From positions 49,372-113,371 of the forward strand of contig JAGUYM010000014.1 of assembly GCA_020061305.1 (NCBI GenBank): a DNA stretch of 64,000 nucleotides, written 5' to 3'. The notes under the pieces were generated by a model. It did not search any database and was not told the DNA's origin. It saw nothing but the letters and a program-made list of their open reading frames with translations. Position numbers and translations under genes: made by a program. This DNA is from Candidatus Woesebacteria bacterium. GTDB taxonomy: Bacteria > Patescibacteriota > Microgenomatia > UBA8517. Below, one piece after another: positions 1-64,000 of this stretch. The stretch's first letter is position 1, and each line of letters starts with the position of its first letter.

Positions 1-1106
1 GGAGTACATTTACATTCCCTCTTAAGATCACCTAAATATCCACAAGGACAAGGATTGGCAGCGGCAATTAGCATAAAACTAGCAGGGAAATTAACACTTC
101 CTGCGATTCTTGTAATTGATACTTTTCTATCTTCCAAAGGTTGCCTCAAAGCTTCAAGTGTGCCTCTTGAGAACTCAGGGAATTCATCCAAAAACAAAAC
201 TCCATTATGTGCAAGTGAAATTTCCCCTGGATGTGGGTTAGTCCCCCCACCAATTAATCCAATTAAACTGGTTGTGTGGTGAGCTGTTCTAAACGGTCTA
301 GTCCTGACCAACCCTTCTCCCGCAGGTATAAGTCCTGACACAGAATAAATTTTAGTAACTTCCAATGCCTCTTCTTCATTTAATGGCGGTAAAATTCCTG
401 CTGTTGCACGAGCCAACATTGTTTTACCAGCTCCAGGGGTTCCAACAAGAAAGATGTTGTGTCCACCTGCTGCAGCTATTGTCATTGCCCTTTTTGCAGA
501 TTCCTGTCCAATTATCTCAGCAAAATCAAACTCAACAACTTCGTGATCAGTGTATCGTGAACTGTGAATTGTGTGTTTTAATTTTTCAATCTTTTTAATC
601 CCATTTAAATGTGCAATTAATTCTGAGAGAGATTTAACAGGATAAACATCAATTCCAGACAAAACTGAGGCCTCATTGGCAGATTCACCGGGAACAAAAA
701 CACTTTTAATTCCTTTTTGTTTAGCAGCCAAACCTAAAAGAAAAACTCCCTTTGTGTGTCTTAAATTTCCATCAAGAGAAAGTTCACCATAAAAAAATGA
801 TTTCTCGATGGGTAACTTAACTAGCCCCATTGAAGCTAAAATTCCAATTGCAATTGGGAGATCATACAAAGAACCTTCTTTGGGAATATCAGCCGGAGCA
901 AGATTAACTACAATTTTTTGATTTGGAAATTCTATGTCAGAATTTAGAATTGCAGTTTTTACTCTTTCTTTTGCTTCCTCAATCGATTTATTGGGTAGGC
1001 CAATTATATTAAATCCAGGGAAACCTTTACTGAAAACATTTACCTCAACTTCTATAAGATTAGGCTCTAAACCAAAATGACTTGCAGAAAGAATTTTGGA
1101 TAACAC
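1..1106 (-). CDS. comM: Mg-chelatase-like AAA+ protein ComM/YifB, C-terminally truncated by the window edge
   Basis: Manual translation of the minus strand from a GTG at 1106 gives [25 protein letters not shown]...GFNIIGLP, a Walker A GTPGAGKT, and the conserved LFLDEFPEF and C-x-C-G zinc motifs. It is absent from the ORF track only because it runs off position 1. Confidence 0.8.
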
Positions 1107-1259
1107 TTTAAAAAAGTATGATACAAATAGATTTTAATTACAATTCTTAAAAGTTCCTAATGCACCAGGAACTAGGGACCTTTCGTGACTAAAATATTAA
1201 GAAAAGCAAGTTTGTACAAGCAAAATATATAGACTAGTGGTTGTATGATGCTTTAAAGG

Positions 1260-1413
1260 ATCGTCTTCTCGAAAGGAATTTATAAATTATGTAAGAATTG
1301 CATTTAAAAGTGCAAAAGAAACTGAATATTGGCTAAAGTTGTTTAAAGAATCAATAGAAATTACTAAAATTTTAAACTCAAGCACCCTTACATTAAAGAG
1401 TAAAATATAGTAA
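1260..1413 (+). pseudogene. C-terminal remnant of a four-helix-bundle (Avd-like / 23S-IVS protein family) gene
   Basis: One frame translates to ...GSSSRKEFINYVRIAFKSAKETEYWLKLFKESIEITKILN. This matches the family C-terminal pattern (KEFinfl.IA.gS..ElEyqL..a) but there is no N-terminal half and no start codon. Confidence 0.4.
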
Positions 1414-1422
1414 AATTATTTT

Positions 1423-3132
1423 ATGCCAAAGAAAATTGCTCTAATTCTTCTTTCTTCACTCTTATTTATTAATTCGCTCATCATGCCTTTTGCAGTTGTC
1501 AAGGCAGCAGACGAAGAACCTTCTACTTGGTACAATCAAGGTTTTACTGATTGGTATGCAAAAGTATACGGAGATGAGTCCCCACCATCAGAAATTTTTG
1601 GAGAGCGCTACACAGCAGCCCAAGTTCAATGGATTATATATTCACTTTTTGCATTTCCGATAAATTTTCTAGGAAGTAAAATGCAAACAGTCACAGCTTG
1701 TTTATACAGTGTATCAAACCCAATTATAAATATAAATGATCTGTCGTGTGCACAAGACATTGCTTCGCTGCTAACGGATGCATTTAAGTTGATGAACATG
1801 TCTGGAATTATAACCGTTGGACAAGGCCCTACATCTTTCACCGAAGCTATTGTCTACGACTTTCAAAACAGACAATTATCTGGAATAAAATATACACAAA
1901 ACATAGTATCAAGATTTGGTCTAGTATCAGTTGCGAAAGCACAAGGTTTTGGGTATGGCGCAGTTGACGGATTACAAAAATACTGGCAGGGCTTTCGAGA
2001 TATGGCATATGCCTTATCCGTATTGGTCGTAATTGTTTTTTCCTTCATGATTATGTTCAGAGTTAAATTGTCACCACAACTAGTTATTTCCGTCCAATCT
2101 GCTTTACCAAAAATTGTTGGGGCCTTAGTGTTAGCCACCTTTTCGTATGCAATTGCAGGTTTTGTGATAGATTTTTCATACGTGGTCGGTGGATTGTTTG
2201 CATCGTTGATGTCACTTGCTGGATTTGTCAGCACAAACGGACAACAAGGAACAGCATTCCAAATTGCTTTCAACCAAATAATGCCAATTCAAGGAACCCA
2301 AGCTACTGGTGGATTTTATATCTTATTTTGGATGTTTGGATACACATTAGCATTTTTCCTTACGGCAGTTGTGGCGTTACTATCAACAGTTGTTGGGTTG
2401 TCAGTTTATGGCTTTGTTGTAGGTCTAGTTATGGTTTTGTTGTCTGTATGGATACTAATACTCATGGTTTGGTATATGATTAAAGTGCCTTGGGTTTTAC
2501 TTAAAAATTTAGTTAGTTTGTTTGTATCGATAGTCGTAGCTCCAGTTCAAATTGTTGCTGGGGCGCTTATTCCTTCAATTGGTTTTAGTGTCTGGATTAG
2601 AAAGATAATTGCAGAAGCATTAGTTTTTCCATTAACAGGTCTTTTTATGTTTTTAGCTGGTGCAACACTGCAAGCATCAATGGGAGCAAGTGGAGGTCAA
2701 ATGTTACAAGGGCTTGCTTCTATAATAGGAATACAAGTACCGCAAACAAGCTTATGGGCCCCTCCAATTTTGGGTTCAAGTGCAGATATGGCAGGGATAA
2801 TTTGGCTATCTGTAAGTTTTGTTTTCATTACAATGATACCTAAGGCAGTTGATATCATGAAGATGCTTGTCATGGGTGCTAAATTTGACTATGGTAGTGC
2901 AATAGGTGAAGCAGCTGGTGCATTTGGTATATTACCAACAGCGCAAAAGGCTGTTCAAGGTACATTTAGTGATATCGGACAAACTTGGGGGACTCAACAG
3001 ACTGTTCCATTTATAAAAAGTTTGTTTCAAAGAAGAGATCGTTATGGAATGTCAAGTGTAGATTATGATGAAAGGTTCAGACAACTTAACCCAGATCTTC
3101 AAGCTTCGGCTGGACCAAGAAACAAAAAATAG
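1423..3132 (+). CDS. polytopic membrane protein with cleavable signal peptide, first gene of the T4SS-like locus; candidate VirB6/TrbL-like channel component by context only
   Basis: 569 aa. The N-terminus is MPKKIALILLSSLLFINSLIMPFAVVKAADEE (signal peptide plus AxA site), followed by more than 10 hydrophobic helices, many glycine-rich. Confidence 0.5.
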   Translation: MPKKIALILLSSLLFINSLIMPFAVVKAADEEPSTWYNQGFTDWYAKVYGDESPPSEIFGERYTAAQVQWIIYSLFAFPINFLGSKMQTVTACLYSVSNPIININDLSCAQDIASLLTDAFKLMNMSGIITVGQGPTSFTEAIVYDFQNRQLSGIKYTQNIVSRFGLVSVAKAQGFGYGAVDGLQKYWQGFRDMAYALSVLVVIVFSFMIMFRVKLSPQLVISVQSALPKIVGALVLATFSYAIAGFVIDFSYVVGGLFASLMSLAGFVSTNGQQGTAFQIAFNQIMPIQGTQATGGFYILFWMFGYTLAFFLTAVVALLSTVVGLSVYGFVVGLVMVLLSVWILILMVWYMIKVPWVLLKNLVSLFVSIVVAPVQIVAGALIPSIGFSVWIRKIIAEALVFPLTGLFMFLAGATLQASMGASGGQMLQGLASIIGIQVPQTSLWAPPILGSSADMAGIIWLSVSFVFITMIPKAVDIMKMLVMGAKFDYGSAIGEAAGAFGILPTAQKAVQGTFSDIGQTWGTQQTVPFIKSLFQRRDRYGMSSVDYDERFRQLNPDLQASAGPRNKK

Positions 3133-3155
3133 CGAATACCACTCATCCTTTATCC

Positions 3156-4736
3156 CTAGACAACTCCTCTCTTTGACAACTGTCTATAAACACCCATCCA
3201 TGACATATCATTGGCAAAATTAATGTTATACCATTTTTCAACTACTTCTTTGATCCATTTCACTGACTCTTTACTAAGATAAGCATTCACCTCTCCTTTG
3301 CTAGTTGGAATTTTTCTCATCAAGGTGTCAAATAATCCATTCACCACAATATTGTCCCACCCTTGCATTGCTGCCTCAGTTGAATTTTCCACTATTGACC
3401 CAACCATCCCAATGACAAATTCATTTCGTAAATGTAAAACCTCTTCTGGATCAGAAGTATCAGATGGAGCTATCCACCCTTCAATCGCGTCTGATGTTAA
3501 ATCTTTGGGTGACCATGTTGTTTGTAAGCACATAGATTTAAAGGTCAATATTCGAGGAACCATAATTCCTAACCATCCAGCATAGTCGCCAGGTTTAATT
3601 GCGTCGAAATTCATTTTGTTAAAGTCAATTGTTTCATAATTATTGTCTTGGTCGATAGCGCTTCTTGTTCGCATACCTCGAATTCGTGTCAATGGATCAC
3701 CAATCTCAGCCAAATATGCGGGGTGCATTCTAGGAATATCTAAAAACAACATTTTATTAAATTCCCTAGGTTTTCCATCATTCCCAATCAACATCTCCCC
3801 CGCCTTATTCGGGTCCGGCAATTGAATTTTTTCTTGTATTTGCGCACTCCTAAAATAAGATGATCCAAATCCTTTTATCCTTTTAATTGTGATCATGGGG
3901 CCTCTATCTCTGGCAGCATTTAAACGACCTTCCCTGTATTTTTGAAAATAAATAGCCTCAGCCAATGGGTCTGATCCTTGTAGATCAGTATTCCAAACAG
4001 CTGTTTCGAGTGTTGCTTTAGCTATACGATAAGCAAGCTGCAATGACTTTTTGGCTTCCTTATTTCTTCCCAACCTATCTTCTAGAATTTTCATAATTGC
4101 TTCCATCTCACCCTGCTCAATGTCTTTACTACTCAATCTAACTGTTCTTCCGTTAATTTCCACTCCCTCAATATGTGCAGCTTGCAATAAATCAAAAGCT
4201 TTTGAAACATTAAGACCGGGTAATTCTTTTAAAATTGTAAAATCGACACCTTCTAGTGTCCATTTTTTCGATTCAGCTTGTTGGAAAGACTGTAACAAAA
4301 ACGGTGCTGCATCCTTTGCGCTTCCAGGTATCGCGGAAGCTACCGCATAACAATGTTGGAGTCTTAGTCTTGCAACAGCTTGTCGTTTGACCAGTGGGGC
4401 ACAATTTTCATTAGAAAGTAATTCGTTTAACACCCTCATTGTTCCCTCATTCGTAGTAGAATATAATCCAGGAGTTGGTACTATCTGGTTGTCATTTGCC
4501 TCAATTTTTTCAACCAACTTTATGATTAAATTGCGTTGCTCATCTTCTGATCTTGGTAATTTTATTGATTCATTTGCTTCCGCAATTTTCTCAGATGATT
4601 CTGCAATTCTCGACAGATAATCTTCAATCACGGGCTTCCTAGGAACAGGCGCGGATTCACCTCTTTGAGCTTTCTTTCTTAATTCGCTAATTCCCCACTG
4701 TTTGCTAGCTATGATTACAGTTTCACCTTCTGCCAT
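3156..4736 (-). CDS. hypothetical soluble protein (526 aa) in the accessory locus
   Basis: Long ORF with no nucleotide-binding or relaxase motif recognised. A GTAC-heptamer module lies in its upstream region (4765-4818). Confidence 0.55.
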   Translation of the reverse strand: MAEGETVIIASKQWGISELRKKAQRGESAPVPRKPVIEDYLSRIAESSEKIAEANESIKLPRSEDEQRNLIIKLVEKIEANDNQIVPTPGLYSTTNEGTMRVLNELLSNENCAPLVKRQAVARLRLQHCYAVASAIPGSAKDAAPFLLQSFQQAESKKWTLEGVDFTILKELPGLNVSKAFDLLQAAHIEGVEINGRTVRLSSKDIEQGEMEAIMKILEDRLGRNKEAKKSLQLAYRIAKATLETAVWNTDLQGSDPLAEAIYFQKYREGRLNAARDRGPMITIKRIKGFGSSYFRSAQIQEKIQLPDPNKAGEMLIGNDGKPREFNKMLFLDIPRMHPAYLAEIGDPLTRIRGMRTRSAIDQDNNYETIDFNKMNFDAIKPGDYAGWLGIMVPRILTFKSMCLQTTWSPKDLTSDAIEGWIAPSDTSDPEEVLHLRNEFVIGMVGSIVENSTEAAMQGWDNIVVNGLFDTLMRKIPTSKGEVNAYLSKESVKWIKEVVEKWYNINFANDMSWMGVYRQLSKRGVV

Positions 4737-4764
4737 AGCAATATTTTACCATTTTTATTCCCAC

Positions 4765-4818
4765 TTATTCCACTTTGTGAAAAGAGGCAGTACAGAGTAC
4801 ACAGTACTAAGTACAAAG
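4765..4818. repeat. dispersed promoter-proximal module copy A: TTATTCCACTTTGTGAAAAG followed by a GTAC-heptamer array
   Basis: Copy A is near-identical to copies at 5338-5384 and 6210-6282. All three sit 20-60 nt upstream of minus-strand gene starts. Confidence 0.7.
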
Positions 4819-5337
4819 AAAGAACAAAAAGAAGAAAACTTCGTAGAAATAGCTAATGAAATTAGTATTAAGTCAATTTGTAGAAAAAACAACGAGTAAG
4901 CAAGACAGGCAACGTCTATTAATTTTTAGAAAGGTTTTTTGTAACAAAATAATATACTCCCAAGAAGAAGGCTATTGACAGTATTGCCCAAAAATAAAGT
5001 GTGTTCATTTTTTAATTTTCTTTACAATAAAGTATACCATAATCAGTAAAATCGCACTTGCAAAACTAGCAATTGTGTTAAACCTTATAATATCATTAAA
5101 TTCAATCATTTTTTATTTCCCTGTTCAATAATTATAACACCAGCACTCAAAAACAGACCGCTGAATAGTGTTCCCTAAAATAACGAGAATAAAATATCTT
5201 TTGGATTTCGAATATTTCCCAACAGAATACTTATTACGCCTGAAGCAAACCACGCAACTCCGATGTTGGATAAAAATTCAGCAATCAACTGAAGTTTTTG
5301 TGATGACTTATCCATCATATTAAAATTGTAGCATAAT

Positions 5338-5384
5338 TTATTCCACTTTGTGAAAAAGGACAGTATAGAGTACATAGTACATAA
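5338..5384. repeat. dispersed promoter-proximal module copy B
   Basis: Sequence TTATTCCACTTTGTGAAAAAGGACAGTATAGAGTACATAGTACATAAG. The first 20 nt are almost identical to copy A. Confidence 0.7.
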
Positions 5385-5481
5385 GAGACTTGACTACGTT
5401 AAAGCAAAGCTTACCACTTCGTGGTAGTACAAAGTTCACAGAAAAAAATAGGGCCAGAACTAGGCTGTTTAAAGTCCTTAA

Positions 5482-5808
5482 TTAAGAGTACGATAAAAAT
5501 CTAATATCTAATTTACTATCTAATGCTTCTGCAAGTTTTTGAAGGAAATTTACAGTTGGACTTATATTCCCTTTTTCTAATCTAGAAATTGCAGATTGAG
5601 TTGTACCAAGTTTTTTTGCAAGTTCCTTTTGGGAAAGATCTTTTTTTCTTCTGATATCAATCATTGCCTGAATCATTGCAAATTCTGGCTGTTGTCTGTC
5701 CCACTCGGCCTTAAACTCTGGATCTTTTAGCTGTTTGTTTAAAAAAACATTAAAATCTAGATGATTTCTCTTTTCTGGTGGAATATTTAAAACTTTTTTG
5801 TTTGTCAT
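5482..5808 (-). CDS. higA: XRE-family HTH antitoxin (HigA-like)
   Basis: The HTH is QKELAKKLGTTQSAISRLEKGNISPTVNFLQKLAEAL. It lies immediately downstream of a Gp49/HigB-family toxin gene, in the toxin-first order typical of higBA. Confidence 0.75.
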   Translation of the reverse strand: MTNKKVLNIPPEKRNHLDFNVFLNKQLKDPEFKAEWDRQQPEFAMIQAMIDIRRKKDLSQKELAKKLGTTQSAISRLEKGNISPTVNFLQKLAEALDSKLDIRFLSYS

Positions 5809-5820
5809 ATACCGTATATG

Positions 5821-6183
5821 CTATATTATACTGTTCATTCTGTCAATCGCTATTTTTAGTTCTTTGGTTGGAGTTTTTTGAGTTTTCTTCTTAAAGATGT
5901 GGAGAATGTAATATTCGTTATTAAAGATTGTGTAAAAAGCTCTGATATTTAATTTACTTTTGATTCGTAGTTCGTATAAATTGCTCTGCAATTTTTTGAT
6001 TTGTGGGGGTTTTAAAAACGGACCGTTGTTTTGAAGGAGCGAGAAATAACTAAATACTTTTGTTGAAATTTCGTTATCTTGATCAGTGAGAAAATCGTTA
6101 ACAGGATAATCCCCTCGTTTAGTCTGATAAAATTTAACAACCCACGTTTTCTGAATTGCAATAGAGCTGTCATTGGTTGACAT
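5821..6183 (-). CDS. higB: HigB/Gp49-family (RelE-superfamily) addiction-module toxin
   Basis: The C-terminus, LYELRIKSKLNIRAFYTIFNNEYYILHIFKKKTQKTPTKELKIAIDRMNS, matches the Gp49 signature (lyELRi...yRi.Yf...i.lLhgFkKKtqktP..ei..A). The start is placed at the internal ATG (6183) because the longer ORF runs through the GTAC repeat array. Confidence 0.75.
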   Translation of the reverse strand: MSTNDSSIAIQKTWVVKFYQTKRGDYPVNDFLTDQDNEISTKVFSYFSLLQNNGPFLKPPQIKKLQSNLYELRIKSKLNIRAFYTIFNNEYYILHIFKKKTQKTPTKELKIAIDRMNSII

Positions 6184-6209
6184 AATATAAATATATACCA
6201 AAACTATAT

Positions 6210-6282
6210 TTTGTGAAAATGTTGGTGTAGTTGCACCATGAACAGTACAGAGTACACAGTACTTAGTACAAAGAAAGTACTG
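6210..6282. repeat. dispersed promoter-proximal module copy C (TTTGTGAAAA + CAGTACAGAGTACACAGTACTTAGTACAAAG)
   Basis: Shares the GTAC array of copy A almost base for base and lies directly upstream of higB. Confidence 0.7.
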
Positions 6283-6316
6283 TGAAACAACAAGCAAGTT
6301 GCAACAAAAGCTTCAC

Positions 6317-6382
6317 ATAGTACGATAAAGTAGTACCTAGTACAAAGTACGCAGTACAGAGTACAAAGTACGCAGTACAGAG
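6317..6382. repeat. GTAC-heptamer array D (AGTACNA units, about 9 copies) in the divergent higB / 6401 intergenic region
   Basis: Sequence CATAGTACGATAAAGTAGTACCTAGTACAAAGTACGCAGTACAGAGTACAAAGTACGCAGTACAGAG. Confidence 0.7.
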
Positions 6383-6400
6383 AATAGACAAACGCAAAAC

Positions 6401-6780
6401 ATGGTTAATAGCTATAAAGATTTGATTGTTTTTCAGAAATCTAAAACTCTAACTATTGACGTAATCAAGTATTTTAAGAAAAACAAAACAGACAGATCAA
6501 ATGATTTTTTACTTAACCAAGTTTTTAGATCTGTAAGTTCAGTTGGAGCTAATTTAGCTGAAGGTTTTGGAAGAAATTACAGTCAAAATTTTAAGCAATT
6601 TGTTGGAATTGCCAGAGGTTCATCTTTCGAGACTGAATATTGCTTGAAATGTTATTAGAATTAAACGATTTTGACTCAAAAATAATTAAGGAATTTATAG
6701 AAAAAAATATAGAAATAAATAAAATGTTAACAGGATTAATGAAAAATATGAAAGGAGAATCGACTAAGTACTAAGTACTC
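6401..6780 (+). pseudogene. frameshifted four-helix-bundle protein (Avd-like / 23S rRNA intervening-sequence protein family, PF05635-like)
   Basis: Frame 1 gives ...NQVFRSVSSVGANLAEGFGRNYSQNFKQFVGIARGSSFETEYCLKCY*. The expected continuation, LEMLLELNDFDSKIIKEFIEKNIEINKMLTGLMKNMKG, is in the -1/+2 frame from about 6648. This is a single-nucleotide indel or sequencing error. Confidence 0.55.
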
Positions 6781-6794
6781 TGTACTATGTACTG
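6764..6794. repeat. GTAC-heptamer array E immediately upstream of the 6807 gene
   Basis: Sequence CTAAGTACTAAGTACTCTGTACTATGTACTG, in the same orientation relative to the downstream gene as in copies A-C and as upstream of dnaA. Confidence 0.7.
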
Positions 6795-6806
6795 CGTCTT
6801 CGGCGT

Positions 6807-7808
6807 ATGGAACAACATCCAATACCACAGCAGATAAGCTCATATCAATTTAAATTGGTGGGGGACATGACTTTAAAACAATTTTTTCAAGTTGCAGGAG
6901 GCGCTTTGATTGGTTTATTGTTTTATTCAACCAACCTACATCCAGTTATTAAATGGCCAATAATTCTTCTTTCAACTGGTATTGGTGCCGCTATGGCCTT
7001 TTTACCGTTTCAAGAAAGACCTTTAGAAAAATGGATAATAGCATTTTTTAGAAGTATCTACTCTCCCACGCTTTTTACATGGCAAAAAACCGAGAAGCCC
7101 CCTGTCTTTTTTACTGAAACTGCGACCGCCCCAGAAATAACTAATGTGGGCTCACTTAATCAAAAATCAGCCCTTTCTCCTCTGGAGTTGGCCGAACAGA
7201 CCTTTTTAGGTAAAATTACCAGCCTTTGGGGGACTCAACAACCAATAAACAATGGTCAACAGACAACAGTCCAAAGTCAACAGTCGCAAGTCATAAGTCC
7301 ACAGTCAGCAGTCAATAGTCCACAGTCAGTAGTCAATAGTCAACCAGCAGTAAGTGTTCAGGTTCCCTCCCAAATCCCAACTATAATTACTAAATCTGCT
7401 CCGAAACTTGTCGTTGAGGAAACTTTGCCACAAGTCCACAGTCCACAGTCCACAGTCCACAGTCTTGATGCAGTAAATATTCAGCAAAAAACTATCACTT
7501 CCAATGAAGCTGAATTTTCCCCTGATGCAGCTCCCCCATACCCACCAACCATTCCTAACACCATTGCAGGACAAGTAATGGATTCGCAAAAAAAGATCAT
7601 TGAAGGAGCCATTATGGAGATAAAAGACGGAACAGGTAGGCCTGTTAGGGCCTTAAAAAGCAACAAAGCGGGTCATTTCATAATTGTTACTCCACTCGCA
7701 AATGGTAAATATGAAATAATTACTGAAAAGGACGGATACACATTTGATCCAGTTTCATTTGAAGCTAAAGGGGAGCTAATTAAACCAATAGCTATCCGTG
7801 CTAAATAG
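6807..7808 (+). CDS. 2-TM membrane protein with PrgI/VirB3-like N-terminus, a Q/S/P/V-rich heptad-repeat linker and a C-terminal beta-rich domain
   Basis: The N-terminus has two hydrophobic helices (FFQVAGGALIGLLFYS.. and ILLSTGIGAAMAFLPF) followed by ERPLEKWIIAFF, and the gene lies directly upstream of VirB4, as PrgI/VirB3-family proteins do. The middle is encoded by CAGTCAA and CAGTCCA heptamer repeats. The C-terminus is GRPVRALKSNKAGHFIIVTPLANGKYEIITEKDGYTFDPVSF. Confidence 0.45.
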   Translation: MEQHPIPQQISSYQFKLVGDMTLKQFFQVAGGALIGLLFYSTNLHPVIKWPIILLSTGIGAAMAFLPFQERPLEKWIIAFFRSIYSPTLFTWQKTEKPPVFFTETATAPEITNVGSLNQKSALSPLELAEQTFLGKITSLWGTQQPINNGQQTTVQSQQSQVISPQSAVNSPQSVVNSQPAVSVQVPSQIPTIITKSAPKLVVEETLPQVHSPQSTVHSLDAVNIQQKTITSNEAEFSPDAAPPYPPTIPNTIAGQVMDSQKKIIEGAIMEIKDGTGRPVRALKSNKAGHFIIVTPLANGKYEIITEKDGYTFDPVSFEAKGELIKPIAIRAK

Positions 7809-7825
7809 CTCGGCAACTAATAATT

Positions 7826-8635
7826 ATGAACAAAGAATTAAAAATTAAAAACATGAACAACACAACAACACAAGGACAAAACACAACTCGTAACCCTAAC
7901 TCGCAGGCAGATGGCCAGTCACACACAACTGACAAGCCGATTATAGTTCCTGAGGTTAAAAATGAGAAATTGAGAAAGTTTATAACTAAAGTCCCATATT
8001 TTGGAACTCCTGACATGCCACTTACTTCAACTACTCAGGATTTTATTCCAATTGCTGATATTGCGAATGATATTGTTTTATTTAAAGATGGGGGAGCAGC
8101 TATTGTAATGGAATCTTCTTCACTTAATTTTGGGCTTTTATCAGAAAGGGAGCAAGCCGCGGTTGTTGCGGCTTTTGCAGCCCTTATAAATTCACTTTCG
8201 TTTTCGGTGCAAATCATGATCAGAACCCAAAGAAAAGATATTTCCGGTTATATCAAATATTTTGATGAAAAAAGCAAAAATATAACAAACCCAAAACTAG
8301 CTGCAATAACTGCGGACTACAGAGCGTTTATAACTGAGTCAATTAAGAAAAAAACAGTTTTAGGTAAAAGATTCTTTGTGATTATACCTTTTAATTCATT
8401 GGAATTGGGGGTCACCAAGTCCGCACAGAGCATACTTAGAAAAGGCCCTCTTCCATTCTCAAAAGATTATGTTCTAAAAAAGGCGAGGGTTGCACTTTTT
8501 CCAAAAAAAGATCATTTAATAAGACAGGCGGGCAGACTTGGATTAAAATTAAAGCAGCTCAAGACAAATGATTTGATAGATTTGTATTATTGGATTAACA
8601 ATCCTGAGCCGCCAGCGGTGAAGAAAGATATATAG
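7826..8635 (+). CDS. virB4: VirB4/TraC/CagE family, N-terminal domain only (upstream half of a split VirB4)
   Basis: The segment FIPIADIANDIVLFKDGGAAIVMESSSLNFGLLSEREQAAVVAAFAALINSLSFSVQIMIRTQRKDISGYIKY matches the conserved VirB4 N-terminal block. The ORF stops at TAG, overlapping the GTG that opens the next ORF (ATATAGTGATT). Confidence 0.65.
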   Translation: MNKELKIKNMNNTTTQGQNTTRNPNSQADGQSHTTDKPIIVPEVKNEKLRKFITKVPYFGTPDMPLTSTTQDFIPIADIANDIVLFKDGGAAIVMESSSLNFGLLSEREQAAVVAAFAALINSLSFSVQIMIRTQRKDISGYIKYFDEKSKNITNPKLAAITADYRAFITESIKKKTVLGKRFFVIIPFNSLELGVTKSAQSILRKGPLPFSKDYVLKKARVALFPKKDHLIRQAGRLGLKLKQLKTNDLIDLYYWINNPEPPAVKKDI

Positions 8636-10464
8636 TGATTAGTAAAAACATGCAAGACATTAACACAAAAAAACAAGAGCAAAACATAAATAGCAAACCT
8701 GCTGTTAAACATCCTGTGAGCGAGATTGAGGAGGGAAAACAATTGCTTGATGTAATTGCACCTGATCATGTCGAGGTGGATTTTAATCATATTAAAGTTA
8801 ACAATGTTTATTACAGAACACTTTTTATTGGAGGCTACCCTAGATTTGTTGCACCTGGATGGCTTGAACCTGTGATTAATTTTAATTCATCACTTGATAT
8901 CAGTTTTTTTGTATATCCTGTTGCAGGCAAGTCTGTACTTGATGATCTTCGTAGAAAAATTGCAGAAATGGAAGCAGAAATCTCGACAGATATTCAAAGA
9001 GGAAGAGTTGTTGACCCAGCAACAACCGCCAAACTTGAGGATGCAAGGGCATTGCAAGAACAACTTGTCAAGGGGATTGAAAGATACTTTGAGTTTTCAT
9101 TTTATATCACAATTCCTGCTAATTCAGTTGAAGAACTAAACAATGTCTCAAGACAAATTGAGTCACTTTTAGGATCACTCCTAATTATTGCAAAACCTGC
9201 GACTTTAGACCAAAAAGAGGGATTTCTTTCAACCGTTCCGTATGGACAAGATAGACTGTCAATTACCAGAAATATGGATACAACATCTGTTGCTACAACT
9301 TTTCCATTTACTTCAGCTGAGCTTAGCTCGGATACCGGTGTTTTATATGGCATAAACTCACAAAATGAGTCATTTATTATCTTTGATAGATTTTCTCTGG
9401 AGAATGGGAACATGACAGTCTTTGCTACATCAGGCGCAGGAAAGTCTTATTTCGTTAAACTTGAAGCTATTAGATCACTCATGATAGGCTCAGATGCAAT
9501 TATTCTTGACCCTGAAGCTGAATATAAAACACTTTGTGAAGCTGTTGGAGGAGAATACATTGCATTTTCATATAATTCGCCTGCAAAAATTAATCCTTTT
9601 GACCTTTCTCAGATTAGAGAAGAAGGAGAAAACCAATTAGGTCTTAAAATTCTTTCACTTCATTCATTAATGAAGGTAATCATGGGCCAAATAACACCGA
9701 CCCAAGATGCCATGCTTGATAGAGCTTTAGTTATGACTTATAAAGCAAGGGGAATTACAACTGACCCTGAAACTCAAACCAAGGAACCGCCTTTGATGGA
9801 AGATCTTTATAAAACATTAATCGGAATGGAAGTCCCGGAAGCGCTTGACTTAGCTGCTCGTCTTGAAAAATTTGTAAGAGGCTCATTCCAAGGTATTTTT
9901 GACAAACAAACAAACATTAACTTAAATAATCCATTCACTGTTTTTTCAGTCAAGGATTTACAAGAAGCCCTTCGTCCAATTGCTATGTTTATTATCCTTG
10001 ATTATATTTGGACTAGAGTTAAAAGGGATATAAAGCGTCGAATTCTAATCGTTGATGAGGCATGGCATATGATGAGGTATCCCGATACTGCAGCCTTTCT
10101 CTGGTCAGTCGTCAAAAGGGCTAGAAAATACTATCTAGGACTCACCACAATCACTCAAGATGTTGAAGATTTTCTTGGACAGGACATTGGTAAGGCAATT
10201 GTCACAAATAGCGCCTTAAGGCTTCTTCTGAAACAATCTCCGGCAGCAATTGATAAGATAGGGGAAGTTTTTTATCTCTCACAGGGGGAAAAACAACTGC
10301 TTCTGGCTGCAAATGTGGGGGAGGGCATATTTTTTGCAGGACCACACCACGCACCGATTAGAGTAGTAGCGTCAGAAGAAGAACATAAATTAATAAATAC
10401 AAGACCACAAGACAATCCATTACCAACAATGCCAAACATGAAAGCATGGAACAGGGAAGCCTAG
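8635..10464 (+). CDS. virB4: VirB4/TrbE/CagE-family T4SS ATPase, central and C-terminal part
   Basis: It carries the family block LLDVIAPDHVEVDFNHIKVNNVYYRTLFIGGYPRFVAPGWLEPVINFNSSLDISFFVYP, a Walker A FATSGAGKSY and a Walker B RRILIVDEAWHMM. It is in the -1 frame relative to 7826..8635 and open from 8608 without an ATG. Confidence 0.85.
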   Translation: MISKNMQDINTKKQEQNINSKPAVKHPVSEIEEGKQLLDVIAPDHVEVDFNHIKVNNVYYRTLFIGGYPRFVAPGWLEPVINFNSSLDISFFVYPVAGKSVLDDLRRKIAEMEAEISTDIQRGRVVDPATTAKLEDARALQEQLVKGIERYFEFSFYITIPANSVEELNNVSRQIESLLGSLLIIAKPATLDQKEGFLSTVPYGQDRLSITRNMDTTSVATTFPFTSAELSSDTGVLYGINSQNESFIIFDRFSLENGNMTVFATSGAGKSYFVKLEAIRSLMIGSDAIILDPEAEYKTLCEAVGGEYIAFSYNSPAKINPFDLSQIREEGENQLGLKILSLHSLMKVIMGQITPTQDAMLDRALVMTYKARGITTDPETQTKEPPLMEDLYKTLIGMEVPEALDLAARLEKFVRGSFQGIFDKQTNINLNNPFTVFSVKDLQEALRPIAMFIILDYIWTRVKRDIKRRILIVDEAWHMMRYPDTAAFLWSVVKRARKYYLGLTTITQDVEDFLGQDIGKAIVTNSALRLLLKQSPAAIDKIGEVFYLSQGEKQLLLAANVGEGIFFAGPHHAPIRVVASEEEHKLINTRPQDNPLPTMPNMKAWNREA

Positions 10465-10484
10465 CTTCACCTGAATTATGAATT

Positions 10485-13217
10485 ATGAATAAAACACTTG
10501 ATTTAAAAGCATTAGTTGCCATACAAGAGGCGCTTGAGCGTTTTTATCCAAGAGAATTAGGGCTTGAAGGTAGCGTTGAGTTTAAAAAATGGGGAGAATG
10601 GCCAAGCAAAGAAGTTTTTTGGGAACAACTTAAAACATATCCTGAATTTAAAAATATTAAAACTCAAAAAGAAGCTTCAGGTTTATTACAAAAGTTAATC
10701 GATGAGAAAACAAAAGGAGCAGAAGCTCCAGGGCAACCTGATTCAAATTTACCACAAAATAGAGAGGCGAATGAAGAATTAAGAAAGAAAAGTGAAGAAT
10801 TGCACACAGAAACACGGGAAGGCTCAAAACAAGCTGTTGAGACAATGCAAAAGAGGCAACAGGAAATGTATGAAGAGGCACAAAAGCTTAAAAAACAAGC
10901 AGAGGAATTAAAAAATAATGAACAACTAACCAAAGACCTTACAGGTAAAAAAATATATGCCAAAATTGAAGTAGAGGATACACCAAGCCTAGACGAAGAC
11001 AAACAACAAAAACTTGAACGCTACAAAGAACTTTCAAAAAATAAACCAGAAACTGCCAAAGAAGAACTGGCCAAAGAACTTGAAGTATCAATTGAAAAAC
11101 AATTTGCAAAAGAAGATTTAACCAAAGAAGAAATAAAATCAATTGCAAGGGAAACTGCAAGTGAAACCATAGAAACTTTATCCAAAATTGATTCTCCTGA
11201 TTACGTTCCTACAACTTATCAAACAGCAATACTTACTGCAGTTGCCGTTGATGATAAAGTTGTACCTAAGGTTGCCATATCAAAATCTGCAACAGAAATT
11301 GTAAAAAATTCTGCGGGTCATGTTGCAGTTTTTAAAATTCAGCCCGAACTTTTAACTAGAGGAATAATAGAAACTGCATTTGGAAAGGATTTTACCAATT
11401 TTGTTCTTGGTGTTGACCCTTCAAAAGTTGAGGTTACACTAGTTGAAACAATTCCCCAAAATTTACCAAGAGAAGAATTGGTTAAGTATAAAGAAGTTAA
11501 TCTTCAAAATATTCGCGAATCTCACACAAACATCTTAGAGTGGAATTCCTCTGTATTAGAAAAGGCTTCATCAGTAGGTAAAGGATATGCAGATAGATAT
11601 ATGTCTTCAGGAATTGCTAATTTTATAACAAGAAGAATTGAGGCGCTTCCTGTAAATTCTGTTGTTAAAAAAGTAGTTACCACGCCTGAAATGCAGGCTA
11701 TGTTTTTTGCAAAATTTGGAGTAGGTAGTCCTGTGGTTTGGCAATATGCAAATCCGACTTTAATGAAGCTTTTTGGCCAAAATCAATTAGCTGGCGCCGC
11801 CTTCAGCACCGTAGGAAGAATTACTGGAAAACCAATTGTAACTGCAGTTACAGGAGAAGTTGCAGGTCAGGTTGCTGGCAAAGTTGCCACGCAAGCCGCA
11901 GGTAAAGCAACGGGCGCAGGTCTTGGTGCAACGATTGGTGCAATCACTGGCTTATCGGGTGGGCCACTTGCAATTGTAACGGCAGCAGTTGGCTATGTAA
12001 TAGGTGAGGTTTTTGGTAAGGTAATTTCAAAACTTAAAGTTTGGTGGACTAAAAATAAAGATAAAATTGCGCCGATTTTGGGAGTTGGGGTAGGGTTATC
12101 CTTTGCAAGATTTGGGTTTGGACCGGCGATTTTAGGTGGTGCTGGGACTTATTTACTTTTTGGTGGTACTGCGACGGCCTTACTTTTTGGCCCAATGAGA
12201 TTTTTTGCAATTTTAGGAAGAAACATTGGAATTACAATTGCAACTCCTGTAATAGTTACCCTTTTGGTCCTCCCCCCGCTCGTCGCCTTCATTATGCTTG
12301 TCATTAACAACAGTGCCTATGTTGTACCACCAAGCCCGCTCAGTTTTAATCGTGGCGGAGTGATAACTTCTCCTTATATTGATATAACCAAAACTGCAAC
12401 CCCCCCGGGTCCGTTTGAAAATTCTGATTTACCCTTAACTGTAACATACACCATAACAATAAAGGCCAAAAAAGGACCGCTTACTAACATAAAAATTGAT
12501 TATGCATGTAGGGTAGTTAAATCTAATTCATCAACTGTTTGCCCCGAACCAAACGGAACAATCCCTACAACAACTAGCGGAATTTCACCCTCTGCCCCTT
12601 TTGTTTTTTCATATTCTCAAACTTATGATCCCCTAAATTTTGAGGACTCTTTTGTTACTGATACAGTTACTATAACCGCAGACGAACCCTCAGCAAAAAA
12701 CATTCAAGCCGCAGCAGCGGCAACAATAAAAATAGGTGAACCACCAGAAGAATGTCCAACAGAAGAATTGTGGCCTACAAGTAATGGCGTTATTACACAA
12801 GGTGCTTATACAAACGGCTCACATAAAGGGACAGAATCAATTGACATTGGTGTTAGCAGTACTAATGTTTTTACAACACATTCAGGTGTTGTGGTTTTTT
12901 CCGGTTTTGATTCATGTTATGGTAACGAAATTAAAATTAAATCTTCTTGTGGTGGAAAAGAGTTTATAAGTAGATATTCACACCTTGAAGCTCGAAGTGT
13001 TACAAATGGGGCTTCTGTTTCAATGGGGCAAGTTATTGGTAGAAGTGGAAATACTGGGACATGCACCACAGGACCACATGTTCATTATGAATTTAGATTC
13101 TGGCCAGACGGAAAGCCAAGTTGGCCAAACAACCCTCCATTCATGATGAGACCTTATATTCCAAGAGATGTTCCCAGAGGATGTGAAAATTCTATAAGTT
13201 GTGGTGTATCATTTTAG
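10485..13217 (+). CDS. T4SS-associated cell-wall hydrolase: K/E-rich coiled-coil N-terminus, glycine-zipper TM segments, C-terminal M23 (LytM-type) metallopeptidase
   Basis: 910 aa. The C-terminus is GSHKGTESIDIGV...YSHLEAR...GRSGNTGTCTTGPHVHYEFR (M23 HxxxD and HxH motifs). The middle is a G/A-rich run (GAGLGATIGAITGLSGGPLAIVTAAVGYVIG..), and the N-terminal 230 aa is K/E/Q-rich. Confidence 0.7.
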   Translation: MNKTLDLKALVAIQEALERFYPRELGLEGSVEFKKWGEWPSKEVFWEQLKTYPEFKNIKTQKEASGLLQKLIDEKTKGAEAPGQPDSNLPQNREANEELRKKSEELHTETREGSKQAVETMQKRQQEMYEEAQKLKKQAEELKNNEQLTKDLTGKKIYAKIEVEDTPSLDEDKQQKLERYKELSKNKPETAKEELAKELEVSIEKQFAKEDLTKEEIKSIARETASETIETLSKIDSPDYVPTTYQTAILTAVAVDDKVVPKVAISKSATEIVKNSAGHVAVFKIQPELLTRGIIETAFGKDFTNFVLGVDPSKVEVTLVETIPQNLPREELVKYKEVNLQNIRESHTNILEWNSSVLEKASSVGKGYADRYMSSGIANFITRRIEALPVNSVVKKVVTTPEMQAMFFAKFGVGSPVVWQYANPTLMKLFGQNQLAGAAFSTVGRITGKPIVTAVTGEVAGQVAGKVATQAAGKATGAGLGATIGAITGLSGGPLAIVTAAVGYVIGEVFGKVISKLKVWWTKNKDKIAPILGVGVGLSFARFGFGPAILGGAGTYLLFGGTATALLFGPMRFFAILGRNIGITIATPVIVTLLVLPPLVAFIMLVINNSAYVVPPSPLSFNRGGVITSPYIDITKTATPPGPFENSDLPLTVTYTITIKAKKGPLTNIKIDYACRVVKSNSSTVCPEPNGTIPTTTSGISPSAPFVFSYSQTYDPLNFEDSFVTDTVTITADEPSAKNIQAAAAATIKIGEPPEECPTEELWPTSNGVITQGAYTNGSHKGTESIDIGVSSTNVFTTHSGVVVFSGFDSCYGNEIKIKSSCGGKEFISRYSHLEARSVTNGASVSMGQVIGRSGNTGTCTTGPHVHYEFRFWPDGKPSWPNNPPFMMRPYIPRDVPRGCENSISCGVSF

Positions 13218-13228
13218 TAATATAAAAC

Positions 13229-14227
13229 ATGATAAATAACAAAAAAAAGATCTATATAGCCCTTTCCTCTGTTGCAGCATTTTCTGTTTTTATCTTAATT
13301 TATGTCATTAACAAAAATGGGCCCGATCCAGAAATATCACCATTAAAACCCAATATCCAAGGAGGGATACAAGGAGACTTTTCTAAAAAAATTGAATTTT
13401 CCCAATTTGACTACGAAATACCAAAAAATTTACCCACATTAACATTCAAGCTTCTTTCTATAAACAAGGACATTGTGGTTAAAATTAAAAACTCTCTAAG
13501 TATTGATTCAGGTATTGAAGAATTTACCGATGTAGATGAAGGGGTAAAATATTTTCTGAATACCGACGATGCTTTTTTAGTTATTACTCCAAAAGTAAGC
13601 AAAATTAAATACGGACTACACCGTTTACCCACCAATCTAAAAAATGAGTTGTCAATATCAGAAGATCAAATTAAAAACATTGCTTTGGCTTTCTTAAACG
13701 ATAAACTACTAAATAACAACTTTGTTTTGCCAAATGAGATATTATATTTAAAACATAGCATTAATAGTGAGGGTTTTGAGAAAACAAACAATAATAGCGA
13801 GGCAGTTGTTTATCAAGTTAATTTCACCCCAGCATCCGCACAAAATTATAAAATTGTAACATCAAGATCTGAAAACCCAACAACTTTTGTTCAGATTACC
13901 AAAAGTGGAGAGATTTACTATGCTGAAACGACATTGTTTGATGAAATTTCTAAAAGCCCCTCAAATTATCCAGTTAAGGGATTTGGTGATATTCAAGATA
14001 GTTCAAACGATTTCAAGCTTATTAATCTTTCAGGTGATTATTTGTCAGTATTGGAAATCTCAATTAGTAACATAAAAAAAATAATTATTAATGATATTGA
14101 AGTTGTTTATTTTTGGGACCAGAAAGTAGACAGTTTTCTTCAACCAATTTTTATACTAAATGCAGATATTGAAATTTCTGGATCTACAGCAAACAAAGCT
14201 ATCTTTTATCTTCCTGCTTTTAAATAA
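13229..14227 (+). CDS. signal-anchored extracytoplasmic protein, last gene of the T4SS-like locus
   Basis: An N-terminal TM (IYIALSSVAAFSVFILIYVI) precedes a 300-aa hydrophilic domain. It is tightly spaced after the M23 gene. Confidence 0.5.
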   Translation: MINNKKKIYIALSSVAAFSVFILIYVINKNGPDPEISPLKPNIQGGIQGDFSKKIEFSQFDYEIPKNLPTLTFKLLSINKDIVVKIKNSLSIDSGIEEFTDVDEGVKYFLNTDDAFLVITPKVSKIKYGLHRLPTNLKNELSISEDQIKNIALAFLNDKLLNNNFVLPNEILYLKHSINSEGFEKTNNNSEAVVYQVNFTPASAQNYKIVTSRSENPTTFVQITKSGEIYYAETTLFDEISKSPSNYPVKGFGDIQDSSNDFKLINLSGDYLSVLEISISNIKKIIINDIEVVYFWDQKVDSFLQPIFILNADIEISGSTANKAIFYLPAFK

Positions 14228-14273
14228 ATCAATCACTTTCTAGACCAAAGTCTTGGGGGTTTAGGACGACTTT

Positions 14274-14648
14274 TTATTCAATCCTCGCTTTCTGATTATA
14301 TAACCGATAATATGAAAAATCTTGATAGATAGTCATTATGTGTTGTTTTAAGTTTGGGAATGTATTCTCTTTTTCTTGATAAATTACTTTTCCGTATGTA
14401 ATAATGTGATTTTTAAGTTCCATTGTAGCTTCGCTACCAAAAACTATATCTATATTTACAAGTTTATTAATTTTGTTTGATAACAACTCATACAAGTAAT
14501 CATAAGTTTCATTATTTTTGTTTCCTAAAACATAGGAATCATAATCGCTATTTTGATTAGCAATTCCTTGAGCTTAAGAGCCAAAAAGAATCAAGGCTTT
14601 TACCCCCAAATTTTTTTAGTTTGATTTTTTCTTCATTGGTTAATTGCA
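14274..14648 (-). pseudogene. decayed nucleotidyltransferase (MNT/pol-beta-type NTase domain) gene
   Basis: The sequence opens MQLTNEEKIKLKKFG, shifts frame in a G5/A7 homopolymer, then reads GVKALILFGS*AQGIANQNSDYDSYVLG, where TAA replaces the conserved Tyr of the GSxARG NTase motif. Only the tail (14274..14495) survives as an ORF. Confidence 0.5.
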
Positions 14649-14675
14649 TGAGGTAATTATACTACAGATTAAAAT

Positions 14676-15791
14676 TTAGCTGTTTTTAATAGGCATTATG
14701 AGGTGGAGGAAGGTGGGAGAGGAAGAATCTAAAAATTTTCCTGCTTTACTTTCTTCGCTAAATTCCATTACTACCTCATCTGCCTTTACTACTTTTAAAT
14801 AATCCTCAATAAATTTATAGTTATATGAAATTTCAAAATCTTTTACATCTTCATCGTTTTCCACTTTTGCCTCAATTTCATTTTCCTGACTTCCTGTAGT
14901 TTGATTCTCTGAAACAATCCTGACTTTGGACTGATGACTATTGACTTGTAACTTAATAATATTTCCTGCTTCTCTTGCGAAAACTGATGCAAGTTTAATG
15001 GCTTTAACTAATTCCTCTTTATCTAAAACAACTCTTAATTTGTGTTTATCAGGTATAATTTTTTGATAGTCTGGATAACTTCCTTCAATTATTCTACTGG
15101 AATAAAGACAGTCCTCAATCGAAGCAATAAATTGACCATTTTTTTCATCAATAGAAATAAAAACATCTTCTTCTGATTCATTTTTTAATATTTCATAAAG
15201 AATATTTTTAGGCACGACTGGTTTTTCAAAATCTTTAGGAGTTTTTTTAGTATCAACTTTTATTTTTGAAAGTCTAAATCCATCAGTTGAAATAAAATAG
15301 AGATCACCATCTATAAAATCAAATAAAACTCCTGTTAGAATAGGCCTTGTTTCATCAAGGGATAATGAAAACAAGGTATTAAGCAAGGCAGTGTTTAACT
15401 CACTTTTTTTGATTACAAATCCTTCCTTTTTAGAAGTATTGGGGATTTTTGGAAAATCTGTAGCATTTAAACCTAAAATAGTTGATTTAAACGAACCGGA
15501 AGAAATTTTTATTTTTTCTTTGTCTTCATTAATTTCAATTTCATTATTAAGGTTTAAGACAATATCCAAAAAAGTTTTACCTGGAACTGTTATTTCTCCT
15601 TCCTTTTCAACTTTAGCTGGAATTTTAAGACTAACTGCATTTTCAAGGTTAGTAGCAGAAAATGAAACTTTAGAACCAGAAGCTGATATTAAGATATTTC
15701 CAAGTATCGGAAGCTGTGTTTTAGCTGAAATAAAATGAGATGCTGTACTAACAGTTCTTTTTAGATTTTCTGCTGAAGTTATGAATTTCAT
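14676..15791 (-). CDS. dnaN: DNA polymerase III beta sliding clamp
   Basis: 371 aa starting MKFITSAENLKRTVSTASHFISAKTQLPILGNILI. It has the three-domain length and sits immediately downstream of dnaA. Confidence 0.9.
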   Translation of the reverse strand: MKFITSAENLKRTVSTASHFISAKTQLPILGNILISASGSKVSFSATNLENAVSLKIPAKVEKEGEITVPGKTFLDIVLNLNNEIEINEDKEKIKISSGSFKSTILGLNATDFPKIPNTSKKEGFVIKKSELNTALLNTLFSLSLDETRPILTGVLFDFIDGDLYFISTDGFRLSKIKVDTKKTPKDFEKPVVPKNILYEILKNESEEDVFISIDEKNGQFIASIEDCLYSSRIIEGSYPDYQKIIPDKHKLRVVLDKEELVKAIKLASVFAREAGNIIKLQVNSHQSKVRIVSENQTTGSQENEIEAKVENDEDVKDFEISYNYKFIEDYLKVVKADEVVMEFSEESKAGKFLDSSSPTFLHLIMPIKNS

Positions 15792-15962
15792 GTTTTAATA
15801 TTTATCATATTTTAAATAGTAGTACTAGTAGTAGTATAGGGAGATAAGTGGAAAACTCTAAATTCTAAATTCTAAATTCTAAATTACTTCGGGATATAAA
15901 TAGGTGGATAAATATGTGGATAATTGTTTATAAATTGTTGATAAGTTGATAACCTTAAAAAG
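15792..15962. promoter_or_regulatory. putative oriC: DnaA-box cluster plus AT-rich heptamer tract between dnaA and dnaN
   Basis: There is a perfect TGTGGATAA at 15915-15923 and GGTGGATAA at 15903-15911. TTGATAAG and TTGATAAC half-boxes lie nearby, and a TTATCCCAA box lies at 15964-15972, just inside the 3' end of dnaA. An (AATTCTA)x4 tract at 15856-15886 and AGTACTAGTAGTAGTA at 15817-15838 are also present. Confidence 0.6.
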
Positions 15963-17333
15963 TTATCCCAATAGCATTTTTTTAATCCCCGATAAATCCC
16001 CTTGAATATCCACATTTGTTGAGGCTAAAAGCTGAATGTTATCAACAGCATGCATTACAGTGGTATGATCTTTTCCACCAACAATTCTCCCAACTGTTTG
16101 GTAAGGGAGATTAATTTGAGTTCTTAAAATATACATCAAAATTTGTCTTGGTCTTGAATAAATCCTTGCCCGTGATTCACCCAGTAAGTCCCTTTTATTT
16201 ATTGAATAATATTTAGCAATTGTTTTAACTATTTCTTCAGGGCTTGCTTTAATCTTGCTTTCTTCTAGACCGTTATTTTTACCTATTATTTTTTGTATGT
16301 TATCTATTGTCAGTTCGCCACCCTTTAGATTTATATCAGTGAAAAGTCTAACTAAAAAGCCCTCTATAGCCCTTGCAGACTCAATGTTTCCAGCAATTAA
16401 TGAGACCATGTCAGGATCAAGTTTTAATCCTCTTTCCTCTGCTTTAATTTGGACAATGGCTGATCTTAATTCAAAATCGGGTGGGGCAACATCAACAATT
16501 AACCCCGCTTCAAATCTACTCCTTAAACGCAGCTCGAGTTTTGATATCTCTGATGGAGGTTTATCTGATGTTAAGACAACCTGGCCTCCGGCAGTTGTGA
16601 CTGCGTTAAATGTATGGAAAAATTCTTCCTGAGCAGTGTCTTTACCTGCTATAAATTGAATATCGTCGATAAAAAGAGCTTCAAGTTTTCTGTATTTCTT
16701 TCTAACCTCAGCGGTGGTCTTATTTCTTATCCCATCAACAATATCATTAGTAAAGTCTTCTGCAGTGCAGGCAATAATTTTAGCCCTGGGATTTTTGGAG
16801 ACGACAACATGGCCAATTGCATGCATCAGATGGCTTTTTCCTACACCTACTCCTCCCCAAATAAAAAGGGGATTATAGGCATGTCCTAAATTTTTAGAAA
16901 CAGCTTCCGCAGCAGCATGTGCCAATTGGTTTGAACCTGAGACCGCAAATTTATCAAATGTATAAGAAGGCCTGATTCTTGCGTTTTTAATGGCCTCATC
17001 TATTTCTTGTTTATTTACTTTAGGCTCATCAAAAAGTGGGGTTGGCTTTTCTATTGACTGTTGACTATTGACTGTTGACTGTTTGACAATAAATGTTATA
17101 TCAACTGGCTTTTCAAGAATCTTTGACAGAGTGTCTTGAATTAAACCAAAATACCTTTGTTCTACTTGGGCTTTAATGTAAAAGGACATGCAACCAATTT
17201 CAATCACAACTCTTCCTCCAACTTCTTTTAAATCATGGATGTGAGAATGCACGAGATATGTACCATACGTGGCGCTTGATACCGAAAGTTTTAATAAATT
17301 TAAAGTGTCTTTCCAGAGTTTGTCTTTATCCAT
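15963..17333 (-). CDS. dnaA: chromosomal replication initiator DnaA
   Basis: The protein has a Walker A GGVGVGKSHLMHAIGH, box VII, and the C-terminal HTH block GGKDHTTVMHAV. The start is set at MDKDKLWKDTLNLL (17333). The ORF-track start at 17360 extends into the GTAC repeat. Confidence 0.93.
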   Translation of the reverse strand: MDKDKLWKDTLNLLKLSVSSATYGTYLVHSHIHDLKEVGGRVVIEIGCMSFYIKAQVEQRYFGLIQDTLSKILEKPVDITFIVKQSTVNSQQSIEKPTPLFDEPKVNKQEIDEAIKNARIRPSYTFDKFAVSGSNQLAHAAAEAVSKNLGHAYNPLFIWGGVGVGKSHLMHAIGHVVVSKNPRAKIIACTAEDFTNDIVDGIRNKTTAEVRKKYRKLEALFIDDIQFIAGKDTAQEEFFHTFNAVTTAGGQVVLTSDKPPSEISKLELRLRSRFEAGLIVDVAPPDFELRSAIVQIKAEERGLKLDPDMVSLIAGNIESARAIEGFLVRLFTDINLKGGELTIDNIQKIIGKNNGLEESKIKASPEEIVKTIAKYYSINKRDLLGESRARIYSRPRQILMYILRTQINLPYQTVGRIVGGKDHTTVMHAVDNIQLLASTNVDIQGDLSGIKKMLLG

Positions 17334-17504
17334 GGTTGTAGCACATAGTACAAAGTACAAAGTACATAGAGGGAAAGAAAATGGAGCAGAAATATTTTTC
17401 TAAGTACAAAGTACTAAGTACTTGGCATTATTCTTTTACAAAAGTTATCCACAATTGTAAAGAGGCAATTTACAATTTATACTTTTCAATTTACAATACG
17501 CTTA
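17334..17504. promoter_or_regulatory. divergent dnaA / rpmH control region with a consensus DnaA box and GTAC-heptamer arrays
   Basis: A TTATCCACA box lies at 17445-17453. GTAC arrays lie at 17345-17369 (ATAGTACAAAGTACAAAGTACATAG) and 17401-17425 (TAAGTACAAAGTACTAAGTACTTGG). Confidence 0.55.
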
Positions 17505-17650
17505 TGGCTACAAAAAGAACATATCAACCGCATAAAATCAAGAGAATTAGGAAATTTGGTTTTAGAAAGAGAAATTCTACTAAAAACGGAAAAAGGGTTC
17601 TAAAAAGAAGAAGGTTAAAAAAAAGAATTCGTCTATCGGCGACAAATTAA
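17505..17650 (+). CDS. rpmH: 50S ribosomal protein L34
   Basis: [45 protein letters not shown] matches L34, using the internal ATG of the 17381 ORF. Confidence 0.9.
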
Positions 17651-17700
17651 CTTAAAAACTTAGAATGATTGGAATTAGGGTAATTGGAATTATTTTCTAG

Positions 17701-18042
17701 ATGTTGCCTTCAAAATACAGACTCAAGAAAAGAATTGATTTTGCGAGAAGCGAAATTGACGGAAAATTGTTCCAATCCAAAAATTTTGGAGTAAATATTT
17801 TTGATAGAAAAGATAGTGATAATTCTCGTTTTGCTTTTATAATTTCGACCAAAATAAGTAAAAAGGCAGTTGTTAGAAATAAAATAAGAAGAATTATGAG
17901 TGACATAATAAGGTTGAATCTTGATAAAATAAAGACCGGCTTGGATGTTGTATTTTTAGTCAAACCTACTATTCTAAAATCACATAGAAAGGAAATTGAA
18001 GATGAAACTCTTAAGACTATTGCTTCTAATTTACAAAAATAG
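17701..18042 (+). CDS. rnpA: RNase P protein component
   Basis: 113 aa basic protein containing ..RLKKRIDF....FGV.I...........RNKIRR... It sits in the conserved rpmH-rnpA-yidD-yidC order. Confidence 0.85.
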   Translation: MLPSKYRLKKRIDFARSEIDGKLFQSKNFGVNIFDRKDSDNSRFAFIISTKISKKAVVRNKIRRIMSDIIRLNLDKIKTGLDVVFLVKPTILKSHRKEIEDETLKTIASNLQK

Positions 18043-18193
18043 TTTCTCGGTAATTTTTAGATACTTATTTGGGAAAGGTTGCAAATATAATGTGACTTGT
18101 TCTGAATATACTGTTATTCAGATTGAAAAACATGGATTTATCCGTGGGGGTTTAAAGGGATTTAAAAGAGTGTTAAAATGCAACAACTTATGA
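17996..18193 (+). CDS. yidD: membrane protein insertion efficiency factor YidD
   Basis: The motif CKYNVTCSEYTVIQIEKHGFIRGGLKGFKRVLKCN matches the YidD C..PSCSeYa..Ai..hG..kG..la..RilrChP pattern. It overlaps the rnpA 3' end. Confidence 0.7.
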   Translation: MKMKLLRLLLLIYKNSFSVIFRYLFGKGCKYNVTCSEYTVIQIEKHGFIRGGLKGFKRVLKCNNL

Positions 18194-18999
18194 ATATTTT
18201 TCAAATCGCACTGGTTCAACCATTAACCAACGGCCTTATACTTTTTTATAACTTACTTTTTCAAAATATGGGCCTCGCAATTATTGGTTTTAGCTTGTTT
18301 TTAAGATATATTACAAATCCTTTAACTAAACCATACATGAATTCGATGAAGAAAATAAAAGAGATCGAGCCCTTAGTTGCCAAATTAAAGAAAAAATATG
18401 CAAATGACCCTAAAAAACTTATGCAGGCACAGACAGAGCTTTATAGGCAGAAAAAGATTAACCCAGGTTCAGGATGTCTCCCTTATCTTTTACAGATAGT
18501 AATTTTGATTGCCCTTTTTAATGTGTTTACCCAAGTGCTTTCCCAAAACGGAGACACATTAACAAAACTTAATCAAATGCTTTATGCTCCACTTAAATTT
18601 TCTGAAAACTCTACTTTGAATACAAGTTTTTTGTATTTAGATGTTAGGAAGCCAGACATCTTTAAATTTGCAAACATTCCCTTTCCAATTCCCGGCCCCC
18701 TATTAATTCTTGCAGGTCTATTACAATTCTTTTCTGCCAAAATGATGGCCCCTGTTGTTAGGGCTGAACAGAAGATTGCAAAAAAGACCATGGGAGAGGC
18801 TGATGATATTGCAGCTTCAATGCAGTCCTCAATGATTTATATGTTTCCTGTAATGACTATTATATTTGGTGTTAATTTTCCATCAGGACTTGCTCTTTAT
18901 TGGTTATTGTTCTCTGTTTTTCAAATATACCAGCAATATAAAACTTCAGGTTGGGGTGGACTTACCCCTTTAATTCAGAAGCTTGGTTTGCTAAAATAG
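18178..18999 (+). CDS. yidC: YidC/Oxa1-family membrane protein insertase (short form)
   Basis: Five predicted TMs and the family blocks PLTKPYMNSMKKIKEIEPLVAKLKKKY and INPGSGCLPYLLQIVILIALF. Confidence 0.85.
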   Translation: MQQLMNIFQIALVQPLTNGLILFYNLLFQNMGLAIIGFSLFLRYITNPLTKPYMNSMKKIKEIEPLVAKLKKKYANDPKKLMQAQTELYRQKKINPGSGCLPYLLQIVILIALFNVFTQVLSQNGDTLTKLNQMLYAPLKFSENSTLNTSFLYLDVRKPDIFKFANIPFPIPGPLLILAGLLQFFSAKMMAPVVRAEQKIAKKTMGEADDIAASMQSSMIYMFPVMTIIFGVNFPSGLALYWLLFSVFQIYQQYKTSGWGGLTPLIQKLGLLK

Positions 19000-19009
19000 C
19001 TTTACCAAC

Positions 19010-19453
19010 ATGAAAGACGAGCTGACAAACATCACCAAAGATCTACTGACTTTAATAGAAACTCAAGCCGAGATAGAGGTTGTTGAAAACGAAGACTCGT
19101 TGGATGTGAATTTTTCAAACACCCAAGACGCAGGACTTTTAATCGGATTTAGGGGTGAAAATATTAGTGCTTTTCAAACAATTCTGGCTATGATTTTGAA
19201 GCAAAGAACGGGCGAATGGAAAAGGGTAAATGTAAACATTGGAGATTATAAAGAAAAACAGGAAGAGAAACTTAAAAATTTGGCAGAGCAGTCTGCTAAT
19301 AGGGCAGTTGAAACCGGCAGTGAAGAACCAATTTATAATTTAACTCCTTCACAACGAAGAATAATTCACATGTATCTCTCCGAGAGAAAAGATGTAGTAA
19401 CAGAATCCGTAGGGGTTGAACCGGAGAGGTATTTAGTGGTAAAACCTAAGTAA
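19010..19453 (+). CDS. jag: Jag/KhpB-like RNA-binding protein (KH + R3H)
   Basis: KH-like LLIGFRGENISAFQTIL and the C-terminal R3H block LTPSQRRIIHMYLSERKDVVTESVG. It occupies the conserved position after yidC. Confidence 0.75.
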   Translation: MKDELTNITKDLLTLIETQAEIEVVENEDSLDVNFSNTQDAGLLIGFRGENISAFQTILAMILKQRTGEWKRVNVNIGDYKEKQEEKLKNLAEQSANRAVETGSEEPIYNLTPSQRRIIHMYLSERKDVVTESVGVEPERYLVVKPK

Positions 19454-19454
19454 T

Positions 19455-20537
19455 GTGCCAGCACTGTTTAAACTTTTAGCTTTTACAATTCCGATTCAGC
19501 TTTCGCTTCATTTTGACTTTTGGGATTCAACGGTTTACGGATTTAAAATTGATTATCTAATTTCCACCTTTTATTTATCAGACATTTTAGCATCCTTGGT
19601 CATTCTGTTTGGAATTAAGAATATAAAGCTCAGTATTAAGCATTATGTATTAAGTATTATGTATTTGGCCTTTGCCTTATACAATATTCATAATTCATTA
19701 TTCATAATTCCTGCAGTTTATCGTTGGTTTAAAATAACTGAAATGCTTCTTTTAGGTTTAGTAATAATAAACTACAAAAAATATAAAATTTTTGAATATT
19801 TTGTTAAACCATTATCCTACTCAATTATGATGGCTTGTATCTTAGGTATATTGCAGTTTATTAACAATGGTTCAATAGGTGGGTTATTTTATTTATTAGG
19901 TGAAAGAAGTTTTAGTTTCATTGAACCGGGTATAGCTCCTTACCCTTATTCATTTTTTCCTCATCCAAATGCCTTCGCAGGATTTTTACTTGTTTTTGGA
20001 ATTTTTGTCTTGCAATACAGAAAGAAATTTAATAAAAAATATTTTTGGTTATTGGCAATATTGGTTGGTATTAATTTGATTTTAACAAATTCTTTAAATG
20101 TATATATTACTGCAGCTTTGCTGTTGGTCATTAGTCAGAAGTTTTTAGTCTTTAGTTTTGTTTCACTTGATTTTTTACCAAGATTTGTTTCGCACCGGAT
20201 AGAACTCATAAATTCATCAATTCAAATGATTAAAGACAACTTCTGGTTTGGTGTGGGTTTAAATAATTTTATTCCAAATTTAGTAAAATATTCAAAAAAC
20301 TTTTTATATTCATGGGAATTACAACCTGTTCACAACATATTTTTACTTGTTTTTAGTGAGCTTGGAGTTGTTGGCTTTATTGCATTTTGTTTTCTTGTTT
20401 TTTCTTCGCTATCAGCTATTCGCTATTCGTTATTCGCTGTGATAGTCACAGGATTATCAGATCACTATTGGTTGACTCTTCAACAAAATATGCTTCTGTT
20501 TACATTTGTCGTTGCTTTGTCTAAAATCAAAAAATGA
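19455..20537 (+). CDS. O-antigen ligase / Wzy_C-family polytopic membrane protein
   Basis: About 10 TMs and the characteristic loop VHNIFLLVFSELGVVGFIAF. The stop is TGA. Confidence 0.5.
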   Translation: MPALFKLLAFTIPIQLSLHFDFWDSTVYGFKIDYLISTFYLSDILASLVILFGIKNIKLSIKHYVLSIMYLAFALYNIHNSLFIIPAVYRWFKITEMLLLGLVIINYKKYKIFEYFVKPLSYSIMMACILGILQFINNGSIGGLFYLLGERSFSFIEPGIAPYPYSFFPHPNAFAGFLLVFGIFVLQYRKKFNKKYFWLLAILVGINLILTNSLNVYITAALLLVISQKFLVFSFVSLDFLPRFVSHRIELINSSIQMIKDNFWFGVGLNNFIPNLVKYSKNFLYSWELQPVHNIFLLVFSELGVVGFIAFCFLVFSSLSAIRYSLFAVIVTGLSDHYWLTLQQNMLLFTFVVALSKIKK

Positions 20538-20962
20538 AAATATATTGTGATGGGGGGTCGAGAGGAAATCCAGGTCCGGCTGCAAGTGCCTTTGTAGTTT
20601 TTGATGAAAAAGATGAATTAGTCCATAAAGAGTCAAAATATTTAGGTGTTACAACAAATAATGTTGCAGAATACAACGCTGTTTTACTTGCCACAAAATG
20701 GCTCGTAGAACCGTCAACAGTCAAAAGTAAAAAGTCAACAGTAATAGTGAACTTAGACAGCCAACTTGTAGAAAGACAACTTAATGGTTTTTATAAAATT
20801 AAAAATGAAAATTTGATGAAATTTGCTTTGGAAATAAAAAATATAATCAAAGTAAATAATTTAAATTTAAAATTTATTTGGAATTATAGGACTAATAACA
20901 AACTAGCCGATAAATTAGTTAATGATATATTGGACGATGTTCAACGGGAAAACAAGCAATAA
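20534..20962 (+). CDS. rnhA: ribonuclease HI
   Basis: The N-terminus IYCDGGSRGNPGPAASAFVV and the block NNVAEYNAVLLATKW match RNase H. It contains an STVKSKKSTV insert encoded by AGTCAAAAGT heptamers. Confidence 0.75.
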   Translation: MKIYCDGGSRGNPGPAASAFVVFDEKDELVHKESKYLGVTTNNVAEYNAVLLATKWLVEPSTVKSKKSTVIVNLDSQLVERQLNGFYKIKNENLMKFALEIKNIIKVNNLNLKFIWNYRTNNKLADKLVNDILDDVQRENKQ

Positions 20963-21019
20963 TTTTTGTTTTAACAAAATAAATACACTTCGGTAATTTT
21001 TATATGGTAAAGTAGATAG

Positions 21020-23527
21020 ATGAATGATTATGACCAAATAGTAGGTATATATTCACCTAAAAATTTTCTTACCCTAAAATTAAAGGAAAGATTTGAGGAA
21101 AACTATTTAGAAGTAGTAGTTTTTAAAAATTTTTATGATGTTGATTTTTCAAAATTTAGTTATTTAATAATTAATTTACTTGACGAAGCAATTGATAAAG
21201 AGAGTGTCAAAAAAATAATTTCAGACTTAGACATAAAAATTGTAATCTTAAACAAGCTCTACACTGAAAAATCTAAAAAATATTTAGAAGATTCTTATCT
21301 TTCAGAACTTTTAGAAATTAACTCAAGCATTGAAATAATTTTAATCCCGGAAGTCATAGGAGAGGGTGCTGATTATAATCAATTGTGCGTTTTACACAAT
21401 TTAATCGTTCAAACAGCTACTAGTGAAAGAATAAAAATAAGTGAAAACTGGGGGCCTATTAGTACTGTCAGTTATAAAAAACTGGTTGATAGAGTGGCAC
21501 ATGAGCTATTTACCTTTGGCGGAGCAGGTAAAAAAATCGCCCTGATTGGGCCAAGAATAACCCCCAAAAGTTTTGCCTCTAAAATTTTGGGGGTAGATAA
21601 TCAAAACATTTTAATTACAAGAGAAGCCAATAATGTAGCTTCTTTAGAATATGATGCCACAATTACAGTAACGTTTTCGCTAAAACTTGCTGTTTCTAAA
21701 ACAAAATTTTCACTTGAAAAATCACCAAAAAAAGATGTCTTGTCAACTCAAAAAACAATACCAAAAAAAATATTTACCGGTGTTTACAAATTTACATTTC
21801 TGATTATTGGATTGTACTTAATTCCTGTAATATTGCTTTTAGTTTCCACTCTTACCCTACTATTGTCTAGTAGTCTAATATTTAAAAATACAAGTTTATC
21901 ACTGAAACTTGCCGAAACATCCAAACTTACTGCCAATATGGTAACCAACCTTGATTATGGCAATAAAGGTCTATATCCCCTTGCACAAATTGTTTATAAA
22001 TCTAGTGATATTTTTAAGTCCACTGTGGAACTATCTCTTTTTTTGACAGCTTTCGCTTCAAAAATACTTCAGAATGAGACTTATGATCTTTCATCGTATT
22101 CAGATGAAGTTTCGGCCTCTCTTGACCAACTGTATACAAGTGTAAGTTTTTTGCAAAGCGATGTTGAGGGTCTATCAGGGAAGATTGGAAACAGAATCAG
22201 ACTAAGTATTGAAAAAAGAGGTCTTGATATGTTTAGCTATAAATCGAAAATATATTTTTCTAAAATTCTGGCTTCGAGATTAGATCACCTTTTAGGTGTC
22301 AATAAACCTTCTAAATATCTAGTATTATTTCAAAATAATATGGAGCTTCGTCCAACAGGAGGATTTATCGGTTCTTTTTCACTGGTCACACTTGATAAAG
22401 GCAGGCTTGCAGATTTCAGTGTTTACGATGTTTATGATGCTGATGGGCAATTAAAAGGCTATGTAGAGCCACCTCAACCAATTAAAAATCATTTAAATGA
22501 ACCGGCATGGTACATGAGAGATGCCAATTGGGACCCGGATTTTTCTTCTTCTTCTGAAAAAATTGAATGGTTTTTGGACAAAGAGTTGGGGGTTTCTGTT
22601 GACGGTGTTATTGCTGTTGATCTTAATTTAATAGAGGACCTAGTTAAATTAACTGGACCGTTAACACTTTCTGATTATGGAAAAACCATTGATTCAAATA
22701 ACTTTTATCAGACTACTCAGGCTGAAACAGAAAGAGACTTTTTTCCGGGCAGTAAAAGGAAAAAAAATTTTCTTTCTGAATTGTCTAGAGTTTTATTAAC
22801 AGAAATTACTTTAATAAAGCCCACAAATTACTTAAATTTTGCGCGAGTAGTATATGAAAACTTTGAAGGAAAACATATTCAAATTTACCTACACGACGAG
22901 TATGCGCAAGATGCAATTAAAGGTTTAGACTATTCAGGTTCAGTTAATACCGCTATCGATTGTGGAGTGAGATGTTTAAATAATACATACATGCTTGTTG
23001 ACGCAAATGTGGGTGTAAACAAGGCCAACCAATATGTAAACAGGTTTCATGAATTCACTCAAACGCTAGACAAGAATGGTCTGTCGAATCAGCTTCTTGT
23101 AAATTACAAAAATAATGCAAGTTCACAATTAGGGCCTCAAGCGTTATATAAAACTTATACCAGACTAATTATACCTAAAGAGGCTGTGGTTTCAGGAGTA
23201 AGGCTGTATGACAAAAATAGGAGCGATTCGTTTTTGGATCTTAATTATGATTCAAGCTTGACAGATAACGGGCTTGAATTGGGATTCTTGCTTGATATTT
23301 TGGCGGGAGGAGAAAAAATGCTTCAAGTTGAGTGGAAGATTGAAAATAAAAGTTTGGAAAGTGGTGGAGAATTGAGAACACACATAATAAAACAAGCAGG
23401 CACAAAGGCAGATGTTGTTTATTTAAAAACCGCAGGTAAAGGATTGGCCTTGACCGGAGGAGAGGATAGAGTTTATAATACAGTCCTTACGAAGGATTTT
23501 AGACAGAAGTTCTTCTTTAAAAAATAA
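21020..23527 (+). CDS. large membrane-anchored protein of unknown function (DUF4012-like)
   Basis: 835 aa with a central TM (FTFLIIGLYLIPVILLLVSTLTLLL) and the motif NNMELRPTGGFIGSFSLVTLDKGR, which I recall from DUF4012 proteins. The family assignment is tentative. Confidence 0.4.
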   Translation: MNDYDQIVGIYSPKNFLTLKLKERFEENYLEVVVFKNFYDVDFSKFSYLIINLLDEAIDKESVKKIISDLDIKIVILNKLYTEKSKKYLEDSYLSELLEINSSIEIILIPEVIGEGADYNQLCVLHNLIVQTATSERIKISENWGPISTVSYKKLVDRVAHELFTFGGAGKKIALIGPRITPKSFASKILGVDNQNILITREANNVASLEYDATITVTFSLKLAVSKTKFSLEKSPKKDVLSTQKTIPKKIFTGVYKFTFLIIGLYLIPVILLLVSTLTLLLSSSLIFKNTSLSLKLAETSKLTANMVTNLDYGNKGLYPLAQIVYKSSDIFKSTVELSLFLTAFASKILQNETYDLSSYSDEVSASLDQLYTSVSFLQSDVEGLSGKIGNRIRLSIEKRGLDMFSYKSKIYFSKILASRLDHLLGVNKPSKYLVLFQNNMELRPTGGFIGSFSLVTLDKGRLADFSVYDVYDADGQLKGYVEPPQPIKNHLNEPAWYMRDANWDPDFSSSSEKIEWFLDKELGVSVDGVIAVDLNLIEDLVKLTGPLTLSDYGKTIDSNNFYQTTQAETERDFFPGSKRKKNFLSELSRVLLTEITLIKPTNYLNFARVVYENFEGKHIQIYLHDEYAQDAIKGLDYSGSVNTAIDCGVRCLNNTYMLVDANVGVNKANQYVNRFHEFTQTLDKNGLSNQLLVNYKNNASSQLGPQALYKTYTRLIIPKEAVVSGVRLYDKNRSDSFLDLNYDSSLTDNGLELGFLLDILAGGEKMLQVEWKIENKSLESGGELRTHIIKQAGTKADVVYLKTAGKGLALTGGEDRVYNTVLTKDFRQKFFFKK

Positions 23528-24195
23528 TGACAAAAATAAAGCTGGAATATAAAAAAAGGAATGTTTTTGGGAAAAAAGTAAAGAATTTAAGAAAAGAAGG
23601 TTTAGTTCCCGCTAATATTTTTGGTAAAAAAATTAAATCAGAAAGCATAACAGTTGATTTAAAGGAATTTAAAAGCGCATTTGAAAAGGCAGGGGAAACT
23701 CAAATTATTGATTTGTCTGGAAAACCGGTTTTAATATCCAATGTACAGCTTGATCCAGTAGAGGGAACGCCAATCCATGTAGATTTTAGAAAGGTTGATT
23801 TAACTGAGAAAATAAAAGCCAGTGTGCCAGTTGTTGCTGATGGCGAATCTCCAGCTGAAAAACAAGGCTTGGGTGTTGTTGTTTTGCAACTCCATGAAGT
23901 TGAGGTTGAAGCTCTTCCTGCTGACCTTCCTGAAAAAATTGAGATTGATCAAGAAGTGTTGACTGATGTTGACCAGGCAATATATGTAAAAGACCTAAAA
24001 GTGAGTAAGGGGGTTGAAGTTTTAAATGATCCTGAAGCAATAGTTATTAAAGTTGAGCCACCACAAAAGGAAGAAGAACCGGAGCCAGTCCCAGAACCTA
24101 CCGAAGGCCCAGAAAGCGAATCTCAAACGGAGGGTGAGAAGCCAGCAGAGAGTGGTGAGGCTAAGGCTGAAAATAATTTGGATCAATCTGCTTAA
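23527..24195 (+). CDS. rplY: 50S ribosomal protein L25 / general stress protein Ctc
   Basis: The L25 N-domain (KRNVFGKKVKNLRKEGLVPANIFG) is followed by a beta-barrel block and an acidic C-terminal tail. Confidence 0.8.
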   Translation: MTKIKLEYKKRNVFGKKVKNLRKEGLVPANIFGKKIKSESITVDLKEFKSAFEKAGETQIIDLSGKPVLISNVQLDPVEGTPIHVDFRKVDLTEKIKASVPVVADGESPAEKQGLGVVVLQLHEVEVEALPADLPEKIEIDQEVLTDVDQAIYVKDLKVSKGVEVLNDPEAIVIKVEPPQKEEEPEPVPEPTEGPESESQTEGEKPAESGEAKAENNLDQSA

Positions 24196-24433
24196 CTTTG
24201 TCCGCTCTTCCAAGTTCTAGCCATCCATCAATATAGTCGGGGTGTTTTTCAACAAAATCTTTCCAGAATTCTTTATTTGTATCGTTTGTTGTTTGTACTC
24301 CCAAAACTTTTGATTTGTCTTGATCTAATTTTTGCAAATTAAAAATTGAGAGAAGAAGAATAAATATGGTGCAGAGAATATAAATTAAATAAATAAAATC
24401 TTTTGAATAATTAGCCCTTTTCTTTTTTGCCAC
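24161..24433 (-). CDS. small single-TM protein, unknown
   Basis: 90 aa with a TM FIYLIYILCTIFILLLSIF. It overlaps the rplY 3' end, so it is weakly supported. Confidence 0.3.
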   Translation of the reverse strand: MAKKKRANYSKDFIYLIYILCTIFILLLSIFNLQKLDQDKSKVLGVQTTNDTNKEFWKDFVEKHPDYIDGWLELGRADKVKQIDPNYFQP

Positions 24434-26495
24434 TATTCATATTAGGCCAAGTGGAGGTGGTCAGTAAAGTATTATTTCCAAGCTCTTTCCAGCACGCTTC
24501 AGTTACAAAAGGCATGAAAGGATGAAGAAGTTTAAGAAAAATTTTCAATCCATATTTTAGATCTTGTTGTAATAATTTGTCGTGTTTTGCATCTTCAATA
24601 CATTTGTCACAGTACCAATGCCAAAATTCATTATAAACCACTTCCGCCGCCTGATTAAGTTTGTATTGTTCCATGTATTTTGTTGTTTTATTAATTATGG
24701 TTTTAAGTTTCAAGTTATAATTCTTATTTTTGAATTCCTTGATTTCTTGAGTTTTTTCATTTTGTTTTACGAATCGGGTTGCATTCCAAATTTTGTTGGC
24801 AAAATTTCTCATTCCCTTAATTTTTTCTTCTGAATAATTTTGGTCATTTCCTGCCCCCGCCCCCTGAATAAGCGACATGCGAAGTGCATCTGCTCCATAT
24901 TTTTCTACTGTTTCCAGTGGATTTATTACATTTCCCTTGCTCTTGCTCATTTTTTGACCCCTTGAATCCTTGACAATTCCGTGAAGATAGACAGTTTTAA
25001 ATGGTACCTTTTTTGTAATATAAAGACCCAGCATCATCATTCTAGCTACCCAAAAGAACAAAATATCATATCCAGTTTCCATAATATCCAATGGGTAAAA
25101 CTTTTTGTAATCTTTCCCGTTTGGGAAACCTAATGTTGCAAACGGCCATTGTCCAGAAGAAAACCATGTATCAAAAGTATCTGTATCTTGAACCCAATCA
25201 CTTCCTTCTGGCGCTATCCCGTCAGTAACAACCCATTCGCCTGTTGTTTTATTTTTCCATGCAGGTATTCTAATACCCCAAACAATTTGGCGGCTAACAT
25301 TCCAATCTCTGATGTTTTCAAGCCAGTTGAAATAAATTTTCTCAAATCTTTTTGGTATTATTTTTGTTTGAGACCTTTTTACAGCTTCAATTGCAGGAAT
25401 AGCTAACTCTTTGGTTCTGATGAACCACTGCTCCATTGGTAGTGGTTCTAGAATATTTGCACACTTGTAGCAAATCCCAACAGAATTTGTAAATTCTTCC
25501 ACTTTTTCTAAATAGCCGTCATTTTTTAGCTTTTCAACAATATCCTCGCGTGCCGTTACTGCTTTTTGACCTTCAAATTTGCCTGCCTCTTTAGTTAATT
25601 TGCCCTTTAAATCAATTACCTGTATCTTTTCTAGACCATGCTTTTTGCCTAATTCAAAATCGTTTTCATCATGAAGAGGTGTAACCTTTAATGCTCCAGT
25701 TCCAAAGTCCATTTTGACATAGCTATCTGAAATTATTGGCATTTCTCTGTTATTCAATGGGTTTACTGCAAAAAGTCCTATAAATTTTTTATATCTTCTG
25801 TCTTTTGGATTAACTGCTATTGCAGTGTCCCCAAATATGGTCTCAGGTCTGGTTGTAGCAACAGTAATTGTATCTTTTGAATCTTTAATTCTATACTTAA
25901 CAAAATATAATTTTGATACTTTTTCTACATGTTCTACTTCCAAATCAGAAAAAGCAGTACCATGCTTGATGCAGTAGTTAACAAGTTTTATGTCTCTATA
26001 AACAAGCCCATCGTCATATAGTTTTTTAAATGTTTTATAAACAGTTTTGACTATATCATCATCCAATGTAAACTTCATTTTTGACCAATCAAGAGAAAAA
26101 CCAAGCCTTCTTAATTGATTTTCCATTGTGCCACGATTGCTTTGTACAAAATCCCAGATATTTTTATAAAGTGTATCTCTATCGAAATCAAACCTGCTTT
26201 TACCCTCTTTCTCAAGATGTTTTTCATAGACCACCTGTGTTTCAAATCCTGCATGGTCGGCACCAGGAATCCAAACTGTGGAATCTCCAATCATTCTGTG
26301 ATATCTAATCAAAACATCCTCAACTGTGTACATGGCGTGGCCATAATGAAGTGCAGCGTTGGCATTGGGAGGTGGGAGGACTATTGAAAACGGACTTTTG
26401 ACTTTTGACTTTTGAATTGGCTTAAACGCGCCAGTATTTTCCCAATTTTTATATATCTTTTCCTCGTGTTCCCTATGATCGTATTTCGAGTCCAT
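24411..26495 (-). CDS. valS: valyl-tRNA synthetase (short form without C-terminal coiled coil)
   Basis: Contains P-P-P-N-x-x-x-x-LHYGH (ValRS-type HIGH), KMSKSKGN, and editing-domain blocks. The N-terminus carries a QKSKVKS segment encoded by (AAAGTCA)x3. Confidence 0.8.
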   Translation of the reverse strand: MDSKYDHREHEEKIYKNWENTGAFKPIQKSKVKSPFSIVLPPPNANAALHYGHAMYTVEDVLIRYHRMIGDSTVWIPGADHAGFETQVVYEKHLEKEGKSRFDFDRDTLYKNIWDFVQSNRGTMENQLRRLGFSLDWSKMKFTLDDDIVKTVYKTFKKLYDDGLVYRDIKLVNYCIKHGTAFSDLEVEHVEKVSKLYFVKYRIKDSKDTITVATTRPETIFGDTAIAVNPKDRRYKKFIGLFAVNPLNNREMPIISDSYVKMDFGTGALKVTPLHDENDFELGKKHGLEKIQVIDLKGKLTKEAGKFEGQKAVTAREDIVEKLKNDGYLEKVEEFTNSVGICYKCANILEPLPMEQWFIRTKELAIPAIEAVKRSQTKIIPKRFEKIYFNWLENIRDWNVSRQIVWGIRIPAWKNKTTGEWVVTDGIAPEGSDWVQDTDTFDTWFSSGQWPFATLGFPNGKDYKKFYPLDIMETGYDILFFWVARMMMLGLYITKKVPFKTVYLHGIVKDSRGQKMSKSKGNVINPLETVEKYGADALRMSLIQGAGAGNDQNYSEEKIKGMRNFANKIWNATRFVKQNEKTQEIKEFKNKNYNLKLKTIINKTTKYMEQYKLNQAAEVVYNEFWHWYCDKCIEDAKHDKLLQQDLKYGLKIFLKLLHPFMPFVTEACWKELGNNTLLTTSTWPNMNSGKKEKG

Positions 26496-26546
26496 AAATG
26501 TATTTTAACCTAAAAACTTGATTTTTGCAGAAATAGAGAGTACATT

Positions 26547-26792
26547 ATGCTAATGTCAAAAGAATTTACAGAATTTACTCCCAGGTTAATAGAGGATAGT
26601 ATAAGTTTGCTCAGTTATGCTTATAGATCGCGGATTAAGGTTGGTAAATTGGCTGATGGTGTTTCTGTGGTAGAGATGAATCCAACAAAAACAAATGCGT
26701 ATATATGTTATTTCGAAAATCTAGAAAATTGTGGAAGATGCACTATAAAAAAATGTCCATCCAATAATAACCCAAATAAAAAAGAGGGTTAA
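26547..26792 (+). CDS. hypothetical small protein
   Basis: 81-aa ORF between valS and tsaD with no recognisable motif. Confidence 0.25.
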   Translation: MLMSKEFTEFTPRLIEDSISLLSYAYRSRIKVGKLADGVSVVEMNPTKTNAYICYFENLENCGRCTIKKCPSNNNPNKKEG

Positions 26793-27823
26793 AGACTAAG
26801 TCTTGGATTTATGTCAACATCGTCGATGTTTTTATATTTAGCATTTAGTTTTTGATTCTTAAGATATGCTGTTGTTCCAATCATTCCTGCATTATCTCCA
26901 GTTAGCCTTATACTGTATGGTATATGCATTATGATGTTATTTTTTCTACAAATTTTGCGAAGTTTTTTTCGCAGTTCAACATTCGCTGATACTCCACCCC
27001 CAAGTAACATATGGCTTATAGTATATGGCATATTGCTAATTTGGTACTCAAGAACACGGCAAATATGTTCGAAGGCTACGGATTGAAAACAAGCGGCGAG
27101 ATCGTAAATATCTTGTTTTGTTGGATTTTTAATAGTTTCAAAAAGTCTCACAAACGCAGTTTTTAAGCCAGAATAACTAAATCTATTTTTCTCTTTATCA
27201 TTTATCAGGGGAATTGGAAGTTTAAATCTATTAGGATTTCCATGTTTTGCCATTTTTTCTAAAATAGCTCCCCCTGGATAACCAAAACCTAAAAGTCTTG
27301 CAGACTTGTCTAAAGCTTCACCTAAGGCGTCATCAGAAGTTTGAGCCAATATCTCATATTCACCAATATTTTTGATTAAAACCAACATTGTTGTTCCTCC
27401 AGAAAGCACCAAACCGAAACTTGGAAATTGGAAATTTTTACTTATGACTTTTGACTTGGGACTTGCAATCGGAGAGAGCAGATGACTTTCTATATGATTT
27501 ACGGGAATTAATGGTTTGTTGTATTTTTTGGCTAATTCTTTTGCATAATTCACGCCAACTGACAAGGCTATTGCCAACCCTGGACCAGTTGTTACTGCAA
27601 CAGCATCGATATCCTTAAGAGCTTTATGTTTTTTGCCTAATGCTTTATATACAACAAACTCAATACGCTCGGTGTGCATACGTTGGGCAAGGCTAGGGAG
27701 TACTCCTCCAAAGCTGGAGTGGAGGCTAGATTGCGACCAAACCACATTCGAAAATATCTGGGATTTGTGCGTAACTGCTGCCGCAGTCTCATCGCAACTT
27801 GTATCGATGGCTAATATATTCAT
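26789..27823 (-). CDS. tsaD: tRNA N6-adenosine threonylcarbamoyltransferase TsaD (Kae1/Gcp family)
   Basis: MNILAIDTSCDETAAAV plus the HxEGH-type metal-site blocks (NHIESHLL) and the C-terminal GGGVSAN. Confidence 0.9.
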   Translation of the reverse strand: MNILAIDTSCDETAAAVTHKSQIFSNVVWSQSSLHSSFGGVLPSLAQRMHTERIEFVVYKALGKKHKALKDIDAVAVTTGPGLAIALSVGVNYAKELAKKYNKPLIPVNHIESHLLSPIASPKSKVISKNFQFPSFGLVLSGGTTMLVLIKNIGEYEILAQTSDDALGEALDKSARLLGFGYPGGAILEKMAKHGNPNRFKLPIPLINDKEKNRFSYSGLKTAFVRLFETIKNPTKQDIYDLAACFQSVAFEHICRVLEYQISNMPYTISHMLLGGGVSANVELRKKLRKICRKNNIIMHIPYSIRLTGDNAGMIGTTAYLKNQKLNAKYKNIDDVDINPRLSL

Positions 27824-27826
27824 AAA

Positions 27827-28942
27827 CTACAGATTTCCCCAAATAATTAGTCTTTCAGTTTCACTTTTCCCATAAGAGATTTTTACCCAGACAATAATTG
27901 CATCTTCGCTGTAACTTCTGATCAATTCACTCACTCTATCTGCCCATTCAATTGCAATTACGCTTTTGTCACCGATTAACCTTTCAAATTTTAAACTTTT
28001 CGTTTCTTCGGAAGCTTTAAGCATTCTCCAAGTATCGATATGAATCAGTCTGTAGTCGGCAGTCTGTAGTCGGTAGTCAGACAATAAGTCATAGCTTGGA
28101 GAGGTTATTTCTTCCCTAATTCCCATCGTTTTTGCTAACCCTTTTACGAATTGTGTTTTACCAGCTCCCATTTGACCCTCTAATGCAAATATAATTGCTC
28201 TTTTGCCTGCAAATTCTTGATATTTTTGCCACAATTCTTTGGCTATGTTTTGTGTGTTTTCTTCGTTTCTACTTAAGACCTCATTTTTGTCTTTTAGTTT
28301 AAGATCCCCCTGCCTTAGGATAACAGCTTCATCGTCAAGTGTTGTGTCAATGACAGTTGATGGCTCATTTTTTGGAAGTTCACCTACATCTATTATTAAA
28401 TCTATTAATTTTTTTTGTTTGTCTGAAATATTTTTAAAAATGTCAGATATTTTATAAGGCCTTTTTTGATAACTAGCGTTAGCTGAAGTTGCGACAATGG
28501 GTCTTCCAAATTCTTTTATAAGTTTTAGTAATTTTAGGTAATCAGGTATCCTAATTCCAAGTGTTCCTGTTTCTGACTCAATTCCTTCTGCAAGTTTATG
28601 CTTGCTTTTTGATATTACCGTAAGTGGTCCTGGTAAAAATTTTTTATATAAGTCTTTAGCGGTTTTGTTTAAATAAACATAGCTTTGAGCCATTTTCTGT
28701 GAGGAACACATTATCGCATATGGTTTTCCCAATGGCCTTTGTTTGTAATTGTTCAGTTTCACTACAGCTTCTTGATTTTGACTATCGACTGCAATACCGT
28801 AAACAGTCTCACAAGGAAAAATTACGGTGCCACCCGAATTTAGAATCTTAATGATTAATTTATTATCGAAATCATTTATGGTTTTCATGGTATGGTTCAT
28901 CCTCTTTGAAGTGTTTGTATTCATGTTTGACTGATCTGACAA
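27827..28942 (-). CDS. fused TsaC/Sua5 (YrdC domain) - TsaE (YjeE P-loop) protein
   Basis: The N-terminal half is YrdC-like (FPCETVYGIAV...RPLGKPYAIM...PGPLTVI...VATSANASYQ). The C-terminal half has the TsaE Walker A LEGQMGAGKTQFVKG and SPSYDLLSDYRL...HIDTWRM. The start may be an internal Met (28900 or 28888), since the ORF otherwise overlaps dedA. Confidence 0.75.
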   Translation of the reverse strand: MSDQSNMNTNTSKRMNHTMKTINDFDNKLIIKILNSGGTVIFPCETVYGIAVDSQNQEAVVKLNNYKQRPLGKPYAIMCSSQKMAQSYVYLNKTAKDLYKKFLPGPLTVISKSKHKLAEGIESETGTLGIRIPDYLKLLKLIKEFGRPIVATSANASYQKRPYKISDIFKNISDKQKKLIDLIIDVGELPKNEPSTVIDTTLDDEAVILRQGDLKLKDKNEVLSRNEENTQNIAKELWQKYQEFAGKRAIIFALEGQMGAGKTQFVKGLAKTMGIREEITSPSYDLLSDYRLQTADYRLIHIDTWRMLKASEETKSLKFERLIGDKSVIAIEWADRVSELIRSYSEDAIIVWVKISYGKSETERLIIWGNL

Positions 28943-29510
28943 TTACAAAGATTGCCAAAAACAAAAGTCCCCAGGCAAGATATCCTAATTTACTCACAAT
29001 ATTTCTTAATATTTGCCTTTCGAATCCCGCGAAAAAGCCAATCAAAACCATTAGTGCTACCCACGTAATTGAGGCGATGAAAGCGTATAGATTAAATCTT
29101 AAAAAACTATATTTATCCACACCTGCAATGTAACTTACCCAAAATCTAGTTAAATTGGCAAGCATTGACGTGGTAAGAATTGTTGCACCATTGTTTTGAA
29201 GAAGTTTTTTGGCAAACCTAGCTGTTTTTTCCTGTTTTAATTTTCTAACCAACCACATGCCGGTCTTGCTGCCCAATTGGTAAGCAAAAATAAAGGCCAA
29301 CCATGTTCCAAGTGTTCCATAGATAATTGTCGAAATAAGGTTAATTGAGTTGCCGTCATTGGCAAGATATCCAGCAATAACCAGAACAGTTCCACCTGGA
29401 ACGGCCCAGCCGAGTGGAGTGATTTCAAAAAGACTTGCAAAAAAAACAATGGGATAGCCCCAAATATCAAAAACCAGACCAATTTTATCTAGTAGATTTA
29501 ACAAATCCAT
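28872..29510 (-). CDS. DedA/SNARE-associated family membrane protein
   Basis: Four or five TMs and the family motif VPGGTVLVIAGYLA....GTWLAFIFAYQLG. Confidence 0.8.
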   Translation of the reverse strand: MDLLNLLDKIGLVFDIWGYPIVFFASLFEITPLGWAVPGGTVLVIAGYLANDGNSINLISTIIYGTLGTWLAFIFAYQLGSKTGMWLVRKLKQEKTARFAKKLLQNNGATILTTSMLANLTRFWVSYIAGVDKYSFLRFNLYAFIASITWVALMVLIGFFAGFERQILRNIVSKLGYLAWGLLFLAIFVIVRSVKHEYKHFKEDEPYHENHK

Positions 29511-29528
29511 AATTGTTATTATAACTCA

Positions 29529-29732
29529 ATGGCTTGGATTGAGAAAGATTTTGATGGAAGTGATGTTTTAAGAAGGTGGTTTAATCAGCCTCTGTTGTCA
29601 ATCTTTCAGAAGAAGAAACCTCAAAAGGCTAAGAAGATACCAACCGATGTAATAGTAATGGTTGACAATTGGATTGATGAAGGTGAGAAACAGAGACAAG
29701 AAAGAATTAATGAAAATAAAAAAGAGGTTTAG
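29529..29732 (+). CDS. hypothetical small basic protein
   Basis: 67-aa ORF with no recognisable motif. Confidence 0.25.
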   Translation: MAWIEKDFDGSDVLRRWFNQPLLSIFQKKKPQKAKKIPTDVIVMVDNWIDEGEKQRQERINENKKEV

Positions 29733-31477
29733 TGTACTACTCCTGTGCCGCGTAGATAAACTGCTTGCCAAGGCCGATAACTTGAAACAAATTTTTGATT
29801 AATTAGTTCTTCTCCGTTTCTTTCGACTTTATAATCAAAAACAACTCTTGCTCCCCAAGCTTTATGTTCAATTTGTTTTACCGTCCCGGTAGGAAGCGTT
29901 GGATCATCAAGATACAGGTCAGGTGGTGGGGCAATTGATGATGTTACAATGGGCCTTGTAATTGTTGCTACTCTTCCATCGTTTGTTCCATATATTTCAA
30001 AAATGAGTGTTGATGCAGATTGGTTATTAATTGGTTGAATCAAAATGTGGCCAGGTGTATTGTTTTTAAATTTAAAATCGGTAGTTGGATAAAAAATTGT
30101 AGCATCAAGACCTGGTGAAAATCCTTGTTCGTAATATCCGACCCTGTATGAGTGAGCTCTTCTTTCGATAATAGGCAAACCAGCATTTAAAACTGCCCTA
30201 AAAAGTGTGGTTGAAACTTGACATACACCTCCTCCATCACCCAGAACAGTTTTCCCATCCTTTATAACATAGGCTGCTTTGTACCCGGTAAGGGCTGAAA
30301 CATCTCCCAGGACAGAATTAAACGAGAAAGTTTCATTGGGCGGAACTAAAATTCCTTTGAATTTATTACTTGCATGGTTTATGTTATATATCCTATTTGG
30401 AATTGACCCTTTATAATATGAGACACCTTTGCCTATTAATTCTCTAATTCCCAGATTGTTAACATCTGAAGTTTTTATTTTAGGGTCAAGTTTTGTAACA
30501 GGGATCTCAACTTGAATTATTTTCTGATCACTTTCAAGCAACGATAACAGTGCGTTAGAAATTGCCAAAACGAGTTTTTCCTGATCGACAACAACACCTG
30601 ATTTAGAAGGCTTAAATTCTACAATTTTTCCTTCTTCAACAATAAAAACCGAATCTTGCGGGGTTCTATTTAGTTTTTTTGAAACTTCCAAAGCTTCTTG
30701 ATTGATTAGTTCAGTTAAAAAGCCATTTGAATAAGGGTCTATGAAATCAACTAGTTTAAAATCTGCTAAATTAAGAAGTTCAAAATCGTTTAAGTTATTG
30801 CTTAATAAAAGTCTAAGTTCAATTTTTTTACCTAAAATTTTTTCCGCTCTAGATTTATAAAAACTTAACTCGTCTGGCTCAAGCTTTGTTTTTCTTTCGA
30901 GGATGTGGAGTTCAATAGGGCTATTGATTTGAAATGACAAGTTTTTACCAATGTTTTCTCTTACTTGCTTTGTATCAATTTCAGTGCCATTTTTTCCCGC
31001 AAAGACATCTAATTTCCCAGAAATTATGGTAACTGATGGTTGTATTGGTTTTTTAGCAATTTTGTTTGACAGTATGTGAAGAGATTCATTAATCTCATTC
31101 TCATTCAAACTGATTGAAAGTCCCAAATTAGTAGGTTTAAAAATCAAATTGAGTTTTGTTACGAAATCTTTAAATAGATCACCTGAGTTAGCATAAAAAT
31201 AAGCTCTCTGAATTGATTTATCAAAATCAATCTTGGTTTCAATTTCTGAAGTTAATATTTCAAAATTTTGGCCGTTTGAAGTAAGAATTATTTTTTGAGG
31301 CAATATTACTTTTTCTTTAAGAGTGCTTAATGCTTGGTCTTTTGTTTTGTCTCCGATATAAATATTTGAAACATAAATATTAGGGTAAATTTTGTTGACA
31401 AAAGGTATATAGATTAGAGCTAAGCAAAAAACGATAAAAAAGAAAATAGTTTTTAATTTCTTAACAAGCTTGATCAT
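29729..31477 (-). CDS. VanW-family protein with N-terminal membrane anchor
   Basis: VanW signature GKTVLGDGGGVCQVSTTLFRAVLNAGLPIIERRAHS. Confidence 0.8.
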   Translation of the reverse strand: MIKLVKKLKTIFFFIVFCLALIYIPFVNKIYPNIYVSNIYIGDKTKDQALSTLKEKVILPQKIILTSNGQNFEILTSEIETKIDFDKSIQRAYFYANSGDLFKDFVTKLNLIFKPTNLGLSISLNENEINESLHILSNKIAKKPIQPSVTIISGKLDVFAGKNGTEIDTKQVRENIGKNLSFQINSPIELHILERKTKLEPDELSFYKSRAEKILGKKIELRLLLSNNLNDFELLNLADFKLVDFIDPYSNGFLTELINQEALEVSKKLNRTPQDSVFIVEEGKIVEFKPSKSGVVVDQEKLVLAISNALLSLLESDQKIIQVEIPVTKLDPKIKTSDVNNLGIRELIGKGVSYYKGSIPNRIYNINHASNKFKGILVPPNETFSFNSVLGDVSALTGYKAAYVIKDGKTVLGDGGGVCQVSTTLFRAVLNAGLPIIERRAHSYRVGYYEQGFSPGLDATIFYPTTDFKFKNNTPGHILIQPINNQSASTLIFEIYGTNDGRVATITRPIVTSSIAPPPDLYLDDPTLPTGTVKQIEHKAWGARVVFDYKVERNGEELINQKFVSSYRPWQAVYLRGTGVVH

Positions 31478-31501
31478 TAAAAATATGATAACATTATTTG
31501 T

Positions 31502-32836
31502 ATGGAAAATAACTTACCACCGCCCAAAAAAGAGTTTCCAAGGAAGTTGATTTTAATAGCTGGGGGAATTCTATTGCTCATTATTTTACTAATTCTCGCA
31601 TTTACTTTATTTAGGCCAAAAGGTAGTGAACAGGCAGGAGAAATTGTTTGGTGGGGTTTGTGGGAAGACAATAGTGCAATCCAACCCTTGATCGATGAGT
31701 ATCAGGCAAAAAATCCAAAAATTAACATTAAATATGTAAGGCAATCAAAAGAAGACTATAGAGAAAGACTTACAAACTCTTTAGCAAAGGGACAAGGGCC
31801 GGACATTTTTAGATTTCATAATAGCTGGGCTTCGATGTTTACAAAAGAGCTAGATAAAATGCCCGCGAGTGTATATTCGGCCTCAGATTTTGCTCAAAAA
31901 TTTTATCCTGTAATGGTTTCTGACTTGACATATGGTGCTTCAATTGTTGGTTTACCTTTGATGTATGATGGAATTACACTCTACATAAATGAGGAAATAT
32001 TTGAAAAATCTGGTAAAAGCGTTCCATCTACATGGAACGAATTAAGGCAAATTGCAAGGGAACTTACTATTAAAGACGAGAGAAATACCATTACACAGGC
32101 GGGTGTTGCCTTAGGTAGAACTGAGAATGTTGACCACTGGCCTGAAATATTAGGGCTTATGATGCTTCAAAATGGTGTTGATTTGACTAAGCCCACAGGT
32201 AAACTCGCCGAGGATGCTTTAGAGTTTTTTACACTTTTTAGTAAAGATGATGGTGTTTGGGATACGACTTTACCTTCTTCGACTGTTGCTTTCGCTGCAG
32301 GAAAAACAGCAATGTATTTCGGTCCTAGTTGGAGGGCTTTTGAAATAAGGCAGCAAAATCCAAATTTGAAATTCAAGACTGTTCCACTTCCTCAGCTTCC
32401 CAAAACGGAAGCAAATGAAATAGATGTAACATATGCTTCATATTGGGCAGAGGGTGTTTGGACAAGAAGTACCAAAAAAGCTGCCGCCTGGGACTTTTTG
32501 AAGTTTTTGTCACAAAAAGAGTCTTTGGAGAAACTCTACAACAATTCTTCAAAACAAAGGATGTTTGGAGAAATTTATCCAATGACAGATATGGAAAGCT
32601 TATTAAGCACACACCCGATCGCAGGATCTGTTGTAAATCAGGCCAAATACGCCCAAAGTTGGTATTTGCAAAGTAGGACCTGGGATGGGCCAACTGGTAT
32701 AAACACACAAATAAATAAGTATTTTGAAGATGCAATAAATGCAGTAAATCAGGGAAAAACCCCAGATAAAGCATTAGAGCCTGTTGCCGATGGGGTTTCT
32801 CAGGTATTATCACAATATGGAATTCGCATCCGCTAG
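31502..32836 (+). CDS. ABC transporter extracellular solute-binding protein (family 1, sugar type)
   Basis: An N-terminal TM/lipobox-like anchor, then SBP_bac_1-like blocks (WWGLWEDN....IDEYQAKNPKINIKY.... GPDIF.... FGPSWRAFEI). Confidence 0.75.
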   Translation: MENNLPPPKKEFPRKLILIAGGILLLIILLILAFTLFRPKGSEQAGEIVWWGLWEDNSAIQPLIDEYQAKNPKINIKYVRQSKEDYRERLTNSLAKGQGPDIFRFHNSWASMFTKELDKMPASVYSASDFAQKFYPVMVSDLTYGASIVGLPLMYDGITLYINEEIFEKSGKSVPSTWNELRQIARELTIKDERNTITQAGVALGRTENVDHWPEILGLMMLQNGVDLTKPTGKLAEDALEFFTLFSKDDGVWDTTLPSSTVAFAAGKTAMYFGPSWRAFEIRQQNPNLKFKTVPLPQLPKTEANEIDVTYASYWAEGVWTRSTKKAAAWDFLKFLSQKESLEKLYNNSSKQRMFGEIYPMTDMESLLSTHPIAGSVVNQAKYAQSWYLQSRTWDGPTGINTQINKYFEDAINAVNQGKTPDKALEPVADGVSQVLSQYGIRIR

Positions 32837-33590
32837 TGTTTCAGTCAAGTATCATGACATTTTTGGTTATAAATTAACCAAAGAAGAAGCCATTAAATGG
32901 CAATATAAAAATCAAAAAATCACGATAATTGGAATTAAAAATAAGTTAAGACTTCAAAGAGAAAAATATTCACAAAAAAAATTAAAAATTGCAAAAAAGG
33001 CTTCAGAATTAATTTCAAAAATTCCAACAGTTTTATTTGTTGGAATAACAGGATCGTTGGCTATGATGAATGCTGACAAAAACAGTGATATTGATTTAAT
33101 GATAATTACTAAAAAAAACACCCTTTGGGTTACAAGAATAATGGTGTATTTAGTATTACGAATTATGAATTATGAATTAAGGAATCCAAATACAAAAAAG
33201 GAAAAGGATAAATTATGCATGAACCTTTGGTTAGATGAACAGGATTTAATTTGGGATAAAAGAGATAGAAATATTTATACAGCTCATGAAATTGCCCAAA
33301 TTATTCCATTGGTTAATAAAAATAATATTTATGAAAAGTTTTTGTATTTAAATAGGTGGATACTAAACTACTGGCCAAAGGCCGTGAAGATAAGAGGATA
33401 TCTGGAAAAAATGATGAGTCCTGATTCATCATTATTATCTTCATTTCTTCATATCCTCAATATAGTTTGTTTTAAATTGCAGCATCTTTACATGAAACCT
33501 AAAATGACTCGTGAAATAGTTGCTCCCACTCATGCCATCTTCCACCCTAACAATTGGGGAGAGGTTGTTATCAAGAAGTTATCTAAATAG
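32817..33590 (+). CDS. nucleotidyltransferase-domain protein
   Basis: GITGSLAMMNADKNSDIDLMII matches the GS-x9-13-DxD NTase motif. The ORF-track start at 32784 overlaps the previous gene, so MEFASAS (32817) was used. It contains an (AATTATG)x2 repeat. Confidence 0.45.
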   Translation: MEFASASVSVKYHDIFGYKLTKEEAIKWQYKNQKITIIGIKNKLRLQREKYSQKKLKIAKKASELISKIPTVLFVGITGSLAMMNADKNSDIDLMIITKKNTLWVTRIMVYLVLRIMNYELRNPNTKKEKDKLCMNLWLDEQDLIWDKRDRNIYTAHEIAQIIPLVNKNNIYEKFLYLNRWILNYWPKAVKIRGYLEKMMSPDSSLLSSFLHILNIVCFKLQHLYMKPKMTREIVAPTHAIFHPNNWGEVVIKKLSK

Positions 33591-33613
33591 CACTCGGGGA
33601 TATGTATTGCTAA
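33587..33613. promoter_or_regulatory. degenerate CIRCE-like inverted repeat upstream of groES, with a sigma70-like promoter just downstream
   Basis: TAGCACTC-N9-TATTGCTAA versus the CIRCE consensus TTAGCACTC-N9-GAGTGCTAA. TTGACA-16-TAAAAT follows at 33622-33649. Confidence 0.35.
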
Positions 33614-33660
33614 TTTGCCTCTTGACACAAATTTTTCTATGAATAAAATATTAAAGTAAT

Positions 33661-33954
33661 ATGAGTAAATTAAATTTTAAGCCAACCCCAGGATATTTGC
33701 TTATAGAACCTCTGGAAAAAGAGGTTAAAACATCTTCCGGTATTTATTTACCTGAAACAAGCGGTGAAAAGCCTCAAATGGGTAAAGTTTTAGCAGTTGG
33801 GGGAAAGACCTATGTAGATGGTCATGAAGTAGAATCTCCTGCAGAAGTTGATAACACCGTCATGTATAAAAAATGGGGAGGAAACGAATTTAAATTTGAA
33901 GGAAAAGAATATTTATTTGTTAAATTCGAGGATATTCTTGCAGTGCAAGAATAA
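33661..33954 (+). CDS. groES: co-chaperonin GroES
   Basis: 97 aa with KPTPGYLLIEPLE..SGIYLPE....GKVLAVG. Confidence 0.95.
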   Translation: MSKLNFKPTPGYLLIEPLEKEVKTSSGIYLPETSGEKPQMGKVLAVGGKTYVDGHEVESPAEVDNTVMYKKWGGNEFKFEGKEYLFVKFEDILAVQE

Positions 33955-33972
33955 ATAAAAACTAATAACTGA

Positions 33973-35606
<1,634 letters not shown>

Positions 35607-35607
<1 letters not shown>

Positions 35608-36179
35608 TGTGGCAGGAAGCCGAAAGATTTTTAAGTAAAGACAAACATATTGGACCATTAATTAAAAAATGGGGGCGTTGTACCATCAAAAAAACTCCCA
35701 AACATAAATATTTTGAAAGCCTGGTTGAAACTATTTGTTCACAACAGTTATCAATTAAAGTTGCGAGAACGATTTTTGAGAGAGTAAGAAATTTAGTTGC
35801 CAAACAACTAACACCTGACCAAGTATTAAAGATCAGCGATCAATATCTAAGAGCATGTGGTTTATCTTGGCAAAAAGTTTTGTATATTAAAGATTTGGCC
35901 AGTAAAACTGCAAGTGGCGAGTTACGGGTTACGAGTTTAGACAAAATGAGCGACGAAGAAGTAATATTAGAACTTGTTAAGGTCAAGGGAATTGGAAAGT
36001 GGTCGGCGGAAATGATTTTGATGTTTGACCTTGGAAGAACCGATATTTTACCTAAAGATGATTTAGGTATAAATAAAGCTTTAAAGAGGTTAAAAATAAA
36101 AGAAAAAGACACTGAAAAATGGAGGCCGTATAGAACCATTGCAAGTTGGTATTTGTGGAAATCACTAGAAAATTTCTAA
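35607..36179 (+). CDS. HhH-GPD superfamily DNA glycosylase (AlkA/3-methyladenine glycosylase II-like)
   Basis: The helix-hairpin-helix LVKVKGIGKWSAEMILMF is followed by ...ILPKDDLG with the catalytic Asp. The start overlaps the groEL stop (TAATG). Confidence 0.7.
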
Positions 36180-36182
36180 ATT

Positions 36183-36935
36183 TTACCAAGGTAAAACTGA
36201 CAGAGGATTTATTGGTGCTCCATGATCTCTAATCTCTAAATGTAAGTGGTCTCCGGAAGATCTCCCAGTTGCGCCCATTTCACCCAATTTCATATCAGTT
36301 GTTACATTTTGCCCCTCGGCTACATCAACTTTTGACAAATGTGCATAGAGTGACTCAAGTCCATTTCCATGATTAACAATAACATGGTTTCCGTAACCGA
36401 TCCTTGAATATTCTATTTTTTCAACTATACCATTTTTAATAGGCCTAATTACATCTCCTGTAACACCGTCCAAATCAATACCAGGATGAAAAAATCTGTA
36501 TCCTTGGCTGATAGAAATATTTTCAACAGGAAATTGTGAACCTATGGTTGTATGAATTGGTGTTTCGCTTGAAATACTTGCCATCTCACCATCCTGAACC
36601 AATGTGGTGTCCTTGATATAGTTTTGAGGAATAAAAGATGTACCCAAAATTGCAAGTGCAATATTTGCTCCAAGAAGTTTTTTAGTAGTTTTGTGCTCAA
36701 AAATATGCCTTAAGAATTTATGGTAAATATTTCCAACTCTGTATTTTAGGTTCAAAATTTTAGTTGTAGGTATAAATTTTTGTTCCAAAGGAACTCCTCG
36801 CTTTGTGAGTCTATAATGAATAGACAGGCGATACTTAGGCAGATGTATTACCAGTTTTCTCATATGCCCCTTGCTAAGCAAGGGAATATTAAGTGGACCA
36901 AAAAAAATCTCGAAACACTTTCGAGATGTGGTCAT
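36183..36935 (-). CDS. M23-family metallopeptidase
   Basis: HPGIDLDG...IEYSRIGYGNHVIVNHGNGLESLYAHL...GATGRSSGDHLHLEI (HxxxD and HxH motifs). Confidence 0.8.
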   Translation of the reverse strand: MTTSRKCFEIFFGPLNIPLLSKGHMRKLVIHLPKYRLSIHYRLTKRGVPLEQKFIPTTKILNLKYRVGNIYHKFLRHIFEHKTTKKLLGANIALAILGTSFIPQNYIKDTTLVQDGEMASISSETPIHTTIGSQFPVENISISQGYRFFHPGIDLDGVTGDVIRPIKNGIVEKIEYSRIGYGNHVIVNHGNGLESLYAHLSKVDVAEGQNVTTDMKLGEMGATGRSSGDHLHLEIRDHGAPINPLSVLPW

Positions 36936-36988
36936 TATAACACATGAAACATGAAGAAGTCAAATCTATGGGCTAAACTAGGATTTTG

Positions 36989-37060
36989 AGATCCGGGCGG
37001 GAATTGAACCCGCGAATAAGAGTTTTGCAGACTCTCGCCTTACCACTTGGCCACCGGATC
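36989..37060 (-). tRNA. tRNA-Cys (anticodon GCA)
   Basis: Hand-folded cloverleaf: acceptor GATCCGG/CCGGATC, D-arm GCC-AAGTGGTAA-GGC, anticodon stem AGAGT/ACTCT with loop CTGCAAA, T-arm GCGGG-TTCAATT-CCCGC, discriminator T. CCA is not encoded. Confidence 0.85.
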
Positions 37061-37091
37061 AGTAGGCATATTGTAACATATACCTACCTCA

Positions 37092-37466
37092 TTATTTACT
37101 TTTAATTGTAATTTTTCTTGGTCGTGCGGCCTCAGTCTTTGGAATTTCTATTTTTACAACCCCATCTTCAACAACAGCTTCAGCTTTATCCCACTGTCCA
37201 CCTGAGAGAGCAGTTGTGTAGTAGTATTGATATGAAGATGATTTGTATTCGTTCTTATTTTCCGTTTCTGTTTTGACTTCAGCTTTAATAGTTAATACAC
37301 CATCTTCGACCTCAATTTCAACATCTTTTTTGGGGACACCTGCAACCACGGCCTCTACCTTAATTGCCTTATCAGTTTCCCAAATTTTCAATCCTTTTTG
37401 TTGAGACGGCATATCGAAATCGTCAGACAAGAAACTTTTAAATGGATCGAATCTTACTAATTGCAT
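37092..37466 (-). CDS. small heat-shock protein (Hsp20/alpha-crystallin family)
   Basis: The alpha-crystallin domain (WETDKAIKVEAVVAGVPKKDVEIEVEDGVLTIKAE) follows a start at MQLVRFDPF, preceded by the SD AAAGGAGGTGAAATT. Confidence 0.85.
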   Translation of the reverse strand: MQLVRFDPFKSFLSDDFDMPSQQKGLKIWETDKAIKVEAVVAGVPKKDVEIEVEDGVLTIKAEVKTETENKNEYKSSSYQYYYTTALSGGQWDKAEAVVEDGVVKIEIPKTEAARPRKITIKSK

Positions 37467-37486
37467 AATTTCACCTCCTTTACTTT

Positions 37487-37513
37487 TTATCACTCATACC
37501 ACATGAGTGCTAA
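37487..37513. promoter_or_regulatory. CIRCE operator (HrcA site) within the hsp20 promoter
   Basis: In gene orientation it reads TTAGCACTC-ATGTGGTAT-GAGTGATAA (17/18 match to TTAGCACTC-N9-GAGTGCTAA). TTGACA-17-TATATT lies immediately upstream. Confidence 0.6.
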
Positions 37514-37539
37514 GTTTAATATAATAATTCTTTTTATGT

Positions 37540-38403
37540 TTGTCAAGACCCTTACTTTTAAGTAAACTAGACTTGATGACAATCAAAAGAAAAATAGGAA
37601 AAGCAATTATATCAATGTTTATTCTTGGTTTAATTGCTTTATTTGTTTTGTATTCACTTGGAATGTTTAAGAACAAACAAGCGGGAATTTTGGTTGATTC
37701 TGATCCGGTCAGCGAAGTATTTATAAATGGGGAACTAAAAGGAAACACGCCATACGAAGGATTTCACAAAGCAGAAGAAATAAGGCTTAAAATAAGACCG
37801 GTTGATAGCAGTTTATCGCTTGACGACTATGAAACAAAGATTGATTTGACACCTGGAGTCAGAACGATTGTTAAAAGAGTTTTTAGACTAAAAGATGAAG
37901 AGTCAAGTCATGTAATGGTTTCGTTTGAGGAAATTAAACCTAACGAAACCTCGGCCGTCGTAATATCTGTTCCAGACGGAGCAGAAGTTAAAATTGATGG
38001 AAGAATTTACGGACAAACCCCATTGAGAGTTAACATAAACCCAGGTGATCATGAGCTTTCTGTCTATTCAAGTGGGTATTTTGAAAAAAAACTTCCAATT
38101 AAAGCATATAAAGGATATAAATTGACTGCCTTTGTCAAACTATCAAAGGATGTGCCGCAAGATAGTTCTATGGAGATGATAGTAAATGAAACACTGCAAA
38201 TAACAATATTTAAGGTAAAAATAAAGGAACGAGAAACATCTGTTAGAAGTGGGGCAAACATTGGATTCCCAGAAATTTCTATTGCCAAAAAAGATGAAAT
38301 TTATGCAGTTGCAGAAGAAGGTGAGAACGGGAAATGGTATAAAATAATTCTCCCCGACGGCAAATACGGCTGGATCGAATCCTCCTCAGCCTCAAGAATT
38401 TAA
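37540..38403 (+). CDS. membrane-anchored PEGA-domain protein with C-terminal SH3b-like domain
   Basis: An N-terminal TM is followed by two PEGA-like repeats (SEVFINGELKGNTPYEG and PDGAEVKIDGRIYGQTPLRVNINPGDHELSV). The C-terminus GENGKWYKIILPDGKYGWIESS is SH3b-like. Confidence 0.55.
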   Translation: MSRPLLLSKLDLMTIKRKIGKAIISMFILGLIALFVLYSLGMFKNKQAGILVDSDPVSEVFINGELKGNTPYEGFHKAEEIRLKIRPVDSSLSLDDYETKIDLTPGVRTIVKRVFRLKDEESSHVMVSFEEIKPNETSAVVISVPDGAEVKIDGRIYGQTPLRVNINPGDHELSVYSSGYFEKKLPIKAYKGYKLTAFVKLSKDVPQDSSMEMIVNETLQITIFKVKIKERETSVRSGANIGFPEISIAKKDEIYAVAEEGENGKWYKIILPDGKYGWIESSSASRI

Positions 38404-38487
38404 AAGACACAACACTGTCACAAAGCACTTTTACGTTGTCAAAATAATGTCAAGATAAATTTCTAATTTAGAATAATAATCATCATT

Positions 38488-38802
38488 ATGAAGATTGAAG
38501 GTATCAAAGAATCGGTATTGGGTGTGTTGACTTCAGAGAGAGGGAATGATGGGGGCCATGACGGTACTCAGGTTGGCAGTGCCGCAATTGAGGGTTCGCT
38601 CATGGGCGATTTTGATCTAAATTACTTAGTAAGAATAGTTGAGAGACTACAAAATGGCGGTAATATTTATCGATTAACCACCAAGCTGGCTAAGAGTTAT
38701 TATCTAAAAGGGGCTGAAGACGCGCTTGAGGTATTGTTGAATCAAGATTCAAGAGTTGGTGCAGCCATAAGAAATGCACTTGATAATCTTGATATTAATT
38801 AA
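38488..38802 (+). CDS. hypothetical protein
   Basis: 104-aa ORF with no recognisable motif. Confidence 0.3.
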   Translation: MKIEGIKESVLGVLTSERGNDGGHDGTQVGSAAIEGSLMGDFDLNYLVRIVERLQNGGNIYRLTTKLAKSYYLKGAEDALEVLLNQDSRVGAAIRNALDNLDIN

Positions 38803-39830
38803 TTCTTCAACAAGTATCCTTTACTTCTGAGAGTTTGAATGAAGCTTCCCGATACTCCATTTTTTTCTAACTTTTCTCTTAACCTTTGTATAAATTTAGC
38901 AAGGGCAAAAAGGCTGAAATTGTCATCGGTGTTAAAAATAATATCTGATATTTGATCAAATGAAATGATGTTATTTGAGTTTTTAATTAGTAGATACATA
39001 ACTTGTTTTTCTTTAGGTGTTAAATTAAGAATTGGTTTATTGTTCACTTCTGGAGTTAGCCCATTTAAGTTAAAAGGTTTATCAAAGTTTGGAACATTTA
39101 ATTTTTTGTAATATTCATCGCTTAATTTTTGTAAATTACCTACATCTTTTACTCTTGTTCCTTTAATGGTTGGTATATATTTTTCTTTGCTTTCATATTT
39201 TTGCAATACTTTTGCAAGTTTGGTTTGTGTAACTAAAAAATCAGTAATTATTTCACTTTCTTGCCAAACACCGCCAAGTTTTTGATAGATATCGTTTCTG
39301 GTAAGGGAAGTAATAATTGCCTCGATTATTGCATGTATTCCTTGATCATCTCTTAGATAAATATACATATGTCCTTCGCTTGCGGTTAAGCTAAAACTAC
39401 AGTTAGTACCAGTTTTTGTTGGATATATTTTAATTTCTTTTAACAAATTCTTTTTTGAAGGCAAAAGGTCATAAATTGTTGTCAATATTTCTTTTTCTGC
39501 TTTTTCCCAAATTGTTTTTGTGTGTAAATAATTTGGAGTTTCAGGCTTGTAATTAGCTAGTAAATTCTTAAAATCACTTCTCAATTTTGGGTCGATAGTA
39601 AAAGGATCAGTATAAATATCAATTTTTGTAGTCTTACTCCAAAACCTAGAAATAGACTTGTAATTAAGGTCCGGAAATATAACTAAATTAGTACCAAGCG
39701 CCTTGGATGATTTGGGAAGCACGATAAAATTATTGAGTTTGTAAAACCCAACAGAGACTTGATGCGCTGTGTGGAGGATTCTTTCAGTCTCTGTATCCAA
39801 AGAATATTCCCACTTGGTTAAACTCTTCAT
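38799..39830 (-). CDS. protein with C-terminal OmpR/PhoB-type winged-helix DNA-binding domain and no receiver domain
   Basis: The C-terminus LTPKEKQVMYLLIKNSNNIISFDQISDIIFNT....LAKFIQRLREKLEKNG....IQTLRSKGYLL matches trans_reg_C. The N-terminal 240 aa are unassigned. Confidence 0.55.
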   Translation of the reverse strand: MKSLTKWEYSLDTETERILHTAHQVSVGFYKLNNFIVLPKSSKALGTNLVIFPDLNYKSISRFWSKTTKIDIYTDPFTIDPKLRSDFKNLLANYKPETPNYLHTKTIWEKAEKEILTTIYDLLPSKKNLLKEIKIYPTKTGTNCSFSLTASEGHMYIYLRDDQGIHAIIEAIITSLTRNDIYQKLGGVWQESEIITDFLVTQTKLAKVLQKYESKEKYIPTIKGTRVKDVGNLQKLSDEYYKKLNVPNFDKPFNLNGLTPEVNNKPILNLTPKEKQVMYLLIKNSNNIISFDQISDIIFNTDDNFSLFALAKFIQRLREKLEKNGVSGSFIQTLRSKGYLLKN

Positions 39831-39860
39831 ATACCTATAGTATTATACTCTTGGGGTGGT

Positions 39861-40799
39861 TTAAATTCCACTCACCGATACTCCGGAGTAGATGATTAGA
39901 TAGACAAAAATAACCCAGAGGGTGACAGCAATGATTAAGGCCTTGTCTGTCAAAAGCAGCTTTTCTGGAGCTTCTGATTTACCTTCAAAAATTAGTGCTT
40001 CATATCTCATAATGCCAAAAATAACTATTGGTATTGTTGACATCATTAGTTTGTTTATTGTAGTTGCTCTTGATACTTCAGCCAATACCATCCAGAAATC
40101 AAGTGTTGCCTTTGGACTTTCAAAAAAAGTATATAAACTCCAACTCATCCAGGTGGCATTGCCAAACATTGTTACATAACTATTTAGTAGCTCCTTTGAA
40201 TATTTAGTTAAGCTTGTTCTGGTTTTTCCCTCTATTGCCTCAACTAAATTTTTCTCTGCCCTTCTTTTGCCTGCAGCCAAAAACAAGGAAATTGAAACTA
40301 CACAAAGCAAAAACCAAACTGAAAGGTGAGCATCAATTACCAATGCTCCCGCATAAACCCTTAAAATGAAGCCTGTTGCAATAATTAAAATATCAACAAC
40401 ATGTAAATTTTTAAGCCCCAGACTATAAAAAATTTGAACAAAAAGATATAGAAGCACTAGTCCGAAAAATAGATGGTTTACATATTCAGCCAGAGCAAGT
40501 GAAAGCAAAAGAAAAAACAAAAGTTCAGCAAATGCCAGAAGTATAGGAAGCTTACCTGATGCCAGCGGTCTATATCTTTTAGTTGGGTGAAGCATGTCCT
40601 TTTTGACATCCATGAAATCATTAAAAATATAAGTTGCTGATGTAGCAAAAGAAAAAGAAATAAAAGCAAAAAAGACATTTCTAAAAAGATCTTTGTCAAA
40701 TAAATTTCCTGTTAAAAAAATTGCGGCAAAAAGAGCCAGGTTTTTTACCCAATGAATTGGTCTTGCAATACGAACTATTTGGATCGCCGAGTCAACCAT
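39861..40799 (-). CDS. UbiA-family prenyltransferase (decaprenyl-phosphate phosphoribosyltransferase-like)
   Basis: Eight or nine TMs, the N-terminal PIHWVKNLALFAAIF and Asp-rich loops FNDFMDVKKD. Confidence 0.7.
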   Translation of the reverse strand: MVDSAIQIVRIARPIHWVKNLALFAAIFLTGNLFDKDLFRNVFFAFISFSFATSATYIFNDFMDVKKDMLHPTKRYRPLASGKLPILLAFAELLFFLLLSLALAEYVNHLFFGLVLLYLFVQIFYSLGLKNLHVVDILIIATGFILRVYAGALVIDAHLSVWFLLCVVSISLFLAAGKRRAEKNLVEAIEGKTRTSLTKYSKELLNSYVTMFGNATWMSWSLYTFFESPKATLDFWMVLAEVSRATTINKLMMSTIPIVIFGIMRYEALIFEGKSEAPEKLLLTDKALIIAVTLWVIFVYLIIYSGVSVSGI

Positions 40800-41815
40800 A
40801 ATATAAAGCCTCCTAATGTTAGGGCAACTCCTATGATTGTATAGAGTTTATAAGTACTATTCAAATTAAGGGCCAATACACCCAATATTGCTGTTATCGA
40901 CCAATAAACTTGAGCCACTTGTTTTTTAGAAAGACCAAGATTATCTAGCAATTTATGATGGAAATGACCCCTATCTCCCCAAACTGGAGATTTACCAGCG
41001 AGAATCCTTCTTATTACCACAAAGCCTGTATCAATTAAAGGTACACCCAAAACTACAATTAGGGTACCGACCTTTGTGGTTGAGAGAATTGAAGAAATGG
41101 CTAAAAAATATCCGGCCAAAGTTGCACCTCCATAGCCAGGCATAATTTTTTGTGGAAATTTATGGTAAAGCAAAAATCCCATAAATGCGCCGCCAGTAAT
41201 GCTTGTTAATATTGAAACGGGCCATTGAGTGATATCTGCAGAGTGATACAAAGATAGTGCGGTGATGGTTATTGCAGATACCACAACAACACCTGAAAGT
41301 TGACCGTCAATCCCTTTGGCACCCATATTAATCATGTTCATCATAAAGACTATCCAAAAAACTGCAAAAGTTTTAGAGATGATTGGATTTGTCAAGTCTA
41401 TTATTCCACCCAAAGGATTTGTTAAAAAGTCGATGCCAACTCCAAAATAAACTGGAATTAAAGCTGCTAAAATTCCTAAAAATAGCCTCAAATAGGGGTT
41501 TAGATTGTATCTATCGTCCAAAAAACCCATTAAAAACACTACAAACCCTCCCATTAAAATTGACGCAATATGGATATCTAGGGGAATAAATATTAAAGAC
41601 GAAGTCAAAATTGCTAAAAAAATTGGTATTCCACCGCCTCTTGGTGTTGGCTTAGTATGAATCACCTTTGGGTGTTTATTAATCCTGGGATCATCAAGAA
41701 TTTTTAACCCTTTGGCATACTTAATAATAATAGGAGTAACTACAGACGAAACAACAAAAGATACGATAAAAGGAAATATAAATAAGTTTAATAGTGACAT
41801 TTTAAAATGATCCAA
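40775..41815 (-). CDS. glycosyltransferase family 4 (MraY/WecA-type polyprenyl-phosphate sugar-1-phosphate transferase)
   Basis: Ten or eleven TMs with DDRYNL, NMINMGAKGIDGQLSG and a VIRRILAGKSP-like cytoplasmic loop. Confidence 0.75.
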   Translation of the reverse strand: MDHFKMSLLNLFIFPFIVSFVVSSVVTPIIIKYAKGLKILDDPRINKHPKVIHTKPTPRGGGIPIFLAILTSSLIFIPLDIHIASILMGGFVVFLMGFLDDRYNLNPYLRLFLGILAALIPVYFGVGIDFLTNPLGGIIDLTNPIISKTFAVFWIVFMMNMINMGAKGIDGQLSGVVVVSAITITALSLYHSADITQWPVSILTSITGGAFMGFLLYHKFPQKIMPGYGGATLAGYFLAISSILSTTKVGTLIVVLGVPLIDTGFVVIRRILAGKSPVWGDRGHFHHKLLDNLGLSKKQVAQVYWSITAILGVLALNLNSTYKLYTIIGVALTLGGFILWLTRRSK

Positions 41816-42167
41816 CTAAAAAAATTATCTTGATAACGGTAATTGCCGAAAGAATATTTAACGAAAAAGCTGTAATGATTAGAGTTTTTTTAAAAAAATG
41901 ACTATCTATTTTCAATGCAATCAGGCAATTAACTAAAGTTAAAACGACTGCCAAGATTGGTGGAATTAAAATATAAATTGACCTGGCAATTTGTAGATTT
42001 CCATAAGGCATCCCATAAAAAAGTGGAATTTCAGGAGGAAGTATAAATTGAGAAAGTAAGGTAAGTAATGTAATTATTAAACCAAAGACAAATGAAAAGA
42101 CGACAAGTTTTGAAAGGGGCAGTTTTTCGAGTTCGGGTTTTAAGTTTATCTTTTGATATATAGCCAT
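41802..42167 (-). CDS. small 3-4-TM membrane protein
   Basis: 121-aa hydrophobic ORF overlapping both neighbours in an operon-like arrangement. Confidence 0.35.
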   Translation of the reverse strand: MAIYQKINLKPELEKLPLSKLVVFSFVFGLIITLLTLLSQFILPPEIPLFYGMPYGNLQIARSIYILIPPILAVVLTLVNCLIALKIDSHFFKKTLIITAFSLNILSAITVIKIIFLVGSF

Positions 42168-43633
42168 ATTTGAGAGGATCCAATTTCTCTAACTATGTAA
42201 TAATTTGCTTGAACAAATTCATCAAGTTCTGGGAATGTGTATGAGTTTTCAGTGATAACTATAAATTTAGGGAATGTCTTTGATAATATATCAATAACTT
42301 CTTGTGGATTCGAAAAATCTCTGAAATGATAATCTGCAACATATTTTGTAGGTGGAAGTCTTTTGGAAAGTGTATAAATTGCGGATGAATCATTACTCCA
42401 GACAAAAACTTTCTCATTTGGCCTGGCTGAAGTTTTTAAAAATTTCGCAACTTCATAGTTTTCAGATACTTTTTCTGAAAATCTATTAAAATACTCAACT
42501 TTTCCAATTTGTTTTGTGGCAAATTGAATAAAGTTTTTATAATAATTTATGGTTGAATAATGCCAGAATTTAAAATAAAAAGGTACAAAGAAAAATAAAG
42601 TTAAGGGAACTATAACCATAACTTGTTCGATATTTTTTAATGTAAAAAGCATGCCAAATAATATTGCAGTAGGCGCAATTGATTGTAAAAGATAATGGGG
42701 ATATGGCCTTTCAGAAAGTGTTGCTGCAAAAAGTGTTGTTAAAAGCCAAGCTGTAATAAAAACAAATTGTTTAGATAGATTATTTCTTTTTAGCCATAAA
42801 ATTATAAAGCCAATAACTATTATCACAAATCTAATTAAAAGTGGAGCATTTTTCTCCAAGAATGGCTTTTGTATATCACTTGCGCGCCAACTACTGACAT
42901 AGCCAATATTTTGCAAATATGCTGCAACAATATATTCTTTTATGGAGCCTGCAAAATAAAACCAAACAAAAGTCAGGCCGATTGGTATTACAAATCCTAG
43001 TGTTAAAGCTAAAATTTTTGTAACCAATAGTTTTAAATCTTGAGTCTTAAGTCTTGTGTAAATAACCCAAAAGGCAATAATTGCCAAAATATCAAAAGCA
43101 GCGACTATTTTAAATAGTGTTGCAATTGAAAATAAAAATCCAACCCAAAATATTTTTTTGAGATTATCTTTGGCCACAAAAAACAGATTGAGGGCAAGAA
43201 GGGTAAAAAGCATCATAAAGTTTTCTGCATTGGCAATATTTCCTTCGAGAGTGGGAAGTGTAGTAAAAATTCCAAAAAGGAGAGTGGAAACCATTTGAAG
43301 TCTCTTTTTGTTTGGGAATAGATTTTTTACTAATTTCCAGAACAAATAAACTGAAAATAGGCTAAAAATTGCCAGTAAAACTTTAAACATAAATAAATTA
43401 CCAGCTAAAGCTGCCGTTAAGTAAAGAAGTGGAGGTTTATTATCATGAAGACCAGAATAAAGCGGAACACCTTGTCTTATGCCTTCTCCAAGTGTCATAT
43501 AAATCATCTCATCGCCGTAATAATAAGGCTCAAAAAAACTGGGGATACGAAGTAGAATCAGAACAGCAAAAAATATCTCCAACCAAACAGGTGTGTCTAT
43601 TTTGGAAATAATTTTGTTCCAGAAATTCCTCAT
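42146..43633 (-). CDS. GT-C membrane glycosyltransferase (GT39 / ArnT-PMT-like, COG1807-type)
   Basis: An N-terminal loop with YYGDEMIYMTL (a DE-type motif) and 11 or more TMs. It contains an in-frame (AAGACTY)x2 repeat. Confidence 0.65.
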   Translation of the reverse strand: MRNFWNKIISKIDTPVWLEIFFAVLILLRIPSFFEPYYYGDEMIYMTLGEGIRQGVPLYSGLHDNKPPLLYLTAALAGNLFMFKVLLAIFSLFSVYLFWKLVKNLFPNKKRLQMVSTLLFGIFTTLPTLEGNIANAENFMMLFTLLALNLFFVAKDNLKKIFWVGFLFSIATLFKIVAAFDILAIIAFWVIYTRLKTQDLKLLVTKILALTLGFVIPIGLTFVWFYFAGSIKEYIVAAYLQNIGYVSSWRASDIQKPFLEKNAPLLIRFVIIVIGFIILWLKRNNLSKQFVFITAWLLTTLFAATLSERPYPHYLLQSIAPTAILFGMLFTLKNIEQVMVIVPLTLFFFVPFYFKFWHYSTINYYKNFIQFATKQIGKVEYFNRFSEKVSENYEVAKFLKTSARPNEKVFVWSNDSSAIYTLSKRLPPTKYVADYHFRDFSNPQEVIDILSKTFPKFIVITENSYTFPELDEFVQANYYIVREIGSSQIWLYIKR

Positions 43634-43663
43634 CTGTTATAATATTAACATACAAAAGCCTTT

Positions 43664-44047
43664 ATGAAAATTAAATCATTAACGCCAGAACTTTTAGTTG
43701 AAAATGTGCAAGTTACTATTGAATTTTATGAAAAAATTCTTGGGTTTAAGATTAAATTAAGTGTCCCGCAAGAAAAGCCGTTTTTTGTTGTCATGATCAA
43801 GGATGACATAGAAATTATGCTATACGCACGTCAAAATTTTGAAGATGAAATTGATGAACTAAAGTTCCTGAAAACCGGTGGTACATTTATGATTTATTTT
43901 AAGGTTTTAGATATCGAGGAGTTTTATAAGACAATAAAAGAAAAAGCTGAAATTATACAGAAACTTCATGATACAGAGTATGGGTCTAAAGAATTCATTA
44001 TCAAAGACAATAATGGTTATTTTTTAGGATTCTTTCAAGATGTGTGA
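43664..44047 (+). CDS. VOC/glyoxalase-bleomycin resistance family protein
   Basis: 127 aa with the paired beta-alpha-beta-beta-beta pattern (VQVTIEFYEKILGFK ... MLYAR). Confidence 0.7.
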   Translation: MKIKSLTPELLVENVQVTIEFYEKILGFKIKLSVPQEKPFFVVMIKDDIEIMLYARQNFEDEIDELKFLKTGGTFMIYFKVLDIEEFYKTIKEKAEIIQKLHDTEYGSKEFIIKDNNGYFLGFFQDV

Positions 44048-44101
44048 GGAAAAATTAAAGATATTGACAATTGAGTGTAAGTTAGCTAAGATTAGCTAAG
44101 T

Positions 44102-44332
44102 ATGATAGTTGCAAATATACATGAAGCCAAAACAAACCTTTCCAAGCTCATATCTGCCGTTATGAAGGGGGAGGAGATTATTCTTGCTAAAAGCGGTCTG
44201 CCTGTTGCAAAAATCACTCAATTAAATCAAGACAAGATATTAAATTCTTATGGAAAATTCAAAAATAAAATTTTTATGCCTGACAACTTTAATGAGGAAG
44301 ATTCAAAAATAAATAAACTGTTCTACGAATGA
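44102..44332 (+). CDS. vapB: type II antitoxin (Phd/VapB-like)
   Basis: 76 aa starting MIVANIHEAKTNLSKLISAVMKGEEIILAKSGLPVAK. Its stop overlaps the PIN gene start (ATGA). Confidence 0.65.
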   Translation: MIVANIHEAKTNLSKLISAVMKGEEIILAKSGLPVAKITQLNQDKILNSYGKFKNKIFMPDNFNEEDSKINKLFYE

Positions 44333-44691
44333 AATATTTATTAGATACAAGTATTTTGATTTGGTGGCTGACTGGAGATAATAGACTTAAAACTGAAACA
44401 AGAGGAATAATTTCAAGTAGTAGTTATGTAAAATATGTAAGTGTTATTTCAGTTTGGGAAATAATTATTAAAAGTCAGGCAAAAAAATTGAAGTTAGTGG
44501 TTCCGTTAAAAAAAGTTTTGGATGATTTTGGTTTTGAGATATTAAATATAAATTTAGATCATGTATTAAAAATGGATGCCTTGCCTTTAATTCATAAAGA
44601 TCCATTTGATAGAATGCTTATTGCTCAATCCATGGTTGAGAACTGCAAATTATTAACTTCAGACAAAAAAGTGTTGAAATATTTTAATTAA
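44329..44691 (+). CDS. vapC: PIN-domain toxin VapC
   Basis: MKYLLDTSILIWW with acidic residues at the PIN positions (D6, E-x-I, D near the C-terminus). Confidence 0.8.
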   Translation: MKYLLDTSILIWWLTGDNRLKTETRGIISSSSYVKYVSVISVWEIIIKSQAKKLKLVVPLKKVLDDFGFEILNINLDHVLKMDALPLIHKDPFDRMLIAQSMVENCKLLTSDKKVLKYFN

Positions 44692-46172
44692 ACCTTTTCA
44701 GTAACTTTGTATTCGATATACTTCCCCAACATCAACCTTGTGTGTGCGTCAATGCCGGGGAGAGCCCCAAAGAAAAATCCGACCAAGGGCATTAAAACAA
44801 ATTCAAATGGTGAAAATATTCTTTTCCAAACCGAAACATTTTTTGGTTTATAAACATTATCTATAAAAATCATGACAATAAGAAATGACAAGGAAAGGGT
44901 AAGAATAATTGATGACATTTTAGGAACCATAAAGCCCAAAGCAGTTCTTCCAAATGCAGGATTTATAATTGTTGGAAGTGTTAGTCCAATTGTGATAATA
45001 AACCAGTTTACAGGCCACATAAAATGTGACCATATTACATGGATCACCCTTGTGGTTTTGTCCCAAAAAGGAATTTTCCTATCAACTATATAATTTTTAA
45101 TAATCCAAGGGTCATCAGATGTTCCCCAAGCCCATCTTTGAATTTGGGAATACTGGTTTTTGAAAGTCTGCCAAATATTGTGGGATTGTACCGCATCTGC
45201 AAATAGGGGAAGATAAATTGGTTCCACCTCAACACCACCACCCATTTTATAAAAAGATTTAAAGAATATTCCCCAATCCTCAGGTATTTTATCTGCATCC
45301 CAATAACCGGATTTATGAAGGAGTTTAAATGAAAGTGAATAATGGCCAGGGCCGATTATTAATCTATCTTTTCTTGGAAGTTGTGACAAATTCCAAATAG
45401 ACATTAAAGTATTTAATACCCTAATTGGAGATGGTACCTGCCAAATATTGTTGTAAAAAAGAATTACAGGTTGCCAGAAATATTTATATCTATTTGGATT
45501 GTCTAAAAATTTAAAAGAAAGTGCAGAAAAATAATTTTTGTTAAAAGTGTGATCTGCATCGCAACTTGTGACTGTTAAATATTCTAAATCTATACTTTTT
45601 GTTTTTAAAAATTTATTGTGATACCATGTAGCAGCAAATTTTTCATTTGATGCTTTACCCACGACTTCCCCAATTTTTAATTTGTGGACAGTTTGATAAA
45701 ACCCCCCAAAGAATTTGCCATACTTAGAGTTTAGAGTTTTGAATTTAGAATTTCTATCAATTTCTAACTCTTTTTCTTCCATGGCAATTATTATTTGAAT
45801 TTGTTTGGTGGGTAAAGTTTGGCAGATCAGGGACTCCACTGTTCTCTCTAAAATATAAAGAGGTTCCTTATAAGTTGGAATGATTATTAGATGATTTAAT
45901 TTTTTCCAATCATTAAAAGTTTTAAGGTCAGATAGCCAGTCATAATTTATAGATGCCTGAATTCTAGTGTGGGAAATAATTGATGTAATTGCAATTAAAA
46001 AAGATTGGTAAAACCAATAGACATTAAATAAAAGAACAAAATAAGCAACAAAGTTAGGAAAAACAAAAATCCCCCAATAAGGAAGAAGGATCATATTCCA
46101 AGAAAAAAAACCCGGTAAAATTTCCAGAAATCTTAATGTAAGTCTTTCGTTTTTGATAATCCAAGCTCTCAT
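44688..46172 (-). CDS. processive family-2 glycosyltransferase (cellulose/chitin-synthase-like), membrane embedded
   Basis: IIIPTYKEP, DxD-like CDADH, and the processive-GT2 Q-x-x-RW motif (QIQRWAWG), flanked by TMs. It contains an in-frame AATTCTA/AACTCTA heptamer repeat (NSKFKTLNSK). Confidence 0.65.
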   Translation of the reverse strand: MRAWIIKNERLTLRFLEILPGFFSWNMILLPYWGIFVFPNFVAYFVLLFNVYWFYQSFLIAITSIISHTRIQASINYDWLSDLKTFNDWKKLNHLIIIPTYKEPLYILERTVESLICQTLPTKQIQIIIAMEEKELEIDRNSKFKTLNSKYGKFFGGFYQTVHKLKIGEVVGKASNEKFAATWYHNKFLKTKSIDLEYLTVTSCDADHTFNKNYFSALSFKFLDNPNRYKYFWQPVILFYNNIWQVPSPIRVLNTLMSIWNLSQLPRKDRLIIGPGHYSLSFKLLHKSGYWDADKIPEDWGIFFKSFYKMGGGVEVEPIYLPLFADAVQSHNIWQTFKNQYSQIQRWAWGTSDDPWIIKNYIVDRKIPFWDKTTRVIHVIWSHFMWPVNWFIITIGLTLPTIINPAFGRTALGFMVPKMSSIILTLSLSFLIVMIFIDNVYKPKNVSVWKRIFSPFEFVLMPLVGFFFGALPGIDAHTRLMLGKYIEYKVTEKV

Positions 46173-47578
46173 ATGCGAGGGAATAATGGCTCTACTGATT
46201 TAATTTTCGGGCCTTTAAAATCATCTAAAATTTTTTCTGCAGTCTGGGGCATAAATGACTGCAAGTTATACGCTATATGCCGTATGGTCAAAATAGATTC
46301 TTGCAAAAAACTTCGTAAATCTTTCCCCTCGAGTTTCCATGGTTCTATTTCATTTGTTTTTTTGTCCAAATCTGATATTTTTTGCCAAATTAACTTTAGG
46401 GCTTCATCAAATCTATAATTTTCAATATGTTTTGCAACATTTTTGTCAAAATGGTTTTTGTTGCCAATTTCAAACTCAAAATCACTCTTTTCTGCAAGTT
46501 TAGTAACTCTGGAAACTAAATTTCCAAGTCCATTTGCAAGGTCTGCATTATATTTTTGATCAAATGCCTCAAGTGATATGTCACCATCGGTTCCAAATGC
46601 TACTGCAGATATTAACAAATATCTTGATCCATCAACTCCATATTTATCAACCAGTTCTTGGGGTGTAATTACATTACCTAATGATTTAGACATTTTTTGA
46701 CCATCTCTGGTAAAAAAACCGTGTGCAAATATAGTTTTGGGCAGTTCAATTTCTGCTGCAATAAGAATTGCCTCCCAAATTACAGCATGAAACCATAAGA
46801 TATCCTTTGCCATCAGGTGCAAATCTGCAGGCCAAAAGATTTCTTTATTTTCTAAAAAGCGCGTCGCAGAATAATAATTCATCAACGCTTCGACCCAAAC
46901 ATAGCAAGTTTGATTTTTGTCCCATGGAAGTGGGATTCCCCAAGTTACACCTTCCCTAGATATAGAAATGTCTTCAACTCCTTGCTCAATTCTTGCCAGG
47001 ACTTCATTTTTTCTGATCTCGGGAAGAATTTTATAATCACTATTTTTTATTTTGGGAAGAACTTCATTTTCAACAACTTCTTTTAGTTTAAAAAAATAAT
47101 TTCTTTCTTTTTGATACGAAACATCTTTATCTGGATGGAGTGGGCATCTGTTGTTTAACAATTCTGATTCTTTATAATATCTCTCGCAACCAACACAATA
47201 TGGCCCTTCATAGGTTCCCGGATATATATACCCTTTGTCATGTAGTTTTTGTAACAAGTCAGACGCTATTTTTTCATGTCTTGGATCGGTTGTTCTTATA
47301 AAATAATCATAATTAATATTTAAAAGTTTCCATGCCTCTTTAAATTTGGGCACAATTGAGTCAGCAAACTCAATTGGAGTTTGGTTGTTTTTTTTAGCCG
47401 ACTCAGCTATTTTTTGTCCATGCTCATCTGTCCCAGTCAGAAAGAAGACATTATCTTTGCCAAGCTTTTCTCTGTAATATCTAGCAATAATGTCAGCAGC
47501 CAGTGTTGTATAAGTACTTCCTATATGTGGTGCGTCATTGACATAATAAATCGGTGTGGTTACATAATATTTCTTCAT
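46169..47578 (-). CDS. metG: methionyl-tRNA synthetase (core only)
   Basis: YYVTTPIYYVNDAPHIGSTYTTL (HIGH), a Zn knuckle C-x2-C...C-x2-C, and KMSKSLGN. Confidence 0.9.
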   Translation of the reverse strand: MKKYYVTTPIYYVNDAPHIGSTYTTLAADIIARYYREKLGKDNVFFLTGTDEHGQKIAESAKKNNQTPIEFADSIVPKFKEAWKLLNINYDYFIRTTDPRHEKIASDLLQKLHDKGYIYPGTYEGPYCVGCERYYKESELLNNRCPLHPDKDVSYQKERNYFFKLKEVVENEVLPKIKNSDYKILPEIRKNEVLARIEQGVEDISISREGVTWGIPLPWDKNQTCYVWVEALMNYYSATRFLENKEIFWPADLHLMAKDILWFHAVIWEAILIAAEIELPKTIFAHGFFTRDGQKMSKSLGNVITPQELVDKYGVDGSRYLLISAVAFGTDGDISLEAFDQKYNADLANGLGNLVSRVTKLAEKSDFEFEIGNKNHFDKNVAKHIENYRFDEALKLIWQKISDLDKKTNEIEPWKLEGKDLRSFLQESILTIRHIAYNLQSFMPQTAEKILDDFKGPKIKSVEPLFPRI

Positions 47579-47889
47579 CTGAAGCTATTATACTAGGTTG
47601 TAAATGGCTATTCCACAATAGTTGCCTTTTCTTCGAGCAGCAATTGTAAGGCCATAAGCTTCAAATTATTAGAACTATCATTTAAGATTATAAAACTTTC
47701 AGAGCTGGGACCACCTGCAACCTCGAACTCATGTTTTAAATCATCAATTAAATTCTGAATTTGGAAAGTATCGAGTTTCCTGTATTTTTTCAGAAATGAA
47801 TTTAATGTAGATTCTTTTTCAATTGCCATTTTGATTTTATTTTCCTTTTCTGAGTAAGAAAGAAAAGCAATAAAACTGATATATTTAGG

Positions 47890-48321
47890 TTATTTTGGAT
47901 TAGTAGGAGTGAAGTTGGGAATTTTTGGTTGCTTAAAAACTCCTAAGATTTCATTGGCTTTAGTTATAATCTCGTTGATATTTTGGACTGTCAAATCAAC
48001 ATTTTCACCTATTCTTTTAGTTATTACAACGCCCTTAAATTTATCTCGAACTGAAAAGTTTGCAGTACCTAATCCCACATTATCAATGCCTCTATTTAAT
48101 ATTTCGGCTGCAACGGAAGTAGCGGCCATATTGAGAACAAGATTAACTTGGGCAAATCTATCTTTGCTGGGATCTACTAACAGTAGATATCTACCAAAAC
48201 ATTCCATATTAGAGGCACCTGTGTCTTTGAGACTATTGTTTAGCATATCCCTAATTTTGTCAGGTAGATCAGCCCATTCCTCCCTTGATGTTTTTAATAC
48301 CTCTTTAGATTCCTTTGTCAT
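47890..48321 (-). CDS. hypothetical protein
   Basis: 143 aa with no recognisable motif. It is preceded by a (CTT)6 microsatellite at 48326-48345. Confidence 0.35.
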   Translation of the reverse strand: MTKESKEVLKTSREEWADLPDKIRDMLNNSLKDTGASNMECFGRYLLLVDPSKDRFAQVNLVLNMAATSVAAEILNRGIDNVGLGTANFSVRDKFKGVVITKRIGENVDLTVQNINEIITKANEILGVFKQPKIPNFTPTNPK

Positions 48322-48474
48322 CTTTGAAGTTTACTTCTTCTTCTTCTTCTTCTTTGTCAACTTGAAGTTGGGATTTTATATTTTTGTAGTCTTTTATGAT
48401 GAAAGCGAAAATTGTTTATTTTCTCACTCCATTTATTGGCCCAATCGTCTGCCTCCATCTGAGCGAGAGAATTA

Positions 48475-48771
48475 TTATTCAATCTCAGTTATCCTATTCA
48501 TTCCTAATTCAGGAGCAATTTTAAATTCTCCTTTGTCCTTAATGAAATTTTGTTCTACATTCGATACCAATTCTGCAGTAAGTTTAGAATCTGCGAAATC
48601 ATGAATTGAACGATTTTGAATATCAGGATTTATTAATAAGTATTCAAATCCATAACAATTTGCCAGATTTATAGATATTTCGTTTGGCACGATTGGATCA
48701 TCTTTAGCTATTAGTATTTTGCAATTAACGCCCCTTGTCTTAATCAGATCACCCACTGTTTTATATTTCAT
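48475..48771 (-). CDS. hypothetical protein
   Basis: 98-aa ORF with no recognisable motif. Confidence 0.3.
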   Translation of the reverse strand: MKYKTVGDLIKTRGVNCKILIAKDDPIVPNEISINLANCYGFEYLLINPDIQNRSIHDFADSKLTAELVSNVEQNFIKDKGEFKIAPELGMNRITEIE

Positions 48772-48792
48772 AATTTCTTCTCCCGACGGTTT

Positions 48793-49458
48793 TCAATTTT
48801 TATAATCTAAATTTTGATGAAAAACCTTTGATCTTCTCGAGCCTACTGTCAACAACGGTCCTTTGTGGTCAGCCGTTTCTATTAAAGAATTTCCTTGCAT
48901 AAAAATATCAGGTAGGTTTTGCCAAAAAGCAGGAGCACAGAGAGTCAAACTTATTACTGGACATTCTTTTTTTACATACTTTTTCCATTTCTCATAATAT
49001 TTATATTTTAAGAATCCTTCTTGGTCTTGTAAAAGATTGAACACTGCTTTTATTGCAGGTTCTGTGTGTCTTGAAAATGCTATTATATGAACTGGTTTCT
49101 TTGTTAGGTTGGTTGCACTTTCTATAGCCATAGAAACCCCGACCGATAACCATGACCATGCAAGCATGTTGGACTCGTCTCGTTGATCGTTTACTGTGAG
49201 TAATGTCTCTGCCCCTGTTTTGTTTGCCAATTCTTTAGCCATATTAGTGAAACTTTCTCCAATATTATTTACTGTATGACCGAAACCGGGGACTAATATA
49301 ATGGATTGGTATTGATTAGGAGATTTAGTCTTATAAGTGTTAATTTCCCAGCCAGGATGAAAAGCTGAAATGTTATCTGTTAAACCATTAAGTCCAGGCT
49401 CTTCTGACAAGGGATGACCCGATATTTTGACATGTCTGGTATGCGTAATCTCTGTCAT
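48793..49458 (-). CDS. hypothetical protein (possibly alpha/beta-fold)
   Basis: 221 aa. ILVPGFGHT resembles a hydrolase oxyanion loop, but no GxSxG nucleophile is seen. Confidence 0.35.
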   Translation of the reverse strand: MTEITHTRHVKISGHPLSEEPGLNGLTDNISAFHPGWEINTYKTKSPNQYQSIILVPGFGHTVNNIGESFTNMAKELANKTGAETLLTVNDQRDESNMLAWSWLSVGVSMAIESATNLTKKPVHIIAFSRHTEPAIKAVFNLLQDQEGFLKYKYYEKWKKYVKKECPVISLTLCAPAFWQNLPDIFMQGNSLIETADHKGPLLTVGSRRSKVFHQNLDYKN

Positions 49459-49811
49459 TTTAATATTGAAATGTTTTTAATTCTGGTGATCCAAACATTT
49501 GCAAATTCTTCAGCCTCCATTTTTTTTAATGCTAACCTTATTCCCTCTTTTTCCATCTGTTTTTCAAGAATTGCAATTGTTGCTGACGAAACCTTTAAAT
49601 TGTTTTTTATGTTTTCGTAACTTCTTCGCTTTTTGAGCCAATAAAAAATAGCCAATCTTTTAGAGTAAGTTTCCAGCTCGATATCATTAAAAAAGTCCGT
49701 GAAAAAGGTTTCTTTTTCATCGATGTTTTTCATGTCATCAATGGTTTGAATAAAACTTTTTATGATAGTTTTTTTTAAAGAGGGAGACAAACTATTTTTT
49801 GATATTCTCAT
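49455..49811 (-). CDS. YerC/YecD-like TrpR-related regulator
   Basis: 118 aa with ...ETYSKRLAIFYWLKKRRSYENIKNNLKVSSATIAILEK..., matching the TrpR-like HTH of the YerC family. Confidence 0.6.
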   Translation of the reverse strand: MRISKNSLSPSLKKTIIKSFIQTIDDMKNIDEKETFFTDFFNDIELETYSKRLAIFYWLKKRRSYENIKNNLKVSSATIAILEKQMEKEGIRLALKKMEAEEFANVWITRIKNISILK

Positions 49812-50151
49812 AGACTAGAGCGATTATACCAAGACCTGTTAGTAATACAAAATTTATAATATTTCCCACTCCCAAAATCCTTAGTATCAGAAAAATTATT
49901 AAAACCAAAGAAACAATAAATCCCTTTTTTGCGTTGCCAATAACAAGTGAAAAAGTAAATAGAAATAAGGCAAAAAGTAATAAGAAAAATATAAAGATAA
50001 CAAGAAAGTTATCTGGGGAAGTAAAATAAACAAGATTTAGAATTGTTAAAATTAGCAATAATATTACAACAAGAGTTGGTAAAAAATTCTTTCGCCTCAA
50101 TGTATTTACCCTCACACCAATTTTATTATGTTTATTTAAATTACTTATCAT
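49792..50151 (-). CDS. small 3-TM membrane protein
   Basis: 119-aa hydrophobic ORF. Confidence 0.3.
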   Translation of the reverse strand: MISNLNKHNKIGVRVNTLRRKNFLPTLVVILLLILTILNLVYFTSPDNFLVIFIFFLLLFALFLFTFSLVIGNAKKGFIVSLVLIIFLILRILGVGNIINFVLLTGLGIIALVYENIKK

Positions 50152-50321
50152 ACTTGATACTTTTAATTATACGTTTTTTAAGTTGAGCTAAGGTTCTACC
50201 TCTTAATTTTAAACTTTTTTCTCTGTGTCATGCCTCAGATTCCGCGGTATAGGCTTCGTAATAAACTTTTTAAAATATACATGTAGAACATAATTGGTGT
50301 GAGGGTGTATGATTTCTTTGT

Positions 50322-51218
50322 ATGGATTTAATGCTCATATTATTAATTATAATTCTTATTGTCTTAGTTTGTATTGCAATTTTTAAGAAAGACAAAACTT
50401 CACCTGAACTTCTAGAATATTTGAAAGCTACAAACAATAGGCTAAATGAACAAAATAAAAATTTCAACGAAAGATTGGACACGGCGGCCAGGGTGATTTC
50501 ACAGGTTCAAAGAAATATTGGAGAATTCAGTGAAATAGGTAGAAACATGAAAGATTTGCAAGAATTTTTGAATTCTCCAAAGTTGCGTGGTAATTTAGGT
50601 GAACAAGTCTTAAAAGAACTTTTAAAACAGTTTCTACCAAGTGAGGCGTATAAATTACAATATACATTTAAAAGTGGAGAAAAAGTTGATGCAGTTGTTT
50701 TAACTTCAGGAGGTCTTATTCCAATTGATTCAAAGTTTCCAATGGAAAACTTTAGAAAAATGATTGAGGATAAACAGTATAAAAGAGAATTTGAAAAAGA
50801 TGTTAAAAAACACATTGATGACATATCAAGAAAATACATACTCACAAGTGAGGGGACTATAGATTATGCCTTAATGTATATACCCAGTGAAGCTGTTTAC
50901 TATGAAATAGTTAACAATGAATCTCTTTTTGAATACGGTGGAGAAAAAAGAATTCTTCCAGTTTCACCTACAACTTTCTATGCTTATCTAAAGGCGATAC
51001 TAATGAGCTTTGAAGGACAAAAAATAGAAAAACAGGCAAAAGAAATATTAATATCGCTTCGCTCTATAAAAAAAGATTTTGAAAAAACAGAAGAAAATTT
51101 AGGAATACTGCAAAAACATTTAACCAATGCTTACAATATGATGAATAATGTCTTTTCTTCATTTAATAATTTGGGTCAAAAAATTGATGGAACACAAAAA
51201 TTAGAGACAGGAAAGTGA
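50322..51218 (+). CDS. rmuC: DNA recombination protein RmuC
   Basis: An N-terminal TM, a coiled coil, then the nuclease-like C-domain (PIDSKFPMENF...YIPSEAVYYEI). Confidence 0.75.
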   Translation: MDLMLILLIIILIVLVCIAIFKKDKTSPELLEYLKATNNRLNEQNKNFNERLDTAARVISQVQRNIGEFSEIGRNMKDLQEFLNSPKLRGNLGEQVLKELLKQFLPSEAYKLQYTFKSGEKVDAVVLTSGGLIPIDSKFPMENFRKMIEDKQYKREFEKDVKKHIDDISRKYILTSEGTIDYALMYIPSEAVYYEIVNNESLFEYGGEKRILPVSPTTFYAYLKAILMSFEGQKIEKQAKEILISLRSIKKDFEKTEENLGILQKHLTNAYNMMNNVFSSFNNLGQKIDGTQKLETGK

Positions 51219-51294
51219 CATAATTGAGTATGAAAAATCGGAATACAGGTATAACAAAATTCAAATCAAAAAAAGGCAAAAAATTGTTAGATTA

Positions 51295-51732
51295 TTATTT
51301 AGTTATTCTGTAGACACTCCAATTTTCTTTGTGTGACTTAGGATCCCATCTAAATCCTAATTCATAAAGTTTAGAGAAAAGTGATTGATATTCATCCGTC
51401 ATAGGCGCGGGATATAGTAATTTAGTGGCACCTGTTTTTATATATAGTCCTAAATCTTCATCAATTTTGGCAAACACCTTGTATGGAATATAAGTATCGT
51501 CACCTCTTCCAGCTTCTGCAGTAATTATTTGGATATTTCTTTTTTGTATAACTTTTAAAAACACAGTAGGTTTTAAATTCAAAGTATCTCCTTTTCTAAA
51601 ATCAGGACCAACATAATCATCCCTTTCAATTTGTCCAGTTAACCCAAGGCTTGTTAACAACCCCTCTTGTTTTTTACTCCTGATCCCAAAGACTTTTTCA
51701 AAAAATTGACCAACTGTTGATTGCTCAGACAT
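51295..51732 (-). CDS. hypothetical protein
   Basis: 145-aa ORF with no recognisable motif. Confidence 0.35.
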   Translation of the reverse strand: MSEQSTVGQFFEKVFGIRSKKQEGLLTSLGLTGQIERDDYVGPDFRKGDTLNLKPTVFLKVIQKRNIQIITAEAGRGDDTYIPYKVFAKIDEDLGLYIKTGATKLLYPAPMTDEYQSLFSKLYELGFRWDPKSHKENWSVYRITK

Positions 51733-52020
51733 GATGATATTATATATCAGTAAGGTGCAAAATTAACTCCGACTTATCCTTTTAATATCTGTGTCAAGTA
51801 TCTCTTTTAGTTCACACCCTTTCTCTTAATATGCAAGACTATGACATCCTCTCCGCTCCTACGAGCAGGGTTTCTCGTAAGGCAGGATGACGTATCAGAA
51901 CCCAATTCATCCCACAGGTTTACGTTTGGGATTTTCTTGGGTTCTATTATAAATTAATAATTTGACATAGAATAAAGTTTCTTGGTAATGTTTGATATGT
52001 CAAGAAAGGGGGTGATAAGT

Positions 52021-52542
52021 ATGTTATCAGCAGTAGTTGAAGAATTAAAAAATACATTGGTCACTACAATTCAAGGGACTGATGATGTTTTGACGGCACT
52101 TAGAACTGCAGTCAAAAATCAAGTCACAGGTGCATTAAAAAATGTTTCTGATGTGGTTGAGGCCGCCGTTGTTGCTGTTCAAAACACAGGAACATCTGTT
52201 GTTGTTGCTGCAAAAGAATCTGTCTCATCCGTAGTGAATGCTGTTGGTGAAACTGGTGGTGATGTCCTAAAAACAGGAGCAGATGCAGTTTCCGGTGCAG
52301 TTAAAGGCGCTGGAGAAGTTGGTGCAAATGTTGGAGATGTTGCGGTTTCTGCAGTTGAAGGTGTTGTCTCAACTCTTACAGATATGGGCAAAGATGTTAC
52401 AGAGGGTACAAAAGAAGCTTTGGCTGCCGCAGTTAAGGCTGCAGACGAACTTGGAACAGAGGCGGGATCATCAGTTAGAAACGCTTTAATGGCAACAGCA
52501 TCACTTCCAAAAGACTTGGTCAATTCAGTTTTGGGTAAGTGA
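52021..52542 (+). CDS. A/V/G/T-rich low-complexity repeat protein
   Basis: Periodic (A/V)-x-x-(A/V)-V motifs throughout. The start is set at MLSAVVEEL after the SD AAAGGGGGTGA; the ORF-track start is 51982. Confidence 0.4.
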   Translation: MLSAVVEELKNTLVTTIQGTDDVLTALRTAVKNQVTGALKNVSDVVEAAVVAVQNTGTSVVVAAKESVSSVVNAVGETGGDVLKTGADAVSGAVKGAGEVGANVGDVAVSAVEGVVSTLTDMGKDVTEGTKEALAAAVKAADELGTEAGSSVRNALMATASLPKDLVNSVLGK

Positions 52543-52582
52543 GTAAGTTTGTCTTTAATGATACAATCTCTTTGTTGAATAT

Positions 52583-55411
52583 ATGAAATTAAACAAGGAG
52601 CAGATTTTGGCTGTCAAACATGATAAAGGGCCGCTTCTAATTATTGCTGGGGCGGGGACGGGAAAGACTGCAGTAATTATAGAGCGGATTAAACACTTAA
52701 TAGCTAGTGGAAAAGCAAAACCAGAAGAAATATTGGCCTTAACTTTTACAGAGAAGGCTGCAACTGAAATGGAAGTGAGAATAGATGAAGCAATGCCACT
52801 TTCATACGGTGATATTTGGATAACTACTTTTCATTCTTTTTGTGATTCTATTCTTCGAGAATCAGGATTACATATTGGACTTCCAACAAATTTCAAATTG
52901 ATGACTAAAGAAAAAAGTATAGATTTATTTAAGAGAAATTTATTTAATTTTTCATTAAATTATTTCAGACCACTGGGTAATCCAAATAAATTTATTGATA
53001 GTTTACTGACACATTTTTCAAGATTACAGGATGAAGCTATAACACCAAGTGAATATATTGCTTGGGTAAAAAAACTCAAAGCATCAAAAACTCAAAAACT
53101 CCAAGAAGATGAAAAATTAGAACAACAAAAGTGGCAGGAGTTAGCAACAGTTTACAATGAGTATAACGAGTTAAAACTTAAGGAAGCAAAATTTGATTTT
53201 GGTGATTTAATAATTAAAACAATAGAACTGTTTAAAAAGCGGCCGAATATATTAAAAAATTATCAAGAAAAGTTTAAATATATATTAGTTGATGAATTTC
53301 AGGATACAAACTATGCCCAAAATGAACTGGTTAATTTAATTGCTCAAAAAACCGGAAATATTACAGTTGTAGGCGATGATAACCAATCAATTTATCGCTG
53401 GCGTGGGGCCGCAATTTCAAATATTTTGCAGTTTATAAAAGTTTATCCGAAGGCAAAGATAATTACTCTAAACCAAAACTATAGAAGCACGCAAACCATA
53501 CTTGATAGCGCCTATAAACTTATTAAACATAATGATCCAGATACACTTGAGGCACGCCTCAAAATACCTAAAATACTAAATGCTAAAAATTCAAATGCTA
53601 AATATGAAATCAAGACAATTCAAACACAAACAGGGGATGAGGAGGCAGAAGAAGTAATAAAGTCAATAAATCAGTTAATCATTAAATATAATTACCAACC
53701 TAAAGATATCGCCATATTAGTTAGAGCAAATAATCATGCAGATAGTTTTATACGAGAATTGGAGAGGCAAGGAATACCACATCAATTTTTAGGTCCAAGT
53801 AAACTTTTGGAAAAAGAAGAAATAGTTGATTTAATTTCATACCTTAAAAGTTTGTATGACCCAGAAGACAATGAAAGTTTTTATAGACTAATTTCCTCTA
53901 AAAATTTGGATATCAATATTTCTGAAATCATAAAAATTACAAGTGAGGCAAAAAAGAAAAGTGTTTCTGTTTTTGAAATTTTTAATAATAACAACACACA
54001 TTCCAAATTAAAAGAAATTTTTACAAAACATTTACAAGAAATAAACACAAAAACTGCAGGCGAAATACTTTTTGAATATTTACAAGTGATGGGGATATAT
54101 GAGGAAATTATTAAAAATGAAGATGATATAAAAGCTAAGAATATATCAGCTTTTTTCCAAAAGGTAAAAGCTTTTGAGAATGACAATCCTCAAGCAAAAC
54201 TTCGTGAGGTTGTGGATTATATAAATTTACTAACAGAAGTTGGGGATTCGCCAACTGTTACCGATGGACTTTGGCAGGAGAACAATGCAGTAAATATTTT
54301 AACAATTCATTCTGCAAAGGGTTTGGAGTTTCCAGTTGTTTTTATGGTTAATCTGGTAACAGATAGATTTCCAAGTAGAAATAGGGGAGATGATCTGCCA
54401 ATTCCAGATGAGTTAATTAAGGAGGAACTTCCAATAGGTGATTTTCATATTCAGGAGGAGAGACGACTTTTTTATGTCGGTATAACAAGGGCTAAAGAAA
54501 GATTGTATTTTACAAGTGCGAGGATATACAACGATGGTAAAAGAGAAAAGAAAATATCACCTTTTGTTGCTGAAGCATTGGGTGAAACAGCCAACAGTCA
54601 ACAGCCAACAGTCAACAGCAAAAAACGAATTTATAATATTAACAACCAACACAGTTCACAATTCACAGTTCACAGTTCACGACAAAAAGTAAACTTTTTG
54701 TCTGTCTCCCAAATTGAAACATTTCAAACTTGTCCCTTACATTACAAATTAAAATATATTTATAATTTTCCAACACCATCTTCAGCCTCAACATCATTTG
54801 GCATAAGTATCCATGAAAGCTTAAAACAAATGCTAAATGCTAAAAATCTAAATGCTAAATTAACTCAAGATATTTTTGAAAATTGCTTTAGAGAAGAAGG
54901 GTATGAAAATAAAAAGCACAAAAAATTATTTTTTGACAAGGGTAAAGAATATTTATTAGGATTTTTAAAAAATTCATATGATCCAAAAACAAAAACAGTT
55001 GCATTGGAACAAAAGTTTAATATTAAATTATCAAAAGATTTAACAGTTGGTGGTGTGATAGATAGAATAGATGAAATTTCAAAAGGAAGGTTTGAAATAA
55101 TTGATTATAAAACGGGGGCTAATATCCCTTCGCAAAAAGATGTTGATAAAGATTTACAACTTTCTGTATATGCTTTGGCAGTATCAGAAATGTATAAAGT
55201 AAAACCAGAAAATATAAAACTTTCACTTTATTATCTAGATACACAGGAAAAGATTACGACCATAAGAACGGAAGAAGAGTTGCAAGAAATTAGGAATCAG
55301 ATACTAGAAATTAGAGATGAAATAGAAAACAGTGATTTTAAATGTAACAATTCCTACTTCTGTCAAAAAGGCTGCGAATTTAAAATGTTCTGTAAAAGTG
55401 AAGGTTTGTAG
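52583..55411 (+). CDS. UvrD/PcrA-type helicase fused to a C-terminal Cas4/AddB-like PD-(D/E)xK nuclease with Fe-S cysteines
   Basis: Helicase motifs are present (AGAGTGKT, DEFQDTN, motif VI VGITRAKE). The C-terminus has TCPLHYKLKY, VIDRIDEI...EIIDYKTG and CNNSYFCQKGCEFKMFC. It contains in-frame CAGYCAA and CAGTTCA heptamer repeats at 54589-54684. Confidence 0.8.
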   Translation: MKLNKEQILAVKHDKGPLLIIAGAGTGKTAVIIERIKHLIASGKAKPEEILALTFTEKAATEMEVRIDEAMPLSYGDIWITTFHSFCDSILRESGLHIGLPTNFKLMTKEKSIDLFKRNLFNFSLNYFRPLGNPNKFIDSLLTHFSRLQDEAITPSEYIAWVKKLKASKTQKLQEDEKLEQQKWQELATVYNEYNELKLKEAKFDFGDLIIKTIELFKKRPNILKNYQEKFKYILVDEFQDTNYAQNELVNLIAQKTGNITVVGDDNQSIYRWRGAAISNILQFIKVYPKAKIITLNQNYRSTQTILDSAYKLIKHNDPDTLEARLKIPKILNAKNSNAKYEIKTIQTQTGDEEAEEVIKSINQLIIKYNYQPKDIAILVRANNHADSFIRELERQGIPHQFLGPSKLLEKEEIVDLISYLKSLYDPEDNESFYRLISSKNLDINISEIIKITSEAKKKSVSVFEIFNNNNTHSKLKEIFTKHLQEINTKTAGEILFEYLQVMGIYEEIIKNEDDIKAKNISAFFQKVKAFENDNPQAKLREVVDYINLLTEVGDSPTVTDGLWQENNAVNILTIHSAKGLEFPVVFMVNLVTDRFPSRNRGDDLPIPDELIKEELPIGDFHIQEERRLFYVGITRAKERLYFTSARIYNDGKREKKISPFVAEALGETANSQQPTVNSKKRIYNINNQHSSQFTVHSSRQKVNFLSVSQIETFQTCPLHYKLKYIYNFPTPSSASTSFGISIHESLKQMLNAKNLNAKLTQDIFENCFREEGYENKKHKKLFFDKGKEYLLGFLKNSYDPKTKTVALEQKFNIKLSKDLTVGGVIDRIDEISKGRFEIIDYKTGANIPSQKDVDKDLQLSVYALAVSEMYKVKPENIKLSLYYLDTQEKITTIRTEEELQEIRNQILEIRDEIENSDFKCNNSYFCQKGCEFKMFCKSEGL

Positions 55412-55649
55412 CTTTACTTTGTTACAGATGTTGCATCTGTGATTGATTGCGTAAATTTTCTATTTCGAAGGTCTATCTCTTTGTATGCAAGATTTTGTAA
55501 AATGCTTCCTCTAGCCTTAAGTTTTAATCGCCCCCTTGGCTATTTTGGGATCTAAGCTTTCAGCTAAATCAACAACCAGCTTGCTCCAAAATCCAAATTT
55601 AGTTTTTGATTCAATTACCTTAACTTCCATGTTTGAATTCTATTACTAC

Positions 55650-56510
55650 TTAATGGTCAAATATTGGAAGTTTGTATCTGGTGTAACATCCAGGATAAAG
55701 AATTTCAGTACCACCAAATTTTTTTTTAAAGTGGCTAAATCCAAGCCAAGATTTATTAGGAAAACGATCGTCGTAAATTCCTTCCATGTCAAAAATTTTA
55801 CAACCCACCTTCTTACCCCATAGTATACCTTGATAGAGAAGTGAGTACTGAGAGAGAGAGGTGCGACCTTCTTTATTTGTAAATCCATACACATAATATG
55901 CGCCAAAATTCTTCTCTTTGTGTGAAGAGACTGTGAAAATCGCTCCCCCTATAATACTGCCAGAAACATTGTGCGACGTAAGGAAGATGGAGGTATTGTT
56001 TGGGAATGTTTTTTTTAAACTTAAAAGTCTTTCAAGGCTTGGTACATATCGCTTAAAATTTACAGATTTTCTCCACGTTTCTCTAAATACTTTAATTTTT
56101 TCTGGAGAATTGTAATTTTCAATTTTTAATCCCTCCCCTTTTCGAATACTGAATTTACAGTCTTTTGAAAAGTTTCGGAAAATGTCCCCTTCACTTTGAG
56201 TTAAGTCTATATGAATAGTTTTTGAGGGTAAAAATGGACTATTTGACAACTTAAACCCATAGTCCTTAATTTTTAATTCTTCACCCTTATTTAATTCTAA
56301 TGGTTCGATAATAATTTGAAACGGTTTATACTTTTTACTTAATATCTCTATATCCTTATATCTTATTTCTTTTGGTCTTTGAATTTTCAACACACTTCCA
56401 ATCAATGGCAGTTTTTTAATAAAATAGTTAGTGTTATTTATTCTTTCTACAATCCAACCCTGTTTTGTTAAAAATTTGGCATAGTTTATTGATTGACGAA
56501 GGTCTAACAT
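55650..56510 (-). CDS. FemAB-family (aminoacyl-tRNA-dependent peptidoglycan cross-bridge transferase-like) protein
   Basis: 286 aa with a GNAT-pair-like organisation. It is a paralogue of the adjacent gene, and Fem genes lie next to LCP and PG genes here. Confidence 0.5.
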   Translation of the reverse strand: MLDLRQSINYAKFLTKQGWIVERINNTNYFIKKLPLIGSVLKIQRPKEIRYKDIEILSKKYKPFQIIIEPLELNKGEELKIKDYGFKLSNSPFLPSKTIHIDLTQSEGDIFRNFSKDCKFSIRKGEGLKIENYNSPEKIKVFRETWRKSVNFKRYVPSLERLLSLKKTFPNNTSIFLTSHNVSGSIIGGAIFTVSSHKEKNFGAYYVYGFTNKEGRTSLSQYSLLYQGILWGKKVGCKIFDMEGIYDDRFPNKSWLGFSHFKKKFGGTEILYPGCYTRYKLPIFDH

Positions 56511-56584
56511 AAATTTCTAAAATTGGAAAATTGGGACCTATTTAGGTTAATAAATAATAAATTTCATTTTATAAATTAGGTAAA

Positions 56585-57511
56585 TTAGGCCAATTTGGCT
56601 TTGAATTTAAGTAGCATCCATCTTAATTTATCAACAAATATATACATATAATATAAAGGTTTGTTAATCATCAAGTCCCAACTACCAATAAATTCAACAA
56701 CCTTTGGATTATAACCTTCTTTAAACTTTGTAAAGCCCTTTCCTTCTTCCCTTCCCCAAAGATCGAATGTTTTTAGTTTTAATTTTTTTCCAAATTTAAT
56801 TGCTTCCCACATCATTAGATTGTTTGCCATAACGCCCTTGTACTTATCTGTTGATGCACCGTATGGGTAGTATAAAAATTCGTTGTGAGCAAATAGAATC
56901 CAAGTTGAGATTATCTCACCATTATATTTTGCAACTAACAGGTGAGCTATTTGACTTTTGACTTTTGACTTTTGACTTGGGCCGAGATACTTCCACATTA
57001 ACCTATGATACTTTTCAGTATGTGCGTAAAAGCCTTGCCTTTTTACTGTTTCGAAAGTTAATTTTAAGTATTCTTCAAAAGCTTTATCACTATTATCAAC
57101 TTCTACTTTAACTCCGTGCCTTTGAGCTAAACGAATATTATAACGAGTTTTACTTGAAAATGATTTAAGTAATTCTTCCTCAGATTTCCTCAGGTCAATC
57201 CAGAATGAGGTGGGAGTAAAAAGTGATTTACCCTTGATTAATCCATATTTTTTATACTGTTTAACAATTTTTTTATCCATCAAAACAAAAGGCTCAAGTT
57301 TGATAAAAATTGCATTATTCTGTTTACCTAGTCGAGCTATTTCCTGAACATTTTCTTTTGTTAGATTATTACCTCTAATCAAAGTTCCAATTTTATATTT
57401 TGTATAGGGAATTTTACTAAAAATAATGAGCCCTGTTTTTGAATTTATAACATCATTGCCCCATTCTTTCCTAAATTCTCCCCAAGCCACTGTTTGTAAC
57501 GGGTGTTTCAT
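56585..57511 (-). CDS. FemAB-family protein (paralogue)
   Basis: MKHPLQTVAWGEFRKEWG resembles the FemX N-terminus (QSWEWGEFK). It contains SQKSKVKSQ encoded by (AAAGTCA)x4. Confidence 0.5.
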   Translation of the reverse strand: MKHPLQTVAWGEFRKEWGNDVINSKTGLIIFSKIPYTKYKIGTLIRGNNLTKENVQEIARLGKQNNAIFIKLEPFVLMDKKIVKQYKKYGLIKGKSLFTPTSFWIDLRKSEEELLKSFSSKTRYNIRLAQRHGVKVEVDNSDKAFEEYLKLTFETVKRQGFYAHTEKYHRLMWKYLGPSQKSKVKSQIAHLLVAKYNGEIISTWILFAHNEFLYYPYGASTDKYKGVMANNLMMWEAIKFGKKLKLKTFDLWGREEGKGFTKFKEGYNPKVVEFIGSWDLMINKPLYYMYIFVDKLRWMLLKFKAKLA

Positions 57512-59355
57512 TTCAAGTATTTATCCAGTATATCATCAAAACTAAAATCATCTGATTTTGTCTTGGTGTAGCTATTATTAAAATCATCAAATGTTTTTGA
57601 TAAATTTCCGTCTAATAAATTTTCTGGAATTTCTGAAATAAACCGACTAGGAGTATTTGAGGAGGTTTCACCATAAATAAGTCTTCTTGCGGCATAACTT
57701 AAATACAACTTTTCTTTAGCTCTTGTGATTCCTACATACATAAGTCTTCTTTCTTCCTCTAGTTGATCTTTTTCAAAAAGACTCCTACTATGTGGGAATA
57801 TTCCCTCCTCAAGACCCACAATAAAAACTATAGAGAACTCCAAGCCCTTTGCACTATGTAGGGTCATAAGTGTAACAGTATCAGAAGCGGCAGAAATTTT
57901 ATTGGACGATTCAACCAGTGAAACCTGTTCTAAAAATTCCACGAGGTTCGGAAAAGTTAGTGCAACAGATCTTAGCTCCTTTATATTTTCGAGCCTGTTT
58001 ACATCTTCTGGATCTGTTTCCTTAAATTTTAATATATATTCTGTTTTTGAAATGATTAAATCTAGTATTTCTAGAGTTGTCATCATCTCAATATCTATTT
58101 CAAGGTTTTTAAATTTTACATACCTTTTTTTACCCAGTGAGAGCACTCTCTTTTGAGATACAATATCCTTTTTATTAGCAGCAAGTCTTAGGTAGGCTAA
58201 TATGTCTTTTATTTCCTTTCTATCATAGAATTTAGTCCCACCAATCAATATATAAGGTATGCCATTGTGTATTAAACTTTCCTCTAAAACGCGGGATTGT
58301 GCGTTGGTTCGATAAAGTATTGCAATGTCACTGTACTTTAGTCCGTTTGTTTTTAACCTCTTTAGTTCTTCGGTTATAAACACGGCTTCGTCAAAACCGT
58401 TTCTTGCGCTATAGATTGTGATTTTTTCTCCCTTATCTTTGTCTGTTCGTAATTCTAAAACTGGATGTGTGCTGTTATTTTTTATAACATTATTTGCTGC
58501 TTCTAAAATATTTTGTGTGCTTCTGTAATTTTGTTCAAGATTTACAATCTTGATGTTTGAATATTCATTTATTAAGTTATTAATATTTCGATAGTCAGCA
58601 CCTCTCCATGAATAAATTGACTGGGATGCATCTCCAACTGCAGTTATAATCCCCCTGCCTCCATCTAACGACCTTACTAATTCATACTGCACTTTATTTG
58701 TGTCTTGCCATTCATCTATGAAAATTTGCTTTATTTTGTCTTGCCATTTGGAAAGTATTTCATTATTTTCAAAAAGTTCTAACACTTTTATCATCAGATC
58801 GTCAAAATCAAGTGCGTTAATTTCTTTAAGTTTTTTTTGATATTCACCATATACTTTGGAGACCAATTTAGCAAAATCTCCATTTGCAATTTCCTGATAC
58901 AAATTAGGTGTAAGCATTTGGCTTTTGGCTTCACTTATTGCATACAAAATAGAATTTGGTTTAAATGATTCTGAAATATTAAGGTTGTTACAGATATCTC
59001 TTATAAGATCTTTTTGATCGTTGTCATCATAGATTAAAAAATTTTTATCAATTTTAATATGAATTCCATCGATTCTTAAAATTTTGGCACAAAATGAATG
59101 AAAAGTACCTGAAAAAGCTAATGGTTGACAGTCATTGGTTAATAACTCATTAATGCGATTGCCCATTTCTGTAGCGGCTTTATTGGTAAATGTTAAAAGC
59201 AGACAGTTTTCGGGTTTTACAATTTGTTTCTCAATGAGGTGGACAACTCGATGTGTTAACACTTTAGTTTTACCAGAACCGGCTCCTGCTAAAACCAAGA
59301 GTGGTCCACCAGTGTACTCGACGGCCTCTTGCTGTTGGTTGTTTAGTGTTGCCAT
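57508..59355 (-). CDS. ATP-dependent DNA helicase PcrA/UvrD (short form)
   Basis: LLVLAGAGSGKTKVLTHR, DEWQDTN, and YVGITRAKEKL. Confidence 0.85.
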   Translation of the reverse strand: MATLNNQQQEAVEYTGGPLLVLAGAGSGKTKVLTHRVVHLIEKQIVKPENCLLLTFTNKAATEMGNRINELLTNDCQPLAFSGTFHSFCAKILRIDGIHIKIDKNFLIYDDNDQKDLIRDICNNLNISESFKPNSILYAISEAKSQMLTPNLYQEIANGDFAKLVSKVYGEYQKKLKEINALDFDDLMIKVLELFENNEILSKWQDKIKQIFIDEWQDTNKVQYELVRSLDGGRGIITAVGDASQSIYSWRGADYRNINNLINEYSNIKIVNLEQNYRSTQNILEAANNVIKNNSTHPVLELRTDKDKGEKITIYSARNGFDEAVFITEELKRLKTNGLKYSDIAILYRTNAQSRVLEESLIHNGIPYILIGGTKFYDRKEIKDILAYLRLAANKKDIVSQKRVLSLGKKRYVKFKNLEIDIEMMTTLEILDLIISKTEYILKFKETDPEDVNRLENIKELRSVALTFPNLVEFLEQVSLVESSNKISAASDTVTLMTLHSAKGLEFSIVFIVGLEEGIFPHSRSLFEKDQLEEERRLMYVGITRAKEKLYLSYAARRLIYGETSSNTPSRFISEIPENLLDGNLSKTFDDFNNSYTKTKSDDFSFDDILDKYLK

Positions 59356-59373
59356 ATCAAATACAATAGTAGC

Positions 59374-60282
59374 ATGAAGATTTTAAAATTTGTCCTCTGG
59401 TTTTTGATAGTTTTATCTGTTTTGGTGTCCTCCATACTACTTACCACTTATTACTTACTACCCAAAATTGAAACACCTATTTCAATTTTGATTCTTGGTA
59501 AAGGCGGTGAGGGCCACACTGCGCCTAATTTAACCGATACGATTATGCTTACTCATTTAGATGCTGAATCAATGAAAGTAACTAATTTGTCTATTCCCCG
59601 TGATATTTGGATTTCTGAAATAAGAGCCAAATTAAATACCGCTTATCACTATGGGGGTTTTGAAATGGCAAAAAACAGCGTAGCTTCTATTACGGGGATC
59701 GTTCCCGATTATGGTGTTGTTATCGATTTCTCTTTGTTTAAAGACTTAATAGATTCGATGGGGGGTATAAATATAGATGTTGAAAATAGCTTTGTTGATG
59801 AAAAATTCCCCATTAGTGGTAAAGAAAATGACCCCTGCGTTCCGTGTAGATATGAAAAGATTGTATTTGAAAAGGGGTTAACAAAAATGGATGGAGAAAC
59901 AGCACTCAAGTTTGCCAGAAGCAGAAATGCAAAAGGTGATGAGGGTACAGATTTAGCAAGAGAAAAAAGACAGCAAAAAATAGTTGAAGCGATCAAAAAC
60001 CGATTTTTATCAAATGAAGTGTTATTAAACAAAAAAACTCTCAATAATATATATAATGTATTTCTTAAAAACTTAGAAACAGATATCCCAAAAGATAAAA
60101 TTATTCCATTTGCAAGATTTTTATTTGAGTCAAGACAAAATATAAAATTTTTAACGATTCCAGAGGAATATTTGGCAATCTCTCAAAAAGACAAAAGATA
60201 TGATTACCAATATGTGTTTTTGCCGAAGTCAGGCACTTGGGATGATTTACAAAAATGGATCGTTACCAGCCTACAAAATTAA
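59374..60282 (+). CDS. LytR-CpsA-Psr (LCP) family cell-envelope phosphotransferase
   Basis: An N-terminal TM followed by ILGKGGEGHTAPNLTDTIMLTHLD....NLSIPRDIWI. Confidence 0.8.
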   Translation: MKILKFVLWFLIVLSVLVSSILLTTYYLLPKIETPISILILGKGGEGHTAPNLTDTIMLTHLDAESMKVTNLSIPRDIWISEIRAKLNTAYHYGGFEMAKNSVASITGIVPDYGVVIDFSLFKDLIDSMGGINIDVENSFVDEKFPISGKENDPCVPCRYEKIVFEKGLTKMDGETALKFARSRNAKGDEGTDLAREKRQQKIVEAIKNRFLSNEVLLNKKTLNNIYNVFLKNLETDIPKDKIIPFARFLFESRQNIKFLTIPEEYLAISQKDKRYDYQYVFLPKSGTWDDLQKWIVTSLQN

Positions 60283-61432
60283 GTTTATTTATAAAAATAA
60301 CTCCCCAAGTATTGACTAGAATCGAAACAAAAAGAAGAAACCAGTGAATTTTGCCCAGATTAATTTTTGATAACTTCTTAATAAGAATTAGCATTAAGAA
60401 GGGATAAAAGTCAACAGCAAAACGATATCCAAATTGTGTAAAACCAGTCCCTCCGTGAGAAGCCACTATAAAAAGTGTAATTATGATTGATATCCAAGAA
60501 AGTTTAATAATTTTATCGCATTTGCTTTTAATGAAAGCAAGTAGAAATATTGGGGATGTTAAAAGTATGGACATTCCTCCCAAGGACGGAATTAAATAAG
60601 GAAAATCTTTGCTGATAATAGGTAGTTTTAAAAACATTATTTTTAAATTTTTCTCTAGATATACAGGGTTCCAAAGTCCTTTATCAAACCATGGTGAAGT
60701 ATCAACATCAGGTATTAAACTGTAACCGTTACTTAAAGGATTTCCAAACCGTGCATAGTTATAATAAAAACCAAATCCAGCAAAAATTGAGAATGTTAAA
60801 ATCAGCATTGATAATTTTTTTAATTTTTTAAATTTCTTCCAGTTCATAATTACTATTAATGGAAATGTTAGTGCCATGTGACTTCTAGATAAAAAAGTCA
60901 ATCCCATGAGAATACCCAATAGGACTGGCCTTGATTTATCAATTATTTCCAAAAGAGTCCATGTTAAAAAAAATGCGGACACAAGTTGACCGAGATACCA
61001 TGTAGAACCAATTGAAGATAAGTACCAGACAATTGAACCCAGTCCAATTGCTACACTTGAAAATATTGCAAGTCTAATATCTTTTTTGATTTTTAAAGAA
61101 AGTAAATAAGTTGTGATAACAATACCCATACCAAAAAGATGGCCAAAGATGTGTTGTGGAAATTCTCTACCTAGAAAATACACAAAGGGCATGATAAGAA
61201 TTGCCGGTGCTGGTGGATTCGTTACATAAAATTTATTTTCATCAAGTGGTACTTTTTCAAGCCAGGGATAAGTTCCTTCAATATAAAATTTTCCTTTTAA
61301 AAATGCTTCTGCAAGAAGCATAAAATGGTTGTAGACAGTTTCACCTGGGGATGTTGTTGTATAAACCCCAAAAATAAATATTGATATAATTATTGCTACC
61401 AGCCAAGATTTATTGCCCATATTACTCCCCAA
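60263..61432 (-). CDS. GT-C-fold polytopic membrane glycosyltransferase (COG1807 / PMT-ArnT-like)
   Basis: Eleven or more TMs. It is a paralogue of 61396..62571 and has the same organisation as other GT39-like genes in the window. Confidence 0.5.
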   Translation of the reverse strand: MGSNMGNKSWLVAIIISIFIFGVYTTTSPGETVYNHFMLLAEAFLKGKFYIEGTYPWLEKVPLDENKFYVTNPPAPAILIMPFVYFLGREFPQHIFGHLFGMGIVITTYLLSLKIKKDIRLAIFSSVAIGLGSIVWYLSSIGSTWYLGQLVSAFFLTWTLLEIIDKSRPVLLGILMGLTFLSRSHMALTFPLIVIMNWKKFKKLKKLSMLILTFSIFAGFGFYYNYARFGNPLSNGYSLIPDVDTSPWFDKGLWNPVYLEKNLKIMFLKLPIISKDFPYLIPSLGGMSILLTSPIFLLAFIKSKCDKIIKLSWISIIITLFIVASHGGTGFTQFGYRFAVDFYPFLMLILIKKLSKINLGKIHWFLLFVSILVNTWGVIFINKLNFVGW

Positions 61433-62571
61433 AAATTAACTATTATAGAAATAAAAATTAAAAATAAATTGAGCTTTGTAAGTTTAAAATTTATTGATAG
61501 CACTATCATTAAAAAAACAATGTAATCTAATATAAATCTATATCCAAATTGCACCCACCCTTGCATTACATGGAGTAAGCTTGGGACGGCAACAATAAGC
61601 GCAGTTATTAAATTAATCCTTTCAATTTTTTGCTTATGTTTTTGAAAAAATAATAGTAACAACAACGGAGAAGTAAAAACAATCCCCATACCAAATGGCG
61701 ATGGTTTTAAATGATTAATTATTCCATCCTTTATGTCAATATCAGGTGGCATTATAAAAAGTGTATAGAGGTGTTGTGGAATATTTTTAATATCAAAATA
61801 ACCAAAAACCGTTTTTTGATTATCAATAACCTGCCGAATTGTATATGGATAGGAGGATGTCGCATATTGATTATAGACATTCCTGTATCCATTTTCAAAA
61901 ACATTTCCAAATCTAAGATAATTGTAGCCAAGTGTAATAGGTACAAAAATACTAGCACCCAATATAAATAAATATATTTTTTTGTTTTTAAAGCCAGACG
62001 AAAGTAAATAAAATATACCAGCAAGTAATATCGGAAGGCGTGTAAGTGATGCCAGTGTGAAGAAAATACCTGAAAATAAAGGTTTTTGGTTAAAATGTAA
62101 AATTAATGAAATCAAAAGGTAAAAGATTGATACTACATGGGCAAAATACCAGGTGGTTCCAACAACAGCTGACCAAAAGTGAACCGTTCCCAGTGCAAAG
62201 AATATTGAAAGTATGACCGCTTTCGTTTTGTCAGTAAATTTGATCAGTAGGAAATAAATGAGTGAAATATTTAGTGCACCAATAATTACAGATACCTGTT
62301 GCTGTGTGATGTCTTTAACAGTTAAAATGAAAGGTATCAAAAGAATTGATGCACCTGGGGGAAAGGGAACATAAGTTCTACCATCAAAGATGACTTTGTC
62401 ATGGTAGAATTCAGGGAGATTGGGGATATCTACCCTTCCTGCGATGAGCGATTTTCCAAGATACAGATAGTGGTCATACCAATTGCGAGGATTTGGGTAA
62501 ATATATAAATAAATAATAACTACCCCAGTAAATAAAAGAATTGGAATTGAAAAATGACGAAAAAATTTCAT
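61396..62571 (-). CDS. GT-C-fold polytopic membrane glycosyltransferase (paralogue)
   Basis: 391 aa with more than 10 TMs. The similarity to 60263..61432 extends over its full length. Confidence 0.5.
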   Translation of the reverse strand: MKFFRHFSIPILLFTGVVIIYLYIYPNPRNWYDHYLYLGKSLIAGRVDIPNLPEFYHDKVIFDGRTYVPFPPGASILLIPFILTVKDITQQQVSVIIGALNISLIYFLLIKFTDKTKAVILSIFFALGTVHFWSAVVGTTWYFAHVVSIFYLLISLILHFNQKPLFSGIFFTLASLTRLPILLAGIFYLLSSGFKNKKIYLFILGASIFVPITLGYNYLRFGNVFENGYRNVYNQYATSSYPYTIRQVIDNQKTVFGYFDIKNIPQHLYTLFIMPPDIDIKDGIINHLKPSPFGMGIVFTSPLLLLLFFQKHKQKIERINLITALIVAVPSLLHVMQGWVQFGYRFILDYIVFLMIVLSINFKLTKLNLFLIFISIIVNFWGVIWAINLGW

Positions 62572-64000
62572 AAAACTAATTTTAACATTTTCTTTTTTTT
62601 AATTGTTGCCTTAATTTTTAGATTGTTTTTGGCAAATTTTGGAACCTTACAATTGGATCATGGGACCTTTGTGGCTTGGTCAAATTCATTGGTGAAAAAT
62701 GGATTTAGGAGTTTTTATTCGGGTTGGTCAGATTACTTGCCTGGATATTTATATATATTGTGGGCATTGGGAAAAGTTAATATAACTCCTGAATTTCAGA
62801 CAATTTTATTTAAATTGCCGGCAATATTCGCTGATCTTGCAACAGGGTATTTAATATACAAGATAGTTGGTAAAAAACATGGTCTTTTAGCTTCAATATT
62901 TTATATATTTAATCCTGCAATTTTTGCCAATTCTACTCTTTGGGGTCAAGCTGATAGTCTGACTGCACTTTTCTCTCTTTTGTCTGTTTATCTAATGCCT
63001 AGTGCCTACTCTGCTATTGCCTTGGCTATTGGTACTCTTATAAAACCACAAGCTGCTTTTGTTCTCCCCGCAATACTTTACTTGATGTTTGTTCATAAAA
63101 TTGGGTTTAAGAAATTTTTAGCATTTGGATTTTTGGCGTTTACGACTTTCGTTGCAGGCTTTATTCCTTTTGACAATACAGATAACTTATTTAATTTTAT
63201 TTTTACTCGACTTTCAATTTCGGCTAATCAATATCCATATGGATCAGTTAATGCATTTTCATTTTGGGGGCTTTTTGGTTTTTGGAAAAGCGACCTGAAT
63301 TTCTGGTGGATAGGTCTTGGTGTGTCAATTATTCTAATTACCCTAATTACACTAATTATCCTAAAAAAGAAAATTCAAAATGGCGGATATCTAATTTCTA
63401 GTGTCTCCCTTCTAATTACTTTTCTCTTTATGACTAGAATGCATGAAAGACATTCGCTTCCAGTTTTAGCTCCACTTTTGGTGTCAGCCTTTACTAATCA
63501 CCTTCTTTTTATTCCATATTTACTTTTATCTTTAACTTATGTTGCTAATCTAACTTACGCTTATCAATGGATAACATATAATTACAAGGAAATATTTAAC
63601 CCAGTTTTAATTAAGGGTTTTATTTTATTAAATATTACATCCTTAGTAATTTATCTAGTTTCTTTTTTTAAAAAAATAATTCTTAATTTTAAGCCCAAAT
63701 TCCAAAAAATAAGTCAAAACATGAATTTTTCAACAAAAGATATATCTATAAAAAAAGCCAATGTCTTCTTGGTCTTGATTTTAGCCTTTAGTTTTACAGT
63801 AAGGGTACTGAATCTTTCAAAACCTGATGTTATGTATTTTGATGAGATATATCACGCTTTTACAGCCAGACTGGTTTTACATAATGACCCCAAAGCTTGG
63901 GAATGGTGGAACCCACATCCTGAGGGTTTTGCTTATGAATGGACTCACCCCCCCCTTTCAAAACTTGGAATGGCTTTGGGAATGAGGATATTTGGTGATA
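62554..64000 (+). CDS. large GT-C membrane glycosyltransferase, 3'-truncated by the window; a second GT39-type N-terminal block begins at about 63721
   Basis: Manual translation from ATG 62554 (MTKKFHKTNFNIFFF...) is continuous to the window end, with no stop verified codon by codon. From 63721 it reads MNFSTKD...VMYFDEIYHAFTARLVLHNDPKAWEWWNPHPEGFAYEWTHPPLSKLGMALG, the canonical GT39/PMT N-terminal DE/EWTHPPL block. Confidence 0.55.
   Translation, partial: MTKKFHKTNFNIFFFLIVALIFRLFLANFGTLQLDHGTFVAWSNSLVKNGFRSFYSGWSDYLPGYLYILWALGKVNITPEFQTILFKLPAIFADLATGYLIYKIVGKKHGLLASIFYIFNPAIFANSTLWGQADSLTALFSLLSVYLMPSAYSAIALAIGTLIKPQAAFVLPAILYLMFVHKIGFKKFLAFGFLAFTTFVAGFIPFDNTDNLFNFIFTRLSISANQYPYGSVNAFSFWGLFGFWKSDLNFWWIGLGVSIILITLITLIILKKKIQNGGYLISSVSLLITFLFMTRMHERHSLPVLAPLLVSAFTNHLLFIPYLLLSLTYVANLTYAYQWITYNYKEIFNPVLIKGFILLNITSLVIYLVSFFKKIILNFKPKFQKISQNMNFSTKDISIKKANVFLVLILAFSFTVRVLNLSKPDVMYFDEIYHAFTARLVLHNDPKAWEWWNPHPEGFAYEWTHPPLSKLGMALGMRIFGD

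Follow-up and report, generated by a model that had tools for sequence, protein, structure and literature searches.

Heptanucleotide microsatellites in coding and intergenic DNA of a Woesebacteria-like CPR genome

Known heptanucleotide repeats and the array census

In most genomes, heptanucleotides are the most abundant class of long SSRs, for which an origin by slippage was proposed, according to later summaries of an earlier survey (Mrazek, Guo and Shah 2007, in PMC4679880 and PMC4692102). The cyanobacterial STRR sequences consist of tandem 7-bp units at many dispersed loci and form hairpins in intergenic spacers (PMC2670836). TAACTGA repeats of marine Beggiatoaceae, cyanobacteria and Bacteroidetes are arrays of 2-6 heptamer copies, of which many lie just upstream of starts without a canonical ribosome-binding site; within ORFs they are found in the stop-free orientation alone and give 7-aa periodic peptides in unrelated proteins, and the stop-codon logic behind this orientation has already been described (MacGregor 2015, PMC4679880). 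In Xanthomonas and Nostoc, the heptamer SSRs GGGAATC / GGGGAYT combine a conserved core with variable positions, and their copy number and sequence at the same site vary between close relatives (PMC4692102).

The stretch analysed here, termed the window (64,000 nt), belongs to a groundwater bacterium of the Candidate Phyla Radiation (CPR), Woesebacteria-like and with a genome under 1 Mb, which carries heptanucleotide microsatellites as a genome-wide population. Its arrays share the above features of the STRR, TAACTGA and GGGAATC / GGGGAYT repeats, as well as the 7-nt over-representation and sporadic taxonomic distribution of the long SSRs, and are a CPR member of the known class comprising STRR, long SSRs and Beggiatoa TAACTGA repeats. 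The STRR3 unit is reportedly CAACAGT (Mazel et al. 1990), and the main unit of the window, AACAGTC, is a rotation of it; a cyanobacterial locus (L019) contains (AACAGTT)n arrays. No CPR genomes were available at the time of the long-SSR survey.

The window departs from each system in other respects. STRR arrays occur in cyanobacteria and reach dozens of units, whereas the window arrays have 2-6 units (12 at most) and two thirds of them lie in housekeeping ORFs, a consequence of the 89% coding share of the genome. In the summaries of the survey, units that are multiples of three are the likeliest in coding sequence (Mrazek 2007; PMC4679880, PMC4692102), while 7-nt units are common in the ORFs of the window. 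The TAACTGA system has one dominant, mostly intergenic unit, with a core (reverse complement TCAGTTA) similar to the window units ACAGTTA and AACAGTC, but the window has several unit families and most of its arrays in essential genes (PMC4679880). GGGAATC / GGGGAYT repeats are G-rich, quadruplex-forming and intergenic (PMC4692102), in contrast to the AT-rich units without G-tracts found here. The amino-acid tandem repeats of Borgs resemble the window arrays as genome-specific bursts that yield new, often disordered and fast-evolving protein segments, but their in-ORF unit lengths are all divisible by three and their sequences almost all unique per genome, unlike 7-nt units common to several loci (PMC9879509).

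Self-match scans over periods 4-24, compared with 3rd-order Markov shuffles, gave 24 period-7 arrays in the window (GC 34%) against 0.3 expected, and exact period-7 arrays of at least 2 units + 3 nt numbered 10 (0.22 expected). TRF agreed with this result, and no other period from 4 to 24 was enriched in the window, the multiples 14 and 21 excepted. The signal is limited to discrete arrays: lag-7 autocorrelation falls to background once 3.5% of the sequence is masked, and isolated heptamer words showed no enrichment outside arrays. Sixteen arrays lie in ORFs of 11-13 genes and 8/24 are intergenic, in a non-coding share of 10.7% (threefold enrichment, p=0.003), demonstrating that heptamer arrays are not specific to genes. 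Unit sharing between arrays is not chance: 14 identical-unit pairs were found among 26 arrays (0.78 expected), AGT/ACT is present in 19/26 array units (22% background), and the coding arrays alone (n=13) gave 6 identical-unit pairs against 0.1-0.8 expected with a stop-free and hydrophilicity filter applied (P<=0.006). The view of the first-pass annotation that the repeats are not chance low complexity is thus borne out by both the array number and the unit-sharing excess, and every position given there for an array holds on re-examination, with those at 556-575, 43029-43056 and 45724-45753 being weak.

Coding arrays, reading frame and stop codons

The following arrays were located in coding sequence:

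556-575, minus strand: ComM-like gene, CACAATT CACAGTT CACGA, weak, 2.4 units, encodes HTIHSSR
7255-7343, plus strand: PrgI-like gene, array 1, CAGTCAA-type heptamers, about 12 units, encodes QSQVISPQSAVNSPQSVVNS
7433-7464, plus strand: PrgI-like gene, array 2, (AGTCCAC) x4.6, encodes QVHSPQSTVHS
17054-17083, minus strand: DnaA, (AACAGTC) x4.3, encodes QSTVNSQQS
19635-19710, plus strand: Wzy_C-like membrane protein, two arrays, ATTAAGY/ATTATGT and ATTCATA (19635-19665 and 19686-19710), encode hydrophobic segments
20408-20436, plus strand: Wzy_C-like membrane protein, further array, (GCTATTC) x4
20709-20742, plus strand: RNase HI (rnhA), AACAGTC/AAAAGTC, encodes PSTVKSKKSTV
26393-26415, minus strand: ValS (valS), perfect (TCAAAAG) x3.3, encodes QKSKVKS
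27421-27465, minus strand: TsaD (tsaD), AAGTCNN and AATTTCC arrays, encode SPKSKVISKNFQF
28047-28078, minus strand: TsaE half of a Sua5-TsaE fusion, GACTACA/GACTGCC, encodes DYRLQTADYRL
33155-33179, plus strand: nucleotidyltransferase gene, (GAATTAT) x3.6, encodes LRIMNYEL
43029-43056, minus strand: membrane glycosyltransferase-like gene, weak array with a 14-nt period
45724-45753, minus strand: degenerate AAATTCT/AAACTCT tract, weak, encodes DRxxKFxTLxSKFG
54586-54680, plus strand: helicase-nuclease linker, (AACAGYC) x4.7 and (CACAGTT) x4.4 (54586-54618 and 54650-54680), encode NSQQPTVNS and HSSQFTVHSS
54828-54844, plus strand: helicase-nuclease, (AAATGCT) x2.4, variable loop of the nuclease domain
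56950-56978, minus strand: FemAB-like gene, perfect (AAGTCAA) x4.1, encodes SQKSKVKSQ

All coding arrays are in frame, and they sit in linkers and loops rather than at 5' ends. The ComM-like array occupies an apparent inter-domain linker, both PrgI-like arrays share one linker, with array 1 after the PrgI domain (aa 5-84) and before the C-terminal domain (aa 252-312), the DnaA array is in the domain II linker, the ValS array in the loop preceding the HIGH motif, the TsaD arrays in the loop after the HxxxH motif, and the paired helicase-nuclease arrays, whose orthologous counterparts occur in L093, in the linker that joins the UvrD_C and PD-(D/E)XK domains. One earlier assignment was not sustained and another is doubtful. 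The array in TsaE had been read as a duplication placed right at the TsaE YRL motif, but in alignment with B. subtilis TsaE (5np9) the repeated YRL falls on the EYND--GVLPL hairpin, and the canonical motif, HIDTWRM, lies a few residues downstream; the tract at 45722-45752, taken as an AATTCTA-class member, is doubtful because its encoded segment is also conserved in relatives, including an array-free one.

The arrays had further been described as inserted, which for the majority is not borne out. Net gains were observed only in FemAB (8 aa vs L095 and L096), ValS (3 aa vs the consensus of ~40 relatives), the weak array at 43029 (2 aa vs relatives), the oriC spacer (~20 nt vs L089) and TsaD (7 aa vs PDB 8iey, a distant solved structure). 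In close relatives, an array-free one among them, the array-bearing segments of DnaA (8 orthologues), TsaD (L089), TsaE (L089, L091 and L084), RNase HI (within 1 aa, PDB 3u3g and orthologues), Wzy and the nucleotidyltransferase have the same length, and the helicase-nuclease linker is 42.8 aa long whether or not it has arrays, so that orthologous segments free of the repeat structure do exist for part of the set.

Any 7-mer passes through three frames per 21 nt, which explains the identical peptides in unrelated proteins; the periodicity is at the nucleotide level and extends across all three frames. Among heptamer necklaces, 1612/2344 contain no stop. Each of AACAGTC, AAAAGTC, CACAGTT and GACTACA has stops in its reverse complement, and the main units are therefore restricted to the sense orientation, as the first-pass annotation had correctly argued. 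Its statement that the arrays lie inside ORFs and always on the coding strand stands for the stop-free strand, which is sense, but not for location, given the 8/24 intergenic arrays, nor for an "AGT on sense strand" rule, since the TsaE array (28047-28078) and the 43029 array both carry AGTC on the antisense strand.

Intergenic arrays and the S23p cassette

The non-coding arrays and the cassette associated with them are as follows:

4788-4822, plus strand: AGTACAN array, intergenic, 53 nt upstream of the minus-strand gene 3156-4736
6243-6277, plus strand: AGTACAN array, second 35-nt copy, upstream of a Gp49-like toxin gene
6331-6378, plus strand: AGTACAN array, upstream arm of the S23p cassette
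6401-6774, plus strand: 23S_rRNA_IVP (S23p) gene, frameshifted, between the two arms
6763-6797, plus strand: inverted AGTAC array, downstream arm of the S23p cassette
10472-10490, plus strand: (TGAATTA) x2.7, in a 20-nt spacer, extending over the start codon of an M23-peptidase gene
15853-15885: (AAATTCT) x4.7, oriC, spacer in the dnaA-dnaN origin region
17339-17422: two AGTACAA arrays (17339-17366 and 17402-17422), directly upstream of dnaA
17466-17497, plus strand: (CAATTTA) x4.6, 9 nt upstream of rpmH

The arrays at 4788-4822 and 6243-6277 are one 35-nt element whose variant units follow an identical order, one W position aside, and in this pair at least, one array is clearly a copy of the other. 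The 19-nt flank TTATTCCACTTTGTGAAAA at 4765-4783 is found again at 5338-5356, adjoining a degenerate array (5358-5383). The minus-strand toxin gene has its true start at 6186, which puts the array at 6244-6269 upstream of the ORF; the true start of dnaA is the ATG at 17344 (minus strand). AGTAC arrays precede five genes (starts 4736-, ~5318-, 6186-, 6807+ and 17344-) in one orientation relative to the gene (5/5), and inspection by eye of the regions upstream of 4736, 6807 and 17344 revealed no Shine-Dalgarno motif. A similar unit, oppositely oriented, is found in the oriC spacer of L091.

The S23p gene encodes a four-helix-bundle, Avd-like product. Its downstream arm, ~10 nt upstream of the PrgI-like gene, is 87% complementary to 6349-6378 across its 30 nt, and the inverted arrays form stable stems. 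Four-helix-bundle (S23p/Avd-like) genes lay between inverted heptamer arms in 8/8 cases examined. L086 has a heptamer-armed cassette where VTT meets Sua5, and L106 has one where VanW meets VTT, both sites being empty in the window, and such cassettes appear to have moved. The unit families of cassette arms and coding arrays are uncoupled within a genome (AGTAC and AACAGTC in the window, AATTTGA and an AACAGT-type array in L086). The S23p-bearing 23S rRNA intervening sequences of Coxiella, Leptospira and Xanthomonas likewise hold an S23p-family ORF in a loop on a long stem built by inverted flanks, and in Coxiella the ORF is preceded by 3-4 tandem heptamers (GACAGAT), the number differing between strains (PMC4990558). 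Unlike these rRNA-borne elements, the window-type cassettes lie between protein-coding genes and both arms are heptamer arrays.

Relatives and the origin of the arrays

Heptamer arrays are present across the lineage (11 in 21 kb of L084, 5 in 13 kb of the Amesbacteria locus L001, 7 in 21 kb of L004, 8 in 45 kb of L091 and L094), but a fully syntenic 45 kb of a sister genome (L089 and L095, CP129472.1-type, GC 34.4%) has none against ~16 in the same region of the window. Related Woesebacteria carry other units at the same protein sites: in the TsaD loop, the TsaE hairpin, the ValS loop, Wzy and the helicase-nuclease linker the unit varies by genome while the site is constant. The families NSQQSTV, KSKVKSQ, HSSQFTV, DYRLQTT, NFQFPIS and KHKAYSI are found again in other genomes, in different proteins. 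With 1 SNP in 8.9 kb, L096/L097 and L098 are 99.99% identical, and their sole indels are 21 nt in a GAAGTNN tract and a 105-nt (5x21) deletion, which directly supports the earlier proposal of a slippage-type process in 21-nt steps. An array-bearing 15-aa insertion sets P0221 apart from P0420 (98% identical), and between P0221 and P0419 (97%-identical alleles) the entire linker is swapped.

With modest confidence, we consider slippage in a 7-nt register, filtered by selection and supplemented by copying or a sequence preference, to be the best explanation. Arrays would be born and homogenised by out-of-register strand realignment that gains or loses whole units, possibly anywhere in the genome, and the process would be on in some lineages and off in the sister lineage. 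A polymerase footprint has been conjectured as the source of the register. The selection filter is evident from an array density in non-coding DNA three times that expected from its share of the window; in ORFs, an array persists only if its unit on the sense strand is stop-free in all three phases, only where net length keeps the frame (a step of three units being 21 nt or 7 aa), and only in tolerant linkers, surface loops or membrane segments, and array-bearing segments stay close to ancestral length. Pure local slippage does not predict the unit sharing; the recurrence of the same few units at unrelated loci and in different genomes calls for an extra ingredient, either a sequence preference of the process or inter-locus copying of ready-made arrays. 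Near-perfect arrays in proteins of unchanged length need repeated in-frame loss and regain or length-neutral conversion, neither of which was directly observed among the loci compared. Moreover, array lengths (3.3 to 5.1 units) are not multiples of 21 nt, the host organism shows no unit-number variation, and slippage leaves the 7-nt register unaccounted for.

It is possible, though less probable, that templated copying writes ready-made heptamer tracts into new sites, permissive loops of essential genes included, overwriting existing sequence with little or no length change. Ectopic gene conversion between arrays, incorporation of repeat-bearing ssDNA at replication forks or an activity linked to the heptamer-armed S23p cassettes are possible routes. 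Unit sharing beyond both chance and the selection filter, the duplicated 35-nt element and 19-nt flank (at 4765 and 5338), the length-neutral arrays in DnaA, TsaE, RNase HI and the helicase-nuclease linker, the linker swap between P0221 and P0419, the clade-wide unit families and the apparent movement of cassettes all argue for such copying. However, many units are locus-specific and suit the local protein (hydrophobic in Wzy, GAATTAT in the nucleotidyltransferase), array ends merge into the sequence of the array-free relative (KQSTV of DnaA is common to the window and L089), arm and coding families are uncoupled, and a scan of ~40 window ORFs revealed neither a reverse transcriptase nor an integrase.

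More doubtful is the proposal that the intergenic and possibly some coding arrays are binding sites or RNA structures kept by selection, with roles in transcription, translation or transcript stability. The uniformly oriented AGTAC arrays, the lack of a visible Shine-Dalgarno in the three upstream regions read, the conservation of the (CAATTTA)n array upstream of rpmH in L091 and the stable stems of inverted arrays are consistent with it, and similar roles were proposed for TAACTGA repeats (PMC4679880) and STRR hairpins (PMC2670836). Yet relatives have different units at the same site, for example upstream of dnaA, the sister genome manages without any arrays, every intergenic feature of an 89%-coding genome is near a start codon, and the coding arrays are left unexplained.

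The contingency-type system suggested in the first-pass annotation, in which unit number would make the arrays hypermutable on/off switches or surface-protein variers, is largely refuted and very improbable. As in the phase-variable SSR switches of Haemophilus, Neisseria and Moraxella, the in-gene units are not multiples of three and a one-unit change would shift the frame; some hosts are envelope-related (Wzy-like, FemAB-like, PrgI-like, glycosyltransferase-like), and array borders mark the exact ends of two contigs from other sequencing runs. Unlike those switches, the arrays here occupy mostly essential housekeeping genes (dnaA, valS, tsaD, tsaE, rnhA), are all in frame and sit in linkers; neither on/off frameshift states nor within-population unit-number variation was seen, three other, independent sequencing runs being 100% identical across the six arrays spanned, and the 90% protein clusters contained no length variants.

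Chance low complexity or codon bias of an AT-rich genome, or selection on proteins for linkers built of 7-residue repeats, fits the GC of 34% and the near-noise tracts in comM and at 43029 and 45724, but is refuted by the shuffling controls, with their excess at period 7 only, and by the array-free syntenic sister genome of like GC, and, with arrays in non-coding DNA and periodicity across three frames besides, has next to no probability.

Taken together, the window holds a known but unexplained type of bacterial microsatellite, here with most arrays inside loops and linkers of essential proteins, and the comparison of an array-rich genome with its array-free sister offers a route to finding what makes heptamer arrays.

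Excess, reading frame and placement of the arrays

A self-match scan of the 64 kb over periods 4–24, with 3rd-order Markov shuffles as the background, gave 24 arrays of period 7 where 0.3 were expected, and 10 exact period-7 arrays where 0.22 were expected, while nothing comparable was observed at any other period in the window except for the multiples 14 and 21. TRF agreed with this excess, confirming that the heptamer arrays described in the first-pass annotation are real, and an array or a weak array was found at every site that it had named. The 7-nt units run head to tail and occur at dispersed loci beyond what base composition predicts, and the window arrays belong to the known heptanucleotide microsatellite class (STRR or long SSR), as far as that class is outlined in PMC2670836 and, for Mrazek 2007, in PMC4679880 and PMC4692102. 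According to the latter two, heptanucleotides were described in 2007 as the dominant class of long microsatellites in many prokaryotes.

The lag-7 match rate dropped from 0.289 to 0.280 (background 0.277) once 3.5% of the sequence was masked, so that the period-7 signal is confined to discrete tracts. This drop, together with the lack of enrichment of 5- to 7-mers of the array units as isolated copies outside arrays in the window, rules out a dispersed word signal of the uptake-signal or binding-site type. Array density is approximately 1 per 2.7 kb. Sixteen of the 24 arrays lie within ORFs of 11 genes (13 genes with the weak tracts of comM and 43029 included) and the other eight in non-coding DNA, which makes up 10.7% of the window, a threefold enrichment (p = 0.003). 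No RNA genes were found by Rfam and tRNA scans in the array-rich intergenic regions; the only matches were a tRNA-Cys and, within a helicase gene, one to an sRNA family, and the window has no rRNA. The latter match (57687–57786, within a UvrD-type helicase ORF) scores above the gathering threshold of Rfam RF03531, a Clostridioides sRNA inside a helicase gene, and is most likely conserved coding sequence instead of an RNA gene.

Three heptamers make 21 nt and are read in all three frames, from which the 7-residue periodicity of the encoded proteins stems, and arrays that share a unit must yield one and the same peptide, apart from its rotation. Borg-type amino-acid tandem repeats differ in having a unit divisible by three. 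An array of at least three units persists in an ORF only if its sense-strand unit is free of stop codons in every phase, and stops arise in the reverse complement of each of AACAGTC, AAAAGTC, CACAGTT and GACTACA. The orientation of the arrays follows from these stops, even in TsaE and at 43029, in which AGTC lies on the antisense strand. The first-pass annotation, which had explained the sense-strand bias in this way, was right for the main units, and the same reasoning has already been published for TAACTGA repeats (PMC4679880). An orientation set by replication direction was ruled out by inspection, given that the arrays track gene strand both ways on one side of the origin.

Positions of the arrays within the encoded proteins
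DnaA: domain II linker
PrgI-like protein: linker joining its two domains
Helicase-nuclease: linker between the UvrD_C and PD-(D/E)XK domains
ComM-like protein: apparent inter-domain linker
ValS: loop preceding the HIGH motif
TsaD: loop following the HxxxH motif
TsaE: hairpin
RNase HI: loop following the first helix
Wzy-like protein: membrane segments

The TsaE array had been placed at a YRL motif; the conserved motif of this protein is HIDTWRM, just downstream, and not the YRL that is repeated.

Segment length, lineage pattern and change between relatives

The window has a GC content of 32–37%, comes from a contig of 235,213 bp and carries genes typical of CPR bacteria, including a PrgI/VirB4-type secretion operon, M23 peptidases, a VanW-like protein, a Sua5-TsaE fusion, TsaD, a short ValS, DnaA, DnaN and two UvrD-type helicases. 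The Sua5/TsaC-TsaE fusion (27827–28888) lies directly upstream of TsaD and is kept in five related loci (L084, L085, L086, L089 and L091). The best match of DnaA in the species-level genome collection is an Amesbacteria protein (47% identical), and the closest relatives of ValS and the helicase-nuclease are from Woesebacteria or Microgenomates (up to 76% identity).

Period-7 arrays in the window and in loci of related genomes
Window, same syntenic 43 kb: about 16 arrays
L084 (Hainich groundwater, TsaD 65% identical): 11 arrays in 21 kb
L001 (Amesbacteria): 5 arrays in 13 kb
L004: 7 arrays in 21 kb
L073 (Berkelbacteria): 4 arrays in 16 kb
L091 and L094 (one genome, ValS 76% identical): 8 arrays in 45 kb
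L089 and L095 (CP129472.1 type, ValS 76% identical, same GC content): 0 arrays in 45 kb

Array density in the array-bearing relatives ranges from 0.18 to 0.52 per kb, and no period-7 array was detected in 45 kb of the fully syntenic sister genome (22 kb of L089 and 22.9 kb of L095). Some orthologous segments of this sister look like decayed arrays, such as CAGTCCA CTGTTCA in DnaA and PNSKVTSN in TsaD. Across genomes, the TsaD loop, the TsaE hairpin, the ValS loop, Wzy and the helicase-nuclease linker are reused with other units. The two arrays of the window helicase-nuclease each have an orthologue in the related locus L093 (66% protein identity), where one is well kept and the other decayed; those of the window are 85–100% regular, which at such divergence implies recent homogenisation.

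Fully syntenic loci recovered from relatives were used to compare segment lengths. The arrays had been regarded as insertions in the first-pass annotation, which in net terms does not hold for most of them: the array-bearing segments of DnaA, TsaD, TsaE, RNase HI (within one residue), Wzy and a nucleotidyltransferase are as long as those of relatives, the wholly array-free one included. In DnaA, for instance, KQSTVNSQQS is encoded by CAGTCAA CAGTCAA TAGTCAA CAGTCAA in the window and corresponds to KQSTVHTKQT, encoded by CAGTCCA CTGTTCA CACAAAA CAAACAG, in the array-free relative, with equal length, a common start and only residual periodicity in the relative. The helicase-nuclease linker likewise measures 42.8 residues both in the 9 orthologues with clear 7-aa periodicity and in the 83 without, and array lengths of 3.3–5.1 units are not multiples of 21 nt. 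A net gain in length does occur in FemAB (+8 aa compared to two array-free relatives), ValS (+3 aa compared to the consensus of ~40 relatives), the oriC spacer (about +20 nt) and TsaD when compared to solved structures (+7 aa). The 45724 tract in a glycosyltransferase-like gene is probably not a member of the family, since the protein segment that it encodes is conserved in all relatives.

Change was observed between a near-identical pair of Woesebacteria loci (L096/L097 and L098), which are 99.99% identical over 8.9 kb with one SNP and differ by two indels (alignment columns 3067–3172 and 4013–4034), both multiples of 21 nt. One is a deletion of 105 nt (5 × 21) by which the helicase-nuclease loses its Walker A region; the other, an indel of 21 nt, falls in a tract that has a GAAGTNN substructure (KSEVRGG|KSE). 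Among helicase-nuclease orthologues, P0221 and P0420 (98% identical) differ by a 15-residue insertion with TVDRSPSTVD, and P0221 and P0419 (97% identical) have entirely different linkers, one of the QPSTVNS...HSTQFTDH type. Overall, the alleles P0221/P0419/P0420 and P0166/P0415 are 93–98% identical with completely different helicase-to-nuclease linkers, one of which matches the type of a much more distant genome, suggesting from these alignments that the whole linker may be imported or replaced.

Variants of the window organism were not found in a small sample, the contigs from three other runs being 100% identical across six arrays, and for nine window proteins the 90% clusters contained no length variants. 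Two Logan contigs from these other runs (L081 and L082) stop right at the border of an array or next to one (window 28045, 26410 and 17435); the arrays concerned are shorter than the assembler's 31-nt word, and such ends may reflect within-sample heterogeneity or a coverage effect. The odd ends of another contig, L083, are a palindromic assembly artefact and not a population variant. The proposal of a contingency-type system in the first-pass annotation is thus unsupported, given the identity of the three runs, the uniform cluster lengths and the fact that all arrays are in frame. Phase-variable SSR loci would be expected to show frame-switching heterogeneity, which the in-frame arrays do not show in this small sample of assemblies and protein clusters, and to affect the 5' end or promoter of surface, restriction-modification or virulence genes; the hosts here include dnaA, valS, tsaD, tsaE, rnhA and a helicase, with arrays in internal linkers and loops.

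Intergenic arrays, S23p cassettes and the origin region

Five genes are preceded by arrays of the unit AGTACAN, each oriented the same way with respect to its gene; in the three upstream regions that were read (4736, 6807 and 17344), inspection by eye revealed no Shine-Dalgarno motif. Two of these arrays serve as the inverted arms of a cassette at 6331–6797; the arms measure 30 nt, are 87% complementary and are predicted to close a long stem (z = −4.2). Between the arms lies a frameshifted PF05635 gene (E = 4e-20) of the S23p/four-helix-bundle family, which includes the Avd proteins of diversity-generating retroelements. Such retroelements are defined by a reverse transcriptase together with a template/variable repeat pair whose differences are adenine-specific. 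Pfam revealed no reverse-transcriptase domain in the ~40 window ORFs scanned, among which this Avd-like (PF05635) pseudogene was the only related gene. Inverted heptamer-array arms of 30–44 nt surround the S23p gene in all eight copies examined, from seven genomes; the seven other cassettes, in six related genomes, have arms of the AATTTGA/TCAAATT type.

S23p cassettes with heptamer-array arms
Window: 6331–6797
L086: 142–568
L004: 376–889
L099: 1452–1930
L101: 569–1046 and about 1452–1930
L103/L105: 1453–1923
L106: 1472–1885

Regions in which an S23p cassette adjoins the PrgI-like gene
Window: 6401–7808
L004: 430–1770
L099: 1046–1866
L101/L102: 610–1866

The cassettes sit at different intergenic junctions in different genomes and therefore appear to be mobile. 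In four or five genomes (window, L004, L099 and L101/L102) the cassette adjoins the PrgI-like gene of a type-IV-secretion-like operon, with one cassette on either side of this gene in L101/L102. The same two loci carry, at 2604–2743 in both, a hairpin in the interval between TraC-like and VirB4-like genes with AATTTAC/TTCAAAT heptamer arms and no ORF (predicted stem z = −3.0), which looks like a miniature derivative of the S23p cassette. The window cassette lies between the PrgI-like gene and a toxin-antitoxin pair, consisting of a Gp49-like (RelE/HigB-type) toxin and an HTH_3 antitoxin (5482–6186, minus strand).

A literature search returned only one comparable report, the Coxiella 23S rRNA intervening sequence, in which an S23p ORF follows 3–4 GACAGAT heptamers whose number varies among strains (PMC4990558). 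Like such intervening sequences, the window cassette has an S23p-family ORF in the stem of inverted flanks; unlike them, it is not located in a 23S rRNA helix, from which they are excised by RNase III. The arm units and coding units are uncoupled within genomes, which rules out the resident cassette arms as the simple source of the coding arrays, and the S23p link is not general since the arrays of the cyanobacterial locus L019 sit between ordinary genes.

Several features were observed around the origin, and the layout of the dnaA-dnaN spacer is kept in L089 and L091.

Origin region of the window
15792–15962: dnaA-dnaN spacer with an origin-like layout, several TTATCCACA-type DnaA boxes and an AT-rich end
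15817–15836: (TAG)n tract resembling a DnaA-trio element
17344: ATG, the true start of dnaA, instead of TTG 17360 of the longest ORF
17447–17455: further perfect DnaA box, upstream of dnaA
17507–17650: rpmH (L34), under the ORF length cut-off, upstream of rnpA

Shared units, origin of the arrays and significance

Identical units are shared by 14 pairs among 26 arrays, where 0.78 were expected, and AGT or ACT occurs in 19 of the 26 units compared to 22% of random 7-mers. With a null in which units were sampled from the window's own coding strand and required to be stop-free and hydrophilic, six identical-unit pairs were seen among 13 arrays against 0.1–0.8 expected (P ≤ 0.006), a simulation that rules out the selection filter as the cause of unit sharing. 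In intergenic DNA, a 35-nt tract, CAGTACAGAGTACACAGTACTWAGTACAAAGAAAG, is present at 4788–4822 and 6243–6277 with its variant units in the same order, an order that independent slippage would not yield, and a 19-nt flank is common to 4765 and 5338.

Peptides also recur between proteins of different genomes: the QSTVNS family in four helicase-nuclease orthologues, NFQFPIS in helicase-nuclease orthologues, one ValS and the window TsaD, ISHMPYA/KHKAYSI in the helicase-nuclease and in ValS, and DYSLQTT in a helicase compared to DYRLQTA in the window TsaE. A lag-7 scan of homologous proteins served for examples only, since common descent confounds it and conserved motifs produce peaks at lags 6 and 8.

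Similar units are found far outside the CPR, with (AACAGTT)n arrays at the cyanobacterial locus L019. Cyanobacterial heptanucleotide repeats have reportedly been known since 1990, and STRRs in the strict sense are said to be those of (heterocystous) cyanobacteria, with the units CCCCAGT, TTGGTCA and CAACAGT; the window organism differs in its host lineage, CPR/Microgenomates. The window unit AACAGTC is a rotation of CAACAGT, which we take to be the cyanobacterial STRR3 of Mazel et al. (1990). The Beggiatoa unit TAACTGA reads TCAGTTA on the opposite strand (PMC4679880). No report of heptanucleotide repeats in CPR/Patescibacteria was found in a literature search; the kind of repeat is already known, and its occurrence in CPR bacteria is without a report that we could find.

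The best-supported account of the heptamer arrays combines realignment in a 7-nt register with purifying selection. Realignment would create and homogenise arrays anywhere in the genome, and, within ORFs, selection would spare only those that run on the stop-free strand, change in steps that keep the frame and occupy permissive sites, at roughly constant length. The stop-codon filter, the protein sites, the lineage pattern and one 21-nt step are observations; slippage would be the mechanism, with homogenisation presumably proceeding via repeated loss and regain. Realignment plus selection does not account for the shared unit repertoire, nor for the near-perfect arrays in segments whose length has not changed. 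A component of templating or copying is a serious, if rather unlikely, rival or complement. Still less probable, in our estimate, is the more specific proposal that the arrays are written not by plain slippage but by templated, length-neutral micro-conversion from a small clade-wide heptamer repertoire (AACAGTC, AAAAGTC, CACAGTT, GACTACA, AATTTCC and others), perhaps tied to the Avd-like hairpin cassettes, a process that would patch permissive loops of essential proteins and could be off in a sister lineage.

As a test system for the cause of the 7-nt register and for its machinery, this lineage is valuable because it is tractable: its genomes are tiny, its arrays are dense, and a syntenic sister genome is array-free in the 45 kb compared. 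Genomes of 0.6–0.85 Mb imply few replication and repair genes, so that a comparison of gene content could yield a short list of candidates. Through the heptamer-armed S23p cassettes, the repeats are tied to a large and uncharacterised family of Avd-like proteins. The arrays also illustrate how a mutational process can go on remodelling the loops and linkers of proteins as essential as DnaA, ValS and TsaD at constant length, which bears on the alignment, phylogeny and structure prediction of CPR proteins.

Follow-up and report, generated by a model that had tools for sequence, protein, structure and literature searches.

A conserved Patescibacteria-type type IV secretion locus beside dnaN in a Woesebacteria genome

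The gene block analyzed here lies in a window of 64,000 nucleotides (the whole stretch of DNA examined). With a probability of about 85%, it is a chromosomal, vertically inherited Patescibacteria-type type IV secretion system (T4SS) of Woesebacteria/Microgenomatia, derived from the monoderm MPF_FATA class and co-opted for a non-conjugative function. The locus is genuine and intact, its conservation is very strong, and it is not an insertion specific to this genome. A Patescibacteria T4SS locus of this kind is already described in a 2025 study (Quinonero-Coronel et al. 2025, PMC12102498). A preliminary description of this DNA had proposed a VirB4-centred, Gram-positive-type T4SS without relaxase or coupling protein (T4CP), as in Patescibacteria, and both the HMM identities and the literature agree with it, the type being MPF_FATA. 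Every part in its gene list was found at the coordinates given there. The features of the region are as follows.

1-1105, reverse: comM, partial, running past the window edge; left flank, outside the system (translation)
1255-1410, forward: C-terminal remnant of a 23S_rRNA_IVP (Avd-like four-helix-bundle) gene (tblastn)
1423-3132, forward: 569-aa signal-peptide polytopic membrane protein with many TM helices, candidate highly divergent VirB6
3156-4736, reverse: 526-aa soluble protein in a conserved reverse-strand slot (synteny)
4765-5380, no strand: non-coding stretch between two 43-nt direct repeats (repeat family D1)
5482-5808, reverse: HTH_3/Xre antitoxin, HigA-like (Pfam HTH_3, 9.4e-17)
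5821-6297, reverse: Gp49/HigB-like toxin (Pfam Gp49, 4.1e-20, residues 68-154)
6333-6806, forward: IVS-like cassette with a frameshifted 23S_rRNA_IVP gene (Pfam, GTAC arrays, fold)
6807-7808, forward: extended PrgI/VirB3 homologue (Pfam PrgI, CarboxypepD_reg)
7826-8635, forward: TrsD-like protein, 269 aa, homologue of the VirB4 N-terminal domain (NCBIfam, blastp)
8635-10464, forward: VirB4 ATPase (NF045971, P-loop_TraG, PDB 4ag5)
10485-13217, forward: 910-aa polytopic M23 hydrolase (Pfam Peptidase_M23)
13229-14227, forward: 332-aa bitopic protein (one N-terminal TM)
about 14260-14660, reverse: Pol-beta-superfamily nucleotidyltransferase pseudogene (Pfam Polbeta, stops masked)
14676-15791, reverse: dnaN, conserved right-hand neighbour (translation; DNA_pol3_beta in orthologues)
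15903-15944, no strand: DnaA-box cluster in the dnaN-dnaA spacer, oriC-like (box scan)
15963-17360, reverse: dnaA (translation; Bac_DnaA in orthologues)

Components of the locus

The ORF at 8635-10464 matches NF045971 ('VirB4-like conjugal transfer ATPase, CD1110 family') with 384 bits, above the cut-off of 325 bits, which places it among T4SS-type VirB4 proteins of the CD1110 family. It also matches Pfam P-loop_TraG (1.6e-31), and its top PDB match is the C-domain of Thermoanaerobacter VirB4 (4ag5, 1e-47). The Walker A GAGKS and DEAW motifs are invariant across the alignment (A2). Homologues found by database search belong to Woesebacteria, Microgenomates and Patescibacteria, share 79-95% identity and are 575-695 aa in length, typically about 600 aa. 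The ATPase of the window has 604-609 aa depending on the start codon; the true start is probably the ATG at 8650, which gives 604 aa.

The preliminary description had assigned the whole of 7826-10464 to VirB4. The ATPase stands, but the single gene does not, as the region contains a TrsD-like gene followed by virB4. The 269-aa product of the first gene matches NCBIfam TrsD (2.1e-5) and the N-terminal region of VirB4_plasma (1.2e-5), both under the model cut-offs; its orthologues weakly match PF26593 (TraC-like), and blastp aligns it with the Pontibacillus gene at the equivalent position (3e-20). TrsD was found in all 80 loci of our comparison set, which consists of 80 species-level relatives from Woesebacteria/Microgenomatia, and the two genes are separate in 76 of these species and fused in frame in the other 4. 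Judged from these sequences, the two-gene arrangement is the normal state. We considered whether a frameshift has instead disrupted VirB4, leaving the locus a decaying, non-functional relic, since the first ORF ends in a TAG stop and that of the ATPase begins at 8635 in another frame (overlap TAG/GTG), with pseudogenes close by. This is extremely improbable: the genes are likewise separate in Firmicutes relatives, both halves are under strong constraint (median identity 61% for TrsD and 77% for VirB4) with invariant Walker motifs, and every homologue of the ATPase found in the databases has about 600 aa. The relic reading is contradicted by these comparative sequence data and may be regarded as already refuted.

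The identities of PrgI/VirB3, the M23 hydrolase and HigBA in the preliminary description were borne out by HMMs. PrgI scores 29.3 bits (1.3e-6) against a Pfam gathering score of 27 bits, and consists of a 2-TM PrgI domain, a Q/S/P-rich linker and a CarboxypepD_reg-like beta-sandwich (Pfam, 2.2e-5). It is present in 77 of the 80 loci, usually with 320-380 aa. The 910-aa protein has a cytoplasmic coiled-coil region at its N-terminus, then a Gly-rich polytopic TM block (about 440-620), a conserved Cys-containing ectodomain and, at the C-terminus, the M23 peptidase (residues 784-872, 1.8e-18). By analogy, it may have a VirB1/PrgK-like role as a cell-wall hydrolase. One family fills this slot in 69 of 70 loci; among 58 members examined, the C-terminal domain is M23 in 26, Amidase_2 in 3, CHAP in 3, NlpC/P60 in 1 and NAGPA in 1, so that this domain is exchanged from one species to another.

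The 569-aa protein has an N-terminal signal peptide and many predicted TM helices. Its family (912 matches, no Pfam domain) was found in all 53 loci with 10 kb of upstream sequence. The preliminary description had raised a VirB6-like fold for this protein. In favour of such a fold, a Foldseek search of the PDB with the AF2 model (pLDDT 76.7, around 90 in the TM core) gave TrwI/VirB6 (7o3v_G) with probability 0.94 and TM 0.40; against it, the E-value was 0.16 and Pfam TrbL matched none of 63 family members. Profile alignment of the family by hhalign with four VirB6-position proteins of Firmicutes/Actinobacteria gave an E-value of 8e-4 at 24% probability, and eight control proteins gave 0.22-0.82. 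The protein is therefore a weakly supported candidate for VirB6, a component rarely detected in Microgenomatia.

In 62 of 62 loci, the interval from the membrane-protein gene to prgI holds a large ORF on the reverse strand; the ORFs in this slot form at least two families, between which no relationship could be detected. The family of the 526-aa protein comprises 103 clusters among 1.8 billion representatives, and the copy in the window is full length, judged by a 522-aa homologue (P0243, 61% identical). Searches of Pfam, NCBIfam and the PDB gave no match for it. At the other end of the block, the 332-aa protein is predicted to have one N-terminal TM and an extracytoplasmic body. A single N-terminal TM is found in this slot in 67 of 69 loci, with at least four classes of ectodomain; the class of the window also occurs in 16 other species, whose proteins are 15-27% identical to that of the window. 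Only two matches to the protein were found among 5.8 billion proteins, profile searches of the PDB found nothing, and its AF2 model (pLDDT 37.8) is unusable. By position, the protein is a candidate VirB8-like subunit, as the analogous slot in pCF10 is that of PrgL/VirB8.

Position, conservation and history

The gene order common to the 80 relatives is membrane protein, reverse-strand protein, PrgI, TrsD, VirB4, large polytopic hydrolase and bitopic protein, followed by dnaN-dnaA-rnpA-yidC; L001-L003 show the same order beside dnaN-dnaA-rpmH-rnpA-yidC. dnaN is present in 63 of the 63 loci having at least 6.5 kb downstream. In the window, dnaN, dnaA and a DnaA-box cluster adjoin the block, in line with the position beside oriC described earlier. 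Three DnaA boxes, one of them perfect, lie within 42 nt at 15903-15944; further boxes follow at 16006 and 16039, and position 17445 holds another perfect one.

In 67 of 67 species, identity is higher for VirB4 than for DnaA (median 77% versus 56%), and VirB4 divergence correlates with that of DnaN (rho 0.78) and of TrsD (rho 0.78). Relative to L003, VirB4 is 95% identical as protein and 56% identical at four-fold degenerate sites, which indicates purifying selection and not recent transfer. A gradient of conservation runs through the locus, as the envelope-exposed parts diverge fast and undergo domain swapping. The shared position at dnaN, the covariation of VirB4 with DnaN and the higher conservation of VirB4 than of DnaA together point to an ancestral, vertically inherited core locus.

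The preliminary description had the block inserted between comM and dnaN, with the flanking pseudogenes as signs of an old integration. Neither claim is supported. The block adjoins dnaN in all 63 species that could be checked, and no empty comM-dnaN site was seen among related species. Only the closest relatives (L003, L005 and L008) have comM upstream of the locus; its L003 orthologue contains ChlI/Mg_chelatase/Mg_chelatase_C domains, and in the species set comM is a neighbour in 2 of the 80 loci. The pseudogenes belong to islets whose extra genes vary by species, and about half of the species have no extra gene there.

Both decayed Avd-like genes of the preliminary description are 23S_rRNA_IVP genes. 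The ORF at 6401-6658 matches this Pfam family (4e-20), and the gene (6401-6774) is frameshifted relative to an intact 124-aa orthologue in L005. Inverted GTAC-heptad arrays flank it in the prgI leader, and a small hairpin (6794-6806) lies immediately 5' of prgI. The IVS-like cassette forms a long-range stem in MFE and centroid folds (z -3.6), which is kept in five species; the arrays around it are a modest addition to the known picture. The remnant at 1255-1410 was matched by tblastn (residues 57-130, 4e-10) with the intact IVP genes found 5' of the membrane-protein gene in L003 and L001 as queries. The D1 direct repeats (4765-4807 and 5338-5380, 88% identical, 573 nt apart) also terminate in GTAC-heptad arrays and probably delimit a decayed cassette; a six-frame Pfam search of 4737-5481 gave nothing significant. 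The HigB-like toxin probably starts at an internal ATG near 6183. The decayed nucleotidyltransferase was confirmed as Pol-beta (Polbeta, 2.9e-13) after masking of in-frame stops, one of which lies inside the GSxAxG motif. On sequence evidence, we regard HigBA, the IVP genes and the nucleotidyltransferase as unrelated cargo of variable islets and not as scars of T4SS integration.

These observations bear on the idea that the block is what remains of an ICE which entered the comM-dnaN interval in this lineage, its integrase, relaxase and coupling protein having been lost later. ICEs and plasmids are the usual carriers of MPF_FATA T4SSs, toxin-antitoxin genes and pseudogenes are interspersed in the block, and an ancient T4SS transfer from monoderms into Patescibacteria is proposed in PMC12102498. 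We nevertheless consider the ICE origin very unlikely, given the constant position at dnaN, the species-variable islets and the conservation of VirB4. In addition, no long direct repeats surround 1.1-14.6 kb (repeat analysis found short local arrays only), no integrase was found among the window ORFs by Pfam scans and reading by eye, and the block, with a GC content of 0.34-0.38, differs little from the surrounding DNA. Within the age of the order, the data already speak against such an insertion; an acquisition, if there was one, would go back to when the Patescibacteria clade arose, as PMC12102498 proposes, and not to the comM-dnaN site.

A possible role in exchange with a host cell

As the preliminary description had noted, the locus is without relaxase, T4CP, VirB11 or integrase: none was seen among the core-locus ORFs by Pfam, nor among the ORFs of at least 110 aa in 18-64 kb, where Pfam was run on ten that were unassigned and the remainder were read by eye. 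A VirB2-like pilin was not found within the 64-kb window. The genome may carry a T4CP gene at another place, an arrangement common in Patescibacteria (PMC12102498).

The roles as VirB6 and VirB8, the substrate and the function towards a host are inferred, and we suggest the following mechanism. The 2-TM PrgI/VirB3 and the free-standing TrsD would dock a VirB4 hexamer to the membrane, where VirB4 would power the assembly of a membrane channel or transport through it. The channel may be formed by the 569-aa protein, as the probable VirB6 equivalent, together with the polytopic block of the 910-aa protein, whose extracytoplasmic M23 domain would cut peptidoglycan, letting the apparatus span its own or the host wall. 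The N-terminally anchored 332-aa protein could be a scaffold or contact subunit at the VirB8/PrgL position. As the locus has no relaxase or coupling protein, contact-dependent exchange with a host cell is the most likely role. It fits Southlakia epibionticum ML1, whose epibiotic growth requires its T4SS (Wang et al. 2023, cited in PMC12102498 and PMC12857230).

The absence of relaxase and T4CP from the window would also suit a DNA-uptake (competence) T4SS akin to Helicobacter ComB or Sulfolobales Ced, with ComM as its partner. comM adjoins the block here and in the closest relatives, ABY1-class T4SS genes co-localise with comF, recG and radA, and there are weak NCBIfam matches to CedB (2.4e-11) and CedD (2.1e-6). 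However, the Ced scores are far under both the cut-offs and the CD1110 VirB4 score, and comM is rarely the neighbour in the species set. Moreover, the Southlakia T4SS is essential, whereas comEC deletion abolishes competence and leaves cells viable (PMC12857230). We therefore consider DNA uptake very unlikely and favour contact-dependent host exchange.

Comparison with known systems

The locus shares with the Patescibacteria clade of T4SSs, as covered by the available text of PMC12102498 (clade, TrsD, PrgI, relaxase absence, M23 hydrolases), an MPF_FATA-related VirB4, a separate TrsD beside virB4, PrgI/VirB3, an M23-type hydrolase replacing canonical VirB1, and the lack of a relaxase. The same text places the Microgenomatia T4SS close to dnaA/dnaN/rnpA/rpmH. 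It reports pilin arrays as common in the class Microgenomatia, VirB6 as 'scarce' and VirB8 as almost absent; in contrast, the 64-kb window has no VirB2-like pilin array and no T4CP, and it has conserved syntenic candidates for the VirB6 and VirB8 slots. These candidates, the universal reverse-strand gene and the extended 330-aa PrgI are not described in that text.

The closest non-CPR VirB4 proteins (39% identical, about 620-640 aa, CD1110 family) belong to non-mobilizable T4SS clusters on Firmicutes megaplasmids (Pontibacillus NZ_CP062975, Geobacillus pGspE55-1 and Paenibacillus NZ_CP106993). These have the same local order of PrgI, TrsD-like protein, VirB4 and large M23 hydrolase, and no relaxase was called in them. 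They differ in being plasmid-borne, in their short PrgI (100-116 aa) and in having recognisable T4SS_pilin genes; those of Geobacillus and Paenibacillus lie beside pilus-assembly genes (type II secretion F-family proteins, prepilin peptidase), and Pontibacillus has a sub-threshold TrbL/VirB6 match (2e-4). Their polytopic protein adjoins the operon, whereas that of the window is split off by the reverse-strand gene and an islet.

In pCF10 (Prg/Pcf), prgH-prgI-prgJ-prgK-prgL encode VirB6, VirB3, VirB4, a cell-wall hydrolase and a VirB8-like protein, and PrgK carries lytic transglycosylase and CHAP domains. This order parallels that of the 569-aa protein, PrgI, (TrsD) VirB4, the 910-aa hydrolase and the 332-aa bitopic protein, although PrgJ is a full-length VirB4. 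The likeness of the 569-aa protein to PrgH and of the 332-aa protein to PrgL is positional, which makes them candidate counterparts.

The pGO1/pSK41-type (Trs) systems carry out true conjugation and possess a coupling protein, a relaxase and an oriT, none of which is present in the locus. Within MPF_FATA, this subclass alone has a separate TrsD alongside VirB4 (PMC12102498), and the NCBIfam TrsD model weakly matches the 269-aa protein of the window.

Gene content of the oriC-adjacent locus

The block next to dnaN is a VirB4-centred T4SS-like locus. Its gene map in the preliminary description was reproduced by ORF listing and translation, and matches to Pfam and NCBIfam bear out its parts at the positions described, including two decayed Avd-like genes and a decayed nucleotidyltransferase gene.

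Features of the locus (window coordinates; strand given for reverse-strand features)
1255-1410, second remnant of a 23S_rRNA_IVP (Avd-like) gene
1423-3132, 569-aa membrane protein
3156-4736, reverse strand, 526-aa protein
5482-5808, reverse strand, HTH_3 antitoxin following the toxin (Pfam)
5821-6297, reverse strand, Gp49/HigB-like toxin (Pfam)
6401-6658, 23S_rRNA_IVP (Avd-like) protein (Pfam)
6807-7808, PrgI with a CarboxypepD_reg-like domain (Pfam PrgI, 29.3 bits; gathering score 27)
7826-8635, TrsD, 269 aa
8635-10464, VirB4 ATPase (NF045971, 'VirB4-like conjugal transfer ATPase, CD1110 family', 384 bits; cut-off 325)
10485-13217, large hydrolase, 910 aa, with a C-terminal Peptidase_M23 domain (Pfam, 1.8e-18)
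13229-14227, 332-aa bitopic protein
~14260-14660, minus strand, decayed nucleotidyltransferase with an in-frame stop within the GSxAxG motif

The ATPase encoded by 8635-10464 also matches P-loop_TraG in Pfam (1.6e-31), and its nearest solved structure is the C-domain of Thermoanaerobacter VirB4 (4ag5, 1e-47), followed by R388 TrwK/VirB4. An FtsK/HerA-type ATPase unrelated to T4SS can be rejected for this gene, as its match to DUF87/HerA reaches only 2.5e-7, compared with 1.2e-114 for the CD1110 VirB4 model. The best 120 of 7997 database matches are 79-95% identical and annotated as Patescibacteria, Woesebacteria or Microgenomates (or come from mislabelled MAGs), and the closest non-CPR plasmid VirB4 is just 39% identical.

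The stretch 7826-10464 had been described as a single virB4 gene. The VirB4 ATPase stands, but it occupies only 8635-10464, and the stretch contains two ORFs in different frames, the first of which closes at a TAG at 8633-8635. Its 269-aa product weakly matches NCBIfam TrsD (2.1e-5) and, at 1.2e-5, the N-terminal part of VirB4_plasma, a mycoplasma VirB4 model, and its orthologues in relatives bear the TraC-like domain PF26593. Because the two genes are separate in 76 of 80 related species and all database homologues of the ATPase are ~600 aa long, the split is native to the lineage and not a lesion. It is likewise present in the nearest Firmicutes systems. In the remaining four species (loci L066, L079, L080 and L084) a single uninterrupted ORF of 832-914 aa encodes both TrsD and VirB4, so both states occur within one order.

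Consistent with the preliminary description, the ORFs of the 64-kb window include no recognisable relaxase, coupling ATPase, VirB11 or integrase; Pfam was applied to the locus and to ten unassigned ORFs, and the other ORFs were read by eye. A coupling protein of the VirD4/TcpA family could be encoded elsewhere in the genome. No VirB2-like pilin was found in the window, where the only two small multi-TM ORFs are not pilin-like. The IVP gene at 6401-6658 carries a frameshift when compared with an intact 124-aa orthologue, and no nucleotidyltransferase remnant was found in 4737-5481. Downstream, dnaN starts 449 nt past the last T4SS gene and is followed by dnaA, rpmH and rnpA. DnaA boxes cluster in the dnaN-dnaA spacer, with an additional perfect box upstream of dnaA. 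The remaining window content consists of ordinary Patescibacteria housekeeping genes. Further cell-wall-active proteins are encoded outside the T4SS block, namely a second, small M23 peptidase (250 aa, 36183-36935), identified by reading the sequence, and a VanW/PG_binding_4 protein (29729-31477).

Synteny and diversification in related genomes

Two contigs with ATPases 81% and 95% identical to that of the window have the same gene order, ending in dnaN-dnaA-rpmH-rnpA-yidC. We scanned one genome per GTDB species, found 407 relatives, and used tblastn on the best 80 loci, which span 67-90% VirB4 identity and come from Woesebacteria, Microgenomates and one Blackburnbacteria. TrsD is present in 80/80 and PrgI in 77/80 of these best loci. 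The 569-aa membrane-protein family is found in all 53 loci having 10 kb upstream, and one large reverse-strand gene always lies between its gene and prgI. The interval between VirB4 and dnaN always contains one large polytopic protein, then a small protein with a single N-terminal TM. In all 63 loci with at least 6.5 kb downstream, dnaN lies on the opposite strand 1.6-7.4 kb past VirB4.

These observations bear on the proposal that the block was integrated between comM and dnaN. An ICE or genomic island is expected to show patchy presence, but the block occupies the same site in every relative examined. The left neighbour is comM only in the closest relatives (loci L003, L005 and L008), and none of the relatives examined has comM adjacent to dnaN. 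The proposal therefore fails. No integrase was recognised among the ORFs of the window, and the repeat analysis yielded no long direct repeats on either side of the block. The T4SS block is an ancestral, syntenic portion of the origin region of this order.

Many related MAG records (L008, L009, L014 and others) are titled 'uncultured Gammaproteobacteria bacterium' or 'Alphaproteobacteria bacterium' and carry a Woesebacteria-type locus with a VirB4 70-88% identical to that of the window; these public records appear to be taxonomically mislabelled. Separately, two JGI metagenome contigs, 3.8 and 6.6 kb long, encode protein fragments that match the window's 569-aa and 332-aa proteins at 100% identity (database matches P0121 and P0241), which indicates the same or a near-identical organism in a JGI sample.

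Conservation is highest in the ATPase. The identity of VirB4 to the window copy exceeds that of DnaA in 67/67 loci (medians 77% versus 56%) and correlates with that of DnaN (rho 0.78). Between the window and L003, VirB4 is 95% identical as protein and only 56% at four-fold degenerate sites, and its conservation therefore reflects purifying selection rather than recent exchange. Identity drops outward from the motor, with medians of 61% for TrsD, 48% for PrgI, 36% for the large hydrolase and 35% for the 569-aa protein. We note that PrgI/VirB3 is ~330 aa long in the window and in nearly all relatives (L005-L084), versus ~100 aa in Firmicutes. The extension comprises a Q/S/P-rich repetitive linker, whose DNA (within 6807-7808) holds 7-nt AGTCNNN-type repeats (repeat family D3), and a CarboxypepD_reg-like beta-sandwich. 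A 349-aa 'PrgI family protein' also occurs in an Embleya plasmid.

The outer parts are exchanged as well as divergent. The large hydrolase belongs to a single family in 69/70 loci, and its C-terminal enzyme domain swaps: among 58 members we found M23 in 26, Amidase_2 and CHAP in three each, and NlpC/P60 and NAGPA in one each, with no Pfam domain detected in most of the others. In the last, bitopic gene only the N-terminal anchor is kept, and the ectodomains that follow fall into four or more classes. Although 59 of 69 of these proteins were joined by single-linkage clustering, their alignment has just the TM anchor in common, and a single last-gene family was rejected. The class to which the window's 332-aa protein belongs was found in 16 other species, where identity to the window copy is 15-27%, and has just two matches among 5.8 billion proteins. 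At least two soluble families occupy the reverse-strand slot; comparison of the two main ones detected no relationship (E 0.5), and 50 reverse-slot proteins share no consistent Pfam domain. The window's 526-aa family comprises 103 clusters among 1.8 billion representatives. Relatives of this protein reach 650-1080 aa, but truncation of the window copy was ruled out by a 522-aa homologue at 61% identity. We infer that a constrained cytoplasmic motor is coupled to fast-diversifying parts that are envelope-exposed or possibly exported, a pattern expected of a host-interface machine.

Cargo in the islet between the reverse-strand gene and prgI differs by species. Examples are a protein with PycTM, a Pycsar-effector domain, in L001 (7550-8074), and AbiEii/DUF6922 with a CTP_transf_like gene in L003 (6824-8072). 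In roughly half of the species the islet has no gene of at least 100 aa; in the window it contains HigBA and the IVP cassette. These two are hitch-hikers, as is the nucleotidyltransferase pseudogene that precedes dnaN; none of the three belongs to the T4SS. The islet appears to be a hotspot for defence and toxin-antitoxin genes.

VirB6 and VirB8 candidates and repeats in gene leaders

A 2025 survey of T4SSs in Patescibacteria (PMC12102498) reports VirB6 as scarce in Microgenomatia and VirB8 as almost absent. The AlphaFold model of the 569-aa protein, built on a 63-sequence alignment, has a pLDDT of 76.7 overall and ~90 over a helical membrane core. Foldseek gave no PDB match at E <= 1e-3 for this model. 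The sole recurring specific match is R388 TrwI/VirB6, in several chains, with 7o3v_G at the top (prob 0.94, E 0.16, TM 0.40 normalised to the target). In profile-profile comparison (hhalign), the family matches a set of four VirB6-position polytopic proteins from Firmicutes and Actinobacteria at E 8e-4 and a probability of 24%; eight unrelated polytopic proteins of the window, used as controls, gave E 0.22-0.82. The Pontibacillus member of the four matches TrbL/VirB6 in Pfam below threshold, and the comparison with this protein alone was not significant (E 0.098). Pfam found no consistent domain and no TrbL match in the 63 family members, and the family profile gave nothing meaningful against PDB sequences. 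We consider the 569-aa protein a likely candidate for a divergent VirB6.

The 332-aa protein fits VirB8/PrgL by topology and gene position alone. Its AF2 model, from a 3-row alignment, was unusable (pLDDT 37.8), and 17 members of its class share no consistent Pfam domain. Neither the profile of this class nor that of TrsD gave anything meaningful against PDB sequences.

Gene leaders in the T4SS/oriC region contain GTAC arrays with 7-nt spacing and the unit AGTACNN, at 4790-4814, 5370-5380, 6245-6269, 6333-6378, 6768-6792, 17348-17365 and 17404-17421. The motif GTACNNNGTACNNNGTAC occurs 13 times in the window, compared with 0 in shuffles, always in gene leaders within the T4SS/oriC region (those of the 526-aa gene, higB, the IVP gene, prgI, dnaA and rpmH), and is not found in 18-64 kb of the window. 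The same GTAC arrays, often in inverted pairs, occur in nine or ten related species, both in the leader of prgI and between dnaA and rpmH; other species have heptad arrays with different core motifs.

At 6333-6806, the frameshifted IVP gene is enclosed by a ~30-bp stem formed by two flanking GTAC arrays (MFE -104.5 kcal/mol, z -3.6). The stem recurs in a five-species consensus, in which its pairs are almost invariant and so give no covariation proof. In form the element is like the intervening sequences of 23S rRNA that are bracketed by a stem; it lies in the leader of the prgI-trsD-virB4 operon. A second cassette, now decayed, may be marked by the 43-nt direct repeats at 4765 and 5338. Immediately 5' of the prgI ATG, at 6794-6806, is a small hairpin of C(UUCG)G type, GCGTCTTCGGCGT, kept in five species with compensatory changes at two pairs.

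The locus as a possible host-interface machine and its relation to known T4SSs

The seven-gene oriC-adjacent block might be read as a complete, essential host-interface machine of Microgenomatia, and we assign this joint reading, as a whole, a probability of about one in four. In such a machine, an ultra-conserved cytoplasmic PrgI-TrsD-VirB4 motor, under stronger constraint than DnaA, would drive a channel made of a hitherto overlooked, extremely divergent VirB6 (569 aa) and the polytopic hydrolase. The three fast-evolving parts, namely the reverse-strand protein and the ectodomains of the hydrolase and the bitopic proteins, would act as host-specificity determinants or translocated effectors, and the GTAC-heptad arrays in the prgI, reverse-strand gene, dnaA and rpmH leaders would couple expression of the machine to that of the origin genes.

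Patescibacteria account for much of bacterial diversity, and T4SS is among the few systems known to be essential to their epibiotic lifestyle, as shown in Saccharibacteria. A 2025 review (PMC12857230) reports that the T4SS of the epibiont Southlakia is essential and comEC is not, and a 2026 preprint links VirB4 of the lineage to macromolecule transfer from hosts. The window is a clean, typical Microgenomatia example, with details useful for study of the machine: a fixed seven-gene core right next to dnaN, slower evolution of VirB4 than of DnaA beside very fast evolution of the exposed parts, and a concrete candidate for the rarely detected Microgenomatia VirB6.

PMC12102498 describes Patescibacteria VirB4 as a monophyletic clade related to MPF_FATA, with TrsD as its commonest partner, PrgI/VirB3, hydrolases with M23 or LysM domains, no relaxases, and a location near dnaA, dnaN, rnpA and rpmH in Microgenomatia and Paceibacteria. 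The window locus shares the MPF_FATA/CD1110-type VirB4, the separate TrsD, PrgI/VirB3, the lack of a relaxase and the position by dnaA/dnaN/rnpA/rpmH. VirB2-like pilin genes near virB4 are frequent, though not universal, in the published system, and none was found in the window; every other defining feature that was tested is present. With the conjugative MPF_FATA systems (pCF10, pGO1 and ICE types) the locus shares a cell-wall hydrolase in the VirB1/PrgK/TrsG role (M23, 1.8e-18). Those systems also have a polytopic VirB6/PrgH channel protein, a VirB8-like bitopic protein of NTF2 fold (PrgL/TraM/TcpC), a coupling protein, a relaxase and an oriT; neither a coupling protein nor a relaxase was found in the 64-kb window. 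The nearest non-CPR relatives are Firmicutes megaplasmid clusters, which also lack a relaxase and have the same PrgI-TrsD-VirB4-M23 order. This kind of T4SS is already known, and our additions are incremental and leave the published picture unchanged: the fixed seven-gene core, a VirB4 more conserved than DnaA, the slot-replacement pattern, a candidate VirB6, and the GTAC-heptad and IVS-like elements.

Follow-up and report, generated by a model that had tools for sequence, protein, structure and literature searches.

The two adjacent ORFs at nt 7826–10464 of the window (the entire 64,000-nt stretch of Woesebacteria DNA analysed in this study) are very probably two separate, functional and co-transcribed genes, trsD-like and virB4, of a chromosomal T4SS of the Patescibacteria (Woesebacteria/Microgenomates type). 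The trsD-like gene (ORF1) would encode the N-terminal module of VirB4 as a polypeptide of its own, while the virB4 gene (ORF2) would encode the remaining N-terminal domain together with the ATPase domain that carries the Walker A and B motifs. The locus is ordinary and already known, since Quinonero-Coronel et al. (2025, Microb Genom; PMC12102498) have described TrsD beside virB4, near dnaA/dnaN, as typical of Patescibacteria.

ORF1 (nt 7826–8635, + strand) specifies a TrsD/TraD-like protein of 269 aa, which corresponds to the N-terminal module of VirB4 in detached form, with the FIPIADI motif at nt 8042–8062 and SEREQAAVVAAFAALINSLSFSVQIM at nt 8141–8218. Its 3' end reads GAT ATA TAG, and the stop codon (nt 8633–8635, + strand) directly follows a conserved C-terminus, ...NNPEPPAVKKDI, where many relatives terminate as well. 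ORF2, specifying the VirB4-family ATPase, lies in the -1 frame relative to ORF1 and is open from nt 8608, immediately after a TGA at nt 8605–8607; read in this frame, nt 8608–8635 are GCC GCC AGC GGT GAA GAA AGA TAT ATA G. The last base of the ORF1 stop is also the first base of an in-frame GTG (nt 8635), from which ORF2 would encode 609 aa. From the ATG called as its start it spans nt 8650–10464 (+ strand, 604 aa), and a spacer of 14 nt (nt 8636–8649, + strand) then separates the two genes. An earlier note on this DNA had given the coordinates, motifs, -1 frame, open stretch from nt 8608 and junction string, and all of these agreed with the sequence on re-examination.

The same note had interpreted the taGTG junction as a translational-coupling arrangement. 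The overlap exists, but its reading as coupling is doubtful as originally worded because ATG 8650 appears a more likely start for ORF2 than the overlapping GTG 8635. Gene callers placed the start at the equivalent of this ATG, 14 nt past the ORF1 stop, on five independent contigs, and in the closest other species (L001) the ATG aligned to nt 8650 is the sole available start. No clear Shine-Dalgarno sequence was found upstream of ATG 8650, and the exact start of ORF2 and the mechanism of coupling are therefore uncertain. No + strand terminator-like site was detected between the ORFs by scanning; overall, the scans for promoter-like and terminator-like sites gave results at chance level.

On the NCBIfam model NF045975 (VirB4_plasma), ORF1 matches positions 103–216 and ORF2 positions 278–893, so that the two represent consecutive, non-overlapping parts of one VirB4-type protein. 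ORF2 scores above the cut-offs of both NCBIfam NF045971 (conju_CD1110; 384.3 bits, cut-off 325, E = 1.2e-114, model positions 183–735 of 752) and Pfam P-loop_TraG (109.8 bits, cut-off 25.8, E = 1.6e-31). Its Walker A (FATSGAGKS, nt 9421–9447, + strand) and Walker B (ILIVDEAWH, nt 10042–10068, + strand) motifs are intact; an intein follows the GAGK of Walker A in 10 of 79 relatives and is absent from the window. ORF2 lacks the first ~180 positions of the CD1110 family, that is, a complete N-terminal domain on the same polypeptide, and these positions (~1–180) are supplied by ORF1. Concatenated in silico, ORF1 and ORF2 match TIGR00929 (VirB4_CagE) in a single stretch (model positions 6–724 of 792), and a natural fusion, P0148, covers positions 3–735 of 752 of the CD1110 model. 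The models of single-polypeptide VirB4 proteins (the CD1110 family, TcpF, TraC of F and TrwK of R388) are covered continuously by ORF1 plus ORF2, the difference being that the first ~180 family positions are found on a separate polypeptide in the window.

ORF1 begins with a low-complexity, N/Q/T-rich tail (residues 1–55) that many relatives do not have, followed by a conserved core (residues 56–269; nt 7991–8632, + strand) that was modelled as an alpha/beta domain. The earlier note had not recognised this N-terminal piece as the named, published family TrsD/TraD. The NCBIfam TrsD model (NF041427) matched with E = 2.1e-5 and 24.4 bits, below its curated cut-off of 200, and at 24 versus 200 bits ORF1 is a remote relative of TrsD rather than a member of the curated staphylococcal/enterococcal subfamily. 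Precomputed annotation lists PF26593 (TraC-like) as 'weak' for ORF1 and all of its close homologues; a local Pfam scan of ORF1 returned no family even at E <= 10, using a copy that may lack the PF26593 model. There are 1665 homologues of ORF1; every one of the 120 listed is a stand-alone protein (206–349 aa). Long C-terminal tails (100–500 aa) in which no domain can be recognised occur in many family representatives. Searching the PDB with a sequence profile of the ORF1 family gave nothing (best E = 0.44, unrelated proteins). An AlphaFold2 model of the core, built on 85 diverse sequences, reached a pLDDT of 88.1 and a pTM of 0.78; a first model (pLDDT 44.6), from a shallow alignment of 17 sequences that were all at least 63% identical, was discarded. 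In a Foldseek search of the PDB, the top 14 matches were TrwK/VirB4 chains of the R388 T4SS, with probabilities of 0.95–1.00, TM(query) of 0.33–0.52 and marginal E values (~1e-2), the aligned region of TrwK not being reported. Among solved structures, the ORF1 model matches TrwK/VirB4 only.

The point at which the window VirB4 is broken is the same as in pGO1, a conjugative plasmid of Staphylococcus aureus (MPF-FATA subclass), since ORF1 and TrsD, as well as ORF2 and TrsE, are homologous end to end. The profile of ORF1 aligned with pGO1 TrsD by hhalign with a probability of 95.5% (E = 1.6e-8, 179 columns), running from 13 to 205 of 214 core positions and from 32 to 217 of 227 in TrsD, and ORF2 matched TrsE over its length by BLASTP (E = 3e-48). 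The trsD-trsE spacer of pGO1 is likewise 14 nt. Common to both is the gene order of small membrane protein, TrsD, VirB4-type ATPase, membrane protein and cell-wall hydrolase, with the PrgI-family gene of the window in the position of the small membrane protein upstream of pGO1 trsD. Differences are also apparent: identity is low (~20% for TrsD, 26% for TrsE), ORF1 has the additional low-complexity N-terminal tail, and pGO1 carries, at the positions matching nt 10485–13217, a membrane protein and a CHAP-domain hydrolase, whereas the hydrolase of the window is of the M23 type. The trs genes of pGO1 are plasmid-borne conjugation genes with a relaxase, while the window cluster is chromosomal. The traD-traE pairs of pSK41 and pIP501 are presumably equivalent to trsD-trsE of pGO1.

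The cluster begins two genes upstream of ORF2 with a PrgI-family (VirB3-like) membrane protein gene (nt 6807–7808, + strand), the product of which matches Pfam PF12666 (PrgI) at residues 5–84 (E = 1.3e-6; 29.3 bits, cut-off 27) and has a C-terminal CarboxypepD_reg-like domain. Downstream of ORF2, nt 10485–13217 (+ strand) encode a protein of 910 aa whose long middle region is hydrophobic and rich in Gly and Ala and whose C-terminus holds an M23 peptidase domain (Pfam Peptidase_M23, E = 1.8e-18, residues 784–872); it is a candidate for the cell-wall hydrolase (VirB1 role) of the system. Next to the cluster, on the - strand, are dnaN (nt 14679–15791; Pfam DNA_pol3_beta domains) and dnaA (nt 15966–17360; Pfam Bac_DnaA, E = 1e-59), and the context is chromosomal and origin-proximal. 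A scan of 14 neighbouring proteins detected no relaxase domain; three large neighbours (nt 1423–3132, 3156–4736 and 13229–14227) had no family match in NCBIfam or Pfam.

Conservation of the split was assessed in 80 species-representative Patescibacteria genomes, mostly Woesebacteria/Microgenomates; the closest relatives of the locus are MAGs of the latter groups. A VirB4 gene lies directly downstream of the ORF1 homologue and on its strand in all 79 loci that reach far enough to be tested, as it does in the window and in pGO1; a stop separates the two in 77 of the 79, and they are fused in two. Among four alternatives that the earlier note had left unranked, the first, a genuinely two-piece VirB4, has proved right. 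Across 74 split relatives, all three frames are represented for ORF2 with respect to ORF1 (in 39, 27 and 8 loci); in the eight same-frame cases, ORF2 lies behind an in-frame ORF1 stop. The junctions of these 74 comprise 26 ATGA overlaps, 35 gaps (1–241 nt) and 13 other overlaps, with extremes of 14 nt for an overlap and 241 nt for a gap. Tight linkage, with likely coupling, is typical of the trsD-virB4 family, given the ATGA overlaps in 26 of the 74. In the two natural fusions (L060 and L070) the parts are joined by a variable, Pro/Gly-rich linker. Estimates of dN/dS were 0.05–0.10 for ORF1 and 0.02–0.08 for ORF2, values that are approximate because dS had reached saturation in the majority of comparisons (no estimate was obtained in two); they indicate strong purifying selection on both ORFs.

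According to PMC12102498, TrsD is the T4SS component that occurs most abundantly in Patescibacteria, as a rule together with virB4, and it counts as essential in Ca. Southlakia epibionticum ML1; Microgenomatia T4SS clusters are located near dnaA/dnaN, and the resemblance of TrsD to VirB4 is likewise reported there. The system described in that paper shares with the window a TrsD homologue directly upstream of an MPF-FATA-related VirB4, an adjacent PrgI/VirB3-like gene, and a chromosomal location beside dnaN/dnaA; nothing substantive differs. Guglielmini et al. 2014 (PMC4027160) mention neither TrsD nor its resemblance to VirB4 in their main text, and a 2025 FEMS review of T4SS (PMC12857230) mentions neither TrsD nor a split VirB4. 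The current analysis contributes statistics on the junctions (three frames, ATGA overlaps, two fusions) and the match of the TrsD-like fold to TrwK/VirB4, neither of which was found in the main text of PMC12102498.

The earlier note had also considered a -1 frameshift. Programmed ribosomal frameshifting within nt 8608–8635 would produce a fused, full-length VirB4, alone or beside the short ORF1 product, and would suit both the 27 nt by which the ORF2 frame is open ahead of the ORF1 stop and the way in which the two pieces follow one another within a single family; as natural fused versions exist elsewhere, such a product would be functional. The window has a superficial likeness to dnaX and the IS3-family transposases, in which programmed -1 frameshifting occurs, in that the second ORF lies in the -1 frame after a short overlap, but it lacks their slippery heptamer, stimulatory structure and conserved frame relationship. 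No X XXY YYZ heptamer is present in nt 8608–8635, where the note had seen no obvious one either, and the RNA fold predicted for nt 8600–8720 (MFE -15 kcal/mol, z = -0.68) is no better than that of shuffled sequence. Neither a frameshift signal nor a frame is conserved, since the relatives use three frames, including the eight with an in-frame stop, and have gaps of up to 241 nt; pGO1 also shows the two-gene layout. By these sequence comparisons frameshifting is refuted as a conserved mechanism, and it is very improbable as the explanation of this locus.

The split is not a lesion, because the junction is identical in five contigs and the same two genes are present in 77 of 79 loci. A recent inactivating frameshift, leaving a formerly single virB4 as a pseudogene, would be in keeping with the single polypeptide of ~750–900 aa that represents VirB4 in most T4SS classes, and with the fused forms in two related species and P0148. 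This third possibility of the note is refuted, however, as the split is the majority state among the species compared and lies at the same position as in pGO1, the C-terminus of ORF1 (...PPAVKKDI) is conserved and common to many species, and both halves have dN/dS values far below 1 (~0.02–0.10). Also refuted is the last proposal of the note, a single-base indel introduced by sequencing or assembly, for which nothing speaks except the change of frame itself: nt 8560–8720 of the window are exactly matched by five independently assembled contigs from different samples (Logan SRR6488462, JGI 3300037880, JGI 3300007351, JGI 3300007354 and NCBI GCA_020062945.1), and dozens of other species have the same split. 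Somewhat less remote, though still unlikely, is that ORF1 is an independent accessory protein, for example a regulator or adaptor acting with separate partners, that merely looks like the N-terminus of VirB4 and is not part of the ATPase. TrsD has no assigned function, its homologues in Gracilibacteria are mostly not beside virB4 (PMC12102498), and the C-terminal tails of many representatives, in which no domain is recognisable, would also fit such a role. Against this, the ORF1 homologue adjoins virB4 in every testable locus, natural fusions occur, and the family positions missing from ORF2 are exactly those present in ORF1.

In the favoured arrangement of two functional genes, translation of ORF2 would begin at a start codon of its own, with ATG 8650 as the most likely site, and might be carried out by ribosomes coming directly from termination at the TAG (nt 8633–8635). 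The TrsD-like protein is predicted to bind the ATPase non-covalently and so to restore VirB4 in full. In the R388 system, the structure of which has been solved, VirB4 makes contact with VirB3 and with the membrane complex through its N-terminal domain. The TrsD-like protein would, by analogy, attach the ATPase hexamer to the PrgI/VirB3-like product of the gene just upstream. TrsD is reported to be essential in the one genetically tractable Patescibacterium.

What the detached module does is a question already posed in the literature, to which this locus adds nothing special. A rather speculative reading, which we consider improbable, is that ~97% of species keep the split on account of a distinct role for the TrsD-like protein, beyond that of a passive, detached N-terminal subdomain. 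It could then act as a docking module that is dosed separately or can be exchanged, and its variable low-complexity tails (0–55 aa N-terminally here, up to ~500 aa C-terminally in other lineages) might bring differing partners or substrates to the hexamer of VirB4; if so, the few naturally re-fused genes would amount to natural tests of that role. For annotation, adjacent ORFs that jointly cover a VirB4 model, in Patescibacteria and in pGO1-type elements of Gram-positive bacteria, should be read as a normal trsD-virB4 pair, and neither merged nor flagged as a frameshifted pseudogene.

The two ORFs at the VirB4 locus are ORF1, a TrsD/TraD-like protein gene (nt 7826..8635, 269 aa, ending ...GAT ATA TAG), and ORF2, a VirB4-family ATPase gene that ends at nt 10464, is open from nt 8608 and lies in the -1 frame relative to ORF1. 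The FIPIADI...SFSVQIM block sits in ORF1, and Walker A (nt 9421-9447) and Walker B (nt 10042-10068) in ORF2; re-reading of the sequence bore out the coordinates and motifs reported for both ORFs in the earlier note. No terminator-like site was found on the + strand between them. The Walker A region of ORF2 is uninterrupted in the window (GAGKSYFVKLEA). An intein-like in-frame insert of about 530-660 aa was seen inside the VirB4 Walker A of 10 of 79 related species (loci L010, L011, L029, L035, L041, L055, L059, L069, L071 and L072; e.g. L010, nt 4683-8273). It follows SGAGK, runs from S/C to FVHN, is succeeded by SYFVKLEA and contains LAGLIDADG-like motifs. Judged from these residues (Ser/Cys first, terminal His-Asn, Ser at +1), the layout is that of a putative intein with a homing endonuclease.

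ORF1 and ORF2 match positions 103-216 and 278-893, respectively, of the 894-position VirB4 model NF045975, and are thus consecutive pieces of one VirB4-type protein. ORF2 exceeds the curated threshold set for the CD1110 VirB4 family, covering only model positions 183-735 of 752; the match of ORF1 to TrsD/TraD (NF041427, NCBIfam) is weak (E 2e-5) and far under the curated cut-off. Concatenated in silico, the two match TIGR00929 (VirB4_CagE) in one stretch (model 6-724 of 792) and TcpF from model position 2. Natural single-ORF TrsD-like/VirB4 fusions also occur. Those of the close relatives L060 (nt 3959-6703, 914 aa) and L070 (nt 4007-6616, 869 aa) have a variable Pro/Gly-rich linker of about 45-90 aa between the parts, while the more distant P0148 (787 aa), from a search of 1.84 billion cluster representatives, is almost without linker and covers positions 3-735 of the CD1110 model in a single stretch. 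The AlphaFold2 model of the ORF1 core is confident (pLDDT 88.1), and its top 14 PDB matches are TrwK/VirB4 chains of the R388 T4SS (probability 0.95-1.00, TM 0.33-0.52), with marginal E-values of about 1e-2; every other match is much weaker.

Among about 5.8 billion proteins searched, 1665 were ORF1 homologues. The best 120 of these are without exception stand-alone, 206-349 aa long, and come from Patescibacteria, Woesebacteria or Microgenomates; the conserved C-terminus ...NNPEPPAVKKDI is the end of many homologues. With each species represented by a single genome, a scan gave 80 loci, 79 with enough downstream sequence, and in all 79 a same-strand ORF2 homologue directly follows the ORF1 homologue. 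An ORF2 start could be identified in 74 loci; in these, ORF2 uses all three frames relative to ORF1 (39, 27 and 8 loci), the 8 having ORF2 in ORF1's own frame behind its in-frame stop. At 26 of the 74 junctions the genes share an ATGA overlap, at 13 they overlap otherwise by 1-14 nt, and at 35 a gap of 1-241 nt lies between them. Many related MAG records (L002, L004, L007 and others) are titled 'uncultured Gammaproteobacteria bacterium' or 'uncultured Pseudomonadales bacterium' and bear a Patescibacteria-type trsD-virB4 pair with 55-80% identity to Woesebacteria; these taxonomy labels are probably wrong. Contig L084 (JGI 3300007351) is identical to the window from nt 7078 to 8899, after which an unrelated alpha/beta-hydrolase gene replaces the remaining virB4; either its assembly is chimeric or it represents a rearranged variant.

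The earlier note had listed a genuinely two-piece VirB4, a -1 frameshift site, an inactivating mutation and a sequencing error, and had proposed aligning homologues to see whether the split is conserved. It is: in 77 of the 79 loci the two genes are divided by a stop codon. The first of these readings is upheld and the other three are refuted. The split is neither artefact nor lesion. Sequencing error is ruled out because the split is common in relatives and the junction is 100% identical to the window in 5/5 assemblies (Logan SRR6488462, JGI 3300037880, JGI 3300007351, JGI 3300007354 and NCBI GCA_020062945.1), whose contigs encode an identical 269-aa ORF1 protein. Recent pseudogene formation is excluded by the conserved stop together with low pairwise dN/dS against ten species (0.05-0.10 for ORF1, 0.02-0.08 for ORF2; values approximate, as dS is saturated). 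A conserved programmed frameshift is rejected since relatives place ORF2 in all three frames, no slippery heptamer is present in nt 8608-8635 (none had been obvious in the earlier note), and the fold of the junction RNA is no more stable than that of shuffled sequence (z = -0.68). The all-frame junction pattern and the conservation therefore indicate two separately translated, tightly linked genes.

Two start candidates exist for ORF2: GTG 8635, whose G is shared with the ORF1 TAG, and ATG 8650, 14 nt past the ORF1 stop, which is the called start (604 aa) on all contigs with the full gene. The taGTG overlap previously taken for translational coupling does exist but is probably incidental; its role as a coupling start is doubtful, as the gene calls and L001 (the closest other species, where the sole ORF2 start is an ATG aligned to 8650) point to ATG 8650 as the more likely start. 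In L010, a 14-nt duplication lies between the ORF1 stop and the equivalent GTG. Neither GTG 8635 nor ATG 8650 is preceded by a strong Shine-Dalgarno sequence; whichever start applies, the two genes are tightly linked.

The staphylococcal conjugative plasmid pGO1 (NC_012547), used as reference, carries trsD (nt 25886-26569) and, 14 nt beyond it, the VirB4-type ATPase gene trsE (nt 26584-28602). The profile built from 85 ORF1 relatives and pGO1 TrsD align end to end (hhalign probability 95.5%, E 1.6e-8), as do ORF2 and TrsE (residues 7-583 against 9-628, E 3e-48), so the break point is the same in both. In pGO1 the pair is preceded by a small membrane protein gene and followed by genes for a membrane protein (TrsF) and a CHAP hydrolase (TrsG). 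The window's order is PrgI/VirB3-like gene (nt 6807-7808, +), ORF1, ORF2, M23 protein gene (nt 10485-13217, +), a gene of unknown function (nt 13229-14227) and, on the opposite strand, dnaN and dnaA (nt 14679-17360). The PrgI/VirB3-like protein (333 aa) is about three times the size of its pGO1 counterpart (135 aa), with a Gln/Ser/Pro-rich linker and then a C-terminal CarboxypepD_reg-like beta-sandwich (E 2e-5, under the Pfam cut-off). Where pGO1 has separate TrsF and TrsG genes, the window has a single 910-aa membrane protein. Its N-terminal third is charged and rich in Lys/Glu, its long middle part is hydrophobic and rich in Gly/Ala, and an M23 peptidase domain forms the C-terminal part. This protein may combine TrsF- and TrsG-type roles; no VirB6-type family was detected in it.

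Just upstream of the T4SS cluster are a Gp49-family toxin-like gene (PF05973) and an HTH/MqsA-type antitoxin-like gene (window nt 5480-6297, -; L081 nt 1657-2358). They are followed in the window (nt 6401-6774, +) by a four-helix-bundle '23S rRNA intervening sequence protein' gene (TIGR02436/PF05635) that seems truncated (85 aa, model positions 1-73 of 109). An overlapping ORF in another frame (nt 6640-6774, LLEMLLELNDF…INKMLTGLMKNM) resembles the missing last helix, the 44-aa piece being too short for a family score. The same 85-aa call was made on the independent contig L081, and the small gene may truly be frameshifted.

T4SS components have been searched in Patescibacteria genomes by Quinonero-Coronel et al. 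2025 (PMC12102498), and the window offers a textbook example of the system they describe. According to that study, TrsD occurs elsewhere in only a single MPF-FATA subclass with pGO1 as prototype and has no assigned function; its homologue in Ca. Southlakia epibionticum ML1 is listed as essential; Microgenomatia clusters lie near dnaA and dnaN (PMC12102498). The two-gene layout has been described before and is ordinary in this phylum.

The main surviving alternative is an additional, independent role for TrsD, as suggested by the long variable tails of many family members and by the separation of TrsD from virB4 in Gracilibacteria (PMC12102498). Many of the proteins P0122-P0269 have the conserved TrsD-like domain at about residues 5-205, then C-terminal tails of 100-500 aa, in which no Pfam family was found (8 proteins tested); the window's ORF1 protein has a 55-aa low-complexity tail at the N-terminus instead. 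As to a divided VirB4, the two conserved, selected genes together equal one VirB4. Translation of ORF2 would begin at a start of its own, perhaps through re-initiation. In the R388 structures, the VirB4 N-terminal domain touches VirB3 and the inner-membrane complex. By analogy, the TrsD-like protein would join the ATPase non-covalently and dock it to the PrgI-like protein.
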